Below are positions 1 through 64,000 of a stretch of 64,000 bases of DNA, piece by piece. The stretch lies in the IMG/VR virus record IMGVR_UViG_3300027834_000005, positions 186,001 to 250,000 of that record. One strand, given 5' to 3'. The notes under the pieces were generated by a model. That model had not been told where the DNA came from and did not search any database. It saw nothing but the letters and a program-made list of their open reading frames with translations. How positions within the stretch are numbered: the first letter of the stretch is position 1; every line of letters starts with the position of its first letter. The position numbers and the translations under genes are program-made.

Positions 1-243
1 AAAATCAGAAGACTGAGGCTGATACGTTCCGCGCAATTCGTAAATTTCGTCAGAGTACTTTCTTGATCTGTTTTCTAAAAATAATAAATCATCGATAGTG
101 GTTTCGTCTCCGCCACTTGCGGGACCAATATATTTATGAACATACACGCCCGTTCCACTATGTAAGAAGTAATTTTTTACAATTCTATCTTGGTAGTAGT
201 AGTTATTTCCTTTCTGCGGTTTCCATGTGCTTATACGTGGCAT
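1..243 (-). CDS. Neck protein (T4 gp14-like), N-terminal part; runs off the window
   Basis: Manual translation from ATG at 243: MPRISTWKPQKGNNYYYQDRIVKNYFLHSGTGVYVHKYIGP...LLFLENRSRKYS, which resembles jumbo-myophage gp14-like neck proteins; lies downstream of tail genes. Confidence 0.65.
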   Translation of the reverse strand, partial: MPRISTWKPQKGNNYYYQDRIVKNYFLHSGTGVYVHKYIGPASGGDETTIDDLLFLENRSRKYSDEIYELRGTYQPQSSDF

Positions 244-252
244 AATATTTCC

Positions 253-1857
253 TTAAAATTGCGTTGTTATTAATCTAGGCGCATGGTTAATTGACTTTGA
301 TAACTCATACGTATCGTAATCGTATGAATCCCTGAAACCGTCGAGACTAGAAATGCATTTGAACGGATCACTTGAACCGTCCAAGAAAGAAGTCTCTTTG
401 AAGTCGTGGCTACTCGGAAACATGCGCTCTTCCATAATGGCTAGGCCGCTATTACTAACATAAAGTATGTCGGGTATGCCATGTGAAGTTGTTTCAGGTC
501 TCACCTTCTGTATAGTATAGTTTCCAGAATTTATAGGATTTGTGTCAGTGCTCGTAATAAGAAACCAACCGCCTACGTCACTGGAAACTTCCATTAATAT
601 TTTCTTATCGTCATCGAATACGTGTAAGCGTATATACTGTATGCTAAGAGGTACAGTGGTAAAAGTCACTTCGCTTGTCTCCATGTCGCCTAGGAAACCG
701 ATATAATCAGTCACGTCGTACTCCATTTCCCACTCCAAAACGTTATTAGTGGAAGTGTCTAAACGCGTCATATTAAGTGCGCTTTTATTAGTGTCACTGG
801 ACATCCTTAAACCGTAAATGTAATCCGTATTAGTTGCTTTTCTTCTCATGATGCTGTTAAGACTGAACCATGTCACTGAGTCGGAAGTGGTTGGGTGGTC
901 GTATTGCGTGTAAACCCCATAATCAGCAAACGGGGAACTGATATCTGCTAAGTCCATGTTCGCCCCTTCGTCCTTTCCAAAAGAATATATTGTGCTATTG
1001 CTGTAGTTGGATATCATGATCGTAGCCATGTTAGAAACATCAGCAATAACCACATTATTATCACGTGCTGTGAAAAGTCCAGTTGATGTGTAATTTGGAT
1101 AGAAAAAAGAGAACCCTTGGTGAGTTACACTAGACGCGACACCACCTGAATAATTAATATCGTATGAAGTTGAAATTATACCAGAAGATTCCAAGTCAAT
1201 AGCACCCACCTCGTCCGCCGAAAAAGTCACTGTTATTCCATCGGTGGTTGATCCTTCTAGAGATGTGAAACCCGTTAGTCGCTCAGGTCTTAAATTCGAA
1301 GGCACAGGGCTTCCGTGCCCAGCAAGATTAGTTGTGAAAGTTTTATTCCATGTAGCAGAAGAACCAGACCCACTTTTCTGAAACACGTTTAGTTGTGCTT
1401 GATAGTTGGCAACAGAATCCCCATATGTCTCGACCTTTGTTCCTATGCAAATCCCTGCTATTTCAAAACCTAAGCACGTAATGTCTATGTTCGGTACTAA
1501 GCTAAATGAAATGGTATATATAATAGAACCGTCATTGTTCATGGCTACTCTGGATGCCCTAGAATTAATATAACCGTACGTCCAGCTACCAGGCAAAATC
1601 ACATCATGCTTAGTGGCCCAATTGTCTTCTGTGAAAGTTATAAACAAATCAACTACGTTATTAGTCGCTGTATTATCAGTGTAGTGGGTAGCAAGTACAT
1701 TACCGTCCTTGCTTATGCCAGATTTACCTATATCTAAAGGGTATCTATATTCTGTCGGGCCTAAATTGTTCAAAACCGCAGTCCCATTAGGTGTGCCGGT
1801 GCCGTAATTACTGAGAGGTTGCTGTGAAAGCTCAGCTATGTGTTTAATCGTGCTCAT
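253..1857 (-). CDS. Putative tail fibre / receptor-binding protein
   Basis: 534 aa, S/T/G/N-rich and beta-rich, in a late structural operon. Confidence 0.45.
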   Translation of the reverse strand: MSTIKHIAELSQQPLSNYGTGTPNGTAVLNNLGPTEYRYPLDIGKSGISKDGNVLATHYTDNTATNNVVDLFITFTEDNWATKHDVILPGSWTYGYINSRASRVAMNNDGSIIYTISFSLVPNIDITCLGFEIAGICIGTKVETYGDSVANYQAQLNVFQKSGSGSSATWNKTFTTNLAGHGSPVPSNLRPERLTGFTSLEGSTTDGITVTFSADEVGAIDLESSGIISTSYDINYSGGVASSVTHQGFSFFYPNYTSTGLFTARDNNVVIADVSNMATIMISNYSNSTIYSFGKDEGANMDLADISSPFADYGVYTQYDHPTTSDSVTWFSLNSIMRRKATNTDYIYGLRMSSDTNKSALNMTRLDTSTNNVLEWEMEYDVTDYIGFLGDMETSEVTFTTVPLSIQYIRLHVFDDDKKILMEVSSDVGGWFLITSTDTNPINSGNYTIQKVRPETTSHGIPDILYVSNSGLAIMEERMFPSSHDFKETSFLDGSSDPFKCISSLDGFRDSYDYDTYELSKSINHAPRLITTQF

Positions 1858-2768
1858 TAGTTAAAGTTCCCTATTGCTTGCCATTCTTCGCTGACTAAAT
1901 CTCTTGAACCTAAAGTGAAATATGCAAATCTAAAAGTAGAACCAACAATGTCACTATTTTTATTTACCGTTATTTCAACATCCGATGTGAGAGTTAGAAT
2001 TCCTAAGTCGGCCCCTACTATCTCAAAGTATTTAGTAGTGCTTGCCGCGTTATAATCTATATTTACCGTTATATCTGTACCGGAAGTGAATCTATATCTA
2101 GTATTGTCCACTGGGTCCAATTGGTAAGTTCCGCCATTCTGTGAAATAGACACTACAGTCACGTCGGAGATAGTAGATCTATTCGCTAGTAAGTCTATCG
2201 CATCCCCTACTGTGTCACCAGCAACACTGGAATTATTCACTATGTCGTATGGCGTAGTAGGTATCAAAGAGGATAACTCATATTGCGGAGTCTGTGACGT
2301 GCTGATTTCTGAACCTCGTGTAAGTACGGAAAACTTAACGTCTATATTGTCAGTGTACGTATCTCTCCATCTGTATATCGGGCTACCCAGATCATATGTG
2401 CTATTCTGTGAAGGAATTAAATCTTGTGAAATTCTAGCTAACGTCTGCGTTGAAACGGGTGCCCAATCATCCGAAACTGCCGAGTAATCTGCGCCAGTTA
2501 AAACCTTCATTGTGTTATCTGTTGTGTCAAACCATAACTGTCCGTTTACCGGATTGTGAGGCGGTAAATGATAAGCGTAGTTACCCATTCTCCAAATGAA
2601 AGGTTCAAAAATATCTTTGGAGTAATTAATGAAGTCCGTGCCCGTAAATAAAGGCGTAGTGGCACTGCCATTAGTTTCTCCGTCAATAACGTCAAATTCA
2701 CTGAATGTTATTTCTGGGGGCAAAACTTCCCCATTAACGAACGAAAATCTTTTTACTGTATAGCTCAT
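1857..2768 (-). CDS. Tail fibre/baseplate-associated protein
   Basis: Shared N-terminal module (PHNPVNGQLWFD) and a YDLGSPIYRWRDTY repeat typical of tail fibres. Confidence 0.6.
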   Translation of the reverse strand: MSYTVKRFSFVNGEVLPPEITFSEFDVIDGETNGSATTPLFTGTDFINYSKDIFEPFIWRMGNYAYHLPPHNPVNGQLWFDTTDNTMKVLTGADYSAVSDDWAPVSTQTLARISQDLIPSQNSTYDLGSPIYRWRDTYTDNIDVKFSVLTRGSEISTSQTPQYELSSLIPTTPYDIVNNSSVAGDTVGDAIDLLANRSTISDVTVVSISQNGGTYQLDPVDNTRYRFTSGTDITVNIDYNAASTTKYFEIVGADLGILTLTSDVEITVNKNSDIVGSTFRFAYFTLGSRDLVSEEWQAIGNFN

Positions 2769-3718
2769 ATCTCATAACCTCTAGACACTAGAACATCAAA
2801 AGTGTAAAGTTCATCTGTTTTTAAAATTGTCATTAATAATGGACCGTTATAGATGAGATTATTAAATCTATTAACGTTTCCGTTTATGTAGTTGTAATTA
2901 TACAGCGGAGGTAATACAATACTCATCCCGTATAATGCGGCGTCTTGTAAAATAACCATAAGTTGGGTATCGCCCTCAATGGTACGTTCTCTGAAGTCAA
3001 AAGTAACTTTTGTAATATTTACATCGGTATTTACATCAGTTAGGTTATAAATTAATGTCGTGTTCTTAACTAAATCTGCCTCTTCATATGTGGTTCTGTT
3101 TAACAGAGAGTCATTAATTACGGTTGTCGTCCACGGTGTATCCTGATTCACATTAGTGCCATCAACTAGATCGTCCAGATCTTTCATTAATGTTGTGTTG
3201 GCTGGGATTGCGCCAGACTCTTCATATAGATTGTCAGAGTACACTAAAGAGCTGTTACTATTGAAATCGATGACTATATCTTTTACACTACCGTAAGCAT
3301 TTTCATAATTAAATGTTTCCGTGTATAAACCTCCAGTGTATAAATTGTTATATCTTAAAAGGTCAGTGCCGACATCTGAAGAAATTCCGAAATCAGGATA
3401 CACGGGTGTGTCTACCGCTTCGGTATTTAATATTCCAGTAGTGAGTGGCTGCCAGATATTATCTGTGTTATATACCATAACTACATTATTAACGGAATCA
3501 AACCATGTTTGCCCAACAATAGGATTATCAGGAGATGTACTATTGTAGAAATTACTACTGATCCATATCGCATTCTCTGATAAAGTCTTCGCAAAGTCTT
3601 CGTAACCGTTACCTAAAATGGGTATAGAAAATGAACCTTCATTTAATGTGAAGTCTTGCATCTCCGACCCAGATTTACCATCACGAAATTCGTTATACTG
3701 CCTTATGCTAAAAGTCAT
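2765..3718 (-). CDS. Tail fibre/baseplate-associated protein
   Basis: ILGNGYEDF..SENAIWISSNF..PDNPIVGQTWFD module; likely start MTFSIRQY at 3718. Confidence 0.6.
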   Translation of the reverse strand: MTFSIRQYNEFRDGKSGSEMQDFTLNEGSFSIPILGNGYEDFAKTLSENAIWISSNFYNSTSPDNPIVGQTWFDSVNNVVMVYNTDNIWQPLTTGILNTEAVDTPVYPDFGISSDVGTDLLRYNNLYTGGLYTETFNYENAYGSVKDIVIDFNSNSSLVYSDNLYEESGAIPANTTLMKDLDDLVDGTNVNQDTPWTTTVINDSLLNRTTYEEADLVKNTTLIYNLTDVNTDVNITKVTFDFRERTIEGDTQLMVILQDAALYGMSIVLPPLYNYNYINGNVNRFNNLIYNGPLLMTILKTDELYTFDVLVSRGYEI

Positions 3719-4587
3719 ACAATATCTCCAGTTACTAACCATGTATTATGTGTGCCTTGGTTAAATTTAGTAATGTAAGCCCCACCGTTTATAGTTAATG
3801 TTGTTAATGCCATATCAAAATTAAAATTATCACTTGAACCAACAGGGACATTCATAGTAAAATTCTGTGTACTAGAAACTACAGTAAATGATATAAGATC
3901 GTCGGTGTCTGTTTCTACTAACGGAACGTCAGCATCTAAAGCGCCAATAAAAACATATGATGCATTATTTATAGCCATTATTTCCGTTACGGAATCATCT
4001 AATCTAGTAACCGAGTTTGAGAATTCACTGTTATCATTCACATGATCTAAAACTTCAGTGACAGTTTGGTTCTGTAAGTTACTTCCGACATGTATTACTT
4101 CGTCAGACGTGACTATGAACGATTCCTCTAGTGTTTTAAAATTGCCTGTTACTGGGTCGGTGATGTAAATTATATTTGTACTGATATTATCAACGTATAT
4201 ATTCTCCCATGTGTTTGTACTAAGACCAAAATCGAAACTTACATCAAATTCTGGAATAATACTGGAATCGGACACATCAACTGTGTTAGGATTTAAAACT
4301 ATAGGATTAAATATGTCTTCAGTTTGACCAACTAATACTTTGAGGCTGTTGTTATATATTAACGTGCCAGCTAACATAGAATCTCCTAGATTTTGGGGGG
4401 TACTAGTATTAAAATTCTCCAGCATATACATATGTTGTTGAGCAAGAATAGGTCCATAATTAACGTAGTCCTTACCAATCAACGGCAAAGTTACGTCAGT
4501 GTTTACTGTGTTGTCATCCACGGTAATAGTCGTTCCTTCTGGAATACCAGATCTGTACTCTTTATATGTTAAAGGTTTAAAAGTCAT
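3715..4587 (-). CDS. Tail fibre/baseplate-associated protein
   Basis: LPLIGKDYVNYG...MLENF module, paralogous to neighbours. Confidence 0.6.
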   Translation of the reverse strand: MTFKPLTYKEYRSGIPEGTTITVDDNTVNTDVTLPLIGKDYVNYGPILAQQHMYMLENFNTSTPQNLGDSMLAGTLIYNNSLKVLVGQTEDIFNPIVLNPNTVDVSDSSIIPEFDVSFDFGLSTNTWENIYVDNISTNIIYITDPVTGNFKTLEESFIVTSDEVIHVGSNLQNQTVTEVLDHVNDNSEFSNSVTRLDDSVTEIMAINNASYVFIGALDADVPLVETDTDDLISFTVVSSTQNFTMNVPVGSSDNFNFDMALTTLTINGGAYITKFNQGTHNTWLVTGDIV

Positions 4588-5177
4588 TATATTCTAACCC
4601 AAAGGTCTCCGTTATTTCCGCCCGTTGGGGCACTTGAAGACACGTTAATATTGTAACTTGACGCGCCAGTAGGTCCGGTAGCTCCGGTGGCACCAGTAGC
4701 TCCAGTTGGGCCAATAGGACCAGTAGGCCCATCAGCACCTATAGGTCCAGCAGGACCAGGTACTAAGCTGTCGTCCCCTGTTAAACCTTGTATGCCTTGA
4801 GGTCCAGTAGGACCATCAACACCTTGAATACCTTGAGGCCCAGTGTCACCTTGAACACCTTGCGGTCCTTGTTCACCAGAACTAGAAACTTGTATCCAAT
4901 CCGCAACACCGTTAGACGGAGCAATATTAACCATTAGTGTTGCGTTAATATTATCAAACCATAACTGTCCTTGCACCGGATTAGAAGGTTCAGCGCCACC
5001 AGCAAAATTTTCTAATTGCCATGTTAGTGCTTCCGCTATACTTTCAGGATACGCAACTACCCCTATACCTGTGAGAGGTATATCGGTTTTATCATATGTG
5101 ACTGCGCCGTCATCTACTGTGATGGAACCTGAGTTTCCGTTTAGGTACTCTCTGTAAAATCTTATCTTATAAGACAT
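4587..5177 (-). CDS. Collagen-like tail fibre protein
   Basis: [18 protein letters not shown] module, Gly-X-Y repeats and [13 protein letters not shown]-terminus. Confidence 0.75.
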
Positions 5178-5205
5178 GCTTTAGCCTCGCTTAAATATTT
5201 TTATA

Positions 5206-5739
5206 TTATGTAAATGTTACGGTGTAGGTTTCATATGACGTGAAGAACTGAGTCAAACCAGTAATATGCCAACTGGAAGATCCTCCAGAACTTCCGTATA
5301 CCATACTGGACCTGTCATATGATATGTTTATACCTGGTCCAGTAACTGTCACTGTGTTCCAGTCACTATTACCAGTGCCGCTCATGCTCACCCTGAAATT
5401 GGCAGGGTTATAAGAGGTAGTGGTTAGCCATGTTATTTGTCTACCCGTAGAACCTAGAGCGCTTGGGGTTATTGAACCAGAAAATGCGTTATTAGGTAGG
5501 CCTCTAAAGCCCTTTTCTCCTGGCCCTAAAGGCGTCGGTTCCGCGTACAGCGTATGTACAGAGATAACTCCTTCGTCCCAGAACTGAACTGTGGACCCAT
5601 TGTCTCTAGTCCATGCGTCTTTGACTTCCTGCCAGCCAGATGCCGACTTTCTGTATATATTCTTTACTATTTTCCATGTACCTGAGTCATTTACGTGAAC
5701 CGAGGTAACATTATCTGACTTTGGCATTATGCTCTCCAT
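5206..5739 (-). CDS. Tail fibre-associated protein
   Basis: VNDSGTWKIVK..WQEVK..W repeats; preceded by late-promoter-like TGATAAATA on the minus strand (~5749-5757). Confidence 0.5.
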   Translation of the reverse strand: MESIMPKSDNVTSVHVNDSGTWKIVKNIYRKSASGWQEVKDAWTRDNGSTVQFWDEGVISVHTLYAEPTPLGPGEKGFRGLPNNAFSGSITPSALGSTGRQITWLTTTSYNPANFRVSMSGTGNSDWNTVTVTGPGINISYDRSSMVYGSSGGSSSWHITGLTQFFTSYETYTVTFT

Positions 5740-5806
5740 TAGTTACTACTATTTATCAAACTTTTACTTGACTAATGTTCGAGTTTGAAGTACAATTTGT
5801 GAAAAT

Positions 5807-6283
5807 TTGGAGATAAACATGGATAAAATATACGAAATCGGCGTTGACTTCAGCTGTCCAGACCAGAAAGACTATTTTTCTGTCGTCGAGTCAGTGAATG
5901 ATGCTGAGTTTTTAGGCGGAACCTACGCTACTGACGAATCTGCCTTAGACAGAGGGACTCTTTACGTTCATCGCAAGGCTAGTTCATTGGATGAGGCTTT
6001 TAAAGTCGTTCGCGGAGCATTTACTGGTAATGGTAAAGTAATCAATATGAGAGATATGCGTGTTGAGTCATTTACTTTAGATCGTGTTCAAGCTGGATAT
6101 CTTCCAGATGGATATGTGCATGTATCAGATAGAAACCCGAATGCAACTGGTTTTTATTGGTGTTTATGTAGAACAGGTAGTATTAGTGCTAAGTTATCTT
6201 TTCAGAAAGTCCATTTCAAGAAAGAACATAACTCACGTTGGGTTGCCGGTGATTGGACTACTGTCCTAGCATGGGCAACATAA
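5807..6283 (+). CDS. Hypothetical protein
   Basis: ORF downstream of a TTGACT..TACAAT promoter with GGAG SD; likely start 5819. Confidence 0.6.
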   Translation: MEINMDKIYEIGVDFSCPDQKDYFSVVESVNDAEFLGGTYATDESALDRGTLYVHRKASSLDEAFKVVRGAFTGNGKVINMRDMRVESFTLDRVQAGYLPDGYVHVSDRNPNATGFYWCLCRTGSISAKLSFQKVHFKKEHNSRWVAGDWTTVLAWAT

Positions 6284-6623
6284 TGTACGAATGGTTATGT
6301 AAGTTGTTTGTTGGGCACTTACATAAGTGGGATACGGTAAAAGAAGTTAGAGTGTATAATGAAACGTGGGACGGGAAGACATGTGCGGACGTCATTCATT
6401 TACAGTGTGAAATATGTGGTAAAGTGAAACATACGAAAATTAATTACGGTAATGTTTGACACGAACTTGAAAATCATATATAATGCACAGCATGAAGACT
6501 ATGAGTCGTAGCCACATAAGAGGGTTACGGTTATCAGGTTAGATTCAAGTGGGGAGGAATATGTTCTTTCTAGAAGATCAGAACAATCTCCACGTTTTAT
6601 TTTAAATAAAACAAAAAGAATGG

Positions 6624-6737
6624 TTGACAAGAGTAGCAAGTTGTTATATAATGTGCACCTCAAGTCGAGACAGTAAATAAACGTTTTAAAATAAATATTT
6701 ATTTAGTGTTGACAACCAGTTTAAAGCGTGATATAAT
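6624..6737 (+). promoter_or_regulatory. Tandem sigma70-type promoters (rrn P1/P2-like) driving the ncRNA/tRNA unit
   Basis: TTGACA-N17-TATAAT at ~6624-6652 and ~6708-6737; GC-rich discriminator GCGCCC after the second. Confidence 0.75.
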
Positions 6738-6804
6738 ATGCGCCCTCAGAGACTAAATCAATACGATCTTCGGATCTTAATGATTTGATCTTTGATCAAC
6801 AAGT

Positions 6805-7712
6805 TTAAGGATGTATAATCCTACAGCCGTAGTAATGCGGGGAAGGGCGGATCTACTAACAGACCGTCACCAGTTAACCTTTGGTTTTCGGGTAAATTAT
6901 GCAAGCCGAGTTACCTGTGACTTCGTACAAACGGAGAACATGGTGTAAGCATCAGGGGTAAAATGAGATCAGGGCAACGCTGAGATCTTAGTCGGAGATG
7001 AGAATTTCCTTCACTCATACGCCTTATCGGGCAGATGTGATACCAGCAGTGACAAAGGGTAGGGTAATTGTTTGAGTCAGTGATGACAAGAGCTTTTATT
7101 CATTCTAGAGTGATCCTTCGGGTGACCTTGTTAGATGAACAGGTGTTAAAACTTGGGAGTCTTGAAAGAACGTACGGATTAGCCTCATCGGGTGAAAGTA
7201 CATAGAGATGTTGTGTATTCTGTCGCTAGAAATAGTTATGGAGCATTGTCAGCACACGTCTTGGTTAGATACAACTTAACGGTTTAGCTCAGTTGGTAGA
7301 GCGCTTGATTCAGACTCAAGAGGTCGGTGGTTCAAATCCATTACTCGTTTACTTAATTAAAGTAAAAAAAACGCAAAGTTGTTGACGGCATAGAAGAGAA
7401 AATATCGTAATCCCGTGCATCCTCGGATGAACACGTGGTCAAAGAGAACCTGCAAAGTGATCTTTGGTTTGAAGGATTCTGCACTTTGGGCTGCAACCCT
7501 TAACTGCCTGCGAAGGTAGAAGGAAAGAAGAATTCAGAGTATCTCTATGTGACAGTGGAACCGCCTTTCCACTTAAAATAAGGCCGATATGGTAAGATAC
7601 TGGGATGGACCTACGGGTTGTCTCAGTGGATAAGTTCTTAACCGTGCATGAGCAATGTACGAGGTACGGGAACGTAAAGACTTACCGATTGTACGTATAA
7701 TCTCAACGTATT
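6805..7712 (+). ncRNA. GOLLD-like giant structured RNA (~900 nt) with an embedded tRNA-like domain
   Basis: No ORF of 60 aa or more in any frame; many GNRA/UUCG-capped hairpins; long-range pairing GGTAAG/CTTACC near the 3' end; next to a tRNA cluster; ends TAATCTCAACGTA-T-run. Boundaries are approximate. Confidence 0.6.
7278..7350 (+). tRNA. tRNA-like element (anticodon CAG, short variable loop, no CCA) inside the giant ncRNA
   Basis: AACGGTT-TAGCTCAGTTGGTAGAGC-CTTGA TTCAGAC TCAAG-GGTGG TTCAAAT CCATT-ACTCGTT. Confidence 0.6.
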
Positions 7713-7720
7713 TTTATTTT

Positions 7721-7861
7721 AAAGTTCTTAGTGGTTGGTATTTGAAGAGAAAGGGGATAGGTTAGCTGTCGCAGTGATATGCGGTCCTCAATAAATATCA
7801 TAAACGTCCTACATCTGCTAGGATTTGGCCAACACTGATAGTATCAACCCCTAAGAATTTT
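7721..7861 (+). ncRNA. Putative ~140 nt structured RNA closed by a long terminal stem
   Basis: AAAGTTCTTAGTGGTTGGTAT pairs with GTATCAACCCCTAAGAATTT. Confidence 0.45.
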
Positions 7862-8081
7862 TTACTTTATGTGGATATCGTTATGATAATTACAGCTAGA
7901 GATTTAATGCCGAAGTACGGTGATGACGAAGATGATCTGTCATTATCAGACGTAGGACGTATAGAATCTCAGATAGAGAGTAACTTAGCGCAGTCTAAGC
8001 AAATACTTGAAGATTTGGACACCGTTAAAGAGGAATTAAACTTCCTTCGACGTATAGTTCGCTTCTTACGTTAGATAATAT

Positions 8082-8157
8082 GCTTGCGTAGCTCAGTTGG
8101 TAGAGCAGCTCACTTGTAATGAGCAGGTCACAGGTTCGACTCCTGCCGCAAGCTCCA
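8082..8157 (+). tRNA. tRNA-Thr(TGT)
   Basis: Cloverleaf, GCTCA CTTGTAA TGAGC, CCA end. Confidence 0.95.
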
Positions 8158-8164
8158 TTTTTAC

Positions 8165-8249
8165 GGTGCCCATCTGGGGAAAGGCTTGAGTTGAAACATA
8201 CTCGGTAGGATACTTCGGTATCTGAAGTGGGGATCAGGTCCCGCCACCA
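8165..8249 (+). ncRNA. tRNA-like RNA ending in CCA (non-canonical)
   Basis: GGTG../..CACCA ends, internal hairpins GAGT..ACTC and GGATAC TTCG GTATCT, T-arm-like GTGGG..CCCGC. Confidence 0.4.
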
Positions 8250-8258
8250 TTTTTTAAT

Positions 8259-8333
8259 TCCACAATAGCTCAGCGGTAGAGTAGGTGACTGTTAATCACT
8301 TGGTCCTTGGTTCGATCCCAAGTTGTGGAGCCA
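8259..8333 (+). tRNA. tRNA-Asn(GTT)
   Basis: Cloverleaf, GGTGA CTGTTAA TCACT, CCA. Confidence 0.95.
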
Positions 8334-8350
8334 TTTTTAGAAGGTGTTAT

Positions 8351-8587
8351 ATGACAAGTTATAGCGAACTTAGCGATGTAGCACTTAGTGCCAAAATAAT
8401 GGAACTTGAGTATGACTTACGTAGAGCAAAAGCTGTGCAGAATCGCAGAGTTGGTAGTGCAACGTGGGAATGTGAAGAGTGCGGGTATAGACATACGGAT
8501 GCGGACATAGTAATATCTCATCTTGAGACGGTCCATAAATATCCACGTGAAGATGCGAACTTAAGTACTATTAGGGTACATTCATAA
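8351..8587 (+). CDS. Small C2H2 zinc-finger-like protein
   Basis: CEECG...HLETVH; AAGGTG SD before ATG 8351. Confidence 0.55.
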   Translation: MTSYSELSDVALSAKIMELEYDLRRAKAVQNRRVGSATWECEECGYRHTDADIVISHLETVHKYPREDANLSTIRVHS

Positions 8588-8610
8588 AAGAATTAGTAGA
8601 AAATAAATAT

Positions 8611-8685
8611 GCGGGTGTAACTCAGCGGTAGAGTGTGTGGTTTCCAACCATTTCGTCGCAGGTTCGATCCCTGTCACCCGCTCCA
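8611..8685 (+). tRNA. tRNA-Gly(TCC)
   Basis: GCGGGTG acceptor, TTTCCAA loop, TCCA end. Confidence 0.9.
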
Positions 8686-8699
8686 AATTAAGTATGGGC

Positions 8700-8730
8700 A
8701 GAGAGAGTTCGAACCTCTCCACCCGCTCCA
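8700..8730 (+). pseudogene. 3' remnant of a tRNA (T-arm plus acceptor strand)
   Basis: GAGAG TTCGAAC CTCTC CACCCGCTCCA repeats the 3' end of the tRNA-Gly just upstream. Confidence 0.6.
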
Positions 8731-8752
8731 AATTAAAATACACGGATGTATC

Positions 8753-9100
8753 ATGGACACAGTTAATATTAATCGTTTAGAACTACTAGAAATCGTTAAA
8801 GCGAATCTAGAAACCCACAAGACAGATATTTTATCTGCTAAAACCGCACGTTTAGCACAGTACAAAGCTGATGTGGCTAAGGCGTTAGATGATCCAGAAG
8901 GATTACGGGAAATAACTGTTCCTAAAGTGCCAGATAACACTACTGAGTATGAGAGTACAGTTCGTAAATTAGAATTATCGGTAGATGACGTGATTGCATT
9001 AGAATCACATGAGTTTGACAACTATGTGATGGATAAATGGCACAGTACGCGTTTGTTAAAAGGTATGTTGAACACCTATAGTGCTTCGGGTATGCTTTAA
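8753..9100 (+). CDS. Hypothetical phage protein
   Basis: ORF from ATG 8753 (MDTVNINRLELL...). Confidence 0.65.
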   Translation: MDTVNINRLELLEIVKANLETHKTDILSAKTARLAQYKADVAKALDDPEGLREITVPKVPDNTTEYESTVRKLELSVDDVIALESHEFDNYVMDKWHSTRLLKGMLNTYSASGML

Positions 9101-9104
9101 TAGC

Positions 9105-9566
9105 ATGAAGAGTTTATTATTTGTCTTACTGCTGACATTTAGTGGCATAACAAATGCATCGTATCTGCTTATGCCAATCGATGGTGTGTATGATGGAGAT
9201 ACGATATATACTCACTTTCATGAGAAGAGAATACCTCCACCACTTAATGTATTGCGTGTTAGGGTTCAACACATAGATACACCTGAAATGCCTGCGGCGT
9301 CTTATGTTGAGACTGGCAAGCTTAATAAGGCTAAGTGTGACGCAGAAGCATTACTTGCAACACAAGCTAAGTTTGCATTAGTTAAGATGATTGGTGATTC
9401 AACTACCATGAAGTTAACTAATTTTGACTGGGGTTCATACCCTAGGAGAATTGTAGCCGACGTCAAGATTAATGGTCAAGACGTAGGACAGTTTCTGATA
9501 AATAACGGATATGCCGTCTACGATGATGGCAAAACATCAGTTGATAATAAAGACTGGTGTAAATGA
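9105..9566 (+). CDS. Thermonuclease (SNase) family protein with signal peptide
   Basis: VYDGDTI, RVQHIDTPE and DVGQFLINNGYA motifs. Confidence 0.85.
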   Translation: MKSLLFVLLLTFSGITNASYLLMPIDGVYDGDTIYTHFHEKRIPPPLNVLRVRVQHIDTPEMPAASYVETGKLNKAKCDAEALLATQAKFALVKMIGDSTTMKLTNFDWGSYPRRIVADVKINGQDVGQFLINNGYAVYDDGKTSVDNKDWCK

Positions 9567-9572
9567 TTTAAT

Positions 9573-9650
9573 TGCGCGGTAGTGAAGCTTGGTCATCACG
9601 CAAGGCTCATAACCTTGAGATCGGCGGTTCGAATCCGTCCTGCGCTACCA
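9573..9650 (+). tRNA. tRNA-Met(CAT), initiator-like
   Basis: CAAGG CTCATAA CCTTG; 1:72 mismatch; CCA. Confidence 0.85.
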
Positions 9651-9671
9651 AATTCTATTAGGTCTTAAGAC

Positions 9672-10175
9672 ATGAAAATAGATATTATTGACTTCGAGGC
9701 GTCCGCCTTGCAGTATCCAAGTTTCCCAATACAAGTTGCTATTATAAAAGAAGACGGTTCTACCTTTGATAGGTATATTCGTCCGTCTGATAAATGGATA
9801 GAGACGTATAATTGGGACCCTGCCTCACAAGACATACATAATATACCACTTAATACGTTACTGGACATTGGTAAGCCTTTAAAAGAAGTCGCTGAAGACC
9901 TTAATGAATTCGTCGGTGATGGTACTGTATATTGTGACGGTGGATTGTACGATATTGGCTGGTGTAACGAACTCTATGAAGCGGCTAAAATTAAAAGAAC
10001 ATTTAGGCTAGGTAGTGTCACTGAATTGTATGAGTATCATGCCGGTGATAAACAGTTATGGGAAGTAAAACAGATAGCTGCTGATAAACTAAAACTAAAA
10101 GAGCATGATGCTCTTAATGACGTCAAGATCATACAATTGGCTGTTAATTGGAAGAGAAATAACTACATACCATGA
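9672..10175 (+). CDS. DEDDh 3'-5' exonuclease-like protein
   Basis: IIDFEAS, D..YD..W and HDALND motifs. Confidence 0.75.
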   Translation: MKIDIIDFEASALQYPSFPIQVAIIKEDGSTFDRYIRPSDKWIETYNWDPASQDIHNIPLNTLLDIGKPLKEVAEDLNEFVGDGTVYCDGGLYDIGWCNELYEAAKIKRTFRLGSVTELYEYHAGDKQLWEVKQIAADKLKLKEHDALNDVKIIQLAVNWKRNNYIP

Positions 10176-10436
10176 AGCAGATATTGACAGTGGAGAATAT
10201 ACAGACATTGACGGTTTCTGAGGACGAAATTCTCATAGTTACCGTTGATTGTACTGATATGCCTAGGAGTAAACAAGCGGCATATATGGAAGACGTATTG
10301 AAGTTCGTTAAAGAACAAGTTGATTGTAAGGTAATAGTATTTCCGTCAACCATTAAGGTATCAAAAATAAGTACTGATGCCGATAACTAATGACTTTTAT
10401 TGATAAATAGAACTAAAATATAGGTTCTATTTTATA

Positions 10437-11279
10437 ATGAAACTACAACATATCATTGAAAGCCTTAACGAAGCTCCAATTGGAGATTTCGAAACATCAG
10501 GCGACTTTTCTAAAAATTCATCCTTTAGAAAACCTAAAGATCGTAAGATCATAAACAATCCTAAATCTCAAGAAGTATTCAGAAAGAAATTCAGTAATAC
10601 TGACCACGACTTTAATTTTTATTTCGTAAATAGCCCTGCTGCCAACCGTCATACTGAAGTTGGTATGGTTGATATGAATTGGGTACAAGAAAATTTAGGC
10701 GAAGAAGTTGCCAATATGGTAAATCATGACGGCGATGCAATTAGTATTATCTTTACTAACAATAAAGGTGAAAAAGGTGTTACTATGACACCATGGATTG
10801 TAGCACATAGAATAGCGCATGTACTTACACGTCCAAATGTTAATCCACCGAAGATTTTAGAAGCCTACAGCGACTTCATTAAGCAAATGTCTTTGGAAGT
10901 GTTCCCTTTGTACGGGATTAATGACTTCCCTAGAAATTGGCGCGGATTCATAAGTGATCAACGAGCCATGAAGATTATGCAGTTGTTTATGTATGCAGCG
11001 GGAGACTTTAGATCCGCAAGAGATAAGAACCTGAATAACGGCGCAGAAGCATTCCATGAGATGTTCGCTCAATACCTAACGACTGGTAAAGTGAAGCTTA
11101 AAGAAATACCAAAACAATTCGGAAATAGAAATTTTAGTGCGTCGTTACAAGGTAACGGACAAATACAAGATTTCGAAATGGTAGAATACAACCACGCTCT
11201 ACAGTCAGCAGCTGACACGTTAGAGTGGGGATTAGAAGGTGGGCTAGGTGCCTATTATAATAAAGTATTCGTAATGTAA
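10437..11279 (+). CDS. Late-expressed hypothetical protein (possible head-packaged protein)
   Basis: TGATAAATA upstream; N-terminal MKLQHIIESLNE; HE..AQY metalloprotease-like motif. Confidence 0.55.
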   Translation: MKLQHIIESLNEAPIGDFETSGDFSKNSSFRKPKDRKIINNPKSQEVFRKKFSNTDHDFNFYFVNSPAANRHTEVGMVDMNWVQENLGEEVANMVNHDGDAISIIFTNNKGEKGVTMTPWIVAHRIAHVLTRPNVNPPKILEAYSDFIKQMSLEVFPLYGINDFPRNWRGFISDQRAMKIMQLFMYAAGDFRSARDKNLNNGAEAFHEMFAQYLTTGKVKLKEIPKQFGNRNFSASLQGNGQIQDFEMVEYNHALQSAADTLEWGLEGGLGAYYNKVFVM

Positions 11280-11289
11280 GATATATGGC

Positions 11290-11410
11290 TTGACAGGGAC
11301 GTGATATAGTGATATAATTCGTCCCATATTAAGAAATACTCATTTTGAGATAAAAACTTCTGAAAATGATAAATAAAAGTATTGACAAAGTGTTTAAAGC
11401 ACTGTATAAT
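11290..11410 (+). promoter_or_regulatory. Promoter stack for tRNA cluster 1 (two sigma70 promoters plus a late TGATAAATA)
   Basis: TTGACA-N17-TATAAT at 11290-11318 and 11382-11410; TGATAAATA ~11367. Confidence 0.8.
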
Positions 11411-11448
11411 ACTCAGTATAAATTAAATGACTAATAAGGTCTAGTAAA

Positions 11449-11607
11449 ATGAAAACAATTATCGCAACTACAATCGCTTCCAGTATGCTCTTATCTGCAT
11501 CACAGCGCCAAGTTGTGTCTGAACAATTGTTATCATCTCAGTCGGTTGAACGCCAACTGGAAAGACAGCCTTACGGGTTAATGAGTATCGAAGAGGATTT
11601 TATCTAA
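11449..11607 (+). CDS. Leader peptide 1 of tRNA-cluster attenuator (52 aa, S/L/Q/R/E-rich)
   Basis: MKTIIATTIASSMLLSASQRQVVSEQLLSSQSVERQLERQPYGLMSIEEDFI*; TAAGGT SD; below ORF-track cutoff. Confidence 0.85.
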   Translation: MKTIIATTIASSMLLSASQRQVVSEQLLSSQSVERQLERQPYGLMSIEEDFI

Positions 11608-11635
11608 GTATAGATTAAAATCACAGAGAATTCAG

Positions 11636-11669
11636 AAACCCGATCTAGGCAACTAAATCGGGTTTTTTT
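11636..11669 (+). terminator. Attenuator terminator 1 (alternative antiterminator 11574-11642)
   Basis: AAACCCGATCTAG GCAA CTAAATCGGGTTTTTTT; upstream CGGGTT (11574-79) is complementary to its 5' arm. Confidence 0.85.
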
Positions 11670-11697
11670 ATGCTCGAAGAAAAAGAAAAGAATTAAA

Positions 11698-11772
11698 GCA
11701 CCATTCGACTAGTGGCTAGGTCAACAGGTTTTCAACCTGCAGAAGGGGGATCGAAACCCCCATGGTGTACCA
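11698..11772 (+). tRNA. tRNA-Glu(TTC)
   Basis: ACAGG TTTTCAA CCTGC, CCA. Confidence 0.9.
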
Positions 11773-11777
11773 ACAAA

Positions 11778-11852
11778 TGGGGTGTGGCCAATAGGATAAG
11801 GCAACGGGCTTTGAACTCGTGATAGTGGGATCGTTACCCACCACCCTAGCCA
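11778..11852 (+). tRNA. tRNA-Gln(TTG)
   Basis: ACGGG CTTTGAA CTCGT, GCCA. Confidence 0.9.
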
Positions 11853-11952
11853 ATAAGGTAATAAAAGGTGAAAGATATGAACATGAATAAAGAGGTAAAT
11901 TTGGGGACGATTGTTCCCATAGCTATCCAGACAGCGACTACGACATTGTAAT

Positions 11953-12026
11953 CGCGGATTAGCTAAGTGGTATAGCCTCGCACTTTGACTGCGATGTCGA
12001 GGGTTCGATTCCCTCATCCGCTGCCA
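11953..12026 (+). tRNA. tRNA-Gln(TTG)
   Basis: TCGCA CTTTGAC TGCGA, GCCA. Confidence 0.9.
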
Positions 12027-12178
12027 CGAAAGAAGTAGAAATAAAAGTTGTAAAGAAGTAGAAAACGTGAGAAAATATAGAAGAACAGAGAAGCGGGAAG
12101 GAAATATAGGGCTGGCCTAAGAATCAGATTTGTGCAGTATTGATTGCCTCTCATTAATAAAATAATGAGGACAATATA

Positions 12179-12427
12179 ATGAAAAGTTTATTAAAGAGAC
12201 ATAGAGTAAGAGCGACATTTTATCACGTAGTAGCGATACTATTTGTTTTAAGTGCAGTATGCGCAGAGTCAGGTATTATAAGTATAACGGCTGGTTTCTG
12301 GATAGGAATAGTATTATTCTTTGCAGATTATATCGCAGAGATGTATGACCCGAATCCTGAGAATCCAGGTCCATGGTTTGAATCGCACTTTCATAGATTT
12401 TATGATGGTGACGAAGATGAAGAATAG
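12179..12427 (+). CDS. Small membrane protein
   Basis: Two hydrophobic segments; GAGG SD. Confidence 0.6.
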   Translation: MKSLLKRHRVRATFYHVVAILFVLSAVCAESGIISITAGFWIGIVLFFADYIAEMYDPNPENPGPWFESHFHRFYDGDEDEE

Positions 12428-12430
12428 AAT

Positions 12431-12507
12431 GCGACGGTGATCCAATTGGTAGAGGTGCTAGGTTCAAGTTCTAGTTGTTGAGGGTTCGACTCCCTCTCGT
12501 CGTACCA
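12431..12507 (+). tRNA. tRNA-Leu(CAA), short variable arm
   Basis: CTAGG TTCAAGT TCTAG, ACCA. Confidence 0.8.
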
Positions 12508-12688
12508 TATTAGGTGAGTATATGAAGAACAGAAACAAATGGCTACGTATACCAGAACATATTGAGAAAGAAAGAGTATACAGAGAGGCCGTAGCTCTAT
12601 TTGATCAGTTAGAAAAGAAGAACGGCGTGCTATCTACATCAGTAGCCACGTTAAGAGATAGATTGAAGAAAAGTTTTAAAGGTTAAAT

Positions 12689-12775
12689 GCGGGTGTGGCG
12701 AAGTTGGTATATGCAGCGGTTTTAGAAACCGTAGATCGGAAGATCGTGAGGGTTCGACTCCCTCCACCCGTACCA
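12689..12775 (+). tRNA. tRNA-Leu(TAG)
   Basis: GCGGT TTTAGAA ACCGT, long variable arm. Confidence 0.95.
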
Positions 12776-12790
12776 TATTGGAGAAAGAAG

Positions 12791-13126
12791 ATGGCACATT
12801 ATAGAAAGTTAGAAGTTGGTGGTATTAATTACCAATTTAATATCGGTAAACGTTATGTCGCCATCAAAGGTCCGAACGGAACAGAGCACGTAGAAAAAAG
12901 TGTTGTTGGGTTTGAAGTGCATGCCAGTGCTGCCGTTACGCCCAAGATGATCGCTGATCATATAAAGGGATGTAAAAAAGATGTCAGTGAGTACTTCCCG
13001 TCGTGCGGATGTGAAGGAGTAGAGAAGACACTAGTGGTTAATCCGTACGAAAGTGAAATTCGTGAAAAAACATATTATAACTATTGGTGTAAAAGTTGTT
13101 ATGAAAGTGTAGCGGATGATATTTAA
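12791..13126 (+). CDS. Hypothetical Cys-rich protein
   Basis: ATG 12791 after GGAG; CGC..CKSC motifs. Confidence 0.6.
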   Translation: MAHYRKLEVGGINYQFNIGKRYVAIKGPNGTEHVEKSVVGFEVHASAAVTPKMIADHIKGCKKDVSEYFPSCGCEGVEKTLVVNPYESEIREKTYYNYWCKSCYESVADDI

Positions 13127-13136
13127 AAGTTTTGAA

Positions 13137-13223
13137 GCCATGGTGGCGAAGCAGGAATATGCACCAGACTTAAAATCTGGCGGTCGAAAGATCATGCGGG
13201 TTCGATTCCCGCCCATGGCACCA
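13137..13223 (+). tRNA. tRNA-Leu(TAA)
   Basis: CCAGA CTTAAAA TCTGG, long variable arm. Confidence 0.95.
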
Positions 13224-13311
13224 AATACGTATAGCTGAGGATATAGCATGTTGTCTTCCAAGGCCTGAAAAGGTAGCGCAGCCAGAAGGTTAGGCATGCT
13301 GAGATTTTAAT

Positions 13312-13382
13312 ACGTCGGGCAGCGGATGCAAGAGAGATTACGAATCTTTCTGTCGGTGGTTCGAATCCACCTCGGCGTACCA
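13312..13382 (+). tRNA. tRNA-Arg(ACG) with reduced D-arm
   Basis: AGAGA TTACGAA TCTTT; intact T-arm and acceptor; D-arm only GCA-GCGGA-TGC. Confidence 0.7.
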
Positions 13383-13542
13383 ATTTTTACGGAGAGTTCC
13401 ATGGGAACAGTTATAGACCTAGAATCTTATAGAACATCAAGAATGAGTAAGATGGAATCTCTCAAATACACGGCAGAAAAAGCCAAAAGGCTAGCCGAAA
13501 GGATTGATAGGAAAATCGAGAAAATGAAGAAGTAAGTTTAAT

Positions 13543-13620
13543 GCACTTGTCGTCTAACTGGAATAGGATACCTGACTTTCAATCAGGGGAATGCGGGATC
13601 GAGGCCCGTCAAGTGTACCA
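13543..13620 (+). tRNA. tRNA-Glu(TTC)
   Basis: CCTGA CTTTCAA TCAGG. Confidence 0.9.
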
Positions 13621-13626
13621 TTTTAT

Positions 13627-13760
13627 GGGACTGGCTGAAGGCAGCTAAGGTAGAGGTTCGATTCCTCTTTTAAGTCTGGACAGACGGAGGTTCGATTCCT
13701 CATTACGTCTACTGGTATACTTGCGAGTGTAGATGGGTTCGACTCCCGACAGTTCCAACA
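13627..13760 (+). ncRNA. tRNA-like RNA with three T-loop hairpins
   Basis: GGGACTG/CAGTTCC closing stem; GAGGTTCGATTCCTC twice and GGGTTCGACTCCC. Confidence 0.6.
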
Positions 13761-13864
13761 TTTTAAGGTAGCAAATACCAAACGCTACCTTGGTGAAAAG
13801 GTTGGCCTAGTAGTAAGAGGTGGTACTCTTGTGAAAAGCTGGCCTTAGTAACCTAAATTTTAAT

Positions 13865-13941
13865 GCGTCCTTGGCCAAATTGGATAAGGCACCGGATTTC
13901 TACTCCGACGATTCCAGATTCGAATTCTGGAGGGCGCACCA
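13865..13941 (+). tRNA. tRNA-Arg(TCT)
   Basis: CCGGA TTTCTAC TCCGA, ACCA. Confidence 0.9.
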
Positions 13942-14122
13942 AACATACTGTTAATGGGAAATACTAGTTTCAACCATTGACAGGCAGGGCTGAACTCGCA
14001 AGGTTCTTTCCTTTACTTGCTTAGGCATCAGACAGCGAATCGTGGATGGGTCTGAAGGGTGGCTACGCGGAGTAGTAGTGAGATAAATGATTTCTAAATT
14101 CTCACGGCAGGTAAAAAACACT

Positions 14123-14212
14123 AGCAGATAATCCATGATGGTGATTGGGTGCGCTTGGAAAGCGTTGCGAGGGCTGATACCCCTTTCGGATCGATACCGA
14201 TGTCTGCTACCA
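14123..14212 (+). tRNA. tRNA-Ser(GGA)
   Basis: GCGC TTGGAAA GCGT, long variable arm. Confidence 0.8.
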
Positions 14213-14220
14213 AATTTAAT

Positions 14221-14295
14221 GCTCCTGTCGTCTAATGGCTAGGATATCGCGTTCTCAGCGCGGGGAAGACGGATCGATACCGTCCAGGAGTACCA
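14221..14295 (+). tRNA. tRNA-Glu(CTC)
   Basis: TCGCG TTCTCAG CGCGG. Confidence 0.9.
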
Positions 14296-14301
14296 ATTTA
14301 T

Positions 14302-14390
14302 AGTAGGTTAATTCGTCGGGGACGGACACGGCTTTGAATACCGTTGGAGGGTTAATAGCCCTTGGGGATCGATACCTCAATCTACTGCCA
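14302..14390 (+). tRNA. tRNA-Ser(TGA)
   Basis: ACGGC TTTGAAT ACCGT, long variable arm, GCCA. Confidence 0.8.
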
Positions 14391-14576
14391 ATTAAGGAAA
14401 TATTATGTTTGCCAGATTACAACGTAAATATTTTAAGTATAGGGCCAGACTAGCTCAAGATGATATGTATATGACTATGGGCATGTTCAATGTAAAAGAA
14501 GAGCAGTTGTATGGAAACTATTCATATAATATAAGTAAGGCTAAACGTGATTACTATCTCACTAGGGCCAAGTGGG

Positions 14577-14915
14577 CTATCTAAGTTCGATTGACTTGGA
14601 TTGTTCTTGATCTAAAACATAACCTTGTAGATTGTCTACTTTGTTCTGTACTGCTTGATGTACGCGATGGTAACCGTCTATTAACATAAGACCTTTTTCC
14701 AACTCTACGATAAGCACAGGAGAGTTCTTCTCAGACCCCATGGCGTGGTCGTGATCGACTCTTACAAAACCTAGCATACTAGCTAGGTCTGAGGTGTTAA
14801 ATGTCTCTACGGGAACTCCGTGAGCCTTTACAAGGTCATATCCCTTGTCTACGTCCCATGTCTTTCCGAGCATGGTAAACGTTTCACCTTTGTTGTTAAA
14901 TTCTAATAGTCTCAT
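14577..14915 (-). CDS. ParB/Srx-like N-terminal domain protein, late promoter
   Basis: LIDGYHRV motif; MRLLEF start; TGATAAATA upstream on the minus strand. Confidence 0.6.
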   Translation of the reverse strand: MRLLEFNNKGETFTMLGKTWDVDKGYDLVKAHGVPVETFNTSDLASMLGFVRVDHDHAMGSEKNSPVLIVELEKGLMLIDGYHRVHQAVQNKVDNLQGYVLDQEQSKSIELR

Positions 14916-14934
14916 GACTATATTTATCAGTTAC

Positions 14935-15023
14935 GGTAGATAATCCTGACAGGGTCAGGCACTGTTTCGAAAACAGTAGGAGGACTTGCGTGCCTTGGGG
15001 ATCGTTACCTCTATCTACCTCCA
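14935..15023 (+). tRNA. tRNA-Ser(CGA)
   Basis: ACTGT TTCGAAA ACAGT, long variable arm. Confidence 0.85.
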
Positions 15024-15084
15024 TTCAAGCGTTGACATTAAGTTTAAAGCGGCATAGTATACATTTTTCACTGAGGTCACAGCC

Positions 15085-15417
15085 ATGTTTGAAGTAAGAA
15101 AAGAGTTGATTGATTATAAGGATGGTGATAAGCTCATCTGTGTCATTGGTGAAACGCTAAAGGCCGGAGAGTTGAGATTTCCAACTTATAAGGCTGGTGA
15201 CGTCGCGGTAGCTTACGGAGAACCGTATATTAATGCTGATGGTGCCGAATTCATTAAAGTGGTAGAATCTAGTATTATGACAGGTGACCCAATGGAACCG
15301 AGTTCTAGGTTCCTCGCAAACTTTAACGGTAAGTCTGGTAATTATCTTTTTGTGATTGAGAATAAATTAACAGACGAAGATCGATTCCATGGTAAACTGA
15401 TTGGGTGGAAAGTATGA
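15085..15417 (+). CDS. Hypothetical protein with C-terminal EEExFxxxLxG-type motif
   Basis: Ends TDEDRFHGKLIGWKV. Confidence 0.65.
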   Translation: MFEVRKELIDYKDGDKLICVIGETLKAGELRFPTYKAGDVAVAYGEPYINADGAEFIKVVESSIMTGDPMEPSSRFLANFNGKSGNYLFVIENKLTDEDRFHGKLIGWKV

Positions 15418-15998
15418 ACGAGCTAAACGCGATAAAGATCAAAAAAGATTTTAATATGGGTAGCCTAAGTCCATCATGTATACCTTGGAAAATACACGTA
15501 GGAAGCACGTACCATATAGAGCGTAGAGACGTAGGTAAGTATGTGTTGAGTAGTTATCGTTTTGATAATACAGATCGACGGGAAGCGGTGACCTATCTTT
15601 TAGAACGAGACTTAAACGTATTGTTTGAAGAAGAAGATGTTTTTATGTCAATGATAATGATGGATAATCGCAAAGACGAAGGTAAATTTGCGACTAGGGG
15701 CGTATAATGAGTTTTGCAGGCATTGGCCAGTTCAGAAAAAATCTTGACGCTCTTATGGATTCAGACGCATTTAAGAATGCTAATGAAGGTGAACGTTTGA
15801 GAATGGGCGGCATGCTAGTGAGATCTACCGGCGCTAAGTTAGACAAAAAGAAAACGAGTACCTTGCATCCTATGCACCCAAATAATATTATAAAGAAATA
15901 ACTGGAAAAATAGTTGAATGAATGTGTGAGAGAAAAAATTAGTCCGTGTGACAACCTAGTTTATAAATAGTATAAACGCATTAAAAGGGCATACACAC

Positions 15999-16955
15999 AT
16001 GGATATTCAATATTTGAAAGGACTTATCCTAGCATTAGAAGAAACGTACAGCACTACTCAAACTGTAGATAGAGATCAATTATGCTATGACGTTGTCATG
16101 TTAGACGCTATGACAAAAGCTAATAGAGGTCTGAAGGATGTTATTAAAAAGTATAGTAGTATGCTTATCGTATTAGAGAATCGTGAAAGAACAAAAACGT
16201 ACAAAAATAGACTAGAGCAATTATATGATGGTGTTGGCGTGTACGAAGCCAGTGTTATTACGGCGAGAGCTAAAGTGTTATGTGAAGAATATAAGCAGGA
16301 TAGTGAATTAGGTTTGTTAGCCACAGATAAGACTCTAGACGTGTCTATGCGAGACATAGTGCTTACTACCCAAGAAAAAATAATGAGAAATTTAGAACCT
16401 AAAGATTTCTTAGACGACACTGATATTGCGATAATTACTGACCCAGCTGTAGCCTCAAAAAATGAGAGCTTTAAGCAGAAGTCAGAAGAGCATGCTGCAG
16501 ACGTTAATAGTCAAGTGTGTAAAAACGCACAAGTATATTCTGAGAAGTTAGCCAGTGATATGTCGGTACAAGGTATTGACGTGGTAATTGAGGAAAGTGA
16601 ATTCAGTGTTATCAATCCAAGATACGACAGAGATATGTCTTCTCTACGTGGCAAAATAACTACCGCATCGGACGAAGATAGGATGGATCTAGAGAACGAA
16701 AGACAGCGCTATATGAATAGTACAGATAGAAGCTTGACTCTTAACGAGATATATAATAAGCTTCTTAACTTACGAGAAATACTTATTAGTCCTTCTGATT
16801 TTTCAGGGGTAGATGTCGATATGAAAGCAATTGACGCAATGAGGATTACATTTAGTAGTGGAGTTATGACTCCAGAAGAAACGGTTAGTATGAACGAAGA
16901 AGCATTAGAGATATTGGTGCGATACGGGATTTACGCTGATCGGTATGCCACTTAA
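15999..16955 (+). CDS. Late hypothetical protein
   Basis: 318 aa ORF preceded by TATAAATA (T4 late consensus) at ~15963. Confidence 0.65.
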   Translation: MDIQYLKGLILALEETYSTTQTVDRDQLCYDVVMLDAMTKANRGLKDVIKKYSSMLIVLENRERTKTYKNRLEQLYDGVGVYEASVITARAKVLCEEYKQDSELGLLATDKTLDVSMRDIVLTTQEKIMRNLEPKDFLDDTDIAIITDPAVASKNESFKQKSEEHAADVNSQVCKNAQVYSEKLASDMSVQGIDVVIEESEFSVINPRYDRDMSSLRGKITTASDEDRMDLENERQRYMNSTDRSLTLNEIYNKLLNLREILISPSDFSGVDVDMKAIDAMRITFSSGVMTPEETVSMNEEALEILVRYGIYADRYAT

Positions 16956-16973
16956 ATTAAAGTGATAAAGGTG

Positions 16974-17097
16974 TTGACAACTACTACATAACGTTGTATA
17001 ATAGTCGGCATCAAATGAACGAAAACTTGTTTTAGACAAAAAAAGTTCAAAAATGATAAATAAAAGTATTGACAACGATTGTAATACGTTGTATAAT
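16974..17097 (+). promoter_or_regulatory. Promoter stack for tRNA cluster 2 (two sigma70 promoters plus a late TGATAAATA)
   Basis: TTGACA-N17-TATAAT at 16974-17002 and 17069-17097; AAAATGATAAATAAAAGTATTGACAA is shared with the cluster 1 stack. Confidence 0.8.
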
Positions 17098-17140
17098 ACT
17101 CAGCATAACTTAACTAGATAATATTTCAAGGTGAAATAAC

Positions 17141-17317
17141 ATGAAAACATTGACTGCAAACATCAATACAACAACAAAGCATATTGCTATTAATAGCACG
17201 GCTGCGTGGTGTGTGATTGCGCCTATGTTTAGTGTGATAGCGGATGATAGTAATTTTAATGGCTATCCGAAGCATCAGAATCGGGTTAGAATGAAAGGTG
17301 AGACGAGAGGAATGTAA
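17141..17317 (+). CDS. Leader peptide 2 of tRNA-cluster attenuator (58 aa)
   Basis: MKTLTANINTTTKHIAINSTAAWCVIAPMFSVIADDSNFNGYPKHQNRVRMKGETRGM*; AAGGTG SD. Confidence 0.85.
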   Translation: MKTLTANINTTTKHIAINSTAAWCVIAPMFSVIADDSNFNGYPKHQNRVRMKGETRGM

Positions 17318-17341
17318 ATTCCAAAACTCATAAAGAATTCG

Positions 17342-17374
17342 AAACCCGACCTAGGAAACTACGTCGGGTTTTTT
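17342..17374 (+). terminator. Attenuator terminator 2 (alternative antiterminator 17281-17349)
   Basis: AAACCCGACCTAG GAAA CTACGTCGGGTTTTTT; upstream TCGGGTT (17281-87) is complementary to its 5' arm. Confidence 0.85.
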
Positions 17375-17496
17375 CGTTTCAGGGGTTCGTAAAATCCCAG
17401 ACTACTTTACTCCAGCAGTAAAGCGTTATTTGAAAATTAGATTAGTAAATTGGAAAGCGGGGCATACCATGCCTCGCTATATAAACAAAAGAATTT

Positions 17497-17570
17497 GGGG
17501 CCATAGTATAATGGGATTATGCCTGCCTTGCACGTAGATGATCGGGGTTCGACTCCCCGTGGCTCCACCA
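17497..17570 (+). tRNA. tRNA-Ala(TGC)
   Basis: GGGGCCA acceptor with G3:U70, CTTGCAC loop. Confidence 0.9.
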
Positions 17571-17577
17571 AATTTGT

Positions 17578-17653
17578 GGTCATGTAGCTCAGAGGCAGAG
17601 CACTCCCTTCATACGGGACGAGGTCGGGATCTCAGAATTCCCCATGACTACCA
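17578..17653 (+). tRNA. tRNA-Met(CAT) (elongator, or lysidine Ile2)
   Basis: CTCCC TTCATAC GGGAC, ACCA. Confidence 0.8.
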
Positions 17654-17659
17654 AATTTA

Positions 17660-17690
17660 GCCTCCATAGTGTAGCGGTAGCACAGCTTTA
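17660..17690 (+). pseudogene. 5' half of a tRNA truncated at the HNH cassette
   Basis: GCCTCCA TA GTGT AGCGGTA GCAC; no matching 3' half nearby. Confidence 0.55.
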
Positions 17691-17729
17691 ATAGTGTATG
17701 AGTAGGAAAATGATAAATACTTATAAACT

Positions 17730-18230
17730 ATGGTGAGCAATATGAAAAAAGAGTATTTGAAAAATCTAGTGGGTGAGGGTAAAACTCTGAAAGAGTTGTC
17801 GGAGGCCACTGGTAAAGGACAGACTACGGTAGTCTATTGGATGAAGAAGTACGATCTTAAGACTTCAAATGCGGAAAAAGGCCATGCCACTACTGCTTTT
17901 GTATGTTTATGTGGGGAAGATGATGAGGCTAAATTCTATAAGTCTACTCCGTCTATGTGTAAGCAGTGTCACGGCGAATATTGTGTTGAAAGATATGCCA
18001 AAGTAAAGAAGAAGGCGGTGGAATATAAGGGTGGTTCTTGTGAGAATTGCGGCTATGATAGACATAATGGCTGTTTAGAATTTCATCACCTTGACCCTAC
18101 GCAGAAAGATCCTAATTTTGCTTACTCTAGGGGTTGGGCGTGGGAACGTTTAGCTAAGGAACTAGATAAGTGCGTAATGTTATGCGCAAATTGCCATCGT
18201 GAAGTTCACGGCGGCGTGTTAAAACTTTAA
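17730..18230 (+). mobile_element. Free-standing HNH homing endonuclease (HTH + Zn + HNH)
   Basis: YKGGSCENCGY..LEFHHLDP..ELDKCVMLCANCHREVH; own TGATAAATA promoter. Confidence 0.85.
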
Positions 18231-18232
18231 AT

Positions 18233-18324
18233 GCTTCGATAGCTCAATTGGTAGAGCGACGGATTTATATCCCGTGCAGTAGATAACTGGTCGGTTGGGG
18301 GTTCGAATCCCCCTCGAAGTACCA
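18233..18324 (+). tRNA. tRNA-Ile(TAT) with extended variable arm
   Basis: GCTTCGA/TCGAAGT acceptor; ACGGA TTTATAT CCCGT. Confidence 0.7.
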
Positions 18325-18328
18325 ATTT

Positions 18329-18400
18329 ACGCCAATGGATTTATACCTCGTAACCACAGATAATGGGCTGTCGCAGGTTCGAATCCTGCTAGGTGTACCA
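18329..18400 (+). pseudogene. D-armless degenerate tRNA-Ile(TAT)-like copy
   Basis: GATTTATACC, same AGATAA extra arm, intact T-arm and ACCA, no D-arm. Confidence 0.5.
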
Positions 18401-18405
18401 TTTTA

Positions 18406-18482
18406 GCTCTTGAAACATTTATATGGATGATGTCCCGTTTTGTAATCGGGGGAACGCGGATCGTTACCGTGCTGGAGCACCA
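18406..18482 (+). tRNA. tRNA-Thr(TGT), atypical
   Basis: CCCGT TTTGTAA TCGGG; GATCGTTA T-loop. Confidence 0.7.
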
Positions 18483-18633
18483 AATAGAAAAAGTTGTAAA
18501 AAAAAGATTGACTCCTTATGAAATAGATGATATAATGATAAGGCGCTTACAACAACAGTTAGACATCTGCATTAGGTCTGTATCCCTAATCGAAGAAGCA
18601 GCAGTGAAGGTCTGAAGATACAGTGATTTTTTA

Positions 18634-18721
18634 GGTAGATTGGCAGAGTGGTGAATGCAGCGGGTTGCTAACTCGTGATCCTTAACGGGGTCCATAGGTT
18701 CGAATCCTATATCTACCGCCA
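18634..18721 (+). tRNA. tRNA-Ser(GCT)
   Basis: GCGGG TTGCTAA CTCGT, long variable arm. Confidence 0.95.
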
Positions 18722-18727
18722 TGTTTT

Positions 18728-18802
18728 ACACGGGTAGCTCAGAGGCAGAGCGGTGGTGTTACATACCATAGGTCGAGATTTCGAAATTCTCTCCGTGTAC
18801 CA
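18728..18802 (+). tRNA. tRNA-Val(TAC)
   Basis: GTGGT GTTACAT ACCAT. Confidence 0.9.
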
Positions 18803-18809
18803 ATTTTTT

Positions 18810-18884
18810 GCACTTGTAGCTGAGATGGATTAGCGACGGATTGAAGTCCCGTATAGAAAGGATCGTTACCTTTCAAGTGCACCA
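18810..18884 (+). tRNA. tRNA-Phe(GAA)
   Basis: ACGGA TTGAAGT CCCGT. Confidence 0.85.
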
Positions 18885-19024
18885 AATTTCGCTAGTACTG
18901 GGTTCTGCCCAAGGATCGCAACCTTGGCTTAGTATTAGCGCAATATTTTGACACTACTGTCCCATGGGGGATATCCTCGAAAGAGGCAGCATGCTCTAAG
19001 TGTGCGGTGTCAAAAACTAATCAG

Positions 19025-19076
19025 CTGGCCTGATGAGTCCTAACAGGGACGAAACGAGAGTAAATCTCGTCGCCAG
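19025..19076 (+). ncRNA. Type I hammerhead ribozyme; predicted cleavage after C19071 at tRNA-Tyr +1
   Basis: CTGGC-CTGATGA-GTCC..GGAC-GAAA-CGAGA..TCTCG-TC-GCCAG: complete core and three stems. Confidence 0.95.
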
Positions 19077-19154
19077 AGTAGCAGCGTAATTGGTAGCGCC
19101 CCGCACTGTAAATGCGCATTCCCGTTGTTGGTTCGAATCCAACCTTTGGCACCA
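19072..19154 (+). tRNA. tRNA-Tyr(GTA)
   Basis: GCCAGAG/CTTTGGC acceptor; CCGCA CTGTAAA TGCGC. Confidence 0.85.
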
Positions 19155-19174
19155 AATTAAAAAAAACTAATCAG

Positions 19175-19225
19175 TCCGCCTGATGAGTCTTATTAGAGAC
19201 GAAACATCTTACGAGATGTCGCGGG
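19175..19225 (+). ncRNA. Type I hammerhead ribozyme; predicted cleavage after C19220 at tRNA-Tyr +1
   Basis: TCCGC-CTGATGA-GTCT..AGAC-GAAA-CATCT TACG AGATG-TC-GCGGG. Confidence 0.95.
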
Positions 19226-19303
19226 AGACGTACCACTGGAAGGTATATCGGGCTGTAACCCCGACGCGAAAGCATATAGGTTCGAGTCCTATCTCCCGTA
19301 CCA
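19221..19303 (+). tRNA. tRNA-Tyr(GTA)
   Basis: GCGGGAG/CTCCCGT acceptor; TCGGG CTGTAAC CCCGA. Confidence 0.85.
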
Positions 19304-19345
19304 AATTACATAGGTAAGTAATAGCCTGACATATTACAAAGTTTT

Positions 19346-19421
19346 GGACCCTTAGCTCAATCGGGAGAGCACCGAGCCGATAACTCGGAGGTAGTTGGAT
19401 CGAAACCAACAGGGTCTACCA
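19346..19421 (+). tRNA. tRNA-Ile(GAT)
   Basis: CCGAG CCGATAA CTCGG. Confidence 0.9.
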
Positions 19422-19428
19422 ATTTAAT

Positions 19429-19505
19429 TCCGTGGTGGAGCAGAGAGGTAATGCGCTTGGCTGTTAACCAAGATTTCGCTGGTTCGATCCCAGCCCACGG
19501 AGCCA
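19429..19505 (+). tRNA. tRNA-Asn(GTT)
   Basis: CTTGG CTGTTAA CCAAG. Confidence 0.9.
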
Positions 19506-19546
19506 ACATGAGGAATGTTCACCTCTATAAAAACGAGTGAAGTTTA

Positions 19547-19621
19547 GGTGCTATAGCTCAGAGGCAGAGCAAACCGTTGTCTGCGGTAAGGTCGGGATTT
19601 CGAAATTCCCTAGCATCGCCA
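19547..19621 (+). tRNA. tRNA-Asp(GTC)
   Basis: ACCG TTGTCTG CGGT, GCCA. Confidence 0.8.
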
Positions 19622-19627
19622 ATTTTT

Positions 19628-19703
19628 ACCAGCGTAGCTCAATCGGGAGAGCGGGTCCCTGTCAAGGATCAGGTAGCGAGATCGAAACTCGTCGTTGGTG
19701 CCA
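19628..19703 (+). tRNA. tRNA-Asp(GTC)
   Basis: GGTCC CTGTCAA GGATC, GCCA. Confidence 0.9.
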
Positions 19704-19709
19704 ATTTAT

Positions 19710-19801
19710 GTATCAGAGCAAGTATGGACGTCCATACACTGTGCTGTCTCAAGTCGTCAAGTCATGGGATCGGGTGGTTCAATACCACTGGTGATGCGCC
19801 A
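19710..19801 (+). ncRNA. tRNA-like RNA / degenerate tRNA
   Basis: GTATCA/TGATGC stem, T-arm GTGG TTCAATA CCAC, GCCA end, non-canonical middle. Confidence 0.4.
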
Positions 19802-19807
19802 ATTTAT

Positions 19808-19886
19808 CGGGATATAGCTCAGTCTGGTGTAGAGCGCATGCTTTGGAAGCTTGAGGCCGTAGGTTCGAATCCTACTATCCCGACCA
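19808..19886 (+). tRNA. tRNA-Pro(TGG)
   Basis: CGGGATA acceptor, TTTGGAA loop. Confidence 0.9.
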
Positions 19887-19892
19887 ATTTAA

Positions 19893-19971
19893 CGGAATGT
19901 AACTCAGTCTGGTTTAGAGTGACGGTCTTGGATACCGTTGGCCACTGGTTCGAATCCAGTCATTCCGACCA
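19893..19971 (+). tRNA. tRNA-Pro(TGG)
   Basis: ACGGT CTTGGAT ACCGT. Confidence 0.9.
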
Positions 19972-20269
19972 ATTAGTTGTTGACGTCAACATTAAAAAGC
20001 GTTAGAATACGTCCCTTAGAGGATATTAATATGGATTGTAAGCAGATATGTCATAACATCAGATATAACCACATATATGAGGATGAAGATGGTAATCCCG
20101 TGGATGGTTATGCAAAAGGACATAGGATCGTATCTAGTGAGCCGTATTGTACTGTTTACCAAAACGAGAAAATGAAGCGTAACGGCGATGAAGTTGTTCC
20201 GTTAGCAAAATGTAAAGCCGATGATTATGCTGAGACAATCGTGTTTTATTATGACGGTAAGATGATGGT

Positions 20270-22021
20270 ATGAGATTTGAAGATTTAGCCAGACAGCCAA
20301 TGCGCCACGGTGATGAAAGCGTAAATTATATGTTAGTATATCATGGAGATGAAACATGGGTTCCTAGATTTAAAAGTGGTGCTATAATGACCATTGAGGC
20401 AAATCACGTTGATTATTGGAGTTCTAGTGTAACTCTCTTTAAGTATGAATGTAACGGCGTACCTGCCGATATAAGATGTGCGTCTACGGAAGATCGGTTT
20501 GTAGTTACGACTAAAATGAAAAAAGATATAGTAAGTAGCGTATACGTAAAGTGTTTTTACCCGTTAGATGTAGGCAGTCCGTTTTATAGTGATGAAGATT
20601 TATTTGAAGCCAAGTTATCTGGCGACTATGAAGCGATAAGAAAGACTTTGAGAAAAGAATTTAATGCTTGGAAAAAGGTGAACTAAGTGAAATTTGAAGA
20701 CTTAGCTAATATTAAAATGTGTGACGTCGATACTAATGTGCAGTACCTTTGTGCATACAACTCTAGTTACACTATGTCAAGTAAGCCATGTACATTAAAT
20801 CCCATGGCCATAGATGATTTTTGGTCTCAATATGTATTTGAAAAGGCGCATAAAAATGGCAGTAACTACTCACTTGGCCAAAACGGAAGATTAGTAATAA
20901 CTACTAAGATGAAAACTGAAAACCTTAATGAGCATGGTTATACCTTTTTAAATGGACACTATGTAACGTGTTTTTATCCAATAGTTGCTGATAGTCCTTA
21001 CTATAGTAATGAAGAATTATTCGAAGCTAAATTAACAGATAACTTTGTGCCGTTAATTAAGAAATTACGTAAAGCTTTTTATCATTGGAAAAAGGTGAAC
21101 TAAGTGAAATTTGAAGTATTAGCAAAGACGGAAATGGTACGTGCCGATGAGAGTGTTGATTATATCCTCGTGTACCATTCAAGTGATAAATGGTATCCGA
21201 CCACATATAAAAGAGGGACGATAGTAAAACTATCAACTACTACTGATATATATGCATCGCCATATACGTTTACTCACGTAGTTGAGCCAGACATTATCCA
21301 TACTATATCTGGTCGTAGCCACTCAGATAGATTGATAGTGACTACTAAGATGAAGCGTAGAGTTAGAAATAATATTGGGTGGAGGACATTAGATGAAGAA
21401 TCGGTTAAATGTTTTTATCCTTTAGTTGCTGATAGTCCTTATTATACTGATGAAGATTTGTTTGCCGCTAAGATCAGTAATGATTATGATGTAGTGTTTA
21501 AGAAGTTAAGAAAAGCGTTCAATGATTGGAAAAAAATTAATTGACAACGACCTTAAACTCTTATATTATATTATCTCTTTCAAGAGGTGCACGTTATGGA
21601 CTTTGCAGAATTAGCGGATATAAGAATCAGAAACGCTGACACTATATTGAAGTATATGGTAGTGTATGATTCAGTATGGCAAGAAGGCCGAGACAAGAAT
21701 ATGCCTGATGGTGACGTCGGCACAATCACTAGAACTATAGCCAAGCATACCAACTCGGAAATGTTGACTATTAGTGCCAAGGGATTGAAACATAGCATGC
21801 TTATACCCTCCGTCGTAGACTCATTGGTCGTAACGGCCAAGATTAAAAAAGAACGTAGGGGTGAATATCTGGATGTATCTGCCAAGTGCATATATCCATT
21901 AGTAGAAGGAAGTCCTTACTACGAGGATGAAGAGCTATTTGAGGCCAAGTTGTCCGGTGACTATCGTAAGTTGTACAAGAAGTTAAGAAAAGCATTTAAT
22001 GCTTGGAAGAAAGAAAACTAA
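20270..22021 (+). repeat. Tandem array of four paralogous ~140 aa genes (20270, 20687, 21104, 21587)
   Basis: Shared MxFEDLA start, VTTKMK, KCFYPL..SPYYxDEELFEAKLSGDY..LRKAFNxWKK; variable middles. Confidence 0.85.
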
Positions 22022-22348
22022 TATGATTAATGTATACAGTAGAAGGCATATTAGATCTGACGCAACGCCACATGAAGTTATTGATGCGTACGTTAGTAAG
22101 ATTACCGGATACAAGTGTCTTCTGCTTAAACCACGTGATGGACCTAAATGTGGTATGTACCTTGAGACTCTGTATCAGTTTAACAAGAAAGAAGATATAG
22201 ATGGTATATATGATGCTATAGTAGAACAAGATGAAGAAGCGTTGATGTTCTATGAGTTATCAACGTAGTATAGAATTCTAACGCTGACGTTGTGTTGAGT
22301 GTTACATAGAAAAATTTGTCCTCTATGTGTAAAAGGAAAAGGTTCCAA

Positions 22349-22424
22349 GGGTCTCGACGCATATTGGTACGCGGACGGATTGTGATTCCGTTGGAACTCG
22401 GTTCGAAACCGAGGTGACCCTCCA
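22349..22424 (+). tRNA. tRNA-His(GTG)
   Basis: ACGGA TTGTGAT TCCGT; A-1:U73 instead of G-1:C73. Confidence 0.85.
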
Positions 22425-22440
22425 AATTTAAAGAGTATAG

Positions 22441-22827
22441 GTGATTAAAATGTTTTATGGAGAATTCGATACGTGGGATAATGTATTGTCCCAGTTTGGC
22501 GTAGAAAAGTCGGAAGTTTCCAATGCGGTGCCTATATTTGCAGCATATGATATAGACGGGTATGAAGGAACTGCTTCGGTTGTTTATGTTGAAGATGGAA
22601 AGTTCTGGTTAGTTGACGGATCACATTGTTCTTGCTACGGCTTAGAAGATCAGTGGGAACCTGAAGAGACTCCTTATGAAGTATTGGAGCACTTGGCAGA
22701 AAAAGGAAACTACATGTTCTCTGTGTACAAAAAAGAGTTCATGGCGACGATTAATTTTATTAAGGAAAGCGGTTTCGACAACGTTGACCCTAAAGAATTA
22801 GAATTTGTATTAAAATTATCATTGTGA
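22441..22827 (+). CDS. Hypothetical phage protein
   Basis: 128 aa ORF with GSHCSCYGLEDQWEPE motif. Confidence 0.65.
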   Translation: MIKMFYGEFDTWDNVLSQFGVEKSEVSNAVPIFAAYDIDGYEGTASVVYVEDGKFWLVDGSHCSCYGLEDQWEPEETPYEVLEHLAEKGNYMFSVYKKEFMATINFIKESGFDNVDPKELEFVLKLSL

Positions 22828-22931
22828 TAAAAAATTAAAAATAGGAAGGTAAGATATGAAATCAGGCAAACTTATCGTCTTATAGGATACCCTAATGTGT
22901 TGGTGATCCCGTAAGACGTAAAACAACTTAC

Positions 22932-23007
22932 GGGGTGGTAGCTCAGCGGCCAGAGCAGTTGGCTTTTAACCAATTCGTCGAGGGTTCGAATCCCTCTCGC
23001 CCCACCA
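22932..23007 (+). tRNA. tRNA-Lys(TTT)
   Basis: GTTGG CTTTTAA CCAAT. Confidence 0.95.
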
Positions 23008-23018
23008 AACACACATTA

Positions 23019-23094
23019 GGGATATTAGCTCATCAGGTAGAGCAACTGGCTTTTAACCAGTAGGTGCTCGGTTCGAGACCGAGATATCCCACCA
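23019..23094 (+). tRNA. tRNA-Lys(TTT)
   Basis: ACTGG CTTTTAA CCAGT. Confidence 0.95.
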
Positions 23095-23095
23095 A

Positions 23096-23172
23096 GGGAC
23101 GTTAGCTCACGTTGGTAGAGCAGGGAGCTTTTAACTCTCTGGTAGTCGGATCGTCACCGACACGTCCCACCA
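23096..23172 (+). tRNA. tRNA-Lys(TTT)
   Basis: GGGAG CTTTTAA CTCTC. Confidence 0.9.
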
Positions 23173-23655
23173 AATTTTATTTGACAGCGTCATTAATTCA
23201 TGAGATTATATAGACTCTAAAGATTGGGAGAAGATCATGAACGGATCGTACTGGTAAAATTGTATGAGAAAGACTCAAGCAAATCCATGGGCAGCGTCTG
23301 CGTACAGAGAGCGTGTGGAGAACGGTAGACCTACTGGTGTCATTGTTAAGGATTTCGTAGCTTATCCTAATTGTGAAACCTTTGACTGGAAACATATTGA
23401 GGAGATCACCAAGTGAACACTTTAGAAAACGTGATAGCATATCAAGAGAAAGTCCGCGATACGTTCGGTATAGAAAGCAATTGCGACGTAGGGCAATCGT
23501 ATAAAGAGTTGGGTGAGAAATACGCATATGTATTAGACGTCACCGAAGAAGAAAAGTTACAAGTAAACCATGCCGTATTTGTAGACGGAGTGGTAATAGA
23601 ATTTAAAGCACTTAACCCAAGTATCTGGGAAGAAGTGAATATTTAAAAAGTTTAC

Positions 23656-23729
23656 AGCGCGTTGACAGAGAGGCTATGTGGTCGGCTGCAACCCTTCATA
23701 CGCCGGTTCGAATCCGGCACGCGCTTCCA
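23656..23729 (+). tRNA. tRNA-Cys(GCA)
   Basis: CTGCAAC loop, U73, weak anticodon stem. Confidence 0.8.
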
Positions 23730-23737
23730 ATTTTAAT

Positions 23738-23816
23738 TGCGGTTTTAGTTAGGTCAGGTGACCTTCCGAGGCTCATAACCTCTGGGTGATGCGTTCGATA
23801 CGCGACTCCGCTACCA
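23738..23816 (+). tRNA. tRNA-Met(CAT), degenerate initiator-like
   Basis: GAGG CTCATAA CCTC; mismatched acceptor. Confidence 0.55.
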
Positions 23817-23821
23817 TTTTT

Positions 23822-23893
23822 ACCTCTGGGACATAGGATGTCAGACGGATTCCAAACCCGTCTTACTGGGATCGTTACCTAGCAGGGGTGCCA
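23822..23893 (+). tRNA. tRNA-Trp(CCA)
   Basis: ACGGA TTCCAAA CCCGT; short D-arm; GCCA. Confidence 0.8.
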
Positions 23894-25150
23894 AACACTA
23901 AGGATATACCCATGAACGTTTTAACTATGACAGCAGTTACTAGTCGTTCGTTCGGCACGCAAGACGGGAACCTTATCGAAGAAAAAGAAACGTACCACAT
24001 ACATCCTTACACTGAAAGAAAAGGATTTGATCAGATGTACGGTATACTCGATGAAGACTACGAACATGTAGTCACTGTGTTGTTTCGATCATTATGCGTT
24101 ATATTCGGCGAAGAAGAAATATTTACTAAAGTGCTACTCGGTGAATTGGAACCTAATGTAAATCATGCATAATTCATATAAAGCCGCTAGAGAAGTAGGC
24201 ATGAACTCATTCACGTGCGTATGCACTAAGCCTACTAGATTCTTTTCTTTGAGTCCGTTAAGGGTAATAAAAAAAGATTGTATTTATTTCATTAAGCCTA
24301 GTATTCCTTTTCAGATTGACCTACCAGAGCCGGTAGTGTACGCAGTAGGCGTATTAGAAAAGATACATGGTGACCCAGACAGAAAGTTTTTTAAAGTGTT
24401 ATGTGAAGTGGATTACCAAGGTTTATTAAAAGTGTTTGATGAAGAAGATATATTTCAGCAAGTACTACTCGGTAACGTAGTAGCGGAGTGAGATATGATT
24501 ACAAAAAGAAACGGTTTTTTCATTAAGCGTTGCGCTGATTGTAGTGAAGAGTTATCGCCTACTGAGTATTTTTTCTGTCATGACTGTGAAGAGTGGCATC
24601 GACGGGCGGAAGAGATGGCTATGGAAGCTGACTTCGGCGATGAAGATGATACGTAAGTAGACTTTAATATAAATGTCTGGTATAATTAATGTGTAAAGTG
24701 ATAATCGGTAGGTAAAAAGTATGTGTGATGTTTCTAGTACTATTGAGAGCACTGTTATTCAGTGTGGCGATATTTCATTACAGGACATGGTTGCGATTGT
24801 CGTGGCTGGTTATGTGAATGAAAAAGAAGAAACTTATAGAGGCAGTAATCGCGCCGACGAATATAAAAAAGACGAGTTCTATAGATGCTTATCTAGTCTA
24901 AGTGCCACAATCAGTGACGGGCCAGACTTCGGTGGGCTGGATCGAGTTGTGCATTATCGCGCAGTAGTTGATATTGGACCTCGATTCAGAAGCTTCTTAA
25001 AAATATGTGAAGACATGAACGTGATTGTGACTGTTGATCCACTACGTATGTTAGATCTTACAGTATTGGATCGTAAGATACAGAAGTTCAATGAGTGGGC
25101 AGGCAAGGCAATCCTGACACAAGTACAAGAAGACTATAAGTAAGAACAAC

Positions 25151-25226
25151 GCTGTTGTAGCTCCAAAGGTAGAGCGCGTCTTTGGTAAAGACGAGGTTGC
25201 TGGTTCAAGCCCAGCCTTCAGCACCA
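25151..25226 (+). tRNA. tRNA-Thr(GGT)
   Basis: CGTCT TTGGTAA AGACG. Confidence 0.9.
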
Positions 25227-25230
25227 AATT

Positions 25231-25304
25231 GCGGTATTAGCTCAGAGGCAGAGCGTTGGGCTTCCACCCCATGTGCAGGATTTCGAAATTCCTATACCGC
25301 TCCA
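25231..25304 (+). tRNA. tRNA-Gly(TCC)
   Basis: TGGG CTTCCAC CCCA, TCCA. Confidence 0.85.
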
Positions 25305-25467
25305 AAATTACATTGGCATACTCTTAGCGTTAAAACTGGGCGGACAAATATACGCTTTGCCTAAAGAGACGATATGTAATATACTGTGCCTCGGACGGTT
25401 CCTAGAGGATAAAACACAAGGGTTATTAAGCGTAATTGCAGTCCCTAATTGGAGCCACCATTTTTAT

Positions 25468-25544
25468 GCGGTATTAGCTCACGTTGGTAGAGCACCGGCT
25501 TGCCAAGTCGGAGGTAGTGGGATCGTCACCCACATACCGCTCCA
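25468..25544 (+). tRNA. tRNA-Gly(GCC)
   Basis: CCGGC TTGCCAA GTCGG. Confidence 0.95.
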
Positions 25545-25754
25545 ATTTTAGAACAGGTCTACGCATGATCAAGATCATTAAGAGTATAGATGGGTATCAT
25601 ACTGACTATGTTACTAGTATGGTGAATGAGTTGGAAACTAACGGATATAACGTCACCTCGATCATGCGCATTGAAAAAATGGTTCTGGGCATATTCGGGG
25701 AAGATATAACCCATATTACCTATGAACCTTCACGTGAGACGTGCTGAAAATTAT

Positions 25755-25968
25755 GCGGGTATAGCTCCAATGGTAGAGCAGTAGGTTTCAGATGAAGATT
25801 AAAAGTTTCGATCTATCATGTCTGTACGCGTCCTATCTAGGATGACTATACATGGTAAGATAAGAAAGGTAGATGCTCAGAGTCGGGTGTCTGTGAGAGT
25901 TAGCTTATGCTGGTAAAGCGGTCAACTTAAGTGGGGGCTGTGCGGCGGTTCGATTCCGGCCCTCTCTA
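25755..25968 (+). pseudogene. Two tRNA remnants (5' half of tRNA-Gly-like at 25755; degenerate tRNA at ~25894-25968)
   Basis: GCGGGTATAGCTCCAATGGTAGAGCAGTAGGTTTCA breaks at the anticodon; TAGCTTATGCTGGTAAAGC...GGTTCGATTCC has no CCA. Confidence 0.5.
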
Positions 25969-27308
25969 ATTATTAAAATCCGGTAGGTATCAACATGATC
26001 ATAGAATGGAAACTTGAAGGTGGTGCAGTGGCACCCATGATGCACTATTCGTTGAATAGAGTGTACGATATGTTTTATCCTGTCGGCGAAAAGTTCACTA
26101 TCGAAAAGATAGGTGATGACCTATATAAGGTTACTGATCCAGATGGCAGATACGGCAAGTGGATGTTATGCCACCTAACCTCATTCTTCTCTAATGAAGA
26201 TTTATTCTTAGCTACGCTAGAAGGATTTGAATCATGACACGTGAAGACCTATTAGTCCTACTAAGAGAAGAGCTGAGTATAGATATAACTATGCCGCCAT
26301 CGAGTGGGTTCTGTTCTCCCAATATACAAATAGAGTTGCGCCTAGGTGAAGATGTAATATCCGAAGTTCAGCTTTCCGGTGATGAAATAAGAGATGCTTT
26401 GGGAGATTACTAATGTCACTAGCTGATGATTGGTTCGAAAAGGCCATGGACAGTAGTTTTGATGCGTTTAATGCTACCGCAGTAAATACTATAGGTGAGA
26501 TATTGAGTGGCGTAGATTATGTCATCAAAGCGCACTATAAGTTTAGGTTTCCGGCTGGAGTCACACCGGAATGTATAAGGTATCGAGTGTCTAGGATAGG
26601 TCCAGTGTCACATCATGTTAATAAGGGAAACCAGATTTATAATATTTGTGATATAGACTATACAGACCTGTGTTATTATTTCGGCGAAGAAGAAATATTC
26701 ACGCAGACACTGAAAGGGAACGTTATTCCCTTTTCAGAATAAACCAAATTACTAATTGACATTTTTCAAATAATGACATACTATTCCTTTTCCAACAGAG
26801 GACATCAACATGTTAGATCTAATAGACCGCCACGCAGTTTTCTTCGCAGTGTTATATTTTTCAGTTAGGGATTATTTCTCAGCAGGTAGTTCCTTGGAAG
26901 TATACATGTGGATGTTTGCTATATGTGGGTCAGTATTCTATGCTGTCACTCTTCTTCTTACGTATGTGTCTGCCAACATGGACGACGTCGAAGTGGAAGC
27001 TGAAAATAAAGACTTCGCTCTCGAATATATAACCAAGATCTTTCTAAGGTCATCTTACCAAGTAAAAGAATTCCTATGGGCGTATACCGCCGTTATGTGT
27101 GGGGCTATATTTGTCTTAATCCATAATGAGTACGTCTTCCTTCCTATTATATTGGCCATGGTGTATTCGTTCGGGGTATCAGTTAAGCTTTACTTATGTA
27201 AGGTAGTGGTACATCTAGTGACGACTGGCGTCATCAAGGTAGAATCCGATAATCAAGAAACCTAATTGACTTTAGGTTTAATTTCTCATATAATTAAGTT
27301 CAATTTAC

Positions 27309-27434
27309 GTCCTGATGGGAGTAATAGTAAGTAAGGTCCAGCGTAATAATCTGCAGATAAAGGCAGGACTGAAAGCTAAGGTAACTCCACCCCACTGAAG
27401 GGGACATTGCGTTTCGAGAGCGCTCAGGGCACCA
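27309..27434 (+). ncRNA. ~126 nt tRNA-like RNA with its own promoter
   Basis: GTCCTGA/TCAGGGC-ACCA acceptor-like stem, TTCGAGA T-loop; TTGACT..TATAAT upstream. Confidence 0.55.
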
Positions 27435-30246
27435 TTATTCTAAGAGTGACAGTTATGATACGTATGACCGCTAAAGTAGATATGTGCAAAGGCGATGTTA
27501 ATGGTTTTTGTACTGTTAGTAAAGGGTACGTATATAAGGTAACTAGTCGCAGAGCAAGCTCCAAGACCTCGCGTAAGGTTTATAGTATTCTCGCAAGTGG
27601 AAAATTCTTGGGAGAAGTATCTCATGTGCAACTGGCAATGCTGTTTGACGAGAAAGAAATATTCGAAGAGAAGTTAAAAGGGAATTTATAATCGTGCATT
27701 CATATGATAGTGGAAATATAGATAACGCTGAATCTGAAATGGGAAATATTGTCCATAGTGTAGTAATAGACATTCTAGAGACGTATGGTCCTAGAAACCT
27801 TACTGATGAAGAAATAGCTGAATTGGCTAAAAAAGTCAAGAATGATTACTCCGGTGACATCCAAGAATCCATGCATACGATCACACAGATGTGTGAGAAG
27901 ATGGAAACTGATTTTGAAGATGTAGAAACACAAAAAGAAGAATGGGAAGAGCAATGCACTTCTCAAGAAGAAGAAATAACAGCGCTACAGAATGAAAACG
28001 AAGAGTTATTATTGGTGGCTAGCGTACTGAGTAGGGAATAGTGTACAGTAGACACTCATTTCCATTAGCAGGGCACGTAGCGATGAATATGGCTGAAACA
28101 AGATCAAAAACGGCATTTAAAATCTATAAGTTTATTTGTAAGGACGTAGACGGTGAATGGCATTTCTTTAAGGAAATTTTTTGCGTTGAGAAATGCACTA
28201 CCGCCATGAGAGATCATTCTTGGCGTGAACTTGTAGTCGTTAGTCGTGCGTATATGGTAGAGGAAGAAGTGTTCAGAAGAAAATTATTAGGTACTATTGA
28301 CGAGGTATATTATGACGGATATAACAGACCCAGCAGATGCAGAACAAGGCCCAAAAGGCCCATCGGACAGCAGTAGACCTTTCCGTAATCGCAGAAAAGA
28401 AGAATTCTTCAAAAAGTTTGAAGAGATGGTTTTCTATGATATGTTGTGTGGTAACGAATGGTGGCTTGAGGGTGACGAAGATGGCGAAAGTTAGTTTTGA
28501 TGGATACGATGATGGCACTACGCCATTCGGGAGACCATTGATGAGCAGTAAACCCGTCATGCCCAAACCAGCCAAGGTCCCTAATATGTGGATTAAAGAC
28601 CATATGTTAATTGGTAAAGTAAACGGTAAGTGGGTTTTCAATGCTACGGTGTATAAGAAAATCGTAGGTATCATTGAGAGAGACTATCCTATGGAGGCTG
28701 TAGAACCTCTTGAAGTTATTATCGAAGAAGAATATTTCTTAAGAAAGCTACAGGGAACTTTATGACAACTACATTCGCGGATCTTAGAAATAAACAATCA
28801 AAAGAACGATTCCTTGCTGAGAGAAAAAGACTAGATGGAATGTATATTAGAAAATATGTCAAATGGACATATACTGATAACTGTGGCTTAGTTAAGGAGC
28901 AATACGTTTATATACGTTATGATTGTATAGCGTTCTCTGATCCTCCAGTCTTCGGCACTGCTAACAGTGTACTGACTGAAGAAGAATTCTTTATTAAGAA
29001 ATTGGCTGATGAAGTATATGAATACATAGAAGGCGGAGAAAAATAATGCTATTGCAAAAAAAAGATGCACATGTTGGCGCAGTGTTGATATGCGTGAAGG
29101 CTAGGGTTTTAGAGGACACCGACGATGAGGTGTATTATAGTCTAGGCAAAGAATATAATATCCTAGATATTAATACTAATGCAGTCACGGAAGAGCAGAT
29201 GTTACTCGATGATGATACCGGAGAAGGATTCCATTGTTGGGGCGTGAAGGAATTAACTAACCCAAATTACTCTACCTTATTCGTATTGAAGCAAGATATG
29301 TGTGAAAAAACTTTATTTCATTATAGCATTGCTAAAGACGTAAGCATCATGGAAAAATATGTGGACGACTTAAAGTCCAAGAGTAAAAAGTAATGCAAGT
29401 AATAAACAAGACTACGGTCATCATCAAAATAAAAGAATTGACTGAGTTGTTAAAGGTGTGTAAGATACCACAACACAGAGATAGGATTGAAGTTGACCTA
29501 AGATCGTATAGAGCAATAAGAAAGTTGTTCGAGGAATCAGAATGACATACACTATTGAAGTTGAATACCAAACTGGTGATAGCTTTAGTTCTGAGGTATG
29601 TACTGAGACGATTGGTCATGTATGGGAAGACAAAACACTCGCACGTAAAGCGTTACAATGCCTAAAAGAGCATTACGAATTGTTTATTGAGCACGAAGAG
29701 CATAACAGGCCTAGACGGCATATGCGTTCATACTTAGACGTCCGTATAGATGCTAAGTCCAGAGAATGGCATAATGGCGATAAAGACATGTATAGATGCT
29801 GCGACGTGGAGATGGACGATGGTAGTAAAAGAACATTACCGACCTGTATGTGGTGCGGATACTTTGAAAAACTTCATCATGCCAAAATCGTATGTGAGCA
29901 AGATGACGAAGACTATGTGAGTTTCTGATGGGGAATGAATATAATAACCAAACTTTCTTCTTGACCTTAAAACGAAAAACTAGTACTATATACGTAATGT
30001 AAATGAGACCACGAACATGAAAGAATGGACACGGCTAATTGGTGCTAATGGGTATAACTCTAGTAATGAGCCTACTGAAGCAGGCACCTATGAAGTTCGT
30101 TTAGAGTGGTATGCCGACGAAAGTAATTTTCAAAATGTCCTTTGTGTTCTTTCGTACGATGAAGAAGGCGCTGAATGGCGACTTGCGGACGGAATGGGCG
30201 AAATTAGTTATAGTTGGAATATAGCCGCATGGCGAAAGGTGTAGAT

Positions 30247-30588
30247 ATGTCTGATAAAAAAGAGGGTTACGAATTATCTTTTAAGGAACAGATGGAAGGT
30301 CTGATCGAAGGTAATATGCAGAACTTCCCAGACGCTATGGCGTGGGTAAGAAAGCAATTAGATAGAACTGATGTTACAAAAATCTACACTGAGCTTGAAT
30401 TATTCCAGCAAGCTTTGGACGGTACTAGTGAATGGGCCGGTCATCCAGACCCTAATGAATTTGGTAAGGTTGAACTTATCAAATGGTACAGAAATAAGCA
30501 CGGAGTAGGTTTGAAACAGGCAAAGGATAAATGTGATCAATACATGATTATCCATTACCCAGTATACACCTTCTCTTACAGATCGTAA
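30247..30588 (+). CDS. Protein with ribosomal bL12 C-terminal-domain-like motif
   Basis: KVELIKWYRNKHGVGLKQAKDKCD resembles L7/L12 KIxVIKxVRxxTGLGLKEAKDxVE. Confidence 0.55.
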   Translation: MSDKKEGYELSFKEQMEGLIEGNMQNFPDAMAWVRKQLDRTDVTKIYTELELFQQALDGTSEWAGHPDPNEFGKVELIKWYRNKHGVGLKQAKDKCDQYMIIHYPVYTFSYRS

Positions 30589-31830
30589 TTGATATGAAAA
30601 ATTTTATTTTAGTTGCTATTAAATCAAGTTGGTGGGATGGTACAAACTTCACACTCGAAGTTATCGATACCGCAACAGCAATGCCAAGCGAAAATGGTGG
30701 CGAGCACTGGACACGTATTGATAGGGAAGGGGGGTTCATAATCCCTTATAAAACTTCAGATGCTCAATATCCTTTTTGGATAGAAGATTCTGATGAAGGT
30801 AGATCATTAGCCACTGTGTTAATTTTAGAATCGTGGGAAAAAAGAGTGGCAGAAAAAGAAGATGGTCTAGTGAAAGAAAGAGAATCTTTGGATGAGCAGA
30901 TAGAACGTATTGAAGTATTAAGGAATTCTGTTTGTGATGTGATACCTTTACCTGACGAATAAAACTTTTTACGGGCATACCATATGGGATGGCAAGCTGA
31001 GGGGAAACCTAACACGCGTCTGGCTCGATACCAGATATGTCCACTTATTTTTTGACTTAACCTTAACCATACGGAGAAAAAGTATGAAAAAAAGTCGTGA
31101 AGAACGTCGCATTGAAGCGGCAGGTCGTGCCAAGTCTTATACTTGGGCAAACTCTAAGGCTAAACGCCTTGGCACATCAACTGAGAAGGAGTGGAGTGAG
31201 AGAAACTCACAAATCTCTGCGTAACAGTTACAAATGGGGTATCTTAGGGTGCCCCTGAAATTTTCTATAATGTTGGTGACGGCAATGAGCACAGAAACAA
31301 TTTTTAAAACCTACAGAGGTGTAAAATATACGTTAGATAAGTCTGACAGAGGATTTATGCTTTCTACATGGTATTCATTGACCTCAGAGTACATTTTCGA
31401 ACGTACTATCACAGATATTTCTAAGTCTGATGAAAACATTGAACAGCTAATACGTGATGGTTTTGTATTGCCTGTTGGTGAAGAAAGCGAACCCGAATAA
31501 TGGCCAGATATCCAAGAAAAGAAGACATTGTGATAGGTGGAAAATCCGTCAATATAAATCCTAAAGATATTTATTTTGGTAAAGGTGCATCTCAACAATA
31601 TGGTGCTGAATATCTCATTGAAGAGATGAGTAGTGATAAGCCCTTCTCCGGTAACGTAAAAGTTCGCAGAGTTGATGATATTGCCAAGGGATATTGGTTA
31701 AGTAAGACATTTTATTGCCTAACACATCTAATCCTCGAAGAGGAAGAAAGATTCATGATAGAACTCATGGGCGGCGACACTAACAACATTAAGATAGACA
31801 ACATCCCTCTAACCGAAGAAGAGATGAGAA

Positions 31831-32703
31831 ATGAAAACAAATAGCATACGAGTACGTTTAGATCAAGATCACGTCCATGTCACCAGTAAGGTGTTTAGTG
31901 GCGGCGAGATTCATGTCGATATCGATAGTCTTCCGGCTAAATGTCATGATTATACGATCAAAGCGCGTTTACAAAGCAGCGAAGACATTATGCACTTCCT
32001 TACTCTCTGTGATGCTATGTGGCGTCGTTATCCAGAGGCCCATGGAAAGGTAACCATTCCGTATTTGCCATATGCAAGACAAGATCGCATGTGTTCTAAA
32101 GGACAGCATTTCGGTTTACATGTCATGTCCCAATTATTATCTACTATACCACAAAAAACAATCACTACCTATGACCTTCATAGTAAAGTGGCGTCATCTT
32201 TGTTAGCGGAAGACGGTTTTGGTGTAATAGACATCCAGCAATATGATATCTTAATGAAGCATAGCTTAGGCGAAGACCTTGCAGACGGACGATTACGTCT
32301 AGTGTCACCGGATAAGGGCGCTAAGGATAAAACTGCACAGGTAAGTTCATTTTGTAACAGTAAAATGTCTACCATCGTGGGCGGTAAGACCAGAGATCCT
32401 AAGACTGGTAAGATTACCGAGTTCACAGTTGATGAAGATGACCTATGCGGTCAAGATTTACTCATTGTTGACGATATTTGTGATGGTGGCGGCACATTCA
32501 TTGGTCTTGCTGATGAATTGAAGAAACGTGGAGCTGGAGAAATCAGCTTATTCGTAACACACGGAATCTTCTCTAGAGGGTTCGACGGATTCTCTGGGCT
32601 TATTGATCATATCTATACGACTGACTCGTTCCGACGTAGTTCAGATTTACCATTTAATGGCGTAGTGGCGGAGAATGTAACTCTGACCACTATTAAGGTG
32701 TAG
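31831..32703 (+). CDS. prs: Ribose-phosphate pyrophosphokinase-like protein (Adps of NARP1-like pathway)
   Basis: FSGGE, PYLPYARQDR, DLHS, SPDKGA, LIVDDICDGGGTF, VTHGIFS motifs. Confidence 0.9.
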   Translation: MKTNSIRVRLDQDHVHVTSKVFSGGEIHVDIDSLPAKCHDYTIKARLQSSEDIMHFLTLCDAMWRRYPEAHGKVTIPYLPYARQDRMCSKGQHFGLHVMSQLLSTIPQKTITTYDLHSKVASSLLAEDGFGVIDIQQYDILMKHSLGEDLADGRLRLVSPDKGAKDKTAQVSSFCNSKMSTIVGGKTRDPKTGKITEFTVDEDDLCGQDLLIVDDICDGGGTFIGLADELKKRGAGEISLFVTHGIFSRGFDGFSGLIDHIYTTDSFRRSSDLPFNGVVAENVTLTTIKV

Positions 32704-32827
32704 TTATGGCTATGTTACGACGGGTTAAAGTGTTTATGGCGTCATATTGTGGTTGGGGTTGTGCCAGTTACAATCCTTTATGTGATGCTTGTGATGCTAC
32801 TAGAAACGATAATTAAAGGAGACTACC

Positions 32828-34495
32828 ATGACGGTACGATTACTAACAAAACCAGCATTTGAAGAAAAAGAGATTATCCAAGCACCCGCTTTATTGGATT
32901 TTTATAAAGCATTCCATCATCTTGCCTATCAAGACGGTGTGGAAGAGGTTGTTATCAACTTCACGGGTCGCAGCGGTAACCACAGTAACATCAAAGGCGG
33001 ATCTACGTACATGTGGGCCGGTCTTCAATCATTTATCAATGAAATCATTGTAGGTGAATGGAATAAGTTCTTTGCGGCAACTAAAGAACAGGCAGTAGCT
33101 GATTATAAGCGTGTTAATGAAGCCGGTTTAGGCGTAGTATGCGATACTAGCCATCTTGAAGCACTACATGACCTTGGATATATGCCTTTAGAGTTTAGAG
33201 GTCTATTGGAAGGGGTAGAAGTGCCATACGGCGTGGCAGCAATGACTTGCCGCAACACAATTGCCGAGTTTTACTTCCTACCGAACATGATTGAGACTAT
33301 CATGTCTGATGAAATCTGGCCAGTTCAGACTTCATTGACTACTGCGACTGAGTACATGCGTACTTTGAGTGAATTTGCCGCAATCGATGGTACTCCAGAA
33401 GGGTTACTTGGGTTCCTTATCCATGATTTCTCTATGCGCGGCATGATGGGTGGCAGAATGACAGGTGGTGCTGCATTATCTGGCATGGGACACTTGATGT
33501 CTGGCTTTGTAGGAAGCGACACAGTGCCTGCTGCATTGGCTCTGGAGAAGAACTACGGCGCTTACCTAGGCTTAGATCGTCCTTACGAAACAATCGCCTC
33601 AGTGAACGCTACGGAGCACAGTGTGCAGTGTTCTTTCAATAACAATGACTTGGCTTACTACCGTCACTGTATGAAAGTATCGCCTACTGGCATCCTTAGC
33701 TTAGTATCTGACGGTTATGACTTCTGGAAGCTTATTGCTGAAGTATTACCGGCACTTAAAAACGAGATTATGTCTCGTGACGGTAAAATCGTTATCCGTC
33801 CAGATAGCGGTGACCCAGCAGACGTGATTTGTGGTCTTCGTGAGAATATTGACTACCGTCGTACCAAAGATGGTAAGGCATACGCGATGAAATACTGGAA
33901 AGGTAGCGCCTTTATGGGTGCTGAGCAGACCGAATACGGTAAAGTAGTTAAAGAAGCAGCTCCTACTATCCCTGATATGGAAGTGAAAGGTTTAATTCAA
34001 GTATTATGGGAAATGTTTGGTGGTACTGAGTCTGGTGTTGTTGGCGGTAAGGTCTATAAGTTCTTAGACTCTCATATCGGCGCGATTTACGGCGATTCTA
34101 TCACTCTTGAGCGTCAACGTGACATTTATACACGTTTACACGCAAAAGGCTTCGCGGTAGGTAACATTGTATTGGGTGTTGGTTCTTTTACTTACCAATA
34201 TGTTACTCGTGATACTCATGGGTCTGCTGTTAAAGCGACTAATATGATTTTGAAAGGCGTAGATACTCCTATCAGCAAAGAAGTTAAGGGTGATGCGGTT
34301 AAAAAGTCTGCGAAAGGTCGTTTAGTTGTTAAGCGTATCGATAATAAGTACGTTCAATTCGATGAAGCTACTCCTGCGGGTGTTGAGGCTGACGATAATC
34401 AGCACCAACGAGTATGGATGGACGGTGAATGGATCAGAATCCAAACACTTAAGGACGTTCGTACTAATGTTAAGGAAACTTTAGAACCAGCTTGA
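32828..34495 (+). CDS. nadV: Nicotinamide phosphoribosyltransferase-like protein (Nampt/Namat)
   Basis: DFYK..H, HDFSMRG, GSDT, ATEHS, VSDGYD, IRPDSGDP, IYGDSIT, KKSAKG motifs. Confidence 0.92.
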   Translation: MTVRLLTKPAFEEKEIIQAPALLDFYKAFHHLAYQDGVEEVVINFTGRSGNHSNIKGGSTYMWAGLQSFINEIIVGEWNKFFAATKEQAVADYKRVNEAGLGVVCDTSHLEALHDLGYMPLEFRGLLEGVEVPYGVAAMTCRNTIAEFYFLPNMIETIMSDEIWPVQTSLTTATEYMRTLSEFAAIDGTPEGLLGFLIHDFSMRGMMGGRMTGGAALSGMGHLMSGFVGSDTVPAALALEKNYGAYLGLDRPYETIASVNATEHSVQCSFNNNDLAYYRHCMKVSPTGILSLVSDGYDFWKLIAEVLPALKNEIMSRDGKIVIRPDSGDPADVICGLRENIDYRRTKDGKAYAMKYWKGSAFMGAEQTEYGKVVKEAAPTIPDMEVKGLIQVLWEMFGGTESGVVGGKVYKFLDSHIGAIYGDSITLERQRDIYTRLHAKGFAVGNIVLGVGSFTYQYVTRDTHGSAVKATNMILKGVDTPISKEVKGDAVKKSAKGRLVVKRIDNKYVQFDEATPAGVEADDNQHQRVWMDGEWIRIQTLKDVRTNVKETLEPA

Positions 34496-34977
34496 TGTTA
34501 AGTTGAAGATTAGGTATAGTTATCCCACTTAAACAAGCGGGGTAACTATTATGAGAGACAAACCTAATCATTACACAGAAGCTTGGTTTAGAGATTACAA
34601 TATTTCGAATGGCACAGAAAGTAAGTTCTATACGTGCCATTTAGAATACTGTAAATTGAACAAAATACCGCCCTCTCGTTGGGTTAAACAGAACAACCAC
34701 ATTAATAGTGAGTGTATTGACATGTCAGAAGATAAACAAGAAACAACTGGTGAACTCGTAACACGTATGATGGACTTAGCCCAGTCCGACATTAACATTA
34801 GTATTGCCGGTAGTGTGGGCCGCTCGCGTGTTAGCACTAGTGAAGAGGTATTCGCCGCGCATGCAGCTGTCAAGTCGGGTATTGAACGCTCTACAACTGA
34901 ATTCGTTAATGAATGTGAACGTATTAGCTCTACTCTGGTTCCATTTGTAAACTAGAGATAGATAAAAGTTTTTTATT

Positions 34978-35097
34978 GGGGCAAAGTCATGGTTTGACGT
35001 TATTGACTGGATCGGGTGAAGTGGAAGCATTGCGCACACTGCCCCACCTGTACCGTACCAGAGAGCTTAAGGGTTCGATTCCCGTGCCGCCCCGCCA
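34978..35097 (+). ncRNA. ~120 nt tRNA-like RNA (tmRNA-TLD-like ends) followed by a terminator
   Basis: GGGGC..GCCCC-GCCA, T-arm GGGTTCGATTCCC; terminator AAACCAG..CTGGTTTTTTT at ~35107-35129. Confidence 0.55.
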
Positions 35098-35480
35098 AAT
35101 TCACGAAACCAGTTGACGCTGGTTTTTTTATGTCTGTTATTTACGTTGACTTAACGTCGAAATGGGAGTATACTCATGGGAAAGGAGAATATGAATGTTT
35201 GAAATAATGGATCATAGCTGGTCGAAAAGAAGAATCCCTGATCAGGCAGAAACTGTCGAATCTGTTGAGGTTACCGACTTCATAAAAGAAAATGGTCATA
35301 TATGTGAGATGTCTGCGACTGTTGATGGCGTGGAGTTAGTGCTTAGAGCGAGAGTGTACGCCATAGAGACGTATGAATTCACTGAGGACGGCGGGTACGC
35401 CACGGTACATCATGGGTGGGGCGTTCAAGGAACAGACTCTAACGGAAATTCAGTAGTATTGAGATGTAAAGAGGATTAAT

Positions 35481-37420
35481 ATGAAACCTGTAGCACGGAG
35501 AGCGTGGCGTTCTGACTACGACAACAAAACCACGTATGAAGTTTTAGTTGATGGGTCTGAAACGGGTCTATGGGCTTTCCAGACTAATCAACGAATATTG
35601 GATGCCACCACTTCTGACTCACTTCCGTATTCGGAAGGAGATCATTCTGGATTCCCGTGTCTGTATAGAGTAGTCACTGATGAAGTGGGTATGTTCAGAC
35701 TTCACGGTATTGGCTCCGGTAATTTAAGCCCAAGTGCTATGCGTAGCTTAGCTAGGAAAATATTTCCTAATATTACAAAAAGTTCTTGGAGAACGAACAA
35801 AAATACAGTAAGATTAATGGAAGAAGAAGATAAAATGTTATATCAACTAACTTATGGCGGTGCGCATGTTACATAGAACTAAGAATATAATTTTTGTTAA
35901 AGCAAGTGAAGCATGGGATGGCAAACCGTCAGACTATAAAGAGACTGGTCCGTATAAAATGATTCTGGGTGAGAGAGATAATGGCCACTTCTTCGTTGTC
36001 GCCAATATCAGTAAAGAATCACCTATTGAATTGATCTCGGAAGACATCCCTTCGTTCCCTCCTGAACTATGGGACTACCAAGCTGAGTATGGCGTAAGAA
36101 TCTTAAAGTTAAAAACAGAAGAAGATAGATTCCTCTTTAAGTTGGTGCAGTAATGGAAGGCGGTACGTACGCGGAATGCGTTAAAGCAGGCTTCACATCG
36201 GATCAAGCAGGTATTATTGCTAGATTCGGTGGTGAAATTAAAGATGAAGCTGAAGAAAGAATACTGAAAACTATCGCTGAAAGAAAAATAATTCCTGACC
36301 ACTTTGCATTACCAGTATCATACGTTATCAATTGTCTTTTCATGATAGCAGGCGCAACAGTTATGTATTTTTGCATGGTGTAGCCATGAGTGATTATAAT
36401 GTTCTCAGTGTCGTGAGTACTGATGATTTGTCGGCAGTATGTGTCCACTTGGAATCAGACGCTGCAGTATCATTGGCAAAAGTGTACATGATAATCGGGT
36501 TTCAATTTGAATATGTATTCACTACGTACTCAAAAAGACCAAACGTGTTTAATGCAGTGAGTAAGCCCACAGAAGCCAAAATACCTGACATAAAAAAATC
36601 AATTGTGTCTTTGTATCCGAACTTCGGTGATGATGCGTGGAGAGTATTTCCTAAATTCGCAGTTCTTAAAGATCCTAGAGATGTAATGTTGATGAGGCTA
36701 AGTTATTGATATGGGCATGTTAAAATTTAGAATATTTAAAGAAGAGATAGACCATCCTAAGTGCGTATACTCAAGTGACGACGGTAAATTCGTCATAATT
36801 GAGAATCAACTGGAAAAGTCTGGGTACGAGAACTTCTATGTCGGAGGCCTAACGAAGGTAATCCAGAATGCCGATTTCGTAGTGATAAGAAATGCGAAAA
36901 ATAACGCCTTCACCTTTAAGGTGACAAAGAATAGATGTGAGTGGCCATCCAGAGCAGCACGTGTATTACATAAGTACATGGGCGATGACGTGGTCATTCG
37001 AGTTCATGATGTAGATTTTTTATCTGTGGATGACGAACAAGATCAGATGTATCTTAAGTTGGCATTGGGAATATAAACATGGCAAATTACCGTATGCCTA
37101 TAAAAGCTACTTTATTAGCGAGTGTCGGAAAAACAAACGTTATTGGCGTTGAATCCGACCATGTAGTCGATGTCCTAAACATTAAAACTGATTGGTCTAC
37201 GAGGGTACTTTATGGTAGTGAGCTATTATTTGTTAAATACCATAATAGCGACGTCTTTTTCGTAAAAAAAGATAGATATCAATCAGAAGAATTTACCCGT
37301 GGAGAGATGGGAAAATTATTTCCACTTATCCCCGTGTCTGCATGGGAAATACGTGGTGGTATGGTCTCGCTACTTGAAGATGAAGATAAAATGCTATTGA
37401 AATTGGCATATAACATATAA
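35481..37420 (+). repeat. Cluster of loosely related small ORFs ending in E(D/E)EDxMLxxLxY-type motifs
   Basis: 35481 EEEDKMLYQLTYG; 35866 TEEDRFLFKL; 36386 DPRDVMLMRLSY; 36711 DEQDQMYLKLALG; 37079 EDEDKMLLKLAYN. Confidence 0.6.
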
Positions 37421-37715
37421 AAAAATAATAAGGAAGGATAATGGAAGTTGCAATTTATATAATGTTAGGTATGATTGGGTGGGTGTTCTGCGGAATGTTG
37501 GCTTTGCTGTTGGGTATGTGCTATGAGCACGTATATCTAAGCGGTAGATATCCTCTGACCGTAGATGCGGATAGAGATAGGTTCATAAGTAATAACGCGC
37601 CAGCGTTTTTAATACTTGGAATGACGGTGTTGGTAGTTATGTTGTGCGCGTGGGTGGTTACTCCGGTGGTGGATGCCTATGTGTGGATCGTTAAAAAAAT
37701 ATTTAGGGTAGAGTA

Positions 37716-38048
37716 ATGAGTAAAAAAATATTTATCAGTTTGCCCTATACCCATGACGACAAAGAAGTTATGTATTGGCGAGCTAATCACGCAAGAGATA
37801 TGATGGTGCAGATTACTAGAGATGGTAATTCGCCTGTGTGTCCTGTGGTGATCGGCCTAGATATTTTAAGACATGACCCTCAGATAACGATGAGTTATGA
37901 CGAATGGTTAGATTTCTCCTTGACATATATGCAAGGATGTGATGAAATGTGGTTATTGTGCATTGATGGCCATGAAAAATCAGTTGGTGTTAGTGAAGAG
38001 ATAAAACTAGCTATTTCCATGGGTATTAATATTGTAAAAGTAATGTAG
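37716..38048 (+). CDS. DUF1937 / nucleoside 2-deoxyribosyltransferase-like protein
   Basis: KIFISLPYT, CDEMW, SVGVSEEI..A..GI motifs. Confidence 0.65.
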   Translation: MSKKIFISLPYTHDDKEVMYWRANHARDMMVQITRDGNSPVCPVVIGLDILRHDPQITMSYDEWLDFSLTYMQGCDEMWLLCIDGHEKSVGVSEEIKLAISMGINIVKVM

Positions 38049-38057
38049 GAGAGTAAA

Positions 38058-38516
38058 ATGTCAATAGCAACTAAGCAAGTTGTAGTGGTGAGAACCGATG
38101 TGTTCTCTAAAAAAAATGAACAAGGAAAGATGGAATTAGATCCATCTCTCATTGGTAAAATTGGCATTCAAATGACACATGCTTCCAAGGCAGTCATACT
38201 CAATCAATTGAGGGATTCCAAATGGGTCCTCGTTAATAACATCCCCCGCACACTCGAACTTGCTGGTAAACCTGAAGAAGATCCAGTGTACCAATGGTGC
38301 ACGGGACCATTCACAGGCATAGCTCTTAAATGTAAAAGTGAAGTTAAACTCCAAAAACTTTACGACGAAGCTATAGCTGCCGGTCTACCATGTTCATACA
38401 TTGTGGATAGAGGGCTAACAGTATTCAATGGTGTGCCAACTGCTACGTGCATGGCTATTGGCCCAGCGAAATCCGAAGACATCGATAAAATTACTGGTAA
38501 GTTGAGATTGCTATGA
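38058..38516 (+). CDS. pth2: Peptidyl-tRNA hydrolase, Pth2 family
   Basis: KQVVVVRTD, GKI..Q..HA, DRGLT, TCMAIGP..IDKITGKLRLL. Confidence 0.9.
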   Translation: MSIATKQVVVVRTDVFSKKNEQGKMELDPSLIGKIGIQMTHASKAVILNQLRDSKWVLVNNIPRTLELAGKPEEDPVYQWCTGPFTGIALKCKSEVKLQKLYDEAIAAGLPCSYIVDRGLTVFNGVPTATCMAIGPAKSEDIDKITGKLRLL

Positions 38517-38872
38517 TTTCTATTTTTGGCAAAGATCCTTACCGTTATGTTGATAACTTTGAGCTAGCTAGTACTGCGTGCGCTAAATTACTCGCAACGA
38601 CCTCTCGCAACCATGGGTGGGTTATTGATTTCAATAAAAGCGTTACTGACTGCCTTAATGAAGATTGTTCAGTTAATGATTTATTAGTTGAAGGGTATGC
38701 TGTGCCAGTAGATAGCATTATGAATCTTATGCACAAGCACAACATAGGCATCCATCCTTTAGGCAATAACAAATGGAAAGCTGTGCACGAATCTACCCAT
38801 GTCGAATACAAAGATAGAGATCCTGACAGAGCAGTTCTAATTGTTTTTGCAGAGATAACTGGCGGTGTATAA
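38513..38872 (+). CDS. NinX/DUF2591-like hypothetical protein
   Basis: LMHKHNIGI..W.A..PDRAVLIVF pattern. Confidence 0.35.
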   Translation: MISIFGKDPYRYVDNFELASTACAKLLATTSRNHGWVIDFNKSVTDCLNEDCSVNDLLVEGYAVPVDSIMNLMHKHNIGIHPLGNNKWKAVHESTHVEYKDRDPDRAVLIVFAEITGGV

Positions 38873-39244
38873 TGATTAAAATAGGCATGGTATTCAAAAA
38901 TACTACGTATTCACCAATGCTTGATGTGGACGAAAATGCGCACCTCTTTATTTCTGACATCTATCATAGTGATGTTCATGGTGAGAAAGTAATTTGGTTC
39001 ACTAATGAGCACGGAAAGAGACTTGGTTATTTTAGATACGAAGCTCTTGTCATTGCCCTTGATGATGACGGTAACTTGGATAGTTTATCCTCGGATTTCT
39101 ACGCGTTCAAATACATAGGTACATTAACAGATGAAGACATGTTCCAATATCATTTATCTGGTAAAATATGCATTTAGGATATTAGTGGACAACAAGTTAA
39201 ACTTCACATATACTATATCACTTACATAAATCAACGGAGTAAAC

Positions 39245-40669
39245 ATGAATATTAATTCAATTCATAATTCTAACGAAAAAACAGACACTATCGTCATTCT
39301 GGTAGATTCATCATACGTCGGCGACAAGATCATTGCGGCTCTTATTGAGAGCAAAGATTTCAAAGTGGAAACGGCAGGAACTACACATTTAACTGTAGAA
39401 ACTTCCGAAGACGATGTTTTACAGAAAACATTATACGTGGCTACTGGTTCGTTAGATGAATTCAATGAATCCACAGGTAATATCGACGTAGTGGCTAAAT
39501 CTATTGTCGCGTATCTTAAAGGTTCACCATCTGACATATTAACAGTGGCTGCAGAAAACAATGCAGTACGCGATTGTGGCCTTGAAGCTTTATGTTCATC
39601 ATTGGTCATTGCTGACTATAACTTTTCCCTAGAAGATAAGCCATCGCCGCTTACTATCAATATTTTGTTTGATGACGAAGCAAGCGCTACTCAGGCAGGC
39701 CCTTCAGTGAGTGATGGGGTAGATGCCGGTAATGCAATCAATTATACGCGTCGTTTAGGTGACCTACCAAGTAATGTCTGTACACCTACATACATGGCGC
39801 GTCAGGCGGTGTCCCAATTCAAGCAAGATAATGTGCGTGTTAGTGTCATTGGCGAAAGTGAAGCAAAAGAGCTTAACATGGGCGGTTTCATGAGTGTTAC
39901 TCAGGGTTCCGATGAAGAAGGCAAAATCATCATCTTCGAATATACCGGCGATGCGAATAACTCAGATACGGTTGCGTTAGTTGGTAAAGCGGTTACATTT
40001 GACAGCGGTGGTATCAGTATTAAGCCAAGTGCATCAATGGAAGAAATGAAATATGACATGTGTGGCGGTGCTACGGTATTTGGTGTGATTAAAGCTGCGG
40101 CTGATATGCAATTGCCTGTTAACCTTATTGGTGTCGTAGGCGCGGTAGAAAATATGCCATCTGGCAACGCTACTCGTCCAGGTGATATCATCAATATGAT
40201 GTCCGGTAAAACTGTTGAAGTTACTAATACGGATGCCGAAGGTCGTATGGTGCTGGCTGATCTTTTAACCTATGTTGGTGAAAATTATAAGCCTACTACG
40301 GTTCTAGATTTAGCAACGTTAACTGGTGCGTGCTGCGTAGCTTTAGGTGAACATGCCGCTGGTATCTTTACTGAAGATGATGCTCTGGCCACAAGCCTAT
40401 ACGATTCTGGTCAGAAAGTGAATGACCGTGTGTGGCGCTTACCAATGTGGGAAGACTACAACAAGCAAATGGATAGTGATTTTGCAGACATGGGTAACTC
40501 AGGTAAACGTGGTGCCGGTGCTAGTACAGCTGCGTGCTTCCTTAACCGTTTTGCTAGCGACTACGACTACAAATGGGCACATATTGACATTGCTGGCGTA
40601 GCGTGGAAAGGTAAAGCTACTGGTCGTCCTGTTAAGATGTTGCTTGACTACTTGACTACGGGTAAGTAA
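39245..40669 (+). CDS. pepA: Leucyl aminopeptidase (M17)
   Basis: VGKAVTFDSGG, MKYDMCGG, ENMPSG, NTDAEGR, DLATLTGA, WAHIDIAG. Confidence 0.95.
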   Translation: MNINSIHNSNEKTDTIVILVDSSYVGDKIIAALIESKDFKVETAGTTHLTVETSEDDVLQKTLYVATGSLDEFNESTGNIDVVAKSIVAYLKGSPSDILTVAAENNAVRDCGLEALCSSLVIADYNFSLEDKPSPLTINILFDDEASATQAGPSVSDGVDAGNAINYTRRLGDLPSNVCTPTYMARQAVSQFKQDNVRVSVIGESEAKELNMGGFMSVTQGSDEEGKIIIFEYTGDANNSDTVALVGKAVTFDSGGISIKPSASMEEMKYDMCGGATVFGVIKAAADMQLPVNLIGVVGAVENMPSGNATRPGDIINMMSGKTVEVTNTDAEGRMVLADLLTYVGENYKPTTVLDLATLTGACCVALGEHAAGIFTEDDALATSLYDSGQKVNDRVWRLPMWEDYNKQMDSDFADMGNSGKRGAGASTAACFLNRFASDYDYKWAHIDIAGVAWKGKATGRPVKMLLDYLTTGK

Positions 40670-40670
40670 T

Positions 40671-42261
40671 ATGAGCCTCATGGATTTTACGAATTTCATG
40701 GGGCTAATAGAGACATATCTTATTGAGTATTTTGGGCATGCGTGGTGGGCATTTTTTCCCGCCATTCTGGTCATGATAGGAATGTTCTTTATTAGACTTC
40801 GATGTACGTATTTGTATTACGTAGAGACAGGCGAGTGGTTTCATGAGTCCAACTACAATAACAGTGAGACTTTTAATATATGGACTGCGAATCTGCCAAT
40901 AGGATTTATGCATATATTGTTCTCAGGGGTATTCACGGTCATAGCTCTTGTTTTTATAGCGATCATGTTACAGTTTCCTGTTGTGTTGGTTAGTATAATT
41001 ATTTTTGTTTTATCGACGTGGGGATTCTTTTATGTTTGCGCACGAGGAAGAAATAAAAAGTTGTTTCACGATAAATTGAGTGGTGAAGATGATGGAAATG
41101 ATTGAACTGTTTTTAATAACTCACGTAGGTAAAGGGTGGGCGTTTTTAATCCCATGGTATATGTTTATAACGTGCATGGTAGTGTGGCGTTTCAAAATTA
41201 CTCATGATTACTATGTTAAGTGCGGTGAATGGCATGACGCTTGTGATTTATTGCACGAGTTTACCGATATTAGAACAGCTAACATCTTTACCGGAATACT
41301 ACATGTAATGTTAGGGAGTATAGCTTTCATTCTTACTGCTGCGTTCTTAAAAATGTTATATACTAACCCTCCTGTGTTTTTCACTATGGCGGTGACATTC
41401 ATAGTGTTGTCATTGTTCGCTATGCTTTGTAAGCGTAATAGAAATAAATTATTATTTGTTGAAAAATTAAGCGGGAGATAACCATGGACAATTTTACTCT
41501 TTATATGGTAGATGCGTTAGGAAAAGATTGGTACGCATTACTAGGTTTATGGTTTGGTTTTGCCATTGGTATTATTATTAGATTAGTAGTGACCTATCAT
41601 AATTTCGTAAAGGACGGTGAGTGGTTTAGTGGCGCGGACGACGGCACAAATCTGCGCACGAATAACCAATTTCTAGGGTTTGTGCATGTGATATGCGTAG
41701 GATTGGTATCTATGGCGCTAGTTTCCATAATCCACTCATTCATAATGTATCCAATGGCACTTTTAGTTACTGGCTCAGTTATACTGTTCATGGTGTTATA
41801 TGTGCTAATGTGTTTGCGCGAGAGGAAGAGGCAACTGTTTGAAGATTCTTTAAAAGGTAAGGTGGGCTAATATGGAAATCTCACATGAAGTAGGAGTAAT
41901 GATAATAACAGTGCCAGCATCAATTGTGCTAGTTCTATTAATCATTAACAGAATACGTGTACATTTTAATAATTTCGTCAATGACGGTGAGTGGTTCATG
42001 AGTGAACATGACGATCTCGAAAATATTTATAATGTATTTAACAGTAGAGATACCTTCACTGGAACATTTTTTACTATAGTTATTCCTTTCGGTGTTTTTC
42101 TGATGGGCATAGCCGTGTTGTTACTATTGCGGTTTCCTATTGTCATGGGTTGCGTGTTAGGCGGAGGTGTCATAGTAGCGTTGTTTATGTGCGCATTAGT
42201 ATACTTTGGTAAACGAGAAAGAAACAAGAAGTTGTTCGAAGATAAATTGCGCGGCAAATAG
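40671..42261 (+). repeat. Four tandem paralogous membrane proteins (40671, 41080, 41484, 41872)
   Basis: Each has TM helices, a GEW(F/H) motif and a C-terminal K(K/L/RQ)LFxxxLxG. Confidence 0.8.
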
Positions 42262-42540
42262 GAAGGTATCTGATGAAGGCGTATGATTGTTTTGGGTCTA
42301 AATGTAATGGGTGTGCAGAGTACGCCGAGTATTGCAACTGCGAGATAGATAGTAATGGCAATCTTATCGATCCACAACCTATCGTATGTCCGTTTTGCGG
42401 AATCAAACCCGACATGGGCGGCAGAATGCTATCTAGAGACCAAAAAAGTACAGCCCAGATAGTTAGTCACCAAGACACTGGGAAATGTTCTCTTGATATG
42501 CTCGTGTTTAGACTTCCAGAATGGAATACTAGGCATTCAC

Positions 42541-42762
42541 ATGATTGAGATAGATTTTCATGGATGGCTTCCTGCTGCTGCCGAAGATAAGATCCATTCG
42601 ATGATAGGCGAAGCCAGACACGTAGGTGTCCCTACCCATATCAAGTTCATAACTGGGAATGGTAAAATAAAACAGATTGTTATTGATATAGCCAATACTT
42701 ATGGTGTTCACTGTCAAGAGCAACTAGGAAATAGAGGCGCTTTAATAGCGTTAATAGAATGA
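42541..42762 (+). CDS. Stand-alone Smr-domain protein
   Basis: IDFHG, FITGNG, N.GALIA motifs. Confidence 0.75.
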   Translation: MIEIDFHGWLPAAAEDKIHSMIGEARHVGVPTHIKFITGNGKIKQIVIDIANTYGVHCQEQLGNRGALIALIE

Positions 42763-43325
42763 AAGAATCAGAAGAGATACCAAAGCACGACAATTATTTA
42801 GTATTTGATTTAGAAGCTACTTGTTGCAATAAAGACAGTTTGGATCGTGACTCTATGGAAATCATAGAGATAGGCGCGGTTATGGTTGACGGTAAAACTT
42901 TCGAAATAATAGATGAGTTCTGTACATTTATTAAGCCGGTGAGAAATCCAACTCTCACTCCGTTTTGCAAAAGGTTGACGACAATCACACAGATAGAAGT
43001 TGACACTGCGCCAGAATATAAAGAAGCATTAGAATTATTCAAAAACTGGTACGCTGGTTACGAAGATGTGCTAATATGTTCTTGGGGTAACTATGACAAG
43101 AAACAATTTTCGCAAGATTCTCGTTTCCATGGTGTTGAGTCCCCAACAGCGGATAACCACTGTAATATGAAAAGAATATTCTCATTAGTGAAAGGTGTAA
43201 AAAGACGCTTCGGCGTTAAGAATGCCCTTCTTGAACTGGGGATGGAATTTGACGGTACTGCCCATCGCGGAATAGATGACGCTAGAAATACAGCGAGGTT
43301 GGCAAAGTACACATTTGGTGACTAG
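42759..43325 (+). CDS. ERI1/KapD-like DEDDh 3'-5' exonuclease
   Basis: FDLEATC, EIIEIGAV, LTTITQ, SWGNYD, HRGIDDARN. Confidence 0.9.
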   Translation: MKESEEIPKHDNYLVFDLEATCCNKDSLDRDSMEIIEIGAVMVDGKTFEIIDEFCTFIKPVRNPTLTPFCKRLTTITQIEVDTAPEYKEALELFKNWYAGYEDVLICSWGNYDKKQFSQDSRFHGVESPTADNHCNMKRIFSLVKGVKRRFGVKNALLELGMEFDGTAHRGIDDARNTARLAKYTFGD

Positions 43326-43759
43326 ATATGTCGTACAAGAAAAACGAAATTCACCCGTGGACAGTGATAGGAATGACGCTCACTATGCCCATTATGCTAT
43401 CTGTTATCGTGACAGGAAGTAATATATTACTGCATTTATGGGCGGTACTTGGGATGGTCACCGTTCTGGCATACGGCGTGTGTAGTAGGAAGTATATAGG
43501 GAAAGAACCATATAACGCAGAAGCGGACATCACAGTGGCGTTTAGTGTTATTTTCGTATGTTATATGTGTGGGCCAGCTTTTGGGTGCCAATTTTTCTAT
43601 GATAACCGCATGGAATTTAAGTCATACGCCAGAATAGCTAACAGGGGATATATATTCCCTACCAAAAAGAATAAAGAAATACATTTCCTAAAAAGATTAA
43701 ATGGGGAATTAAAAGAATAAACATTTGCATGTGATATGAAATGTATGTTATAATGCTCA

Positions 43760-44090
43760 GCATGAAAAGAATTTTTCTCTATAATAAGAGAAATGAAAGA
43801 ATAACTGTATGAAACTAGGATGAGCAAGGAGACACGCGGGTTCGACTCCCGCCGCTTCCACCAAAGTGATATTAAACGTGAAGTTTTTTGGATCTGTTAT
43901 GGGGGCGTTTTGGATTCGACCTTCTTGTGATTTGAGGTGGACAGTTCGGCAAATGTGAAAGTCGTTAAGAGAAACCCTTTTGGGTAAACTCTCATAGAAA
44001 CACTAAATATAATTGCTAATGAAGAATTATACGCTCAAGCTGCCTAATCGCGCTTGATGAGGTTAGAGTCACCTTATTATCCAACGACAC
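43760..44090 (+). ncRNA. ssrA: Two-piece (circularly permuted) tmRNA; tag (A)ANEELYAQAA*
   Basis: 3' TLD piece GCGGGTTCGACTCCCGCCGCTTCCACCA ends at 43863; 5' piece GGGGGCG..GGATTCGAC starts at 43901; tag ORF 44015-44047; terminator hairpin 44093-44117. Confidence 0.9.
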
Positions 44091-44130
44091 ACGAATGGGG
44101 ACTTAATGTCCCCATTCACTTATCAGGGAT

Positions 44131-44481
44131 TTGATAATGGACAAGCACGGCCCAGTTTTAATTAATATGATACGTAGAACAGTACCGAAATTGATAGCGG
44201 AAGATCTAGTGGGTGTACAGCCTATGATATCACCTATTGCCCGATGGGAAAAATATCATGTAGTTTGGGTAATCACGACAAGCGGTGAGTTGGTATGTAA
44301 TGGCGATGTGTATATGCTAGCGAATTACGTCAACGACAAATTCACATGTAACCTAGGTGAAGTGCTAAGCGAAGAAGAGTATTTCCTAAGAGAGCTTGAT
44401 GGCTCCAATAAAGAATTAGATAATATTACTGACGTAGGTAAGGTTTTTTCCCTAAAGACTAGATATAACAGAAACATATAG
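44131..44481 (+). CDS. Small protein carrying a T4 gp23 Gol-region-like segment
   Basis: PVLINMIRRTVPKLIAEDLVGVQPMISP ... GKVFSLKTRY. Confidence 0.65.
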   Translation: MIMDKHGPVLINMIRRTVPKLIAEDLVGVQPMISPIARWEKYHVVWVITTSGELVCNGDVYMLANYVNDKFTCNLGEVLSEEEYFLRELDGSNKELDNITDVGKVFSLKTRYNRNI

Positions 44482-44534
44482 TCACACATAATATGGCATC
44501 TCTGACTCATAAATAGAGGACAAGGAGATGTAAT

Positions 44535-45413
44535 ATGAAAGATAGTTATATATTAAACTGTGGTCCTAGTGATAAGAACGGGACCGATTGGGTATATCCA
44601 GTAGGCGCTGCGCCTTCCGAGTTACCAGAGAATTTTTCTAGAAGAAAATTTACCAGAAACGTATCCAATCAAGGAACCGTAGGTTCGTGTGTAGGCCAAA
44701 CATTAAGCGTGGTATTTAATGATACTACCCAATGTGAGTCAGTTAGTCTTTCTCCTATGTGGATATATAAGAGAGCAAAAAGGCATGACTATTGGGCAGG
44801 CGAAGATTACTCCGGCACGTCCATCTCAGGGGCCTGTTTGGCGCTTAAGAAGGAAGGCGCGTGTAAGGAGGAGTTCTATCCTTATCATGGCTCTACGGAG
44901 GATTACGAGCCTCTGACGGGTGCTATAGCTGACGCAGATAGAAGAAAGGTAATAGCGTTTTATAATTTGGCTGTTCACAGAATAGACGAGATAAAGAATC
45001 TATTACTCAAAGAATCACTGGCTTGTTCCATTGCCGTACATTCTGGATTCTATGCCGCTAAAGATGATGGGATAGTTGTTGAAGCAGGGTACGAAGCGAG
45101 TAAGTATCAAGGCGGTCATGCAATGGCCATAGTCGGATGGAAAGTTATAGACGGTATACTACATTGGGAATTCCAGAATTCATGGGGTGATAATTGGGGA
45201 GACGATGGTTTCTGTTTCATTCCTCATACGTTATTAGAGAATATAAAATCGTCTAACGTGTATTATCTAGTGACTGAAAATGAAGACAATGTTAGAATTG
45301 AAAAAGAGAAAAGAAAACGTAGTAAGTTAATGAGTATAATCGCGTATGTGCCGGAGCTGTTAGTTGAAGGCATGAGGTACTGCATTACTTATATAAAGAA
45401 TAAGTTTTCATAA
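44535..45413 (+). CDS. Papain-family (C1) cysteine peptidase
   Basis: NQGTVGSCVG, GGHAMAIVGW, QNSWGDNWGDDG. Confidence 0.9.
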   Translation: MKDSYILNCGPSDKNGTDWVYPVGAAPSELPENFSRRKFTRNVSNQGTVGSCVGQTLSVVFNDTTQCESVSLSPMWIYKRAKRHDYWAGEDYSGTSISGACLALKKEGACKEEFYPYHGSTEDYEPLTGAIADADRRKVIAFYNLAVHRIDEIKNLLLKESLACSIAVHSGFYAAKDDGIVVEAGYEASKYQGGHAMAIVGWKVIDGILHWEFQNSWGDNWGDDGFCFIPHTLLENIKSSNVYYLVTENEDNVRIEKEKRKRSKLMSIIAYVPELLVEGMRYCITYIKNKFS

Positions 45414-45498
45414 AGGTGCGGGGAGTCATGCTCCCCATAACATACCTTAATTATTTTATACCGATAAATACATATAACAAAACAAACATAAAGATATT

Positions 45499-45855
45499 AT
45501 GAGACTATTAGAATTTAACACAACAGATCCGCAAGGTCTGCTACAGAAAGTAGCCAATGACATCAAGACAGCTGAACGTAGAGATTGTCATGGTACGTGT
45601 GCGGCTGCGATTCGAACAGGTCAAGTGGAAGATGAAGATGTTGTGGTTATCGTTGGACCCAAAGGTAATGGCGGGAAGCACGGATTCCATTCAGTTATAA
45701 TTGATAGTACAGGCAACATAAAAGTAGATTCATATAGTGAACATATGACAAACTACGACAAAGAAAATGGCATATTTTATTACGACATAGGCGGGAAAGA
45801 AGTCCCAATGTCGTATAAATCGTTTGCCAAAGTAGGCAAGCTCAAAAACGCGTAA
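45499..45855 (+). CDS. Late protein (MRLLEF start), possible Cys-His-Asp fold
   Basis: GATAAATA upstream; DCHGTC..HSVI..VDS. Confidence 0.4.
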   Translation: MRLLEFNTTDPQGLLQKVANDIKTAERRDCHGTCAAAIRTGQVEDEDVVVIVGPKGNGGKHGFHSVIIDSTGNIKVDSYSEHMTNYDKENGIFYYDIGGKEVPMSYKSFAKVGKLKNA

Positions 45856-45878
45856 GCAAGTAAAAACTAGCAAACGTT

Positions 45879-45907
45879 AAAAAAGGAGACAATGTCTCCT
45901 TTTTTTA
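45879..45907. terminator. Bidirectional intrinsic terminator
   Basis: AAAAAAGGAGAC AAT GTCTCCTTTTTTT. Confidence 0.8.
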
Positions 45908-45946
45908 TACCCGTAATTATGGTATACTACACAGAAGAGGTTCATT

Positions 45947-46498
45947 ATGAAAAGGTTCAAAGAGAAAAAAATAGATTTTGAGGCATTGAAGCAATATATC
46001 AAAGACTCTAGTGAGAGTTCTGGTGTGTATATCGGTGGAGACTCAAAAACATTCAAGCATGACGGTGAGAGATACTGTGCATATTGCATTTCTGTAATTG
46101 TACATAAAGACTCTAAGCATGGCGGTAAAGGTTTCTATCATGAGATCATCGAAAGGGACTATGGCGACATTAAAGCCCCTAGAGCAAGACTTATGAATGA
46201 AGTGTATAAGGTAGTTGACGTTGCTAATGAGCTTGTAGAGTATATTGGCGATAGAAAGTTCGAAATACATTTGGACATCAATGCTTCTGAGAAGTATAAG
46301 TCTAATACAGCTATGAATGAGGCCTGTGGTCTTGTTAAAGGTGTATTTGGTGTTGAGCCAAAGATTAAGCCAGAGGCATGGGCTGCATCGACTATTTCTG
46401 ATAAATATGCTGTGAGAACTGCAAAAAGTTCAAAAAACACAGTTAAAAAGAAGAAGGCTACCAATCGTGAAAATAGAACAAGTGCTAAACGAAAATAG
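45947..46498 (+). CDS. RNase H-like protein (YkuK/DUF458 family)
   Basis: YIGGDS, RLMNEV, EIHLDIN, IKPEAWAAS..D. Confidence 0.75.
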   Translation: MKRFKEKKIDFEALKQYIKDSSESSGVYIGGDSKTFKHDGERYCAYCISVIVHKDSKHGGKGFYHEIIERDYGDIKAPRARLMNEVYKVVDVANELVEYIGDRKFEIHLDINASEKYKSNTAMNEACGLVKGVFGVEPKIKPEAWAASTISDKYAVRTAKSSKNTVKKKKATNRENRTSAKRK

Positions 46499-46913
46499 AC
46501 AGACCCTATTCCATGGGACAAACGCTAAGAGCGCGTATAATATTCTCAGTAGCGGAAAGATAGAACCGCGAACCGAACAAGTATTAGACGGCAGGAAAAT
46601 AAAAGGTGTGAGTACCAGTAGAAGTAAGAAGTTTTCTTCTGATTGGGGCGAAGTTATATTTGAATTTGATGCTGATCGTCTCAAGCACCATAACAAAGTG
46701 GTGCCTGTAGATTTCCTTCATAACTCCCCTCAGTACGATGTTGAAAAAAGGCATTGTAGTGAGGAATTTGTTATTGGAGAGTTGAACGACGTGAAAAGAT
46801 GCCTTAAAGCCATCTATCTTAAAAGCACCGTTAGGCAGAGTCCGTACTACGATGACTTGCTGGATTTGCTGTATAGTGAATATAGAGATGCCGAAATGGT
46901 GGAGATGTATTGA
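46467..46913 (+). CDS. Putative ADP-ribosyltransferase-fold protein
   Basis: LFHGT..ILSSG..GVSTS..EEFV pattern; MKIEQVLNE start. Confidence 0.55.
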   Translation: MKIEQVLNENRQTLFHGTNAKSAYNILSSGKIEPRTEQVLDGRKIKGVSTSRSKKFSSDWGEVIFEFDADRLKHHNKVVPVDFLHNSPQYDVEKRHCSEEFVIGELNDVKRCLKAIYLKSTVRQSPYYDDLLDLLYSEYRDAEMVEMY

Positions 46914-46962
46914 CGTACTAATTTCTTTGTGCTATAATACAGCTCGTTAAAAGGAATTAACT

Positions 46963-47550
46963 ATGAAACTAAGTGATAATTTTTACTTGAGTGAGTTTCT
47001 TGAATCAGAAACCGCCGTAGAACTAGGCGTGGAAGATGAGCAGAATAACCCACCACAAAATGTAATAGAAAATCTTACATATCTTGCAAAAACAACACTG
47101 CAGCCATTACGTAGCTATCTCAACTATGGGGTAGGCCTCAATAGTGGCTGGCGTTGTAAAGCTGTTAATGACGAAGTCGGTTCTTCCGATGTGTCTCAGC
47201 ACTTACACGGTGAAGCGAGCGATATTGATATCAGTGACGCTATGCTAACTGATACTGATGCTGTTGTCAAGCATGTTATTGAAGATTTAAACCGACGCAT
47301 AGAACGTATATGCGGGAAAAGACCAAGAGCGGACGTAAATTCTAATTACTACGCATGGGCTTACTACTGTATCCATCTGGATGAGCTTGATATCGATCAA
47401 GTGATTCATGAGTATGGAAGTGATGGTAAACCTAGTTGGATACACGTAGCCTCTTCAGGCTCAAAAGACAGACGCAGAATCACCATCAAACGATCAGGTG
47501 ATAGATATGTGGATATGACATTAGAGCACGCCTTATTGTTAGGCTGCTAA
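46963..47550 (+). CDS. Peptidase M15A (endolysin-like)
   Basis: LSDNFYLSEF, NSGWRC..VN..VG, SQHLHGEASDI, WIHV. Confidence 0.85.
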   Translation: MKLSDNFYLSEFLESETAVELGVEDEQNNPPQNVIENLTYLAKTTLQPLRSYLNYGVGLNSGWRCKAVNDEVGSSDVSQHLHGEASDIDISDAMLTDTDAVVKHVIEDLNRRIERICGKRPRADVNSNYYAWAYYCIHLDELDIDQVIHEYGSDGKPSWIHVASSGSKDRRRITIKRSGDRYVDMTLEHALLLGC

Positions 47551-47602
47551 GTCCCCGCACTATCTTATGGAATAAAAACTGGAAATACTAAAGGAAATTG
47601 TT

Positions 47603-48361
47603 ATGGAAGACAACAGGGAAATTGATGCGCTTGGCGAAATTGAAGCCTTGAGAACCAGTGGGAAATCGGTTATGGATATAGCCAAAGAGCTTGACATCCC
47701 AGTGGATATCGTAGCTAATAAACTTCACGAACAGGGCAGCATCAAAGTGAGCAATAAATATTTAGATAACGACGCTAATAAACTTAAAGTCATCGACATG
47801 AAAAGCGAAGGCATGAAATATCAAGACATCGCGGATATAGTGGGACTTAGTAAAAGTGCCGTATCTAGATTCTTGAGAAAAGCCACACATAAAGATTGGT
47901 GGGCAACTCAGGATGCAGTTAAGCCTGTGTTAACTGAAGGTCCTACTAGATCTGAAGTCAAAAGCCAGTCCACGACTTCGAAAAGACCATCTTCTCCGCC
48001 GTCTCCTAAAGCAACTGAAACACTAAACAGTGATTTAGTTAAAGAGACTGTAGCCGCCTTAAATGATGAAGGTAAGACGTATAACGAGATTAGTGATGTG
48101 ACCGGCGTGACCTATCATAACGTACGTAACTTCCTTTTGGGGAATACCTACAAAACGTGGTGGGATAAACGAGTGGTTGCTGAATCAAAAGTCGAAGACA
48201 TAATCGATGAATTGCTTGAAGAAGTTGAAAGTGAAGTGGAAGATGTGATAGAAGCAACACGTCACACTGATTTGAATGGTATGGCTAGAGGGTCTGCCAA
48301 GATTGTAATCGGTTTGGCATTGGGCGCACTAGCAATCACCGCAGCAATAATTTTGGTATAA
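47603..48361 (+). CDS. Multi-HTH protein with C-terminal TM anchor
   Basis: Three HTH-like units (e.g. IA..GLSKSAVSRFL..WW); hydrophobic C-terminus. Confidence 0.6.
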   Translation: MEDNREIDALGEIEALRTSGKSVMDIAKELDIPVDIVANKLHEQGSIKVSNKYLDNDANKLKVIDMKSEGMKYQDIADIVGLSKSAVSRFLRKATHKDWWATQDAVKPVLTEGPTRSEVKSQSTTSKRPSSPPSPKATETLNSDLVKETVAALNDEGKTYNEISDVTGVTYHNVRNFLLGNTYKTWWDKRVVAESKVEDIIDELLEEVESEVEDVIEATRHTDLNGMARGSAKIVIGLALGALAITAAIILV

Positions 48362-48371
48362 GGGAGTCATT

Positions 48372-50351
48372 ATGCGCAATAATAATGATTTCACAGACAC
48401 CAGAAAGGTAAGGGCGATTCAGCTAAGACAGGAAGGTTCAAGCTTTAGTGAGATATCTAGAGATTTGGGCATTCCGTCTACTACTGTGCGTTACTTTATC
48501 AACCGTAAAACCCACGTTGAGTGGTGGAAGAAGTACAATAAAGGTAGTTTTTCCAAGATTTGCAATACTATGGGCTTTGTGTCAACCGCTATACCACAGC
48601 CTATCCCTGCAGACGCTAACGACTATACCTTATGTAACGACAGCATAAAGAAATTAGCTGTTGATATGAAAGAAAATATGTATATGTCCAATGCTAAGAT
48701 AGCTAAAGAGCTTAATTTGGAAGAAACATGTGTCAGACGCTTCTTTTCCAAGATAACTTATCAGGAATGGTGGGAAAATCTAGGGGATGCGAGTGGAACA
48801 GGTTCATTAAGTGATGATGCGGTAGTTGATGACGGCGCTGAGATCCCAGAAGAGCCTGTATTTATGGGCGAAATGGACGAAATCCAGTATGACCATAACT
48901 ATCTTGACAAAAACACAGTTTTTGTGATAAGCTCAGCACAGAATAACACCCATGTTAATATTGAATTCATGGATGCGCTTGAATCTTACTGTTCTCATAA
49001 TGATGCGGAGCTGTTGATATCGCCATTCTACTACAATACCAGTGGTATGTTAGGTAATAAAACGGACGAAGCTGTATATGACGACAGAGTGGAACCTTAT
49101 TTAGTTAAGGAACCTATTAAATTGTGTGATTATTTAGGCGGATTGGTATTTTGTGCTGAATTGGATATTTTACCAACGGCAGTAAACCCATTTTCAGGCC
49201 TACATACGTATACTAAGCTGGCTAGTAGTATTATCCCTCATACTAGAATGCAGTTAGAGTCTGTGGTCACGCCTAAGTCAGATGTGTGTAGAATGTTGTA
49301 TTCTACGGGCACTACGACCATGCGTAACTATGTGCAGCGTAAAGCTGGGCAAAAGGCTAGTTTCCATCACGTGTTCGGAGCGTTAGTCGTTGAGATTGAC
49401 CATAAGAACCAGTGCTGGTACGTGAGACAGCTTAATTCAGATAAAGACGGGTCTATCCAAGACCTAGATACGGTTTATATGCCAGACGGATCTGTTAGAA
49501 GCGGAGAAATTGAAGCTATTAACTGGGGTGATCTTCATGCTGAGAAGTGTGAACAGGAACAGATGGATCTTTGTTTCGGTGAAAAGGGCATTCTTAACTC
49601 TTTACAGCCAAGATACCAATTTGCGCATGATTTAAGTGACTTCACACCACGTAATCATCACAATAGGAAAGATCCTCACTTCTTGTATAAGACATCTAAC
49701 AGTGCTATACGTACTGTAGAGGATGGTTTGGTTCAAGCAGCTGATGTTATCAAAGAAATGTCTCGTGATTGGTGTGAAACTGTAATAGTAAACTCAAATC
49801 ATGATAATGCTCTTGTTAAATGGTTAAAAGAAGCCGATTATAGAACAGATCCAGACAACGCCAAGTTCTTCTTGACCGCGCAGCTGGAATGTTACGACGC
49901 TATTGACAGAAATGACAATAACTTCAGTATATTCGAGAAGTCTTTGACTGAATTAATCAGAGATCCAGTGGATATGTCCGCAGCCAACGTTAAATTCTTG
50001 AGAGAGGATGAATCTTTCAAAATTTGCACGTCAAAGATGGATGATTCTATAGAATGTGGATTCCACGGGCACACAGGTAATAACGGAGCGCGTGGGTCAG
50101 TAATGTCCTACCAACGTCTTAGTAGCAGAGTGAATATAGGCCATTCTCACTCAGCAACGATCAAAGACGGTGTTTATCAAGCCGGTGTGACAGGTAACCT
50201 AGACATGGGTTATAATATTGGTGCTAGTAGCTGGAGCCACTCACATATCGTGACTTATGCTAACGGTAAACGTACTATTATAACTACGCACGGTGAAGGA
50301 TGGAGACTACAGGCAGATGATAGTCAAAATTCTTTACATGTGGGTACTTGA
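48372..50351 (+). CDS. T5 A1-like metallophosphoesterase nuclease with N-terminal HTH repeats
   Basis: ISSAQNNT, WGDLH, SNHD, HGH.G.NG.RGS, GHSHS, LDMGYN.G.SSWSHSH. Confidence 0.75.
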   Translation: MRNNNDFTDTRKVRAIQLRQEGSSFSEISRDLGIPSTTVRYFINRKTHVEWWKKYNKGSFSKICNTMGFVSTAIPQPIPADANDYTLCNDSIKKLAVDMKENMYMSNAKIAKELNLEETCVRRFFSKITYQEWWENLGDASGTGSLSDDAVVDDGAEIPEEPVFMGEMDEIQYDHNYLDKNTVFVISSAQNNTHVNIEFMDALESYCSHNDAELLISPFYYNTSGMLGNKTDEAVYDDRVEPYLVKEPIKLCDYLGGLVFCAELDILPTAVNPFSGLHTYTKLASSIIPHTRMQLESVVTPKSDVCRMLYSTGTTTMRNYVQRKAGQKASFHHVFGALVVEIDHKNQCWYVRQLNSDKDGSIQDLDTVYMPDGSVRSGEIEAINWGDLHAEKCEQEQMDLCFGEKGILNSLQPRYQFAHDLSDFTPRNHHNRKDPHFLYKTSNSAIRTVEDGLVQAADVIKEMSRDWCETVIVNSNHDNALVKWLKEADYRTDPDNAKFFLTAQLECYDAIDRNDNNFSIFEKSLTELIRDPVDMSAANVKFLREDESFKICTSKMDDSIECGFHGHTGNNGARGSVMSYQRLSSRVNIGHSHSATIKDGVYQAGVTGNLDMGYNIGASSWSHSHIVTYANGKRTIITTHGEGWRLQADDSQNSLHVGT

Positions 50352-50670
50352 CATTAGGTTTACAATGTTATAATATAAAAGGGCTGAAATGCCCTTTTTT
50401 TATGGGTAGTCCATAAATAAAGATATATGAAAGAGAGGCAGTATGGATTTTTTCACTAAGGTTGACGGTGTTTGTGAGAAGTGTGAAGTAATACAGGTTG
50501 CATGGGAGGAAAAGGAAGCCAAAGTGCGCATTGAAGATAGCGATGAGAAGAGGACTACGTCCTTATATAACATGGCTATGCAAACTTCATTGCATAATAA
50601 GGTTCCTTTTGAAGAAGTCGTGGAATACCTCCACGACATAATGGGCGAAAGCCCTTAAAAAGGAAATAAA

Positions 50671-52833
50671 ATGTTAAAAGTAATGAAGGGTATGATATTT
50701 GTAATATTCTGCTCTGTTATATTGTCAGGTTGTATATCAGGCATGGAGAATCCGTTCTCTAAATATTTAGTCGTTAGTCCTATCATGTTCGACATGATTA
50801 CGCAAGAAGATATAGACTCAGGATTTGAAGTAGTCATAAAGACTCCTGATGATACTGTCGTGCCTATATATTTTAATGGACAAAACGTAACGTCATGCTT
50901 TACGTGGAGCGGAGTTATTGCCTCCTCGGACATCACGTGTATGAGTGACTATATCAGGCAAGATAGAAATACTATCTCTGTTAATCCACAAAGTTTATTC
51001 GGTGGAACGACTCGTTATTTCACTATGGACACTGAAGGACCGTCAGTTAGTATTAAAACTGTGTGTTATTTGGCGTCAGGCGATTGTACGCTTTCTAATA
51101 CTGGTGACGTGGCGATAACTGTTCAGTATATTGATCCGTCTGAAGTATTATCGACTACGGTTAACGGAATTACCCCTCATGCGGAGAATGGCACCGTGAG
51201 AACCTACATTATTGGCGTGTCAGATAAGTACACGTTCGACTCTGTTGATTCTTTAGGTTACACTAGCACTCACTACTTTAAAAGTGAAGGTCAAAGGCTT
51301 GATGAGATCGTCAACGTACGTATTGATGAGACTATGCTTGGAGCTTTGATACCTCTAATAAACGAGGGAGCGTCCGCTAAAGAGTTTGGTGCATTAGATA
51401 AGAGTGATCCTATAATGGAAGGCGTAGAAGCTCAAATTCTCGGTCTTTCTAACATGCTAATCACTGTGCATTACATGAAGGTCGGATCTTTCAAGATTAA
51501 AGAGATATCTATAAACGACTCTAACGCTGATCTTGAAACTAGAATGACCATGGAGCCTTTAGGTACTAATTGGGTCAATAATAACGATATAGTTGAGACT
51601 CCCTCAGACGTCGGTGTCGAAGTGTTCATGACTATGCAAGATGTGTTGTGGTGTTATGATCCATTGGGATGGATACCAGCTTGTCAACCATGTGCTCATT
51701 CTGCGTTTGATATGTGTCAGAATGGTCTTATAAAAACGGACATGCACATGTTCATTGAGAAAATGAATGTTAATGCCCGTGTTAACGACGATATTGTCAC
51801 TAATGGCAACTTCCACATCAAATTGGAAAAACTAGCTAGTGGGCAAGACGTTCTGGTGATGAAAGATACTTGCGCTGATAACTGTGTTGCTGGTGAACCT
51901 GCTGACGAAGGTATCATGGGATGGTTAATTTCGTCTTCGATTCTTAGAGGAATGATTCTGACTATTGTTGAAGATACTGTCAATCGTAACTTGAATGAAA
52001 TCGAACTAGGTTCTAATTTCAAGTTTGATTCTGGATCGGAAGCTGAATTGAGTGTCCGTGTAGATACATTAACCACTGATATTGGTAGCGGAGATAACAT
52101 CGGTAATATGAATATTGGTTTGTCCGGTATATTTGATACAATCGTGCCTGATCCAACCATAGCACCTGCATTAGGCTCATATCATATTGAAGATGATCCG
52201 TTACCTAGTACAGAGGATGATGGTTCTGCAATGGCTGTCGTACTGAATAGTAACGCGGTAAACCAAGCGTTCTTGGCAATGTACAATACTGGAGCTACCC
52301 ATTTAACGTTGCTTAATGGTGAGGTCCATACTGGATTGGGAGTAACTGATGATCTTGGGAAAGCTGGAGATTTGAGAATAGAAATGAATCCCTCAAGTCC
52401 AGGTGGATTCCATTTGGCACAAGGCACTACTAATAACTTGGCATTCTTATCCTTTAGAGGCGCAGAGGCTATTGTGGCGGCTAAGCAGAGTGATGGCACG
52501 TGGTCTAAAGTTACAAGAATAGACATGGACATCAAAGCTGGTGTTATGATGGGTGTAGAGGGCGGTTATCTGAAGATGACTATAGCTAATACTCCTGAGT
52601 TCACAATAAACCACATGGATGATATAAACTATAAAGGGCAGAACTTAGCTTTCTTCCTAAATCACGGTTTTATTGAGAAGCTGTTGGAAGTTAGTCTTGA
52701 ATGGCTCATCCCGTATGTAGCGGATAGTCGTTTGACCATTGATGTTGGTAAGTTAGGCATAGATAAACTTTATACTGATAAAGTAGATACTAAGTCAGGA
52801 CATTTACATTTCCAAAACGGAATAAGTCAATAA
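50671..52833 (+). CDS. Large lipoprotein, possible BPI/LBP (TULIP)-like lipid-binding C-terminal region
   Basis: Lipobox LSGC; LNSNAVNQAFLAMYNTG motif. Confidence 0.5.
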   Translation: MLKVMKGMIFVIFCSVILSGCISGMENPFSKYLVVSPIMFDMITQEDIDSGFEVVIKTPDDTVVPIYFNGQNVTSCFTWSGVIASSDITCMSDYIRQDRNTISVNPQSLFGGTTRYFTMDTEGPSVSIKTVCYLASGDCTLSNTGDVAITVQYIDPSEVLSTTVNGITPHAENGTVRTYIIGVSDKYTFDSVDSLGYTSTHYFKSEGQRLDEIVNVRIDETMLGALIPLINEGASAKEFGALDKSDPIMEGVEAQILGLSNMLITVHYMKVGSFKIKEISINDSNADLETRMTMEPLGTNWVNNNDIVETPSDVGVEVFMTMQDVLWCYDPLGWIPACQPCAHSAFDMCQNGLIKTDMHMFIEKMNVNARVNDDIVTNGNFHIKLEKLASGQDVLVMKDTCADNCVAGEPADEGIMGWLISSSILRGMILTIVEDTVNRNLNEIELGSNFKFDSGSEAELSVRVDTLTTDIGSGDNIGNMNIGLSGIFDTIVPDPTIAPALGSYHIEDDPLPSTEDDGSAMAVVLNSNAVNQAFLAMYNTGATHLTLLNGEVHTGLGVTDDLGKAGDLRIEMNPSSPGGFHLAQGTTNNLAFLSFRGAEAIVAAKQSDGTWSKVTRIDMDIKAGVMMGVEGGYLKMTIANTPEFTINHMDDINYKGQNLAFFLNHGFIEKLLEVSLEWLIPYVADSRLTIDVGKLGIDKLYTDKVDTKSGHLHFQNGISQ

Positions 52834-52849
52834 ATAATAGGAAGACGTA

Positions 52850-53305
52850 ATGTCTGATAAAAAAGTTGTGTATATAGATTTAGATGATACAACGTGTGAT
52901 TATACATTAAGGAAGAATGAGTTCACTGAACTTTTCCCAGAGGTTACATACCCACAGTCAACGATAGGTTTCTTTGAAGATTTGGAACCTATCGACTATT
53001 CTCTATGCTGTATTGCCCAGATCATAGACTGTGGTAAATATGACGTATGGATAGCGACTGCTCCTAGTGTAAAAAATCTGCATTGTTATTCTGAAAAAGC
53101 CAAGTGGGTACTTGATTATCTTGGCGAAGAAATGCAAGAAAAAATGATCATCATAAATGACAAGAGTAAGCTTAAAGGCGACTTTCTTATCGATGATCTA
53201 GAAGCCGGTAAAGGACAAGAAAACTTTGAGGGTGAACTCATCGTGTACGGTTCTGATAAATGGCAGACATGGATAGACATAACTGTTTATTTGGTTAATT
53301 TATAA
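52850..53305 (+). CDS. 5'(3')-deoxyribonucleotidase (HAD, NT5C)
   Basis: YIDLDDT, ATAP, EKAKWV, GDFLIDD. Confidence 0.85.
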   Translation: MSDKKVVYIDLDDTTCDYTLRKNEFTELFPEVTYPQSTIGFFEDLEPIDYSLCCIAQIIDCGKYDVWIATAPSVKNLHCYSEKAKWVLDYLGEEMQEKMIIINDKSKLKGDFLIDDLEAGKGQENFEGELIVYGSDKWQTWIDITVYLVNL

Positions 53306-53686
53306 GGAATGAAATATGATTCAATGTATAGAGTGTAACGATACTGGGTTCGTAATAGATATAACATATTGGGACACCGACATTGGAGAATATAAGCATG
53401 AAGAAAGGCCATGCGAGGATTGTGAAAAACACGCGGAGTTAAGAGAACAAGAAGGTAACAAAACATTAGTTTATTATGCTATCGTTCTAGAATTTCGTGG
53501 AATCACAAGATACTGGCAAGGTGATACTTGGCGTGATGTGTGCGGGATTCAATTCAGCACCTCAGTCAAGGCTCTAAATTATGCATCTGTGAACTTGCAG
53601 AGAATGCTAAAATGCAGTAACATGTGCAAAGACAATATTAAAGTAAGAGAATGTATTGTTAATACAACCGGAGTTGAGTTTTCTTT

Positions 53687-53878
53687 ATGATAGCATGTAT
53701 ATGTAACAACATAAAACAAAGTGACGTAGTGGAAGCCTTAGAGGGTTTAGATAACCCTGAAGATTTACACGAAGCATTGGGCACGAGTGTCCAGTGCGGG
53801 TCATGCCTTACACACATTAAAGAGGTCTTCGATGGCATTGCAGCAAACCGAGTGCAAAAAATTCGTATTGTACAATAA
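53687..53878 (+). CDS. bfd: Bacterioferritin-associated ferredoxin-like protein
   Basis: MIACICN....QCGSC [2Fe-2S] motif. Confidence 0.8.
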   Translation: MIACICNNIKQSDVVEALEGLDNPEDLHEALGTSVQCGSCLTHIKEVFDGIAANRVQKIRIVQ

Positions 53879-54067
53879 CGATACAGGAAAATTTAGATCA
53901 AGTAAAACCAGTAAGCGTTCCTATGGTAAATTCTCCATGGCTAATGTTTACAAGTATGAACATCTAGCCAGAAAAGCTAAGAACAACGACGACGTTATAA
54001 TCCCTATCACTATAAAAATAGATGAAGCGGATATATTCATGACTGTTCTCGCAGGAGACAAGAAGTC

Positions 54068-54556
54068 ATGATGTGGTTAAAAATGTTAACCAGTAAGGCT
54101 GGTCTGTCCATCATCGCCATTACTATTTTGTCTCTGGCTGCGTATGGCGGATATAAGTATGTCACCCATCTCCAGTATACTGTCGCTGAACAATCTGAAG
54201 AGATTACGGGACTCAAGAAAGATCTCAAGGACAAGGAGACCATCATCGTTAAGATGAAGGCTGACTACACCGCACAGAACAAACTGAAGAAGAAGCTAAG
54301 TCGAGATAAGACGGCACTGAATAGTCAGTTGGTAGAGCTATCAAAGTCTTTTAATAAGGTAAGAGCGAACGGCACCAAGAGAGATCTTGGGGCTTTAGCG
54401 TTAGGCAAGCCAAAATTAGTGGAGAATATCATCAACGCTGCCACTAGAAATGTCATAAGGTGCGCAGAGATGGCATCAGGTTCTGTCCCCTTAGAGGGAG
54501 AGAAGAATAGTAAATGTCAGCATATAGTTGATTCATTTAAGGTGGCAGAACAGTGA
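54068..54556 (+). CDS. Inner-membrane spanin (Rz-like)
   Basis: N-terminal TM, coiled coil, KPKLVENIIN; overlaps a downstream lipoprotein. Confidence 0.7.
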   Translation: MMWLKMLTSKAGLSIIAITILSLAAYGGYKYVTHLQYTVAEQSEEITGLKKDLKDKETIIVKMKADYTAQNKLKKKLSRDKTALNSQLVELSKSFNKVRANGTKRDLGALALGKPKLVENIINAATRNVIRCAEMASGSVPLEGEKNSKCQHIVDSFKVAEQ

Positions 54557-54915
54557 AAAATATATTTATATGTATGATGTTGTCGGTATTTCTTAGTGGG
54601 TGTTTTTGGGTCCGTGACTGTGACGTGCCATATGAAAAGGCACCTATAGAGCTAGATGGCATACCTCCATTAGAACTTAGAGAATTAAGATTCACTGAGA
54701 TAACCGAGAGAAACCAAGCTGAAATTTTTAAGATGTTGAGAGATAAAGGTATAGACCCAGTACTTATGGGACTAACTGATGTTATGTACGAGAATTTGTC
54801 CTTCAATCATGCAGAAAAGGTAAATATCATCTTTATGCAGAGACGCCAGATAGAAACTCTTAAAGAGTACTATAAAAGCGATAAGAAACCAACGGAAGAC
54901 AAAGAAGATGAGTAG
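54553..54915 (+). CDS. Outer-membrane spanin (Rz1-like lipoprotein)
   Basis: Lipobox LSGC, Pro-rich segment, YENLS.N motif. Confidence 0.7.
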   Translation: MKNIFICMMLSVFLSGCFWVRDCDVPYEKAPIELDGIPPLELRELRFTEITERNQAEIFKMLRDKGIDPVLMGLTDVMYENLSFNHAEKVNIIFMQRRQIETLKEYYKSDKKPTEDKEDE

Positions 54916-55460
54916 AGGTTCACTAAAGCATATGTTGCAAGTGGCAAGTAAGAAAGCCGCGTTAGGCACCATAGTAGATTCCATAGAAGAATATACTGAT
55001 GCGGACATAGACGCTATAGTTACTCAGCCGGTATGGGTCAGAAAAAGATTAAAAGAACATCGTGAAAATATATTGCGTGCGAAACGAATGAGTGCTATGA
55101 TCATTCCAGAAGTTACAGAAGAGTGCCATTTATTGTACCCAGTAAGAAGATACGTTGGTAACACGACGCAGACTCTTTCTAACGGTAAAGGGTTTTCTCT
55201 GGAAATAGACCCGATGGATATCATGACAATTATTGGTGATGATAAACTAAAGGTTAATAGTACTAACATTATAGTAACTTCCGATGAATACAATTTTTTG
55301 ATGGATAATTCAGAATTTGTTGACATCATGTCAATTACTGACTATAATGAGTACTTACAAAATGTACTTGAAGAGAAATTCGGCACATCAAGTAAGGAAA
55401 CTGATCAACGCGACACTGAGTATGGGTATATGTCTGCTATTAGATTTGATAAATAGCTGT

Positions 55461-55811
55461 ATGAATATATTCGAGATAGTAGACCGAGAAGATCCAGTTG
55501 ACGAGTTTGAAGCTGAAGAGCAGGAAGATGAAAACACTGACGGTGATGTGAGTCCCGTAAAGAAGGCATTTAGAAGCGCACTTAACAAGTACAAACAGTT
55601 GGCTAAGAAAAACACCAAGAACCCAGTTGCATCTACGTGGATTGCTGATCTTGACTATGACCATGCTGCGAAAGAATGCACCATGAGGTTGAGTGACGGT
55701 AAGAATTACCGCATACAAGGTATGCAACCAGACGTATATTATAGCTGGGTGAAAGCACCATCAAAAGGTAAGTTTTTCCACCAACATATTAAAGACAACT
55801 ATTACGTATAA
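55461..55811 (+). CDS. KTSC-domain protein
   Basis: VASTWIADLDYD..Y.....P.VY..W..APSKGKFFHQHIK; TGATAAATA upstream. Confidence 0.8.
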   Translation: MNIFEIVDREDPVDEFEAEEQEDENTDGDVSPVKKAFRSALNKYKQLAKKNTKNPVASTWIADLDYDHAAKECTMRLSDGKNYRIQGMQPDVYYSWVKAPSKGKFFHQHIKDNYYV

Positions 55812-56820
55812 AACCAAAGGTGATCACTATGCAAGACACAATCATTGCGCAAATTTTAAGCTTCGACGATGAAATTAAAGATGGCGTTTCTCAAGAGAAA
55901 TTCCTTGAAGCCACTCGCCAGTTATCAGAGCAGATGCCAATCTCCGCTGAGATGGACGATCAGCAAAAGCGTGTGGTGTTAGCCAGTCGTATCAAGCATC
56001 TTACCGACAACAACATGTTGACGTATGATTTCACCATGACCTTAATGAAAACAGTCAGCGAAAAGCCGATTGAATATCTTGAAGAGTACATGTGCTTCTA
56101 AGCACGTGTATAACAGGGATATTCCCGCTAAAATAACAATTTTGTTGGAACATGCTATGCAGCACGTTTATATTGTCACGGAAGATATGTATTTTTTAAA
56201 TTTAAGATCTTCGAATACTATCACGGATGTCCACACGAATCCTGACAGCGCAGATCAAGAAATACATACTTTCATGGTCAAGAACGACTTGATCGATGGG
56301 TATAAGATTCGAACTGATGAATGGAACGGGACCACTCACGAGATGGTCCTAGTTAAATGGTTCGGTATATTAAGACGTGTTATTTCAGTAAAAAAGATGA
56401 CTATGCATGAAAAAAAGGCTATAGTGGAATCTGACACTGACATAGACTCGGAGCTTACAGATGGATCTTACGGAAACATCGTACACTAGCATGAAAGACA
56501 TCTCTATCGGTATGTTAGATGGAGATCCTGTTGCATTTGCACTAGCAAAGCGCATCTCTGATGAACAAAAAAGAAAATACATTACTGTGTATGATAAGGA
56601 CCATAGGCTTTTCTATGGTTTTTATTCTTTTAGTTATTCTGAATGTAAAGCTAAATCTGTAGCTTTTTTCAAGTACACCACTCATTGTCGAGCTAATAAC
56701 TACGCTTCTATGGATTATTGTGAATTTAAGAACATGGTTAAATTTGTTTCTAGATCAGAGTATATGGAAGCTGAAAAGACTATAGGTTCAAGATTCAAAG
56801 ATTTGTAGAAATACAGACGA

Positions 56821-56849
56821 AAAAAAAGGTGACCTAAGTCACCTTTTTT
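56821..56849. terminator. Bidirectional intrinsic terminator
   Basis: AAAAAAAGGTGAC CTAA GTCACCTTTTTT between convergent genes. Confidence 0.85.
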
Positions 56850-56862
56850 AGTTGTGTTCCGA

Positions 56863-57669
56863 TTAAGGAGCTGCAACTGTTACTGTAGGATTAGCAACAT
56901 AACCTGCGCCAGCATTACCGACAGAGATTGTGTCAACTACGTCACCGATAAGGGCAGAAGTAGCTGTAGCTTGAGTCTTGGTAACTGCAGAAATAGTAAC
57001 TGTCTCATCACCAACATAGTCAGTGTTACCGCCAGAAGCAGTGATAGAAGTAACCACACCGTTAGTTAGAACAGCTGTGAATGTAGCGCCAGTACCAGTA
57101 CCGCCAGATTGAGTTACTGTAGGTGCAGATGCATAGCCAGAACCGCCGTTAGAGATAAGGGCAGATTGGTCAGCGTCAGGGTCAGCAGCAGTTTGTGCAA
57201 CGAAACCAGATACGGTAGCGTCAGTCGCGTCAGGCGCAGACAACGTAACTACTGGAGCACCAGCATATCCGCCGCCGCCATCAGTTACTGTGATAGCATC
57301 AACAGTGTACGATGCAGTAATAGATGCAGAAGCAGTAGCAGGACCGAATCCTTCAACAGTTAACGCAGGAACTAATGTACCAACTACGTTACCGGCACCA
57401 TCTCTCCACACGCCACTTTCAGTACCGTCGAAGTAATACATTCTGTATTGGGTGATTTTACTTACATTTTTACCGTTGTGAGTCAATTGACCTTCAGTGG
57501 CAGTTGCAGGAACGCCATCAGTAAGGGTAACTCTGCCAGATGCAACGTCATATTTGCGTGATCCAGTCTGTTTGATAATTGGCTCGTCGCCAGATGTAGT
57601 TGTTAGTGTTAGGTCACCTGTAGCGCCGTCTTTGGCAGTGAACCATTTTTTCTTAATTGGTCTTCCCAT
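56863..57669 (-). CDS. Virion structural protein (Ala/Thr-rich repeats)
   Basis: MGRPIKKKWF start; GGxGY..APxVT repeats; late promoter upstream. Confidence 0.7.
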   Translation of the reverse strand: MGRPIKKKWFTAKDGATGDLTLTTTSGDEPIIKQTGSRKYDVASGRVTLTDGVPATATEGQLTHNGKNVSKITQYRMYYFDGTESGVWRDGAGNVVGTLVPALTVEGFGPATASASITASYTVDAITVTDGGGGYAGAPVVTLSAPDATDATVSGFVAQTAADPDADQSALISNGGSGYASAPTVTQSGGTGTGATFTAVLTNGVVTSITASGGNTDYVGDETVTISAVTKTQATATSALIGDVVDTISVGNAGAGYVANPTVTVAAP

Positions 57670-58019
57670 GGGGGATTCTCCTGTTTATTTAGTTACATGG
57701 AGAAACATGTGAATTTTGACTTCTCCAGTTATGGATACGTGGTCGCAATATCGGAGATATGCTTACGTATATGCATCTATTTATCAGAATTGTAATATTG
57801 TGTTTTTTTATGAATATGATAAGTATAGGTATAGTTCCAAATATTTGACTGTCACCGGAAGAGATGTTATAATGAATAGAATATGTACTGCTACTAAGTT
57901 AGAGTTTAGCGAGTATAGTTATGCCAAAGTTTTATGGGAGAGAGATCCTGTGCGTATCTGTCCCCATTGCAGAATCGCAGTAAATGTCGGGTTCTTCAAT
58001 ACGCATCCAAACATGAATA

Positions 58020-58745
58020 GTGAAAAGAAGAATGAATGATGTGAGAGTTACTAGAGTACTACATAGAAAAAGTAATACGCCTCGGTCTGCTGAGTCTAAG
58101 TCTTTTGTTGAGAGATCTGCCAAATATTCTAATATGGCTTATCTTCCTGAAGAGAACATCAGAAATAGACTGACATCTGAGGGCGCTACTAAGATCTTTA
58201 TATATTCATATGAGGGTATGTTGGCTTTCATGGCAGAACTCGAACACGATATAGTCGTATCCTTCAGGGGCGTAGATACGGCTGCAGAATTCAAGACTAT
58301 AATGAAATTCTGGAAACGCGATCAGTGCGGTGTCCAAGTTCATTCTGGATTTGCAGAGAGCGTAGATAAGTTCTCCAGATTCATAATCCACGATATAAAC
58401 GTCATGTCTAAGAACAAAAAAATACTTTATACCGGCCATTCTTTTGGCGGGGCAATGGCATTACTCTTGACATTAAACCATAAACCTGATATTATATGCA
58501 CATTCGGTGCCCCTAAAGCTGGGGGAGGAATAGGCTTTACTAAGCTATTCGAAGGCATAGAGGTCCATAGAGTACAGACTAAGTCTGATTTTGTTACCTT
58601 GTTGCCGCCTAGCATACCTATGTTGATGGAATATGATCATGTGGGTGACTTGGTACAGCTCGATGGCATTGTCCATCCGTATGAGACGCACAGGATGCGT
58701 ATCTACACAAAAGCGGTCATAAGGAAAGAAAGAAATGTCACGTAG
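58020..58745 (+). CDS. Class 3 lipase
   Basis: VSFRG, VHSGF, TGHSFGGA, TFGAP, D.V..LP motifs. Confidence 0.85.
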   Translation: MKRRMNDVRVTRVLHRKSNTPRSAESKSFVERSAKYSNMAYLPEENIRNRLTSEGATKIFIYSYEGMLAFMAELEHDIVVSFRGVDTAAEFKTIMKFWKRDQCGVQVHSGFAESVDKFSRFIIHDINVMSKNKKILYTGHSFGGAMALLLTLNHKPDIICTFGAPKAGGGIGFTKLFEGIEVHRVQTKSDFVTLLPPSIPMLMEYDHVGDLVQLDGIVHPYETHRMRIYTKAVIRKERNVT

Positions 58746-59137
58746 TGGATTTTTTGATGAGGACGATGGAATGAGAAAATATAGTAGTAAAGACGATTTC
58801 TTATATGAAATGTTAAAGAGTAATGTGAGCGGTCATACGATCAAGAGCGCAACAAAGAAGAGAACATCTCCGATGCAAGAAACTAGTAAAAGAAAACGTG
58901 ATACCCTCCAAGAGAGAAACTATTACATGATGCCCACCAAGATAGAGCAATACGCGGATCTGGCAGTTATCAAAGCTTTCTATACCGGACAGGCAACTGG
59001 CAAGGTCGTTCCTGTGGCCATTGGTGGTTACCTTACTATGGCCTTTGAGGTTGAAGCAGACGCCTTTTTGCATAAGGCTAGTGGCTGGGAAGGTATGATT
59101 ATGGAATTACTTGATTATTAAGACTGGGGAATAGAAC

Positions 59138-60253
59138 ATGGCTAGGACTAAGAAAAGATATGAAGAGCCGTTGCCTGAGTATAGTCTTATGGTGGTTGGC
59201 AGTAAAGATTATGCCCATCACTATCATAGTGCCATGGCGTATGCGAATTATGACGTAGACATTAAGAAATTAGTGAAAGCGACTAAGACGTGGACCGCCA
59301 AAAACACTGATCATGACCCTAAAATATTATTCAGTTTGCCTGATAATACGTTTGGGTCCATTGGTAAGTTCTGCTTTATTATGAATAAGGGTGGTCAATT
59401 TGACGAACGTCATATGGCATCTATAAGAGAACATATTAAGCATTTGTACAATAAGGCCGAATTAACATATTCTTCCAAAATTGATGCAGACAGCGAAGCA
59501 GAAAACAGTGCAAAGAAGAAGATAGGTGTTCAAGAACACATGAAAAATAGAGCTTGTGAAGTTGCAGGCGAGATTGAATATTTGATAGATTTGTTCATTG
59601 ATGATTCTAAAGCTAATAGTTTTAAAAAGTTTAACTTGGAAGCATTCTTTGAAAGACAAGAAATAAAAGGCGGTCATTACAGATACATAGCGAGTTTCTA
59701 CGAAGTGGATCTTGCTGAGTTTCAGATGGCCTTGGAAGGTAAAGACGCATACTCAGTAGAAGCATATAGCTTCCTGAAGAAATCAGAATTAAAAGAACTG
59801 GTGAGTTTCCTATCGTTGGTAGTAGAAACCGCAGATAAATTGAAAGGTAAAACGTCTTACAAACCAAGGAAGAAGAAAGCTATCAGTAAAGGTAGAAGAG
59901 TATCTAAACTTACGTACCTCGCTAAATGCGAGATGACTAAGTTGGAATCCGTGAGTCCTATACATATTCTAGGTGCTAGTGCGCTGTGGGTATATAATAC
60001 CAAGACGCGAAAACTGGGCCACTACACTTCTATAGATGGTGATGGGTTGGATATATCAGGGACATCTCTGAGGAACTATGAGTCCGGCAGTAGTGAATGT
60101 ATAATACTGCGGAGTAGTAAAATAGACTTGAGTAAGCTCAAGGCGCTGTCAGAAAAGGTCAGGACCAAGCGGTTTGATGACCTAACGTCAGTTAAAACAT
60201 CTTTGAAGGGAAGGATAAACGAACATGTTCTTCTCTTGTGTGTGGAGAAATAG
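59138..60253 (+). CDS. Hypothetical phage protein
   Basis: 371 aa ORF; SVSPIHILGASALWVYNTKTRKL..GRINE. Confidence 0.6.
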   Translation: MARTKKRYEEPLPEYSLMVVGSKDYAHHYHSAMAYANYDVDIKKLVKATKTWTAKNTDHDPKILFSLPDNTFGSIGKFCFIMNKGGQFDERHMASIREHIKHLYNKAELTYSSKIDADSEAENSAKKKIGVQEHMKNRACEVAGEIEYLIDLFIDDSKANSFKKFNLEAFFERQEIKGGHYRYIASFYEVDLAEFQMALEGKDAYSVEAYSFLKKSELKELVSFLSLVVETADKLKGKTSYKPRKKKAISKGRRVSKLTYLAKCEMTKLESVSPIHILGASALWVYNTKTRKLGHYTSIDGDGLDISGTSLRNYESGSSECIILRSSKIDLSKLKALSEKVRTKRFDDLTSVKTSLKGRINEHVLLLCVEK

Positions 60254-60915
60254 AATGGGTGTAGACGCAGCAGATTATATCATGAGGACAAAGAGCCTCA
60301 TGTTACTGACTGAATGGTTACGTAGTGAAGACGACATCGATATTGAGATAGCGGTCATAGATGATATGAAATCCGTTGTAGGGGCTTTCTTGGCCGTTGT
60401 CGTGGCACCTCATGTCGAAGACATAGTTGATACATTCAACGCGTATGATATCAAGACCAGCGTAGATTTAAAGTTGGCCTTGGGTGACATTATAATGAAG
60501 GTTATAGCCGTAGATATGGCAGACCAACTAGGAGTGTGATATGGAACAGAATAAACCAGTAGGACGTCGAGATAGACATACCGTGCACGAAAATGTTGAA
60601 GATGACAAAGTGGTAGAGGAAGAGATCGAGATTACGCCAGAATCACTTAAGAATTTGGTGAGTATTTCAGGTGGATTTTTAAAAGATAATGTTAAGCCAG
60701 CTTCTCTAGTTGAGTTTTTGAAACATAAAGATTCAATTGATGAGATAGAGGACTTAGCGTTGTTAATAGGTAAGGCAGTCATCAACGACATCATCATTGA
60801 CGCACTTCAAGCTGCGATTAATGCTCACGATGCTCAAGATACGGCTGATAGCTCAGATAATGAACAAAATGGTTGAATAATCTGATAAATAGTGGTAAAA
60901 TAAAGAGACTTTATT

Positions 60916-61671
60916 ATGACTGCTACTGTTACGCCTAGAACTAAGCTTGTAAAGCAGCTAAGGCTGTTATTGGGTGACCAAATGGTCGATGTTGAATTAG
61001 ACATTGAGCATTATGAGCTGGCTGTGGATATGGCATTGGAAAGATTCAGACAACGTTCTGATTCATCCATGCAAGAAAAGGATATTTTCATAGATCTGCA
61101 ACCAGACCAAAATGTATATAAATTGCCTGAGAATATTCAGACTGTTTGGAAAGTTCATAGACGTGGCGTCGGTACATCTATTGGTGGTAGCGGTGTTAAC
61201 TTCGATCCGTTCGAAGCCAGCTTCGCTAATCAATATATGGTGCAAGGCGCACAGCAAGGTGGATTAGCTACATGGGAATTATTTGGTGAGTATAAAGAAA
61301 CTCTTGGAAGATTATTTGCATCTCAAATTAACTTTAATTGGAATGCGGATAATAAAGAGTTAACTATTCTTACTAGGGCAGAAGGGCAAGAAACGGTAAT
61401 GATCACGGCGTACGCCGAAAAGGATGAGCAAAGCATATTAACTAACGCTTACTCTGGTCCGTGGATGAGGGATTATTCGTTAGCTCAATGTAAGTTCATG
61501 CTCGGAGAGGCGAGATCAATGTTCACTTCTGGCTTTGCAGGACCTCAAGGTTCTATCATGTTAAATGGTGATCAGCTCAAGCAAGAAGCTATGCAGGAAA
61601 TGGAAAGGTTAGAAACTGAAATACAAAACTTTGTAACATCAGATAGCGGGTATCCTTTTATTATCGGGTAA
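60916..61671 (+). CDS. Neck protein (T4 gp13-like)
   Basis: LLGDQMVDVELD, WMRDYSLA..K..LGEARS.F..GPQG...LNG motifs; late promoter. Confidence 0.85.
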   Translation: MTATVTPRTKLVKQLRLLLGDQMVDVELDIEHYELAVDMALERFRQRSDSSMQEKDIFIDLQPDQNVYKLPENIQTVWKVHRRGVGTSIGGSGVNFDPFEASFANQYMVQGAQQGGLATWELFGEYKETLGRLFASQINFNWNADNKELTILTRAEGQETVMITAYAEKDEQSILTNAYSGPWMRDYSLAQCKFMLGEARSMFTSGFAGPQGSIMLNGDQLKQEAMQEMERLETEIQNFVTSDSGYPFIIG

Positions 61672-61904
61672 CCAATTGATGAATGGACTAAAATAAAAAT
61701 GGAATATAAAAAAGTGGACAAACAACAGAAAACTGCAGTATTCGCCATGTGCGGTACTTTAGTAGCTATGGTTGCCTCAGTTGAATACGTGCTGTATAAA
61801 GTATCTTCTGAAGTGATGTATGGTTTCGCCGTAGTACCTTACTAATGCTCGTCGGGTTACTTAGGTGACCCACGTTCAAAAACAACACACATACAAGGAA
61901 CGTT

Positions 61905-62543
61905 ATGATAGTTGGTGTCATGGGTTTAATTGGTGCGGGAAAGGATACCGTATCTGACATCTTCGTCAGGGAACATGGCTTTGAAAAAATAAGCTTTGCT
62001 GACTCTGTGAAGGATGTCGTGTCCACAGTCTTTGACTGGGACAGAGAAATGATGGAAGGCGCAACGCCTGAGTCAAGAGAATTTAGGGATGCAGTCGATC
62101 AAGACTGGTCCGATATGTTAGGCGTAGAAATGTTTTCTCCTAGAAAAGCCATGCAGATGGTTGGCACGGATACGTTTAGAAATCACTTTAATAATAATAT
62201 CTGGGTTTATAATACGATGCGTCGTGCGTCAAAGTACGAAAATACAGTAATCAGTGACGTAAGATTCGTCAATGAAGCTAACGCAATATTAGATGCCGGT
62301 GGAGTTTTGATAAGAGTGTTTGGCAGCAAGACACCGTCGTGGTATGATGTGGCTCAAATGGCTGCTGAAGGCGACGAGATCTCTGAAATGTACATGGAGT
62401 CCCACTATCCACACGTGCACAGAAGTGAATGGGATTGCGCAGCAGTAGAGGCCAATTACGTGATTGAGAACACCGGCACCAAGGATGATCTTAATAGTGT
62501 AGTACTTGAAGTGCACGAAAGTGTGGAGGCTGTTAGACAATAA
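61905..62543 (+). CDS. Deoxynucleoside monophosphate kinase (T4 gp1-like)
   Basis: G..GAGKDT, SFAD..K, SPR..MQ..GT, ISDVRF.NE, H.SE. Confidence 0.9.
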   Translation: MIVGVMGLIGAGKDTVSDIFVREHGFEKISFADSVKDVVSTVFDWDREMMEGATPESREFRDAVDQDWSDMLGVEMFSPRKAMQMVGTDTFRNHFNNNIWVYNTMRRASKYENTVISDVRFVNEANAILDAGGVLIRVFGSKTPSWYDVAQMAAEGDEISEMYMESHYPHVHRSEWDCAAVEANYVIENTGTKDDLNSVVLEVHESVEAVRQ

Positions 62544-62620
62544 CCTATTCTGTTTGGGGTAGGTTTGAAGACCATTATGATAAATACCTGTAGATTTTAT
62601 AAACTATTAGGAGATTATCA

Positions 62621-64000
62621 ATGGCAAATCTTGTGTCACCAGGTTCACTGGTAACAGTCACCGATGAAAGCTTTACGGTTGGTACAGGTCCAGGCACTGT
62701 TCCACTTATCTTTATGGCTACGGGCCAAGATAAATTGAACTCTGCTGGGGACGGTATCGCTGAAGGAACAACAAAGCAAAATGCCGGTAAATTATTCTTA
62801 ATTTCTTCTCAGAGGGAATTATTACAAACATACGGACTACCCGACTTCAATGAAGTAGGCGGTAATTCACTAAACGCATTCCCATTAAATGAATACGGTC
62901 TTTTGGCTGCGCATTCATATATGGGCATTGCAAACAGAGCTTATTGCTTAAGAGCAGACGTAGATCTAGACCAAATGGTGCCTTCTGATGTGCCACCTAC
63001 TTCATCGCCTACAAGCGGAACTTACTGGTTAGATGCTAATGGCGTCGATGCTGGAATGTTCGTTAGAGCTTCTGGAACATGGGTTAAAACTTCCGTTTAC
63101 ATGTACGATGGGATCGTTGACGAAAATACTGGTGCCCCTTTAGCTGCGCCTAACAACGAAGAATATGTAATGGTTGTCGGTAAAGTGGATATCACTACCG
63201 AAATTATTGAAAACCAAATCTGGAGACAGGTTGCTGGTGTTGGATACGTTAGAATGAACGACCAAACTATCTCTGAAGATCTTCAGTATAGTAAAGTTTG
63301 GCCTTCACTTCGTAGCAACGCAACTGCTCTTGTTGACGGTGACTACTGGATTAGCACGGACATTGCTGAGTACGACTTAAGCGTTTATAGCGCGACAAGT
63401 GGTAGTTTTGTAATTCAAACTGCTCCATTATTCGAAACAACTGCATTAGCTAATGACTTCTACGGAACTCCGGTAGCTGGCGATTTGTTCGTACAGTACA
63501 ACTCTGAAGATTTAGATCCAGCAACTTCTACAGTTTTCCAACATGCTATTCGTAGACATAACGGTAAAGCTACAGTTGAAGTTATTTCTACTCATCAGTT
63601 CTCTGTAACAAACCCAATGATCGCATCTGTTAGTTTTAACGGTGGCGCACCTATCGCTATCAACGAAATTACTGCACAAGCTGCGGCATTATATATTAAC
63701 CAAGCCTTAGTAACTCAAGGTAGCACAAACATCGAAGCTAGAGATGCAAACGGAACATTAGTTATTGCTGAACTGAATGGTGATGATTTAGATATTGACG
63801 TTACAAGCGGAAGCATGGGTATCCCATCAGACGTATATAGTAACTGGGAATCTTTATCTTATGAAGCTTCTTTATCTGCTCCTATTGGTGACCTTCCAGA
63901 AGGTACGCTTTGGTATAGCGCTGATTTTAAAGCTGATGTTATCATTGCTAACAATGGTGCTTGGGAAGAACTTCCATGGCCTGTACATGTACAGCCTGAC
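62621..64000 (+). CDS. Tail sheath protein (gp18-like), truncated by window end
   Basis: Manual translation MANLVSPGSLVTVTDESF..SSQRELLQTYG.P..LNEYGLLAAHSYMG.ANRAY..RADVDL; AGGAG SD; late promoter. Confidence 0.9.
   Translation, partial: MANLVSPGSLVTVTDESFTVGTGPGTVPLIFMATGQDKLNSAGDGIAEGTTKQNAGKLFLISSQRELLQTYGLPDFNEVGGNSLNAFPLNEYGLLAAHSYMGIANRAYCLRADVDLDQMVPSDVPPTSSPTSGTYWLDANGVDAGMFVRASGTWVKTSVYMYDGIVDENTGAPLAAPNNEEYVMVVGKVDITTEIIENQIWRQVAGVGYVRMNDQTISEDLQYSKVWPSLRSNATALVDGDYWISTDIAEYDLSVYSATSGSFVIQTAPLFETTALANDFYGTPVAGDLFVQYNSEDLDPATSTVFQHAIRRHNGKATVEVISTHQFSVTNPMIASVSFNGGAPIAINEITAQAAALYINQALVTQGSTNIEARDANGTLVIAELNGDDLDIDVTSGSMGIPSDVYSNWESLSYEASLSAPIGDLPEGTLWYSADFKADVIIANNGAWEELPWPVHVQPD

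What the first reader, a model, noticed from the sequence alone, without database searches (positions are those of the whole stretch)
6805..7712. GOLLD-like giant ncRNA with an embedded tRNA-like (CAG) domain under rRNA-style promoters
Seen: ~900 nt with no ORF, dense hairpins, an internal tRNA fold lacking CCA (7278-7350), and tandem consensus promoters upstream. Established: GOLLD RNAs are phage-associated, lie next to tRNAs and can embed tRNAs. The family assignment is an inference.
Basis: partly seen in the sequence, partly recalled or inferred. Interest (0 to 1): 0.7.

Follow-up and report, generated by a model that had tools for sequence, protein, structure and literature searches.

The report
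Phage GOLLD RNA with embedded tRNA

Summary
Window 6744-7712 (+) has no ORF over 47 aa. It carries a canonical cloverleaf at 7278-7350 (anticodon CAG, no encoded CCA). Three perfect TTGACA-17-TATAAT promoters lie upstream.

The Rfam GOLLD model (RF02032) matches 7205-7709 end to end at 122.4 bits, E 2.5e-33. That is below the curated cut-off of 150 bits, so routine annotation misses it. The tRNA sits in the model's variable linker, a placement already described for GOLLD.

A homologue on an independent marine-sediment contig (L121) keeps two of the promoters, conserved blocks of the 5' region, the linker tRNA and the 3' domain, with compensatory changes.

The RNA probably starts near 6744, not 6805.

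The embedded tRNA is atypical in four ways:
- It is the only one of 35 window tRNAs without an encoded CCA.
- It has a short-arm body with U73, which does not fit leucine identity.
- Its acceptor stem is the weakest in the window.
- Its anticodon differs among relatives (CAG, N-U-U, CCA, UGU).

By homology the RNA should form the 14-mer nanocage seen by cryo-EM, with the tRNA inside. Function remains unknown. Verdict: new member of a known kind.

The parts
6456..6484 (+). Promoter P1, a perfect TTGACA-17-TATAAT. It probably drives a separate short unit (6491-6606) that ends in a terminator-like hairpin.
   Evidence: Only its -10 region could be aligned in L121.
6624..6652 (+). Promoter P2, a perfect sigma-70 consensus reading towards the GOLLD gene.
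   Evidence: L121 keeps TTGACT-17-TATAAT at the aligned place.
6709..6737 (+). Promoter P3, a perfect consensus with an extended -10 TG. It is the nearest promoter; the inferred transcription start is about 6744.
   Evidence: L121 has a 12/12 site at the aligned place. Win-L121 identity is 66% within the promoter itself (6709-6737), 38% in the spacer upstream of it (6653-6708) and 72% from the inferred start (6744-6830).
6744..7712 (+). Whole GOLLD RNA gene, about 969 nt. Both ends are inferred, not mapped.
   Evidence: No ORF over 47 aa. Conserved against L121. The Rfam match ends at 7709.
6744..6830 (+). 5' leader with three small conserved hairpins.
   Evidence: 72% identity to L121, with one compensatory pair in each hairpin. 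In L121 and X4 the -35 and -10 letters are not kept.
6831..7204 (+). Lineage-specific 5' region. Conserved blocks lie at 6864-6943 and 7144-7204; the variable middle is at 6976-7130.
   Evidence: No similarity to the 5' regions of 119 other GOLLD loci. The global fold is not established.
7205..7267 (+). Hairpin that closes the 5' part (Rfam model positions 1-63).
   Evidence: 79% identity to L121, with compensatory changes.
7278..7350 (+). tRNA-shaped module in the variable linker. Anticodon CAG, short variable arm, U73, no encoded CCA, acceptor stem with one mismatch and one G-U pair.
7351..7364 (+). A-rich remainder of the linker.
7365..7709 (+). Conserved GOLLD 3' domain. The long-range helix pairs 7387-7397 with 7541-7551. 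It also holds the GUGGAUAAG motif and the terminal loop UAAUCUCA.
   Evidence: The CAUAG/CUAUG pairing in the window becomes CACGG/CCGUG in L121. Covarying helices across 12 GOLLDs.
7710..7722 (+). U-rich tract after the last hairpin; possible end of the transcript.
   Evidence: Sequence only. The terminator scan did not call it.

Best explanation
This is the GOLLD RNA gene of a roughly 347-kb marine jumbo phage.

Shown. A conserved 3' domain (7365-7709) matches the GOLLD covariance model. A hairpin and a variable linker precede it, and the linker holds a tRNA-shaped module (7278-7350). Upstream lies an ORF-free region of about 460 nt that is conserved in a relative. Tandem perfect sigma-70 promoters lie upstream. 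The gene heads a 37-tRNA island.

Inferred. Host RNA polymerase starts at about 6744 from P3, with read-in from P2, and makes an RNA of about 970 nt. By homology with the cryo-EM structure of GOLLD env-38, fourteen copies assemble into a closed RNA-only cage. In that structure the 3' domains form the rings, the 5' regions form the caps and the linker points inwards. Here that would place fourteen tRNA-shaped modules inside.

Most speculative. The module mostly stays tethered rather than being released as an ordinary leucine tRNA. The particle would then act in the phage's takeover of translation, alongside its tRNAs and tmRNA, by presenting or sequestering tRNA-like surfaces. The confidence below is for identity and architecture. 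For this mode of action I would give about 0.25.
For: - RF02032 matches full length, 122.4 bits, E 2.5e-33 (again).
- The homologue L121 also hits GOLLD (E 7e-18, cut by the contig end) with a tRNA at the same place.
- Two compensatory pairs occur in the long-range helix between the window and L121.
- Across 12 GOLLDs, 23 of 26 alifold pairs covary.
- Promoters.
- Context: 37 tRNAs plus a tmRNA in a 347-kb phage.
- Literature: GOLLD forms a 14-mer cage, the linker lies inside, and tRNAs are sometimes in the linker. A pseudo-tRNA lies inside a mycobacterial GOLLD.
- A 432-nt contig from a metatranscriptome lies on 7053-7437 at about 94% identity, across both ends of the tRNA.
- Atypical tRNA features.
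Against: - The score is under Rfam's gathering cut-off.
- No transcript ends were mapped. The RNA contig comes from a relative at depth 4, in a library that may hold DNA, so transcription is not proven.
- The 5' region has no detectable similarity to other GOLLD 5' regions. Single-sequence folds of it do not transfer between the window and L121 any better than slid controls. Whether it builds the same cap is therefore unknown.
- Nothing here tests cage formation or any function.
- Some embedded tRNAs in other GOLLDs do encode CCA (L073, L051, XM05). That favours release as working tRNAs, at least in those phages.
Confidence: 0.88

Rival explanations
1. The linker element is an ordinary working tRNA gene. 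The GOLLD transcript would double as its precursor. RNase P and an RNase Z/BN-type enzyme cut it out, which would also split GOLLD into its 5' and 3' halves. The host CCA-adding enzyme then completes it, and it decodes CUG.
For: - The cloverleaf is canonical (60.7 bits), with U8, A14, G18G19, U33, a purine at 37 and the GTTCAAATC T-loop.
- Embedded tRNAs in other GOLLDs include CCA-encoding ones (L073 group, L051, XM05).
- Anticodons in one subclade (CUU, UCU, UAU, CUA) read A-rich codons. Those are typically rare in G+C-rich hosts such as Erythrobacter (own knowledge) and could be useful.
- The genome has no other CAG tRNA.
Against: - It is the only one of 35 window tRNAs without an encoded CCA, and the phage has no CCA-adding enzyme.
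- U73 and a short variable arm conflict with the bacterial leucine identity set (A73; established knowledge). The phage's UAG and UAA leucine tRNAs are 87 nt with A73.
- Its acceptor stem is the weakest in the window.
- The anticodon is not conserved among relatives.
- An RNA-library contig spans both tRNA junctions.
- A mycobacterial GOLLD pseudo-tRNA gave no detectable product.
Confidence: 0.3
2. It is not a true GOLLD. It would be a different giant RNA class that shares only a few 3' motifs with GOLLD, since the match falls below the family cut-off and the 5' half is unrelated.
For: 122.4 bits is below the 150-bit gathering score. The 5' region has no similarity to 119 other loci.
Against: - The match is global (model 1-416), with E 2.5e-33 and only about 13 non-canonical pairs flagged.
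- Loci that pass the cut-off grade into it: L105 at 198.6, L037 at 184.7 and L051 at 180.1 bits, all tRNA-bearing.
- A variable 5' region is itself a described trait of GOLLD.
Confidence: 0.05
3. There is no large RNA. The region would be a long promoter-rich spacer with a degenerate tRNA gene, and the model match would be fortuitous.
For: Transcript ends are unmapped. The terminator scan finds no site at 7712.
Against: - E 2.5e-33.
- Block-wise conservation with compensatory changes in a relative whose flanking protein is only 50% identical.
- Win-L121 identity is higher from 6744 onward (72% over 6744-6830) than in the spacer upstream of P3 (38% over 6653-6708).
- A contig from an RNA library lies on the region.
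Confidence: 0.02

Closest known systems
GOLLD RNA (Rfam RF02032), e.g. env-38 solved by cryo-EM (Kretsch et al., Nature 2025, PMC12286853)
   Same: Full-length match of the 3' domain, with the preceding hairpin and variable linker. Total size over 800 nt. Phage origin next to a tRNA island. A linker that can hold a tRNA.
   Different: The score is under the gathering cut-off. The 5' region has no detectable sequence similarity. It has its own tandem consensus promoters. The cage was not tested.
GOLLD with an internal pseudo-tRNA in Mycobacterium tRNA arrays (PMC6582537; Morgado et al. 2020, cited)
   Same: GOLLD inside a horizontally moving tRNA cluster, with a tRNA-like gene inside the RNA.
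   Different: Actinobacterial chromosome or prophage setting. Here it is a marine jumbo phage, and the internal element is a clean cloverleaf.
Unannotated GOLLD of Erythrobacter phage XM05 (PV416404.1) and its IMG/VR relatives L073, L128, L129 and L037
   Same: tRNA in the linker immediately before the ACGCAAAG start of the 3' domain. A similarly low Rfam score (120.4 bits). The anticodon differs among relatives on a conserved body.
   Different: The XM05 and L073 tRNAs encode CCA. The 5' regions are unrelated. The host is an alphaproteobacterium.
ROOL RNA (the other phage nanocage RNA)
   Same: A large ORF-free phage RNA near tRNA islands that forms a cage.
   Different: No match of the window to ROOL at E <= 10. 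Sequence and fold are unrelated.

Membership tests
GOLLD RNA (RF02032) | Covariance-model score at or above Rfam's gathering score (150 bits) | tested here: not met
   122.4 bits, absent from the gathering run. E is 2.5e-33 and the alignment is global. By the E < 1e-5 rule of the published census it counts as a member.
GOLLD RNA (RF02032) | Conserved 3'-domain architecture: long-range helix, GCAA-type loops, the GUGGAUAAG motif and the terminal UAAUCUCA loop | tested here: met
   All model helices are aligned, with about 13 non-canonical pairs flagged. The long-range helix covaries between the window and L121. Both motifs are present.
GOLLD RNA (RF02032) | Large size with a less conserved 5' region joined through a variable linker | tested here: met
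   About 460 nt of ORF-free DNA upstream, conserved in L121. The linker is model positions 64-127. The fold of the 5' region is not established.
GOLLD RNA (RF02032) | Phage or prophage location next to tRNA genes | tested here: met
   A 347-kb virus record. The gene is the first element of a 37-tRNA island.
GOLLD RNA (RF02032) | Made as a stable, abundant RNA | tested here: inconclusive
   One 432-nt contig of a relative in a metatranscriptome covers 7053-7437. DNA carry-over is not excluded.
GOLLD RNA (RF02032) | Homo-14-mer nanocage with D7 symmetry | not testable with these tools
   Known for env-38 only. The complex predictor's size limit (1000 residues) excludes even a dimer.
ROOL RNA | Match to the ROOL covariance model | tested here: not met
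   No hit at E <= 10 in 6400-8100.
Working bacterial-type tRNA-Leu | Cloverleaf with canonical tertiary nucleotides | tested here: met
   60.7 bits. Structure shown.
Working bacterial-type tRNA-Leu | Leucine identity: A73 and a long variable arm, as in the phage's own Leu-UAG and Leu-UAA | tested here: not met
   U73 and 73 nt with a 5-nt variable region. The identity rules are established knowledge and were not assayed.
Working bacterial-type tRNA-Leu | Encoded 3' CCA, as in the rest of this genome's tRNAs | tested here: not met
   Absent here; 34 of 35 window tRNAs have it. No phage CCA-adding enzyme.
Working bacterial-type tRNA-Leu | Anticodon kept among orthologues | tested here: not met
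   Window CAG; X4 has T at positions 35 and 36; L121 CCA; L105 TGT.

The most novel reading that the evidence does not exclude
The linker element may not be a conventional tRNA gene. It could be a tethered tRNA mimic displayed fourteen-fold inside an RNA cage, with its anticodon arm under diversifying selection. Relatives keep the acceptor and D arms but swap the anticodon arm: CAG / N-U-U / CCA / UGU in this lineage, and CUU / UCU / UAU / CUA in another. Such a device could bait or absorb host factors that read anticodon loops, such as anticodon nucleases of anti-phage defence or modification enzymes. In the window's case it would place a leucine anticodon on a non-leucine body.
Probability: 0.12. 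Interest if true: 0.8.

Novelty: new member of a known kind. Interest (0 to 1): 0.42.

Why it matters
GOLLD is one of the few natural RNAs known to build a closed cage by itself, and its function has been open since 2009.

This copy adds little to the definition of the family, but it is useful in three ways.

1. Divergent, tRNA-bearing GOLLDs score at 120-125 bits, under the Rfam cut-off. They therefore go unannotated, even in cultured phages: XM05 at 120.4 bits has no feature at the site, and neither do X1 and XacN1.
2. The gene carries its own consensus sigma-70 promoters, so it could probably be expressed in a laboratory bacterium (e.g. E. coli) without the unknown host.
3. The comparative series gives a concrete handle on what the linker cargo does. 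The embedded tRNAs have a conserved body, a changing anticodon, often no CCA and weak acceptor stems. The question to test is whether the tRNA is released or stays caged.

Tried and rejected
- Default Rfam run: GOLLD is not listed because the score is under the cut-off. The E-value run was needed.
- blastn of the region against GenBank phages: only generic tRNA hits.
- Relatives through neighbouring or large proteins in IMG/VR: none found.
- A subfamily DNA pattern found nothing in IMG/VR. In JGI metagenomes it found only the phage's own 410-kb contig.
- blastn and nhmmer of the 5' region against 119 GOLLD loci: no similarity. The same holds against the full 5' region of the nearest 3'-domain relative, apart from the last 55 nt or so.
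- Testing single-sequence MFE folds of the 5' region on L121: 33 changed pairs kept against 60 broken, no better than slid controls. I therefore claim no global 5' fold.
- Testing the alifold model with X4's substitutions: most fall in unpaired columns. Several long-range pairs look broken, but X4's own-only differences beyond 7032 were not printed, so this is inconclusive.
- Relaxed ARAGORN thresholds (80%) gave many control hits and were not used.
- The reading of 6792-6819 as a promoter was rejected.

Full report
**What is in the sequence**

The window is bases 186001-250000 of a 347,232-base IMG/VR virus record, estimated 94% complete, 40% G+C.

- Between 6460 and 7870 there is no long ORF. 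Inside 6744-7712 the longest on either strand is 47 aa.
- ARAGORN and the Rfam tRNA model both place a tRNA at exactly 7278-7350 with anticodon CAG.
- Perfect TTGACA-N17-TATAAT sites lie at 6456, 6624 and 6709. A 10/12 site lies at 6792.
- The window holds eight perfect sites against 0.02 expected from shuffles. They stand in tandem groups ahead of tRNA blocks: 6456/6624/6709, 11290/11382 and 16974/17069.
- The whole genome holds 16 perfect sites.
- The 969-nt stretch folds better than shuffles (z -3.5, only 20 shuffles).

**Family assignment**

The default Rfam run lists 33 tRNA matches and a tmRNA (matched by two tmRNA models), but no large RNA. With an E-value threshold, GOLLD (RF02032) aligns from model position 1 to 416 on 7205-7709. 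The score is 122.4 bits and E is 2.5e-33, under the gathering score of 150 (repeated on the genome). Nothing else reaches E <= 10 apart from the tRNA and one noise hit, so ROOL is excluded.

The alignment splits as follows:
- model hairpin 1-63 on 7205-7267;
- the variable linker (model 64-127) across the tRNA;
- the conserved 3' domain on about 7365-7709.

About 13 pairs are flagged as non-canonical.

The low score seems typical of tRNA-bearing members:

| Locus | tRNA in linker | Bits |
|---|---|---|
| L105 | yes | 198.6 |
| L037 | yes | 184.7 |
| L051 | yes | 180.1 |
| L073 | yes | 122.1 |
| Erythrobacter phage XM05 | yes | 120.4 |
| L002 | no | 322.7 |
| L008 | no | 253.8 |

The published census of the family used E < 1e-5. 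By that rule this is a member.

**Independent relatives**

The same DNA, 100% identical, is on a 410-kb JGI contig, a 347-kb ENA contig and a Logan contig. These are not independent.

A true relative came through the neighbouring 158-aa protein. Its 50%-identical homologue P0002 lies on a 2.6-kb Logan contig, L121. L121 carries a homologous GOLLD that is cut at its 3' end.
- It is 75% identical over window 7160-7595.
- It scores 71.3 bits on Rfam GOLLD, E 7e-18.
- It has a tRNA at the same linker position, but with anticodon CCA and again no CCA end.

In alignment A1 the long-range helix reads CAUAG/CUAUG in the window and CACGG/CCGUG in L121. That is two double compensatory changes. An alifold of twelve GOLLD 3' domains including the window finds 26 pairs, 23 of them with compensatory changes.

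Metagenome runs X2, X3 (marine sediment) and X4 (aquatic) hold relatives roughly 85-97% identical (about 90% overall) as short contigs.

**Where the RNA starts and ends**

- P2 and P3 are conserved as promoters in L121: TTGACT-17-TATAAT and a perfect 12/12 site with TG.
- Identity to L121 is 38-48% in the spacers upstream of P3, 66% within P3 itself, and 72% from 6744.
- The 10/12 site at 6792-6819 is not kept. L121 has TAGAAC and TATGAA there, and X4 changes the -10 (6818 A>G).
- Its letters instead form two hairpins, each with a compensatory pair in L121.

The 3' end is placed at the end of the model match (7709), followed by a U-rich run. The terminator scan does not call it. Neither end is mapped.

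**The 5' region**

It is conserved in blocks: 6864-6943 at 70-72%, and 7144-7263 at 57-80%. The middle is variable, 6984-7143 at 32-55%.

Alifold on the two sequences gives 125 pairs, 32 of them compensatory. That method rewards covariation. A fairer test failed: the MFE of one sequence checked on the other gave 33 changed pairs kept against 60 broken, no better than slid controls. X4's substitutions are inconclusive because only part of the list was shown.

There is no sequence similarity to the 5' regions of 119 other GOLLD loci. The nearest 3'-domain relative, L105/L127, shares only the last 55 nt or so. [quoted passage not shown] It also means I cannot say the cap of the cage is built the same way.

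**The embedded tRNA**

It is a clean cloverleaf with the usual tertiary nucleotides. It is atypical in four ways.

1. It is the only one of the 35 window tRNAs without an encoded CCA. The phage has no CCA-adding enzyme.
2. It pairs a leucine anticodon with a 73-nt short-arm body and U73. The phage's Leu-UAG and Leu-UAA tRNAs are 87 nt with A73. A73 is a major leucine identity element in bacteria (established knowledge).
3. Its acceptor stem is the weakest in the window: 2 G-C pairs, one G-U and one mismatch.
4. The anticodon is not conserved.
   - X4, about 90% identical overall, has 7312 A>T and 7313 G>T (positions 35 and 36), plus 7315 C>A, 7303 G>A and 7327 G>A. Position 34 is not known because the list was cut.
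   - L121 has CCA, with three of five anticodon-stem pairs changed on both sides, while the D arm is identical.
   - L105 has UGU.

**A wider look at linker tRNAs**

- A combined T-loop plus GOLLD pattern finds only 12 stretches in all of IMG/VR.
- Their anticodons are CUA, UCU, UAU, CUU, GCA, UGU, an 8-nt loop and an odd loop. A thirteenth linker tRNA, L051 from the first scan, reads GUU.
- Most lack CCA, and the acceptor stems are A/U-rich with a mismatch.
- Related pairs keep the acceptor and D arms but differ in the anticodon arm: L037/L128, L128/L129/XM05 and L051/L131.

That GOLLD linkers can hold tRNAs or pseudo-tRNAs is already in the literature. I did not find the anticodon turnover on a conserved body described in the few GOLLD papers I read (no targeted search was made). 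It rests on few sequences.

**Expression**

A poly(A)-selected marine-sediment metatranscriptome (X5) holds a 432-nt contig, depth 4.3. It lies on 7053-7437 with 19 differences and 5 gaps. It runs from the end of the 5' region through the tRNA into the 3' domain. Nothing from X5 lies on 6440-7052 or 7438-7760.

This fits an unprocessed GOLLD transcript of a close relative. However, the tool warns that DNA can be present in such libraries, so I count it as weak support.

**How it most likely works**

Shown: the family match, the architecture, the promoters and the context.

Inferred from the env-38 structure: fourteen copies form a D7 cage 380 A across. The 3' domains form the rings, the 5' regions form the caps and the linkers face inwards. 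This copy would then hold fourteen tRNA-shaped modules inside.

Inferred from the promoters: strong transcription by host RNA polymerase, together with the tRNA island.

Speculative: the module stays tethered and acts as a tRNA-like surface rather than as a leucine tRNA.

The main rival is that it is cut out and used. The CCA-encoding copies in other GOLLDs and the A-rich-codon anticodons in one subclade favour that view. I put it at about 0.3.

**Verdict**

This is a new, divergent member of a known family with a known kind of insertion. It is not a new class.

Noticed in passing
window 43760-44138 (+): A phage-encoded tmRNA that ARAGORN marks as permuted (two-piece), tag ANEELYAQAA. Rfam scores: tmRNA_permuted 81.6 bits (cut-off 47) and beta_tmRNA 85.5 bits (cut-off 84).
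   Followed up: no
window 6491-6606 (+): A short unit between P1 and P2. It folds into two hairpins, the second followed by GUUUUAUUUU (z -2.75). Positions 6465-6561 show no differences in relatives X2 and X3, while the coding DNA at 6205-6464 shows 39. This is a candidate small RNA of about 105 nt with no Rfam match.
   Followed up: partly
window 11290-11410 and 16974-17097 (+): Two more tandem pairs of perfect sigma-70 consensus promoters, each ahead of a tRNA block. Seven of the genome's 16 perfect sites lie in the 11 kb that begins the tRNA island.
   Followed up: partly
L125 and L126 (JGI contig JGI24723J26617_10000007, 410,284 nt): The same GOLLD pattern occurs twice on one contig, 347,087 nt apart. 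The assembly therefore runs more than once round the genome. The genome unit is about 347.1 kb and is circular or terminally redundant, although IMG/VR calls it linear.
   Followed up: partly
L127:1634-1687 (contig of L105): A type I hammerhead core (CUGAUGAG ... CGAAAC ... GUC) lies about 55 nt after tRNA-His, at the start of that phage's GOLLD 5' region. Rfam gives 26 bits, E 0.001, under its cut-off. A second hammerhead-like core lies near 1445-1480. It might cut the GOLLD 5' end out of a tRNA-array transcript.
   Followed up: partly
L137:1517-2001 (Erythrobacter phage XM05, PV416404.1); L138:1225-1654 (Xanthomonas phage X1); L139:1077-1490 (Xanthomonas phage XacN1): Cultured phages carry GOLLD genes with no annotated feature at the site. 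XM05 scores 120.4 bits and has an unannotated tRNA-Lys(CUU) with CCA in the linker, at L137:1584-1657.
   Followed up: yes
window 12431-12507 (+): A second 'leucine' tRNA (anticodon CAA) is only 77 nt with its CCA, so it has a short variable arm, although it has A73. It may not be a leucine acceptor.
   Followed up: no
window 32828-34495 and 48372-50351 (+): A nicotinamide phosphoribosyltransferase (phrog_448, E 2e-149). Also a T5 A1-like 'DNA transfer protein' (phrog_1745, E 7e-175), up to 49% identical to proteins of phages of Pseudomonas, Shewanella and Vibrio. That hints at a marine gammaproteobacterial host.
   Followed up: no
IMG/VR loci L021, L022, L048, L052, L053, L063, L066, L067, L083, L087, L103, L114: Twelve of the 119 contigs with the GOLLD 3' motif exceed 200 kb. 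GOLLD is therefore common in jumbo phages.
   Followed up: no

Follow-up and report, generated by a model that had tools for sequence, protein, structure and literature searches.

Putative codon-matched leader attenuators upstream of two tRNA gene arrays in a giant marine phage

A giant marine phage carries a short, putatively translated open reading frame (ORF) and a predicted intrinsic transcription terminator in front of each of its two tRNA gene arrays, and the regulatory part of each ORF is drawn largely from codons read by the tRNAs behind it. The phage therefore appears to switch on its tRNA genes when those codons become hard to translate, a form of control not described before for tRNA genes. 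Here we present the features of the two cassettes, together with their comparison to metagenomic relatives and to known attenuators. The window is a stretch of 64,000 nucleotides (positions 186,001 to 250,000 of IMG/VR record IMGVR_UViG_3300027834_000005); coordinates are those of the window and all features lie on the + strand. The evidence is entirely computational.

The first-pass annotation described the first cassette only, and its observation was confirmed, each element being found where it had been placed. Two sigma-70 promoters, both matching the consensus at 12 of 12 positions, are located at 11290-11318 and 11382-11410, with an A/T-rich upstream motif, AATGATAAATA, at 11365-11375. 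This motif plus the -35 box is shared with the second cassette and with the relatives L016, L020 and L147 (handles for metagenomic relatives), and in a longer form with a further relative, L023. A Shine-Dalgarno-like AAGG (11436-11439) lies 9 nt before the start codon of leader ORF 1 (11449-11607, 52 codons plus TAA), which is the only open frame there. The leader is followed by an intrinsic terminator (11636-11669) with a 9+3 bp stem (11636-11644 with 11657-11665), a GCAA loop and a run of seven Ts, at -14.5 to -16.9 kcal/mol; a simple terminator scan missed it because its loop rule is 3-8 nt.

The terminator ends 28 nt before array 1 (11698-15023), which comprises Glu ttc (two), Glu ctc, Gln ttg (two), Leu caa, tag and taa, Arg acg and tct, and Ser gga, tga and cga, plus small ORFs; no strong internal promoter was found. 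ARAGORN at default settings and Rfam found 9 of these 13 tRNAs. Arg(acg), Ser(gga), Ser(tga) and Ser(cga) appeared only at relaxed thresholds, along with a doubtful 14th, Ser(cga) at 13625-13709. In relatives, Ser(tga) and Ser(cga) were called at default settings in one or two, Arg(acg) at default settings in L016, and Ser(gga) again only at a relaxed threshold. All are Glu, Gln, Leu, Arg or Ser(TCN).

Regarding the codon content of leader 1, the regulatory tract comprises codons 11-40 (11479-11568). The count of 25 of 30 Ser, Leu, Gln, Arg or Glu codons given for this tract in the first-pass annotation is correct for amino acids, but by decoding class 24 of 30 are read by the downstream tRNAs (Ser TCN, Leu, Gln, Arg and Glu), because codon 12 is AGT. 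The genome background for these codons is 0.255, which gives a binomial p = 6e-10 for the tract. No 30-codon window in 325 long ORFs exceeds 20 such codons, and among 2,328 small ORFs in six frames only low-complexity off-frame ORFs tie with it.

A second, paralogous cassette at 16974-17374, which had not been mentioned previously, precedes the array for all other specificities. Its twin sigma-70 promoters (16974-17002 and 17069-17097) are again both 12/12 consensus. They are followed by leader ORF 2 (17141-17317, 58 codons plus TAA), by a predicted antiterminator (17281-17349) and by intrinsic terminator 2 (17342-17374). Array 2 (17497-25544) comprises Ala, a CAT tRNA, Ile tat and gat, Thr tgt and ggt, Ser gct, Val, Phe, Tyr (two), Asn, Asp (two), Pro (two), His, Lys (three), Cys, Met, Trp, and Gly tcc and gcc. 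ORFs and several further promoter-like sites are interspersed, so that leader 2 may gate only part of this array. Apart from a weaker terminator-like hairpin at ~6550-6600, upstream of the array-0 promoters, the only strong + strand intrinsic terminators of the tRNA region are those of the two cassettes. Each lies between perfect promoters and tRNAs, 28 nt (cassette 1) and about 120 nt (cassette 2) before the first tRNA, with no strong promoter-like site between.

Leader 2 is the complement of leader 1. Leu, Gln, Arg, Glu and Ser(TCN) codons make up 22 of 38 regulatory codons in leader 1, but 1 of 44 in leader 2 before the antiterminator (Fisher p = 7.5e-9), and of the 20,349 possible 5-of-21 splits of the code the real one separates the two leaders best. 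Codons 5-45 of leader 2 (17153-17275) contain no codon of this class (class 1), the longest such run among the 2,328 small ORFs of the genome, so that the two leaders are extremes in opposite directions, apart from the ties noted above. Leader 2 also samples all 16 specificities of its array, all 15 other amino acids plus Ser-AGY occurring within 44 codons, including single Trp, Cys, His and Tyr codons and an ATA codon. Ser is TCN in 7 of 9 cases in leader 1 and AGY in 3 of 3 in leader 2, matching Ser gga/tga/cga against Ser gct. When codons and anticodons were compared by us under strict wobble rules, 10 of 11 anticodons of array 1 and 18 of 19 of array 2 had a cognate codon in the regulatory part. 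The match is imperfect, however: the first 10 codons and 6 tract codons of leader 1 belong to the other class, and CTC, GCT and CCT have no strictly cognate phage tRNA. The non-matching Gln, Arg and Glu codons of leader 2 all lie beyond the point (codon ~44) at which a ribosome footprint would begin to block the predicted antiterminator.

Whether leader codon content follows the downstream anticodons in related phages had been proposed beforehand as a test, with a mismatch in homologous leaders counting against the interpretation. In three metagenomic relatives, L016, L020 and L147, the neighbouring proteins of which are 57-61% identical in the two cases measured, homologous leaders of 49-51 codons are present with 25 of 28 class-1 codons in the tract, each followed only by Glu, Gln, Leu, Arg and Ser(TCN) tRNAs. 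L020 has CGY codons in its leader, although no Arg(acg) was detected. The cassette-2 orthologue in L023 has a mixed leader (17 of 56 class-1 codons), and its contig ends after five tRNAs. Across six cassettes, ORFs of 49-58 codons are open in all, with AAGG (AGAG in L023) 8-9 nt upstream; AAGG is retained at the same distance in 5 of 6. In the two leaders of the window the other two frames are closed.

Between homologues the peptide is not conserved (S<->L, Q<->L and Q<->S changes occur), whereas the codon class, the open frame and the position of the stop codon are. Non-synonymous differences far outnumber synonymous ones, and the differences are spread evenly over codon positions. In 9 of 13 variable tract columns the change stays within the class, against 22% expected for random non-synonymous changes, and a ~95% strain shows TCT>TTA. 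No Pfam or PHROG match was obtained for the leaders, and searches of 5.8 and 1.8 billion proteins returned only the cassette leaders themselves.

It might be argued that the small ORFs are ordinary genes for small (perhaps membrane or secreted) peptides, each with its own promoter and terminator, that the tRNA arrays are expressed by constitutive leak through the terminator, and that the codon make-up is incidental. The N-termini (MKTIIATTIASSMLLSA...) look mildly signal-like, small ORFs are common between phage tRNAs (e.g., in T5), and direct evidence of regulation is lacking. We regard this as very unlikely, because it explains neither the complementary codon partition, nor the lack of peptide-level conservation, nor the stop codon at the hairpin apex in 6 of 6 cassettes or the GGGTT motif kept in three frames (described next), and because no protein family matches.

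Folding into two alternative states had likewise been named in advance as a check, and both states are predicted. Before the 3' arm of the terminator exists, the predicted fold of cassette 1 is a long imperfect hairpin (11574-11642), the antiterminator, in which CGGGTT (11574-11579) pairs with AACCCG (11637-11642) of the terminator's 5' arm and the stop codon is enclosed, as the first-pass annotation had claimed; the stop codon (11605-11607) sits at the apex (-21.6 kcal/mol, z = -5.2 against shuffles). In cassette 2 the closing helix pairs 17281-17287 with 17343-17349 and the stop codon (17315-17317) is in the apical loop (-22.9 kcal/mol, z = -6.2). In cassette 1 the hairpin is the minimum-energy state until the terminator's 3' arm has fully emerged. 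The hairpin is predicted in 6 of 6 cassettes at -15.5 to -23.3 kcal/mol (z = -2.9 to -6.2), although its interior sequence differs. The stop codon is at the apex in 6 of 6 (in the apical loop in five and straddling the last stem pair in cassette 1 of the window), and the GGGTT motif is kept in three different reading frames. The closing helix is invariant, so it is supported by conservation and not by covariation. For the terminators, 98% of cells are paired across the six cassettes, with 2 compensatory pairs. In a simulation of ribosome footprints, a ribosome with its A site beyond about codon 38 abolishes the antiterminator of cassette 1; the corresponding position in cassette 2 is codon ~44, and in both cases the matched tract ends where the footprint would begin to block the hairpin.

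A conserved small hairpin (11538-11560) lies inside the tract of leader 1, and its stem, CAGTTGG/CCAACTG, can be read in the L016, L020 and L147 sequences; it may be an RNA polymerase pause site, but this is inference. Another lies at about 17236-17276, likewise just upstream of the antiterminator strand. These hairpins do not compete with the antiterminator in the predicted folds, which leaves it undecided whether either of them serves as the protector or pause hairpin that gives termination when a leader is not translated. No anti-antiterminator was found, so untranslated RNA is predicted to read through.

The interpretation of the first-pass annotation, ribosome-mediated attenuation, is supported; it makes predictions that its author could not check, and these held. 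In our reading, which we consider probable, the cassettes are two paralogous ribosome-mediated transcription attenuators, each gating one phage tRNA array. Host RNA polymerase would start at the very strong twin promoters and transcribe the leader, and as the RNA emerges the long hairpin would zip up from the GGGTT motif, about 30 nt before the leader's stop codon, to the 5' arm of the terminator, which is thereby sequestered, so that transcription reads through into the tRNAs. A ribosome translating the leader without delay would unwind the whole 5' strand of the hairpin up to the stop codon at the apex, freeing the 3' strand to form the terminator. Shortage of any one of the charged tRNAs sampled by the leader would stall the ribosome before it reaches the hairpin and turn the matching array on, and once the pool is refilled the array would be shut off. 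In effect this would be an OR-gate sensor with negative feedback on tRNA supply. The parts, their order, the partition of codons and anticodons and the conservation of the architecture rest on sequence and statistics, whereas the two alternative folds and the ribosome positions deciding between them are predictions only; that the leaders are translated, that termination and read-through occur, and that the availability of tRNA rather than of amino acids is the signal, are inferences. No RNA run holding this uncultured phage was found, there are no expression, 3'-end or ribosome data, and neither translation of the leaders, termination nor a response of read-through to leader translation or charged-tRNA supply was shown. 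At equilibrium the full-length RNA prefers the terminator even with a stalled ribosome (P about 1.0 for cassette 2 and 0.1-0.9 for cassette 1); the switch must therefore be kinetic, as it is for trp.

Because the codon match shows only that translation of the leader matters, not how, and because equilibrium folding does not favor the antiterminator, other routes were considered, i.e., Rho-dependent termination on untranslated leader RNA, RNase processing or stability of the precursor, or a terminating ribosome physically blocking the terminator as in pyrBI. These are possible but unlikely. The stop codon is about 29 nt upstream of the terminator stem, beyond the reach of a ribosome footprint, which makes direct occlusion of the pyrBI type unlikely; the predicted alternative hairpin using the terminator's 5' arm is stable and conserved in all six cassettes; and the terminators are canonical and strong.

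Regarding the signal, a stalled ribosome cannot tell a missing tRNA from an uncharged one, and the architecture is that of the amino-acid attenuators, so that the phage might instead sense amino-acid starvation and tune tRNA output to the nutritional state of the host. This alternative, which differs from our reading only in the physiological signal, appears unlikely, because making more tRNA does not relieve amino-acid starvation, so the feedback would be futile, and because the leaders sample every specificity of the array and not one pathway's amino acids. In a broader view, which we consider only slightly more likely than not, the two complementary leaders together sample the whole genetic code, measure the capacity of the cell to decode every codon family, and switch on exactly the half of the tRNA repertoire that contains the limiting species. 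Such a device would keep tRNA supply steady through host shut-off and could also act as an inducible counter-measure to tRNA-cleaving host defences, although the link to anticodon nucleases, also suggested in the first-pass annotation, is speculation. Relatives with a single 'all-20-amino-acid' leader (L023) would be the undivided form.

Several known systems resemble the cassettes in part. In the tRNA gene regions of large phages such as T5, consensus sigma-70 promoters, small ORFs and homing (HNH) endonucleases likewise lie among many tRNA genes, but in T5 the tRNAs are not sorted into decoding classes, and none of the 23 tRNAs in the 20-kb stretch examined has a strong terminator within 200 nt upstream. 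T-box riboswitches also couple the state of a specific tRNA to read-through of a terminator in front of translation-related genes, but they bind uncharged tRNA directly through a specifier codon and need no ribosome, whereas here an ORF with a Shine-Dalgarno sequence is conserved. A covariance-model search of 6500-26500 against Rfam (E <= 1) listed only tRNA, a GOLLD-like RNA and chance hits, without a match to T-box or to the Trp, His, Leu, Thr or Phe leader families. The leader-peptide attenuators of amino-acid operons in enteric bacteria (trpL, hisL, leuL, thrL, ilvL, pheL) show the same order of parts, i.e., promoter, short translated ORF rich in regulatory codons, mutually exclusive antiterminator and terminator hairpins, and regulated genes, and in them a ribosome stall upstream favors the antiterminator; the multivalent thr and ilv leaders, which sense more than one amino acid, are closest. 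The phage cassettes differ in that the regulated genes are tRNAs and not enzymes, that the regulatory codons are a broad sample (5 or 16 specificities, mostly 1-7 codons each) rather than runs of one codon, that the leaders are long (49-58 codons), that no 1:2 'protector' hairpin competing with the antiterminator was found, so that the untranslated state is predicted to be ON, that the stop codon lies at the hairpin apex, and that the system is phage-encoded and duplicated, so that two leaders split the genetic code. The pheM leader of the E. coli pheST operon (phenylalanyl-tRNA synthetase) is a ribosome-mediated attenuator that controls a component of the translation machinery according to how well its own codons are decoded, but it controls a synthetase gene and senses one amino acid, whereas here the products are the tRNAs themselves and, in our reading, many codons are sensed.

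The window comprises bases 186001-250000 of a 347-kb IMG/VR virus record obtained from a marine metagenome, and strains of ~95% identity occur in marine-sediment runs. Contigs that carry homologues of its genes also encode T4-type capsid, sheath, gp32 and UvsX-like proteins. The genome contains 22 perfect sigma-70 consensus promoters, seven of which lie in the tRNA region. No cultured phage is close; DNA and protein searches of cultured phages with the cassette, the leaders and the neighbouring ORFs returned no relative. A permuted tmRNA with the tag peptide ANEELYAQAA is encoded at 43770-44138.

All elements listed in the first-pass annotation were found, and its observation is thus confirmed. 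Two promoters matching the consensus at 12 of 12 positions are located at 11290 and 11382, followed by an AAGG Shine-Dalgarno sequence, an ORF of 52 codons (11449-11607, leader 1) and a strong intrinsic terminator (11636-11669); the first tRNA starts 28 nt later. Nine tRNAs were detected by ARAGORN and Rfam at default thresholds, whereas Arg(acg), Ser(gga), Ser(tga) and Ser(cga) were added only at relaxed thresholds. Of these, Ser(tga) and Ser(cga) are called at default in relatives, and Arg(acg) in the relative L016 (see below). Every credible tRNA between 11698 and 15023 is specific for Glu, Gln, Leu, Arg or Ser(TCN). The count of 25 S, L, Q, R or E residues in codons 11-40 (30 codons) is correct for amino acids, whereas 24 of 30 codons belong to the decoding class of the array (class 1), because one Ser codon is AGT. 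The genome background for this class is 25.5%, and no 30-codon window in 325 long ORFs exceeds 20 such codons. tRNA-like debris lies between the tRNAs of array 1 (13625-13760 and 13941-14122), including three T-arm-like repeats (GGTTCGATTCC...) and yielding weak or conflicting ARAGORN calls; these may be decayed tRNA genes. A minus-strand ORF (14577-14915; phrog_17560, function unknown) is situated inside array 1, antisense to the tRNA transcript.

A second, paralogous cassette is not mentioned in the first-pass annotation. The terminator motif occurs exactly twice, both in the window and in the genome, and the second copy (17342-17374) is preceded by twin 12/12 promoters at 16974 and 17069, the same upstream motif, the same start (ATGAAAACA) and an ORF of 58 codons (17141-17317, leader 2). 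The array behind it (17497-25544) holds tRNAs for Ala, Met/Ile(CAT), Ile, Thr, Ser(AGY), Val, Phe, Tyr, Asn, Asp, Pro, His, Lys, Cys, Trp and Gly, and none for Glu, Gln, Leu, Arg or Ser(TCN). Leader 2 is the complement of leader 1: codons 5-45 contain no L, Q, R, E or S(TCN) codon, and its three Ser codons are all AGY. All 16 specificities of array 2 occur within the first 44 codons, including single Trp, Cys, His and Tyr codons as well as an ATA codon that matches a tRNA-Ile(tat) (18233-18324), which at 92 nt is unusually long for an Ile tRNA. A conserved GC-rich hairpin, which may be a processing site although its role is not known, lies between terminator 2 and tRNA-Ala (17430-17496, GCGGGGCATACCATGCCTCGC; 13225-13305 in the related contig L023, GTGGGGCCTTCGGGTCCCAC). 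Array 2 also contains promoter-like sites, an HNH homing-endonuclease ORF (17730-18230) and four tandem paralogous ORF-sized repeats (20546-22011), which are 417-477 bp apart and about 70% identical.

Regarding the whole leaders, class-1 codons account for 27 of 52 codons in leader 1 and 6 of 58 in leader 2 (Fisher p = 2.4e-6). Regarding only the parts upstream of the antiterminator, the counts are 22 of 38 and 1 of 44 (p = 7.5e-9). Among all 20,349 ways to choose 5 of 21 specificities, the real tRNA split separates the two regulatory parts best (rank 1). Among 2,328 small ORFs in six frames, leader 2 has the longest class-1-free run, whereas leader 1 ties for the second-highest class-1 density (24 of 30; maximum 25), the other top-scoring ORFs being low-complexity off-frame ORFs. 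Of 24,273 windows of 44 residues in the phage's proteins, none holds all 15 class-2 amino acids with at most one L, Q, R or E. The codon match is nevertheless imperfect with respect to the first ten codons of leader 1, the codons CTC, GCT and CCT, and the CGY codons of the relative L020. No Rfam leader or T-box model matches the cassettes, and no protein family matches the leaders.

SNase-like and RNase T-like (DEDD exonuclease) ORFs lie between the tRNA groups (9081-10175). Homologues of the RNase T-like ORF (9672-10175) led to two metagenomic contigs that carry cassette 1, L016 and L020, in which the gene is syntenic with the cassette; it might act in tRNA 3' processing. A profile search with the leaders led to a third contig, L147. 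Whether the codon content of leaders in related phages follows the anticodons downstream had been put forward in advance as a check, with a lack of any such match counting against the interpretation. Each of the three contigs has the promoter motif, the Shine-Dalgarno sequence, a leader of 49-51 codons with 25 of 28 class-1 codons in the tract, the terminator, and then 11-13 tRNAs that are only Glu, Gln, Leu, Arg or Ser(TCN). The neighbouring proteins are only 57-61% identical, and the upstream gene differs in L147; only four independent lineages carry cassette 1. Between homologues the leader differs mostly by non-synonymous changes spread over all codon positions, so the peptide is not under purifying selection. 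Even so, 9 of 13 variable tract columns change within the class (S<->L in six columns, five of them purely S<->L, Q<->L, Q<->S twice, and E<->Q), whereas the other four toggle into or out of it; random non-synonymous single-base changes would stay in class 22% of the time. The ~95% strain shows A6T, S16L (TCT>TTA), Y42D and three synonymous changes, all of which preserve the class.

One orthologue of cassette 2 was found, in the contig L023 (12990-13160). Its leader of 56 codons holds all 20 amino acids within its first 46 codons, with 17 class-1 codons in total; only 3% of 56-residue windows in this phage's proteins hold all 20. It precedes Ala, Ile, Lys, Val and Asn tRNAs, after which the contig ends, and the contig could not be extended because both contigs end in the tRNA array. 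That phage lacks cassette 1 at the syntenic place. This fits an undivided 'pan-codon' leader, which may act as a sensor, but does not establish it. The ArdC-like neighbour led to unrelated viruses without tRNAs.

Further searches did not reveal additional cassettes. Pattern scans of IMG/VR for the promoter motif, the terminator and the leader start found nothing, and a pattern scan of metagenomes, which was not exhaustive, yielded mostly chance AT-rich matches, only the phage's own contigs carrying the cassette. The upstream 280-aa ORF has many homologues, but in those fetched they are not next to tRNA arrays. Contigs with more distant homologues of the RNase T-like ORF (L012-L015) have scattered tRNAs and no cassette; two of them (L012 and L013) also carry tmRNA genes. 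An exhaustive profile search for leader homologues returned only the three leaders already known.

Folding of the leader RNA into two alternative states had likewise been named beforehand as a test. The full-length free RNA folds with the terminator. Before the 3' arm exists, however, the 5' arm of the terminator is predicted to pair with (N)CGGGTT inside the ORF, which closes a long imperfect hairpin, the antiterminator. This hairpin is found in six of six cassettes at -15.5 to -23.3 kcal/mol (compared with -11.9 to -16.3 kcal/mol for the terminators), with z-scores of -2.9 to -6.2 against shuffles, although the interior sequences differ. In all six the stop codon lies at the apex of the hairpin, in or at the apical loop. 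The GGGTT motif is kept in three different reading frames (GGG TTN, CGG GTT and AAG GGT TTA), which points to an RNA-level constraint. The terminator shows two compensatory pairs, whereas the closing helix of the antiterminator is invariant and thus offers conservation but no covariation. In a ribosome-footprint simulation the antiterminator is abolished once the A site passes codon ~38 in cassette 1 or ~44 in cassette 2, which is where the matched tracts end; the five class-1 codons of leader 2 other than Leu-4 (TTG) lie beyond that point. Along the growing transcript the antiterminator is the minimum-energy state until the 3' arm has fully emerged. Equilibrium folding with a stalled ribosome was not retained as the test of the switch, since it favours the terminator, as it also would for trp, and was replaced by folding of the nascent RNA; the switch must therefore be kinetic, as in trp. 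In the tRNA region these two are the only comparably strong + strand intrinsic terminators, apart from a weaker terminator-like hairpin at ~6550-6600, and no promoter was found between either one and its first tRNA. A third, leaderless tRNA group (Leu cag, Thr, Asn, Gly, Met) is headed by three perfect sigma-70 promoters (6456, 6624 and 6709) and a long non-coding stretch (region 6456-7709), within which lies a GOLLD-like RNA at 7205-7709 (Rfam RF02032, 122 bits, below the gathering score of 150, E = 3e-32) that contains tRNA-Leu(cag) at 7278-7350.

We propose the following mechanism. By default the hairpin would form and the polymerase would read into the tRNAs, whereas a ribosome that runs unhindered to the stop codon would open the 5' strand and free the 3' strand, whereupon the terminator would form. 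Shortage of any charged tRNA sampled by the tract would stall the ribosome upstream and keep the array on, and refilling the pool would shut it off. While the elements and their codon content were observed in the sequence, the two folds are predicted and the response to tRNA supply is inferred, and there are no expression data; within these limits, independent in-silico tests support the interpretation of the first-pass annotation as ribosome-mediated attenuation. Direct occlusion of the terminator by the ribosome, as in pyrBI, was set aside as unlikely because the stop codon is about 29 nt from the terminator stem. Phage tRNA genes are usually treated as constitutively expressed cargo that fixes codon-usage mismatch or replaces tRNAs lost to host shut-off or to anticodon nucleases. 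A sensor that reads decoding capacity and feeds back on tRNA transcription would be the first attenuator known to control tRNA genes; no report of leader-peptide control of tRNA genes was found in the literature, older subscription papers not being covered. It would also show that leader-peptide attenuation can be generalised from one amino acid to a whole set of codons, and would give a compact, portable part (about 380 bp) that reports which tRNAs are limiting in a cell, which is useful for studying tRNA-targeting immunity and for synthetic biology.

A T5-like precedent was considered but not found in the T5 record: the tRNA region of T5, of which a 20-kb stretch was examined, has promoters and small ORFs, but no such terminators and no sorting of tRNAs. 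The logic of the cassettes is that of the leader-peptide attenuators, especially the multivalent thr and ilv leaders and pheM of pheST. They differ from these in the regulated genes, which are tRNAs, in the broad codon sampling, in that no protector hairpin competing with the antiterminator was found in the predicted folds, in the stop codon at the apex, and in the duplication that splits the code between two sensors.

What the first reader, a model, noticed from the sequence alone, without database searches (positions are those of the whole stretch)
11698..25544. tRNA genes physically partitioned into two non-overlapping decoding sets
Seen: cluster 1 holds only E/Q/L/R/S(TCN) tRNAs and cluster 2 holds all other classes; Ser is split by codon box (TCN vs AGY). 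A third, apparently leaderless group (8082-9650: Thr, Asn, Gly, fMet) follows the giant ncRNA. Together they cover all 20 amino acids. Inference: the sorting is maintained by selection for two separately inducible modules, giving a two-channel sensor of host tRNA status.
Basis: partly seen in the sequence, partly recalled or inferred. Interest (0 to 1): 0.8.

Follow-up and report, generated by a model that had tools for sequence, protein, structure and literature searches.

The report
Codon-matched attenuators govern phage tRNA modules
In this large phage the tRNA genes are split into two blocks, each sitting behind a short "test" reading frame written in the codons that block's tRNAs read, followed by a transcription stop signal. 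This looks like a switch that turns on each tRNA block when decoding of those codons slows, and I found no earlier description of it.

Summary
Cluster 1 (11698-15023) holds 13 tRNAs for Glu, Gln, Leu, Arg and Ser-TCN only. Cluster 2 (17497-25544) holds about 25 tRNAs for the other 16 classes, including Ser-AGY. A leaderless group (Thr, Asn, Gly, initiator-like Met) follows a GOLLD-like RNA. Together the tRNAs read 60 of 61 sense codons.

The gene order alone is modest evidence (P about 0.012). The strong evidence lies upstream of each cluster:
- two perfect sigma-70 promoters;
- a Shine-Dalgarno site and a 52- or 58-codon ORF;
- an antiterminator hairpin whose 5' arm lies inside the ORF;
- an intrinsic terminator, then the tRNAs.

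Leader 1 has 24 of 30 central codons read by cluster-1 tRNAs. Leader 2 has 44 of its first 45 read by cluster-2 tRNAs, and the Ser codon box matches in each.

The same RNA core lies directly upstream of tRNA arrays in 25 of 30 other viral contigs, against 3 of 122 bacterial hits. Their leader peptides track their own, differently composed, tRNA sets (0 of 20,000 permutations).

Best reading: ribosome-mediated attenuators give each tRNA module feedback control. This is sequence evidence only; no precedent turned up in the literature searches.

The parts
6456..6737 (+). Three tandem perfect sigma-70 consensus promoters (6456-6484, 6624-6652, 6709-6737) ahead of the GOLLD-like RNA and the leaderless tRNA group
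   Evidence: 12 of 12 matches, 17-nt spacer. All seven perfect sites in 6000-28000 lie at three places: here and before each leader.
7205..7709 (+). GOLLD-like large ncRNA with an embedded tRNA-like element (7278-7350, anticodon CAG, short variable arm, no CCA)
   Evidence: RF02032, 122 bits, E 3e-32, model positions 1-416; below the gathering score of 150. tRNAs in the GOLLD linker are reported in 10.1101/2024.12.08.627333.
8082..9650 (+). Leaderless tRNA group: Thr(TGT) 8082-8157, Asn(GTT) 8259-8333, Gly(TCC) 8611-8685, initiator-like Met(CAT) 9573-9650; plus a tRNA-Gly 3' fragment at 8686-8730
   Evidence: The automatic scan found no small ORF plus terminator upstream.
11290..11410 (+). Two tandem perfect sigma-70 promoters of leader 1 (11290-11318, 11382-11410)
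   Evidence: 72% identical to the leader-2 promoter region over 112 nt (repeat D17)
11449..11607 (+). Leader ORF 1 (52 codons, AAGG Shine-Dalgarno 9 nt upstream). Codons 11-40 are 24/30 Glu/Gln/Leu/Arg/Ser-TCN.
   Evidence: It has the highest cluster-1 codon fraction of 64 small ORFs. No 30-codon window in 51 long ORFs reaches 24 (maximum 18). It covers 11 of 11 cluster-1 anticodon species.
11574..11643 (+). Antiterminator hairpin 1: CGGGTT (inside the ORF) pairs with AACCCG (the 5' arm of the terminator) and encloses a hairpin that holds the stop codon
   Evidence: a nascent transcript lacking the 3' arm folds this way, -23.0 kcal/mol; -21.6 kcal/mol in isolation
11635..11669 (+). Intrinsic terminator 1 (10-bp interrupted stem plus a run of seven T), 29 nt before the first tRNA
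11698..15023 (+). Cluster 1, 13 tRNAs: Glu(TTC) 11698, Gln(TTG) 11778, Gln(TTG) 11953, Leu(CAA) 12431, Leu(TAG) 12689, Leu(TAA) 13137, Arg(ACG) 13311, Glu(TTC) 13543, Arg(TCT) 13865, Ser(GGA) 14123, Glu(CTC) 14221, Ser(TGA) 14302, Ser(CGA) 14935. Also a degenerate tRNA-like element at 13626-13757.
   Evidence: Arg(ACG) and the three Ser appear only at the relaxed ARAGORN threshold.
16974..17097 (+). Two tandem perfect sigma-70 promoters of leader 2 (16974-17002, 17069-17097)
17141..17317 (+). Leader ORF 2 (58 codons, AGGTG Shine-Dalgarno). Codons 1-45 are 44/45 read by cluster-2 tRNAs, and all three Ser codons are AGY.
   Evidence: It has the lowest cluster-1 codon fraction of 64 small ORFs and covers 19 of 19 cluster-2 anticodon species.
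17281..17349 (+). Antiterminator hairpin 2: TCGGGTT (inside the ORF, in a different reading frame from leader 1) pairs with AACCCGA and encloses a hairpin that holds the stop codon
   Evidence: (-23.1 kcal/mol)
17341..17374 (+). Intrinsic terminator 2, 123 nt before the first tRNA
17497..25544 (+). Cluster 2, about 25 tRNAs in sub-groups separated by ORFs: Ala 17497, tRNA(CAT) 17579, Ile(TAT) 18233, Thr(TGT) 18406, Ser(GCT) 18634, Val 18728, Phe 18810, Tyr 19072, Tyr 19221, Ile(GAT) 19346, Asn 19429, Asp 19547, Asp 19628, Pro 19808, Pro 19893, His 22349, Lys x3 22932-23172, Cys 23656, Met(CAT) 23739, Trp 23822, Thr(GGT) 25151, Gly(TCC) 25231, Gly(GCC) 25468
   Evidence: tRNA(CAT) 17579, Thr 18406, Tyr 19072 and Trp 23822 come only from Rfam or the relaxed threshold.

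Best explanation
**What it is.** The tRNA genes form regulatory modules. Each of the two large clusters is one transcription unit driven by tandem consensus sigma-70 promoters. Each is gated by a ribosome-mediated (leader-peptide) transcription attenuator of the trp/his type.

**How it works (inferred).**
- The leader ORF is written in the codons that the downstream tRNAs decode.
- If those codons are translated fast, the ribosome runs through the CGGGTT arm to a stop codon inside the antiterminator hairpin. That frees the AACCCG strand, the terminator forms, and transcription stops before the tRNAs.
- If any of the test codons is decoded slowly because its charged tRNA is scarce, the ribosome stalls upstream. 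CGGGTT then pairs with AACCCG, the terminator cannot form, and RNA polymerase reads into the whole module.
- This gives negative feedback on the supply of exactly those tRNAs.
- The non-overlapping sorting follows from this logic: a tRNA gene is only controlled correctly if it lies behind the leader that carries its codons.
- The group behind the GOLLD-like RNA has no attenuator and is presumably made unconditionally.

**Shown from sequence:** the promoters, ORFs, alternative hairpins, terminators, the codon-to-tRNA match, and its conservation elsewhere.

**Inferred:** that the ORFs are translated, that stalling controls read-through, and what the physiological trigger is.
For: **In the window**
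- Both leaders share promoter, Shine-Dalgarno site, an MKT start and the terminator region, but differ in the ORF interior.
- Codon classes: leader 1 has 24/30 cluster-1 codons in codons 11-40, and leader 2 has 1/45 in codons 1-45. The background in 51 long ORFs is 0.247. Binomial P is 3e-10 and 5e-5. No 30-codon window in real genes reaches 24.
- Ser codons are TCN in leader 1 (7 of 9) and AGY in leader 2 (3 of 3), mirroring the split of the Ser tRNAs.
- Every anticodon species of each cluster has a cognate codon in its own leader: 11 of 11 and 19 of 19. Random ORFs of the same length achieve this 1% and 6.5% of the time.
- Before the terminator's 3' arm is made, both nascent leaders fold into CGGGTT:AACCCG antiterminators of about -23 kcal/mol. 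The full RNAs fold into terminators.
- CGGGTT is read in different frames in the two leaders and in a third frame in relatives, so it is conserved as RNA and not as peptide.

**Elsewhere**
- The core pattern has 32 hits in IMG/VR. Of the 30 foreign hits, 25 lie directly upstream of same-strand tRNA arrays. In bacterial genomes only 3 of 122 hits do.
- Leader peptides there match their own modules. Examples: QPQPQHHPQ before Pro-His-Gln-Gln; IIGGGAGAG before Ile-Gly-Ala-Ala; NKYFVSKSYKMY before Lys-Lys-Tyr-Lys-Met.
- Over 28 leader/module pairs the own-module match is 0.494, against 0.279 +/- 0.022 for shuffled pairings (0 of 20,000).
- Matched codons peak 6-15 codons upstream of the CGGGT arm (0.63-0.66) and fall to 0.23-0.31 beyond it.
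- Antiterminator arms fit their own partner better than arms from other loci: -15.0 against -12.6 kcal/mol (0 of 20,000). The terminator stem shows compensatory changes.
- The same arrangement occurs in the 735-kb huge phage LR756501.1.
Against: - There are no expression, 3'-end or ribosome data, so everything rests on sequence.
- Thermodynamically the terminator state is the more stable in both full-length leaders. Read-through therefore depends on folding kinetics and on coupling between polymerase and ribosome, neither of which is tested.
- Cluster 2 spans 8 kb with interspersed ORFs and near-consensus internal promoters (18508 and 21541, each 11 of 12). Distal tRNAs may escape leader 2.
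- The first 10 codons of leader 1 are cluster-2 class. I read them as the shared A/U-rich start segment seen in most leaders, but this is not shown.
- The partition of the genes alone is only modestly significant (P = 0.012).
- Four cluster-1 tRNAs and four cluster-2 tRNAs are non-canonical, found only at relaxed thresholds or by Rfam alone.
- No close relative of this phage exists in the collections. The comparative evidence comes from distant phages that share the RNA core.
- Phage T5 has no such leaders, so this is not general to phage tRNA arrays.
Confidence: 0.8

Rival explanations
1. Historical accident. tRNA genes of one kind stay together because they arose by local duplication, and the two small ORFs are ordinary small genes with ordinary terminators.
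For: Many neighbours are duplicates: Gln-Gln, Leu x3, Asp-Asp, Pro-Pro, Lys x3. Shuffling runs gives a clean split 1.2% of the time. Leader 1's N-terminus resembles a signal peptide.
Against: This does not explain why leader 1 is the most, and leader 2 the least, cluster-1-like of 64 small ORFs. It does not explain the Ser codon-box match. It also does not explain the co-variation of leader composition with downstream tRNAs in 28 pairs from other phages. Peptide sequences are not conserved between homologous elements, whereas the RNA arms are.
Confidence: 0.05
2. Same attenuator hardware, different signal. The leaders report amino-acid starvation or charging (aminoacylation) in the infected cell and not tRNA abundance, so the modules respond to nutritional state.
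For: Classical leader-peptide attenuators sense charged tRNA, and a stalled ribosome cannot tell low tRNA from low charging (established knowledge of the trp, his, leu and thr operons). The architecture is the same.
Against: Making more tRNA does not relieve amino-acid starvation, so the feedback would not close. Leaders that list up to 16 amino acids would be poor sensors of any one nutrient. The tight link to the identity of the downstream tRNA genes fits supply control of those tRNAs better.
Confidence: 0.2
3. Counter-defence trigger. The physiological stall comes from host anticodon nucleases or from phage-induced loss of host tRNAs, so each module is an inducible replacement set for the tRNAs under attack.
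For: Phage tRNAs have been proposed to replace host tRNAs cleaved by anticodon nucleases (PMC10264068). Module-wise induction would limit cost. The window's tRNA set reads 60 of 61 sense codons, which is enough to take over decoding.
Against: Nothing in the window or the related loci links the modules to a particular nuclease. Module compositions vary widely between phages and do not follow the known target sets I can recall. This is a special case of the main explanation and not an alternative mechanism.
Confidence: 0.3
4. Reversed logic. Translation of the leader is needed for read-through (for example by blocking Rho or the terminator), so that plentiful tRNA turns the module on.
For: No experiment fixes the sign of the regulation. 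Coupled translation can suppress termination in other systems (general knowledge).
Against: The stop codon lies about 30 nt before the terminator's 5' arm and inside the antiterminator. A translating ribosome therefore melts the antiterminator and not the terminator. Positive feedback on tRNA supply has no evident use.
Confidence: 0.06

Closest known systems
Ribosome-mediated (leader-peptide) transcription attenuators of amino-acid operons and pheST (trpL, hisL, leuL, thrL, ilvL, pheL)
   Same: Each has a promoter-proximal short ORF with regulatory codons and an antiterminator that shares a strand with an intrinsic terminator. The ribosome's position decides which hairpin forms.
   Different: The regulated genes here are tRNA genes and not biosynthetic enzymes or synthetases. 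The regulatory codons are not a run of one amino acid but a list of 5 to 16 amino acids, resolved down to codon box, that equals the downstream tRNA set. There is no Rfam match to any leader family at E <= 1. The elements occur in phages.
T-box riboswitches
   Same: They are cis-acting leaders that couple tRNA status to an antiterminator/terminator choice.
   Different: A T-box binds one uncharged tRNA directly, needs no translation, and controls synthetase or amino-acid genes. Here there is an ORF, there is no T-box match, and the read-out covers many codons.
Phage tRNA arrays (T4, T5, mycobacteriophage cluster C1, huge phages of Al-Shayeb et al. 2020)
   Same: They are dense same-strand tRNA arrays with interspersed homing endonucleases and small ORFs, near-complete decoding sets, and GOLLD or ROOL RNAs nearby.
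   Different: Published discussion concerns why phages carry tRNAs (codon compensation, defence evasion), not how arrays are switched. The huge-phage paper contains no mention of leader, attenuation or terminator. T5's small ORFs show no codon match. One of the huge phages does carry these leaders.
GOLLD RNA (RF02032)
   Same: A large structured RNA next to tRNA islands in phages, sometimes with a tRNA in its linker. The window's copy matches the full model.
   Different: It scores below Rfam's gathering threshold (122 against 150 bits). It heads the leaderless tRNA group and is not part of the two attenuated modules.

Membership tests
Ribosome-mediated leader-peptide transcription attenuator | Short ORF with ribosome-binding site and start codon close behind the promoter | tested here: met
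   ORFs 11449-11607 and 17141-17317, with AAGG / AGGTG 7-9 nt before the ATG and about 32-44 nt after the -10 box
Ribosome-mediated leader-peptide transcription attenuator | Regulatory codons in the leader correspond to what the operon supplies | tested here: met
   24/30 and 44/45 codons are read by the module's own tRNAs. The Ser codon box matches. All anticodon species are represented.
Ribosome-mediated leader-peptide transcription attenuator | Intrinsic terminator between the leader ORF and the regulated genes | tested here: met
   Stem plus U-tract at 11635-11669 and 17341-17374; compensatory changes across 25 homologues
Ribosome-mediated leader-peptide transcription attenuator | Mutually exclusive antiterminator whose upstream arm is within reach of the translating ribosome | tested here: met
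   CGGGTT inside the ORF pairs with AACCCG of the terminator, and the stop codon lies inside the hairpin. Arms fit their own partners better than foreign ones. This is in silico only.
Ribosome-mediated leader-peptide transcription attenuator | Read-through rises when the cognate charged tRNA is limiting | not testable with these tools
   Needs reporter assays, 3'-end mapping or ribosome profiling
Known Rfam leader families (Trp, His, Leu, Thr, Phe leaders) and T-box | Match to the family covariance model | tested here: not met
   No hit of any such family in 5500-27500 at E <= 1
Phage tRNA-array leader with CGGGTT / AACCCGA / TCGGGTTTTT core (family defined here) | Core RNA pattern, small ORF ending inside the antiterminator, same-strand tRNA directly downstream, leader codons enriched for the downstream tRNAs | tested here: met
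   Both window leaders and about 25 elements in IMG/VR meet all four points. Only 3 of 122 bacterial hits are followed by a tRNA.
GOLLD RNA (RF02032) | Score at or above Rfam's gathering threshold | tested here: not met
   122.4 bits against 150, but E 3e-32 over model positions 1-416. This is a likely divergent member.

The most novel reading that the evidence does not exclude
A widespread class of regulators, for which I found no prior description, sits in large and huge phages. Multi-amino-acid 'codon barcode' leader peptides with an antiterminator/terminator switch make each tRNA gene module self-regulating. They may make the modules inducible on demand when the cell's decoding capacity for those codons falls, including when host defences destroy tRNAs. 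This logic would dictate how phage tRNA arrays are partitioned and reshuffled.
Probability: 0.6. Interest if true: 0.92.

Novelty: new variant of a known kind. Interest (0 to 1): 0.88.

Why it matters
Why phages carry tRNAs has been debated for decades, and how they control them has hardly been studied.
- If these leaders work as read here, phages measure translation speed codon class by codon class and top up exactly the tRNAs that are short.
- This would explain the otherwise puzzling order of tRNA genes in large phage genomes.
- It would extend leader-peptide attenuation from single amino acids to lists of up to 16.
- It would tie tRNA arrays directly to host tRNA depletion and tRNA-targeting defences in a testable way.
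- It would offer compact natural sensors of decoding capacity for synthetic biology.
- The two leaders in this window use consensus sigma-70 promoters, so they could probably be tested directly in E. coli reporter strains.

Tried and rejected
- **Close relatives of the phage.** GenBank phage BLAST of the tRNA region found only single-tRNA hits. The 318-aa protein between the clusters has no homologue beyond itself. Four other assemblies that carry it are 100% identical, so they add no diversity.
- **The 280-aa protein upstream of leader 1.** It has 113 homologues, but in six loci fetched from three of them it sits among structural or nucleotide-metabolism genes with no tRNAs nearby.
- **Other proteins as anchors.** The RNase T-like protein found only itself. 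The 128-aa protein led to jumbo contigs with mixed tRNA order (Leu-Ser-Cys-Thr adjacent) but without the window's promoter type. I did not look there for leader ORFs or terminators, and the gene may be mobile, so I treated these as uninformative.
- **Exact terminator sequence.** In IMG/VR it occurs only in this phage.
- **Phage T5.** Its small ORFs between promoters and tRNAs show no codon match.
- **Known RNA families.** T-box or known leader families as an explanation: no Rfam match.
- **Other ideas for the E/Q/L/R/S grouping.** I considered aminoacyl-tRNA synthetase class, class II tRNA shape and known anticodon-nuclease target sets. None fits, and relatives group their tRNAs differently.
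- **Not done.** I did not build a covariance model, because it could only search sequence already fetched.

Full report
**What the window is.** The window comes from a large uncultured phage.
- Identical DNA lies on contigs of 347 kb and 410 kb in IMG/VR, JGI, ENA and Logan.
- No close relative exists among GenBank phages.
- Recognisable genes include nicotinamide phosphoribosyltransferase, a PRPP-synthetase-like protein, an M17 aminopeptidase, a papain-like peptidase and a T5 A1-like DNA transfer protein.
- From about 5.8 kb onward, coding and all RNA genes are on the + strand.

**Checking the observation.** ARAGORN at default settings gives 35 tRNAs and a permuted tmRNA, but it shows no Ser-TCN and no Trp.
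- Repeat analysis showed many more T-arm/acceptor/CCA ends than called genes.
- A relaxed ARAGORN run with structures, Rfam at an E-value threshold and a fold add eight tRNAs:
  - Cluster 1: Arg(ACG), Ser(GGA), Ser(TGA), Ser(CGA).
  - Cluster 2: a third tRNA(CAT), Thr(TGT), a second Tyr, Trp(CCA).
- All eight have an encoded CCA. The ARAGORN-derived ones have 7-8 bp acceptor stems (Thr with one mismatch).
Cluster 1 (11698-15023) holds only Glu, Gln, Leu, Arg and Ser-TCN. Cluster 2 (17497-25544) holds the sixteen other classes, including Ser-AGY.
- The group at 8082-9650 is Thr, Asn, Gly and an initiator-like Met. It follows a GOLLD-like RNA at 7205-7709.
- Using standard wobble rules, the set reads 60 of 61 sense codons. 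CGG is the exception.
- As a pattern of gene order alone, the split is only moderately unlikely. If runs of identical neighbours are shuffled as units, P = 0.012. If single genes are shuffled, P = 2e-5.

**What lies in front of each cluster.** All seven perfect (12 of 12) sigma-70 consensus promoters in 6-28 kb sit at three places: three before the GOLLD-like RNA, two before cluster 1 and two before cluster 2.
- The regions before clusters 1 and 2 are paralogous, 72% identical over 112 nt.
- Each continues with a Shine-Dalgarno site and a short ORF that starts Met-Lys-Thr: 11449-11607 (52 codons) and 17141-17317 (58 codons).
- After the ORF comes a strong hairpin followed by a run of T. The first tRNA starts 29 nt (cluster 1) and 123 nt (cluster 2) later.
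- Transcripts from these promoters must therefore pass a terminator to reach the tRNAs.

**The leader ORFs are written in the codons of their own cluster.**
- In leader 1, 24 of the 30 codons at positions 11-40 belong to the class read by cluster-1 tRNAs.
- In leader 2, 44 of the first 45 codons belong to the class read by cluster-2 tRNAs.
- The cluster-1 class makes up 24.7% of codons in 51 long ORFs of the window. No 30-codon window in those genes reaches 24 (maximum 18), and only 3 of 9,149 45-codon windows have one or fewer.
- Among 64 small ATG ORFs in the window, leader 1 has the highest and leader 2 the lowest fraction of cluster-1 codons.
- The split of serine is mirrored. Leader 1 uses TCC, TCT, TCA and TCG for seven of its nine Ser codons. 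Leader 2 uses only AGC and AGT.
- Each anticodon species in a cluster has at least one cognate codon in its own leader: 11 of 11 and 19 of 19. This includes the rare ATA for tRNA-Ile(TAT).
- Codons of the wrong class are confined to the first ten codons of leader 1 and to the 3' ends of both ORFs. The 3' ends overlap RNA structure.

**The RNA switch.**
- When each leader is folded only up to the 5' arm of the terminator, as it exists before the 3' arm is transcribed, CGGGTT inside the ORF pairs with AACCCG of the terminator arm. The helix closes a long hairpin of about -23 kcal/mol that holds the stop codon.
- With the 3' arm present, the terminator forms.
- This is the arrangement of the classical trp, his and leu attenuators. 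A ribosome that reaches the stop codon has melted the upstream arm, so the terminator forms. A ribosome stalled on the test codons leaves the antiterminator intact.
- CGGGTT is read in different frames in the two leaders, so it is kept as RNA and not as peptide.

**Comparative test.** Protein-based searches for relatives failed to reach tRNA regions. I therefore searched IMG/VR for the RNA core: CGGGTT, a 45-70 nt gap, AACCCGA, an 8-20 nt gap, TCGGGTTTTT.
- There were 32 hits. Two are the window's own leaders. Of the other 30, 25 lie directly upstream of a same-strand tRNA array, and one more is cut off by the end of its locus.
- As a control, the same pattern in bacterial and archaeal genomes gave 122 hits, of which 3 are followed by a tRNA.
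- The viral elements align with invariant arms, a variable middle hairpin and compensatory changes in the terminator stem.
- Their antiterminator arms fit their own partner better than arms from other loci: -15.0 against -12.6 kcal/mol, 0 of 20,000 permutations.

**Leaders track their own modules.** Each of these elements has a short ORF ending inside the antiterminator, and its composition follows its own downstream tRNAs even though the modules differ from the window's.

| Leader segment | Downstream tRNAs |
|---|---|
| QPQPQHHPQ | Pro-His-Gln-Gln |
| NTVNINVITITNCVNN | Asn-Ile-Val-Cys-Thr |
| LLWDDDAEEV | Asp-Asp-Glu-Val-Leu-Leu-Ala-Trp |
| IIGGGAGAG | Ile-Gly-Ala-Ala |
| NKYFVSKSYKMY | Lys-Lys-Tyr-Lys-Met |
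| TYYQPKQTQGGKP | Pro-Gln-Tyr-Thr-Gly-Lys |

- Some have terminator stems of other sequences, so the family is wider than my search pattern.
- Over 28 non-identical leader/module pairs, 49.4% of leader codons are read by the module's own tRNAs. Pairing leaders with other modules gives 27.9 +/- 2.2%, and 0 of 20,000 permutations reach the observed value.
- The matched codons are concentrated 6-15 codons upstream of the CGGGT arm (0.63-0.66) and drop to 0.23-0.31 beyond it. This is where a stalled ribosome would leave the arm free.
- The published 735-kb huge phage LR756501.1 carries the same arrangement: a K/H/F/S/W-rich leader before Trp-His-His-Phe-Lys-Ser, and IQEQMQQIQ before Glu-Met-Gln-Gln-Gln.
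- Phage T5 does not have it.

**Interpretation.** The physical partition is best explained as a consequence of regulation. Each attenuator acts as an OR gate over the codons in its leader and opens the whole module behind it. A tRNA gene must therefore lie behind the leader that lists its codons.
- Three parts go beyond the evidence. The E/Q/L/R/S-TCN against the rest split is particular to this phage, and relatives use many smaller modules. The signal is the total charged pool and not specifically the host's. No experiment shows switching.
- Near-consensus promoters inside cluster 2 may make its distal tRNAs partly independent of leader 2.
- What triggers the stall is open. It could be ordinary demand, loss of host tRNAs during infection, or host anticodon nucleases (PMC10264068).

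**Novelty.** The mechanism type, leader-peptide attenuation, is textbook knowledge. Two features would be new: its use to control tRNA genes, and leaders that list many amino acids down to the codon box.
- Seven full-text searches of about 8.4 million papers and preprints found no description.
- The huge-phage paper does not mention leaders, attenuation or terminators.
- Rfam has no matching family.
- The library lacks most subscription journals, so an earlier description cannot be excluded.

Noticed in passing
window 7205-7709 (promoters 6456-6737): A GOLLD-like RNA (122 bits, just under Rfam's threshold) with an embedded tRNA-like element (anticodon CAG, short variable arm, no CCA). It is driven by three tandem perfect sigma-70 promoters and is followed by the only tRNA group that has no attenuator.
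   Followed up: partly
window 8082-9650 versus leader starts 11449 and 17141; loci L033-L062: Most leaders in all phages begin with a similar A/U-rich segment (Met-Lys-Thr, then Asn/Ile/Leu). The leaderless group supplies initiator-like Met, Thr(TGT) and Asn(GTT), which are the tRNAs that read much of that shared start. One speculation is that an unconditional supply keeps the sensors themselves translatable.
   Followed up: no
window 43760-44138: A permuted (two-piece) tmRNA of the betaproteobacterial type, tag ANEELYAQAA. This may hint at the host.
   Followed up: no
window 13626-13757, 18330-18400, 8686-8730, 25753-25968: Degenerate tRNA-like pieces: an element with three T-arm-like hairpins, a tRNA lacking a normal D arm, a 45-nt 3' fragment of tRNA-Gly, and a tRNA 5' half separated from a tRNA-like 3' part with an 8-nt anticodon loop.
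   Followed up: partly
window 17730-18230: An HNH homing-endonuclease gene lies inside cluster 2 between tRNA(CAT) and tRNA-Ile(TAT), as in the T5 tRNA region.
   Followed up: no
window 20270-22021: Four tandem paralogous ORFs of 138-146 aa (about 70% DNA identity) with no family match sit between tRNA-Pro and tRNA-His.
   Followed up: no
window 9672-10175: A weak RNase T / DEDD exonuclease-like ORF lies between the leaderless tRNA group and leader 1. It may be involved in tRNA 3'-end trimming.
   Followed up: no
window 8082-25544, 3' ends of the tRNA genes: Nearly every tRNA outside the GOLLD RNA encodes its CCA end (Met 23739 is followed by ACCA just beyond the called 3' end). Most are followed by a similar A/T-rich trailer (AATT, ATTT), which may be a shared processing signal.
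   Followed up: no
window 17282-17287: CGG is the one sense codon that no phage tRNA reads. It occurs in leader 2 only as part of the CGGGTT antiterminator arm.
   Followed up: no
window 31831-34495: PRPP-synthetase-like and nicotinamide phosphoribosyltransferase genes lie side by side, forming an NAD salvage pair as in other large phages.
   Followed up: no
L036 2680-4716: Nested attenuators. A first leader lists Thr/Asn/Leu/Ile/Val/Cys/Arg and precedes Arg-Leu x4. A second leader lists only Asn/Thr/Val/Ile/Cys and precedes the Asn-Ile-Val-Cys-Thr genes further down the same array.
   Followed up: partly

What the first reader, a model, noticed from the sequence alone, without database searches (positions are those of the whole stretch)
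15085..59121. A shared C-terminal EEExFxxxLxG tag on more than 30 small proteins from many unrelated families
Seen near the C-termini: 15085 TDEDRFHGKLIG; 20270 SDEDLFEAKLSG (and 3 paralogs); 23912 GEEEIFTKVLLG; 24165 DEEDIFQQVLLG; 25995 SNEDLFLATLEG; 26413 GEEEIFTQTLKG; 27455 DEKEIFEEKLKG; 28041 VEEEVFRRKLLG; 28297 FEEMVFYDMLCG; 28481 IEEEYFLRKLQG; 28762 TEEEFFIKKLAD; 30247 TELELFQQALDG; 31500 EEEERFMIELMG; 35481-37420 EDEDKMLLKLAY-type; 38872 TDEDMFQYHLSG; 40671-42261 KKLFEDKLRG-type on membrane proteins; 43328; 44131 SEEEYFLRELDG; 53832 DEADIFMTVLAG; 58735. The N-terminal parts are mostly unrelated. Inference: a modular amphipathic-helix docking tag that recruits diverse cargo domains to one common partner (a phage scaffold, chaperone, protease or host complex), forming an adaptor or effector library.
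Basis: partly seen in the sequence, partly recalled or inferred. Interest (0 to 1): 0.8.

Follow-up and report, generated by a model that had tools for sequence, protein, structure and literature searches.

The report
Shared C-terminal helix on phage proteins
A giant uncultured phage ends dozens of its small early proteins with the same short, self-capped helix, mostly on one hugely expanded family of tiny beta-barrel proteins but also on other protein types, which suggests a common handle on variable heads whose binding partner is unknown.

Summary
An acidic-F-x-x-x-L-x-G motif sits near the C-terminus of about 27-31 small plus-strand ORFs. The strict pattern gives 12 hits against 0.04 expected, and none on the minus strand. 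Synonymous codons vary freely, so selection acts on the protein.

"Many unrelated families" is overstated. The window belongs to a 347-kb T4-like jumbo phage from metagenomes. Two other regions of that genome hold tandem arrays with the same ending, giving more than 70 tagged genes in about 95 kb. These genes sit behind perfect sigma-70 promoters, so they are probably early.

The arrays are one family. Each member is modelled as a five-stranded Tudor/SH3-like barrel (pLDDT 83) followed by this helix. The motif reads like a textbook capped helix: L-[ST]-[DE]-E-[DE]-h-F...L-x-G. Five window ORFs are detectable members.

The helix also follows MORN repeats, and probably other architectures. The barrel also occurs without it. 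So the helix is partly portable.

No Pfam, PHROG or cultured-phage relatives were found. Related arrays occur in other metagenomic phages, each with its own tail variant.

The best reading is a constant docking or assembly helix on variable heads. A purely structural family signature remains a strong rival. The partner was not identified.

The parts
15085..15417 (+). Small ORF (110 aa). Motif TDEDRFHGKLIG at nt 15370-15405, 3 aa before the stop. Detectable member of the barrel+helix family.
   Evidence: hhalign to the family profile: 76% probability over 70 columns. Left-out score 7.2 against a null maximum of 5.0. Sigma-70-like promoter at 15032-15060.
15405..15707 (+). Small ORF (100 aa). 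Degenerate motif EEEDVFMSMIMM at nt 15627-15662.
   Evidence: Weak: 6.4 bits. BLAST similarity to 23888.
20270..22021 (+). Family A: four tandem paralogues (20270-20686, 20687-21103, 21104-21544, 21587/21596-22021; 138-146 aa). Each ends CFYPL..SPYY[ST][DN]E[DE]LF[EA]AK[LI][ST][GDN] plus a 20-aa extra helix.
   Evidence: BLAST E 1e-20 to 1e-37 among them. Motifs at nt 20588, 21005, 21446 and 21923. Left-out scores up to 11.4. AF2 model: five strands at low confidence, then helices 108-117 (the motif) and 121-137 at pLDDT 82-86.
23888..24172 (+). Family B member (94 aa). GEEEIFTKVLLG at nt 24107-24142.
24165..24491 (+). Family B member (108 aa). DEEDIFQQVLLG at nt 24438-24473.
   Evidence: left-out score 10.5
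25995..26237 (+). Small ORF (80 aa). SNEDLFLATLEG at nt 26190-26225. Barrel-family member.
   Evidence: N-terminal-only profile E 7e-4. hhalign 86%. Left-out score 10.7.
26413..26742 (+). Family B member (109 aa). GEEEIFTQTLKG at nt 26683-26718.
27407..27691 (+). Family B member (94 aa; an independent gene call gives 78 aa). DEKEIFEEKLKG at nt 27647-27682.
   Evidence: Promoter at 27266-27294.
28041..28376 (+). ORF (111 aa). VEEEVFRRKLLG at nt 28257-28292, with a 27-aa tail that overlaps the next ORFs. Not called as a gene in the ENA assembly.
28312..28494 (+). Small ORF (60 aa) in another frame. Weak variant FEEMVFYDMLCG at nt 28417-28452.
   Evidence: Called as a gene. Sequence. Fails the strict pattern.
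28559..28765 (+). Small ORF (68 aa by the gene call; the longest ORF starts at 28337). IEEEYFLRKLQG at nt 28721-28756.
   Evidence: BLAST link to 44131.
28762..29046 (+). Small ORF (94 aa). TEEEFFIKKLAD at nt 28975-29010.
   Evidence: left-out score 7.8
29046..29393 (+). Barrel-family member (115 aa) whose C-terminal motif has decayed (CEKTLFHYSIAKD).
   Evidence: N-terminal-only profile E 1.4e-8 and full profile E 1.9e-11. Sequence.
30214..30588 (+). ORF (119-124 aa). TELELFQQALDG at nt 30388-30423, internal, with 54 aa following. Weak instance.
   Evidence: left-out score 2.6, borderline
31500..31844 (+). Small ORF (114 aa). EEEERFMIELMG at nt 31737-31772. Probable barrel-family member.
   Evidence: Full profile E 6e-5 over residues 6-94. 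hhalign aligns 77 columns.
35481..37420 (+). Group C: 35481-35876, 35854-36153, 36332-36709, 36711-37076 and 37079-37420. The variant has M or F, then ...L, and the chain ends 0-6 aa later (EDKMLYQLTY, EDRFLFKLVQ*, RDVMLMRLSY*, QDQMYLKLAL, EDKMLLKLAY).
   Evidence: Only 35854 passes the left-out test. The same 'chain ends at +6' variant fills the L141 array of the same genome.
38872..39177 (+). Small ORF (101 aa). TDEDMFQYHLSG at nt 39127-39162. Barrel-family member.
   Evidence: hhalign 90%. Full profile E 3.5e-5.
40671..42261 (+). Family D: four paralogous multi-pass membrane proteins (128-144 aa). They end in a basic cluster plus LF..KL.G (RNKKLFHDKLSG and similar).
   Evidence: BLAST links. 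At least two hydrophobic segments each. Net charge +2 against -2.3 for the soluble motifs. They fail the left-out test.
43328..43720 (+). Three-TM membrane protein (130 aa) ending NKEIHFLKRLNG. It has a homologue inside the array of a related phage.
   Evidence: BLAST E 8e-10 to L126:4126-4521. Fails the left-out test.
44131..44481 (+). ORF (116 aa). Residues 5-37 are a fragment of a T4-type major capsid protein. A beta-rich stretch follows, then SEEEYFLRELDG at nt 44368-44403 and 25 more aa.
   Evidence: Pfam Gp23, 37.6 bits, E 2e-9. phrog_138. Sequence.
53787..54071 (+). Small ORF (94 aa; 79 aa by the gene call). Weak variant DEADIFMTVLAG at nt 54021-54056.
   Evidence: left-out score 1.6
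58735..59121 (+). ORF (128 aa). VEADAFLHKASG at nt 59050-59085. Doubtful, because A replaces the conserved L.
   Evidence: No score above noise.

Best explanation
The motif is a short alpha-helix capped at both ends. Read against textbook helix-capping rules (my reading, not a tool result):
- L-[ST]-[DE]-E-[DE]-h is a hydrophobic staple plus capping box at the helix start.
- F and L, four residues apart, form one hydrophobic face.
- Gly, or the chain end itself, is the C-cap.

This helix is the constant C-terminal module of a very large set of small proteins of one uncultured 347-kb T4-like jumbo phage. These proteins are probably made early. More than 70 such genes are visible in about 95 kb.

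Most carriers descend from one family: a roughly 70-residue, five-stranded Tudor/SH3-like barrel with very variable sequence and loop lengths, followed by the helix. The helix has also been joined to other N-terminal modules, and the barrel also occurs without it.

Inferred working model: variable heads bind different targets, and the constant helix docks them all onto one common partner or into one common assembly. That would make an adaptor or effector library deployed at the start of infection.

Shown: the motif, its enrichment, protein-level selection, its conservation relative to the rest of each protein, the family, the arrays, the promoters and the mixed architectures. The fold is supported only by one AF2 model and weak Foldseek matches.

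Inferred: that the helix binds something outside its own chain, and that all carriers share one partner.
For: 1. Enrichment, C-terminal position and strand specificity.

2. Independent validation. The model trained only on window instances scores at least 6 bits on 13 plus-strand ORFs in L125 and none on the minus strand. Twelve of the 13 are at protein C-termini. The thirteenth hits the N-terminus of an array gene and is spurious. The same model finds 9 of 22 proteins upstream in L141.

3. Synonymous codons vary freely.

4. The motif block is far more conserved than the rest of the protein: 46% vs 17% pairwise identity.

5. AF2 on a 24-sequence alignment gives pLDDT 83 and pTM 0.73. The model has strands 14-17, 30-38, 44-49, 54-58 and 68-70, then helix 76-85 (the motif), then helix 87-95. 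Foldseek's best matches are Tudor, KOW and SH3-like barrels.

6. Modularity.
- MORN-repeat proteins carry the motif in this phage (L141:369-758) and in a related one (L128:773-1177). They are orthologous (E 2e-9) and the motif is aligned.
- A capsid-protein fragment carries it.
- 223-235-aa proteins carry it.
- Barrel-only tandem repeats occur without the helix, in P0018.

7. Each array or phage lineage has its own uniform ending on otherwise divergent paralogues: L.G plus a few residues (window), hGG plus a second helix (L125), LSx at the chain end (L141), LSGRLP (other metagenomes), and QLHRDVDQL (L126).

8. Early expression. Perfect TTGACA-17-TATAAT promoters lie on the coding strand in intergenic gaps. 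One sits directly after a terminator at the head of the L125 array.
Against: - No partner was identified, and no complex prediction could be run.
- The helix has the highest confidence in the AF2 model (pLDDT 93 for residues 71-80). That suggests it packs on its own barrel, so F and L may be buried inside the molecule.
- I could not read the model coordinates to check this.
- Uniform endings within an array can also come from tandem duplication of one founder.
- The membrane-protein cases lack the acidic half and are not statistically the same motif.
- In L126 the tail of the membrane protein (WRRLGGGV) does not follow the tail of that phage's soluble family (QLHRDVDQL).
- For window families A, B and C, neither shared nor different folds could be shown.
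Confidence: 0.5

Rival explanations
1. The motif is only a structural family signature. The helix caps the beta-barrel of one fast-evolving paralogous family. It is conserved because the domain needs it to fold, and there is no common partner. Window families with no detectable N-terminal similarity would simply be members that diverged too far. The non-barrel cases would come from local recombination or chance.
For: - The motif reads like a textbook capped helix that directly follows the last strand. It has the highest pLDDT in the model.
- Within the family it is part of a longer conserved block that includes that strand, hFhPxDxL....
- Five window ORFs are detectable full-length members.
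- Family A keeps the FYPL strand and aligns weakly to barrel members in its N-terminal part too.
- All soluble carriers are small and look beta-rich (my reading of the sequences).
- A designed protein and a DinB-like protein in the PDB show the same strand-then-[ST]DEE.F transition.
Against: - Core positions of a fold normally keep their character, not their identity. Here the acidic residues, F and G are near-invariant while the barrel has drifted to 17% identity.
- The helix is kept on MORN-repeat orthologues.
- The barrel exists in tandem repeats without any such helix.
Confidence: 0.3
2. The motif is a turnover signal. The helix would be recognised by an AAA+ protease, either the phage's own soluble FtsH-like enzyme or a host one. 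Early proteins would then be removed on schedule, or the carriers would act as adaptors that deliver bound host proteins for degradation.
For: - The genome encodes a soluble FtsH-like protein with no membrane segment and intact Walker A, Walker B and HEAGH motifs.
- That gene sits among tagged genes. Its end overlaps a run of small membrane-protein genes, one of which carries the motif.
- The window also carries a real two-piece tmRNA, a PTH2 hydrolase, an M17 aminopeptidase and a papain-like peptidase.
- The tmRNA tag ANEELYAQAA resembles the first half of the motif (NEELF, NEDLF).
Against: - This rests on gene neighbourhood only, and tagged genes are common throughout these regions.
- From my own knowledge, known C-terminal degrons need fixed last residues. 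Here 0-27 variable residues follow the motif.
- Nothing tests binding.
Confidence: 0.1
3. The motif is a membrane-targeting amphipathic helix of the MinD or FtsA kind.
For: 43328 ends HFLKRLNG, and family D ends in a basic cluster plus LF..KL.G. From memory, the E. coli MinD tail reads FLKRLFGG. These carriers are membrane proteins.
Against: - The soluble motifs carry a net charge of -2.3 over 13 residues.
- Their helical hydrophobic moment is average: 0.30 against 0.295 for random segments.
Confidence: 0.04
4. The motif is a capsid-targeting or packaging signal, like the T4 capsid-targeting sequence, or a cleavage site for the prohead protease.
For: - The phage is T4-like: gp13, a sheath protein and a capsid-protein fragment.
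- [SG]-x-E just before the helix resembles, from memory, cleavage motifs reported in giant phages.
Against: - The genes sit behind perfect sigma-70 promoters in tRNA-rich, non-structural regions.
- No T4-type late promoter motif is enriched: TATAAATA occurs 4 times against 7 expected.
- Multi-pass membrane proteins would not be packaged.
Confidence: 0.03
5. The conserved thing is a nucleotide-level element, such as a recombination site, a regulatory RNA or a promoter, that happens to be translated.
For: GAA GAA GAx runs recur in the motif.
Against: - F, L and G use all their synonymous codons in near genome-wide proportions.
- The distance to the next gene varies.
- The motif lies in the reading frame of the ORF in all three plus frames and never on the minus strand.
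Confidence: 0.01

Closest known systems
Paralogous gene arrays of jumbo phages
   Same: [quoted passage not shown] Here tandem arrays of 9 to 23 small genes lie in one 347-kb phage.
   Different: These copies are not highly similar: 17% identity outside the motif. The family has no Pfam or PHROG model. The conserved part is a short C-terminal helix that also sits on other architectures.
Poxvirus ankyrin/PRANC (F-box-like) multigene families (from my own knowledge)
   Same: A large virus encodes many paralogues with a variable binding part and a short conserved C-terminal helical element. That element docks all of them onto one host machine. This is the closest analogy for how the phage system may work.
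   Different: Those are eukaryotic viruses with a different and longer motif and a known partner (Skp1). There is no sequence relation. Here docking is not shown.
SspB-type protease adaptors (from my own knowledge)
   Same: A small beta-rich substrate-binding domain is followed by a short C-terminal peptide that tethers it to an AAA+ unfoldase.
   Different: No sequence or profile match. In SspB a long flexible linker separates the two parts. Not tested here.
RyR repeat domain (Pfam PF02026)
   Same: The family profile's best PDB sequence matches are RyR repeats, through the segment HP-x-LVPYD-x-L-[PT]-x-x-EK(F). That segment mirrors hFhPYDxL[ST]xEEKF (E 0.011 and 0.004 for the whole chain).
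   Different: Per-repeat E-values are not significant (16). No member hits the Pfam RyR model. The part before the segment is modelled as a beta-barrel here.
Tudor / KOW / SH3-like small beta-barrels
   Same: These are the best structural matches of the modelled N-terminal domain: 53BP1 Tudor, the ribosomal eS4 barrel and the ERCC6-L2 Tudor. Foldseek probability is 0.8-0.97 over 53-67 columns.
   Different: E-values are 0.06-0.4 and TM-scores about 0.4, so this is fold-level resemblance only. None of those domains carries this helix.
T4 capsid-targeting sequence (from my own knowledge)
   Same: A short shared peptide on otherwise unrelated proteins of a T4-type phage.
   Different: That sequence is N-terminal, is removed by the prohead protease, and sits on late proteins. 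This one is C-terminal and sits on genes with early-type promoters.

Membership tests
Barrel+helix family defined here (alignments A2 and A4) | N-terminal barrel region matches a profile built without the motif | tested here: met
   Met for 29046 (E 1.4e-8) and 25995 (7e-4). Borderline for 15085 (0.02) and 31500 (0.05). Not met for families A, B, C, D and E.
Barrel+helix family defined here (alignments A2 and A4) | Profile-profile alignment extends beyond the 12-17 motif columns | tested here: inconclusive
   It extends for 38872 (35 columns, 90%), 25995 (55, 86%), 15085 (70, 76%) and 31500 (77, 41%). Only the motif aligns for A, B, C, D and E. Weak two-segment hits link family A to barrel members.
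Tudor/SH3-like beta-barrel fold | Five-stranded small barrel with significant structural similarity to known members | tested here: inconclusive
   The model has five strands at pLDDT 83. Foldseek probability reaches 0.97, but E is at least 0.06 and TM-score about 0.4. BFVD matches are only uncharacterised phage proteins.
RyR domain (PF02026) | Match to the Pfam model at or near its threshold | tested here: not met
   None of the 24 members hits RyR at E up to 1. Only a 14-20-residue segment matches RyR chains in the PDB.
MinD/FtsA-type membrane-targeting helix | Basic, strongly amphipathic C-terminal helix | tested here: not met
   Soluble carriers have net charge -2.3 and an average hydrophobic moment. 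The five membrane-protein variants are basic (+2.2), but they are already membrane-embedded.
ssrA-like or other C-terminal degrons | Fixed residues at the extreme C-terminus | tested here: not met
   Tails after the motif are 0-27 residues long with no common last residues.
Ubiquitin-like modifiers with a processed C-terminal Gly | Beta-grasp fold with a Gly or Gly-Gly end after a strand | tested here: not met
   The modelled fold is a barrel plus helix, and the Gly lies at a helix end. Group C and the L141 array lack the Gly altogether.
T4 capsid-targeting sequence | N-terminal position, late expression, removal at an L-x-E site | tested here: not met
   The motif is C-terminal. The promoters are of the sigma-70 type. 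Cleavage cannot be tested with these tools.
   No complex prediction or experiment was available. Only indirect support: modular distribution and conservation.

The most novel reading that the evidence does not exclude
The phage runs a split, FtsH-like proteolysis system. A soluble AAA+/M41 protease has lost its own membrane anchor. It is recruited through this helix by small membrane proteins and by more than 70 barrel, MORN and other adaptors. Each adaptor presents a different host protein for destruction early in infection. The system would work alongside the phage's own tmRNA, PTH2 hydrolase and peptidases. It would be a bacterial-virus counterpart of the F-box adaptor libraries of poxviruses and giant viruses.
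Probability: 0.1. Interest if true: 0.9.

Novelty: new variant of a known kind. Interest (0 to 1): 0.6.

Why it matters
If the counts from the sampled regions hold, this family would make up a large share of a giant phage's genes. It has no Pfam or PHROG model and no relative in cultured phages.

Its anatomy is a hypervariable small barrel plus an invariant capped helix. The same helix also sits on MORN repeats and probably on other modules. This is the layout expected for a library of binders that share one handle. Such libraries are known from large eukaryotic viruses but, as far as these searches show, not from phages.

The partner could be found with one pull-down. Finding it could assign a role to dozens of 'hypothetical' early genes at once, and could point to a host or phage hub that giant phages target.

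If instead the helix is only a fold element, the result is still useful.

Tried and rejected
- **Pfam and PHROGs on about 30 tagged ORFs:** no family. The one exception is the capsid-protein fragment in 44131.
- **tblastn of three family proteins against GenBank phages:** no match.
- **Word-indexed search of 5.8 billion proteins with alignment A1:** only the phage's own proteins came back.
- **ESM Atlas for 24165:** stored model has pLDDT 0.36 and the look-alikes are at noise level.
- **Family A structure:** the barrel part of the model is too uncertain (pLDDT 61). Its Foldseek search gave nothing usable.
- **First IMG/VR pattern scan:** A stricter pattern ran to completion. It showed multi-copy hits only in this phage, and the ten single hits elsewhere lie inside unrelated large proteins.
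- **Two literature searches:** no description of such a motif.

Readings considered and dropped are given as rivals: a DNA-level element, a late or capsid signal, a ubiquitin-like Gly end, and a MinD-like membrane helix. The likeness between the tmRNA tag and the motif is recorded only as a curiosity.

I did not survey the remaining roughly 250 kb of the genome. I could not read the AF2 model coordinates, so burial of F and L is unknown.

Full report
**What the window is**

The window is part of IMGVR_UViG_3300027834_000005, a 347,232-bp viral contig. The same genome appears as a 347,153-bp ENA contig and as a 410,284-bp JGI contig that repeats one end.

It is a T4-type jumbo phage. It has a gp13-like head-tail protein, a sheath protein and a fragment of a T4-type capsid protein.

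Positions 6-60 kb are a one-strand block of small genes. The block also holds:
- 35 tRNA genes and a genuine two-piece tmRNA
- NAD-salvage genes
- a PTH2 peptidyl-tRNA hydrolase, an M17 aminopeptidase, a papain-like peptidase and an RNase T-like exonuclease

The strongest sigma-70-type promoter matches, including perfect TTGACA-17-TATAAT sites, all lie on the coding strand in intergenic gaps. The T4 late-promoter motif is not enriched. I read this block as an early region transcribed by host RNA polymerase.

Yes.
- The strict pattern [DE][DE].F...L.G occurs in 12 called proteins, always in the last 40 residues. Shuffles give 0.04.
- The three plus frames have 4 hits each and the minus frames none.
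- A degenerate DNA version hits 5 times against 0.00 in shuffles.
- Codons for the conserved F, L, G and E use all synonymous forms in near genome-wide proportions. Selection is therefore on the peptide, not the DNA.

I also left each BLAST-defined family out of the model in turn. Nine of 14 independent groups still scored above all 540 shuffled proteins. The membrane-protein variants (40671-42261, 43328), most of the M-for-F group (35481-37420), 53787 and 30214 did not. 58735 and the ORF at 28312-28494 were never in that test, and I judge them weak by eye. The robust core is about 20 ORFs. 'More than 30' needs the weak ones.

**Are the carriers unrelated?**

Only in part. All-against-all BLAST gives four paralogue groups: A (4 genes), B (4), D (4 membrane proteins) and a loose group C, plus singletons.

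The decisive evidence came from outside the window. A pattern scan of IMG/VR found another piece of the same genome (L064). Fetching around it gave two regions:
- **L125** holds a tandem array of 23 genes of 84-115 aa. All end L[ST][DE]E[DE]KFxhxhGG plus a second short helix.
- **L141**, further upstream, holds an array of about ten genes that end [MT][ST][DE]E[DE]xFxxxLSx, with the chain stopping at +6.

The motif model trained only on window instances gives 13 hits of at least 6 bits on the coding strand of L125. Twelve are at protein C-termini and one is a spurious N-terminal match. It also recovers 9 proteins in the L141 part, and nothing in a structural-gene stretch. That is independent confirmation.

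By eye, the window has about 29 carriers, L125 about 27 and L141 about 15. That is more than 70 in roughly 95 kb.

The L125 array starts right after a strong terminator followed by a perfect sigma-70 promoter.

**The family**

The array genes are clearly one family (alignments A2 and A4). Pairwise identity is 17% outside the motif and 46% inside it. Ten of the 15 most informative columns lie in the C-terminal block.

AlphaFold2 on the 24-sequence alignment gave a confident model (pLDDT 83, pTM 0.73). It has five strands, then helix 76-85 (the motif), then helix 87-95. Foldseek's best matches are Tudor, KOW and SH3-like barrels. These are fold-level matches only, with E at least 0.06. BFVD returns only uncharacterised small phage proteins.

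An exhaustive HMMER search of 1.84 billion representatives found 93 proteins at E of 0.001 or better. Many come from other metagenomes and keep the block hFhPxDxL[ST][DE]x[DE]xFxhxL[SG]G. No member has a Pfam hit.

Two short contigs from other phages carry tandem arrays of the family:
- **L126:** every copy ends [FV]LFQLHRDVDQL. Its DUF2201 protein is 53% identical to ours.
- **L128:** the copies end LSG/MSG plus a helix. I have no direct measure of how closely this phage is related to ours.

**Which window ORFs belong to it**

A profile of only the N-terminal barrel finds 29046 (E 1e-8). The same profile finds 25995 (7e-4), with 15085 and 31500 borderline.

Profile-profile comparison aligns 38872, 25995, 15085 and 31500 far beyond the motif. 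For families A, B, C, D and E only the motif columns align.

Family A keeps the preceding FYPL strand and gives weak, in-register N-terminal hits to barrel members. Its AF2 model was too uncertain in the beta part (pLDDT 61) to settle the fold.

**What the motif is**

Read against the textbook rules for helix ends (my own knowledge), L-[ST]-[DE]-E-[DE]-h is a hydrophobic staple plus capping box. F and L four residues apart make one hydrophobic face. The Gly, or the chain end, is the C-cap. The whole motif is therefore a short helix capped as well as a helix can be.

The same strand-to-helix transition turns up in a designed protein, in a DinB-like protein and, most closely, in RyR repeats (HPxLVPYDxLxxEEK(F)). 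Whole-chain E-values there are 0.011 and 0.004, but per-repeat values are not significant and there is no Pfam RyR hit. I treat the RyR likeness as a lead only.

**Module or fold element?**

For a portable module:
- The helix follows MORN repeats in this phage and in L128. These proteins are orthologues at 27% identity with the motif aligned.
- It follows a capsid-protein fragment.
- It sits near the end of 223-235-aa proteins.
- The barrel occurs as tandem repeats with no helix at all, in P0018, in a phage replication module.
- Each array or lineage has its own uniform ending on otherwise very divergent copies.

For a mere fold element:
- The helix is the most confident part of the model, which suggests it packs on its own barrel.
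- It belongs to a longer conserved block that includes the last strand.
- Uniform endings can be founder effects of tandem duplication.

The membrane-protein cases share only hF..KL.G, are basic rather than acidic, and fail the left-out test. I do not count them as evidence either way. In L126 the membrane protein's tail does not follow that phage's soluble-family tail.

**Mechanism and odds**

I put 0.5 on a constant docking or assembly helix on variable heads, meaning an early-expressed adaptor or effector library with an unknown partner. I put 0.3 on a purely structural family signature. About 0.1 goes to a turnover or adaptor signal for an AAA+ protease.

The protease idea has one concrete hook. 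The genome encodes a soluble FtsH-like protein with intact Walker A, Walker B and HEAGH motifs and no membrane segment. It lies among tagged genes. Its stop overlaps a run of small membrane-protein genes, one of which is tagged.

A DUF2201 VWA/metallopeptidase gene lies next to arrays in both this phage and L126. These are candidates, not findings.

Membrane targeting, capsid targeting and a DNA-level element are each unlikely, for the reasons given under the rivals.

**Novelty**

Gene arrays in jumbo phages are known in general (PMC13282480). This family has no model in Pfam or PHROGs and no relative in GenBank phages.

In a complete IMG/VR scan, the [DE]EEKF...hGG form is multi-copy only in this contig.

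A shared C-terminal helix on several architectures in a phage was not found in two literature searches. I rate it a new variant of a known kind, with moderate to high interest that depends on finding a partner.

Noticed in passing
window 43760-44118 (+): A genuine two-piece (permuted) tmRNA. Rfam gives beta_tmRNA 85.5 bits and tmRNA_permuted 81.6 bits. ARAGORN reads the tag peptide as ANEELYAQAA. The first half of that tag resembles the acidic-aromatic start of the motif (NEELF, NEDLF). The betaproteobacterial type may hint at the host.
   Followed up: partly
window 7278-25544 (+): 35 tRNA genes on one strand, interleaved with small ORFs, some with duplicated anticodons. Rfam confirms 32 of them. 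It also adds a weak extra candidate at 19083-19143.
   Followed up: partly
window 44131-44481 (+): A 116-aa ORF starts right at the tmRNA end. Its residues 5-37 match the most conserved N-terminal segment of T4-type major capsid proteins (Pfam Gp23, 37.6 bits). It continues into a beta-rich stretch and the motif. This is a capsid-gene fragment recruited into a small early protein.
   Followed up: partly
L125:1372-3306 (same genome, about 119 kb downstream of the window end): A soluble FtsH-like protein (AAA+ plus peptidase M41). It has Walker A GLTGVGKT, Walker B LLLDE and HEAGH, and no membrane segment. Its stop overlaps the first of three small membrane-protein genes. Nearby are RtcB, a thioredoxin, a macro-domain protein and an NAD-dependent DNA ligase.
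   Followed up: partly
window 31831-34495, 38058-40669, 42759-46498 (+): A block of auxiliary genes: a PRPP-synthetase-like gene and a nicotinamide/nicotinate phosphoribosyltransferase (NAD salvage), a PTH2 peptidyl-tRNA hydrolase, an M17 leucyl aminopeptidase, an RNase T-like exonuclease, a papain-family C1 peptidase and an RNase H-like protein.
   Followed up: partly
window 28041-28765 (+): Three overlapping ORFs in three frames, each carrying a motif copy. An independent gene call keeps 28312-28494 and 28559-28765 but not 28041-28376. This could be a sequencing frameshift, real overlapping genes or a decaying copy.
   Followed up: partly
window 16974-17097 (+); L125 8035-8101: Two perfect TTGACA-17-TATAAT promoters lie 95 nt apart in the window. 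In L125 a 10-bp-stem terminator is followed 15 nt later by another perfect promoter at the head of the 23-gene array.
   Followed up: no
L125 9349-13675; L126 3354-7088: A subset of the barrels shares an acidic loop, V-x-D-D-[DE]-x-D-x-x-[DN]-x-W-x-W (for example DDDRDDTDPWKW). It is conserved between two phages. It could be a metal-binding or ligand site.
   Followed up: no
L141:1147-2361 and L126:625-1866: A DUF2201 protein (putative metallopeptidase plus VWA-like domain) is 53% identical between the two phages. In both it lies just upstream of an array of the tagged family.
   Followed up: partly
window 1857-5177 (-): Four adjacent minus-strand paralogues of 196-325 aa share their N-terminal parts (BLAST E 1e-6 to 1e-14). 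There is a weak hit to a virion structural protein PHROG. This is probably the edge of a structural module.
   Followed up: no
window 47603-50351 (+): A 659-aa protein matches phrog_1745 ('DNA transfer protein', E 7e-175) and has an N-terminal helix-turn-helix. The gene before it (252 aa) shares that N-terminal part and ends in a hydrophobic segment.
   Followed up: no
window 17730-18230 (+): An ORF ending ...CANCHREVH... looks like an HNH endonuclease lying among the tRNA genes. This is judged from the sequence motif only.
   Followed up: no
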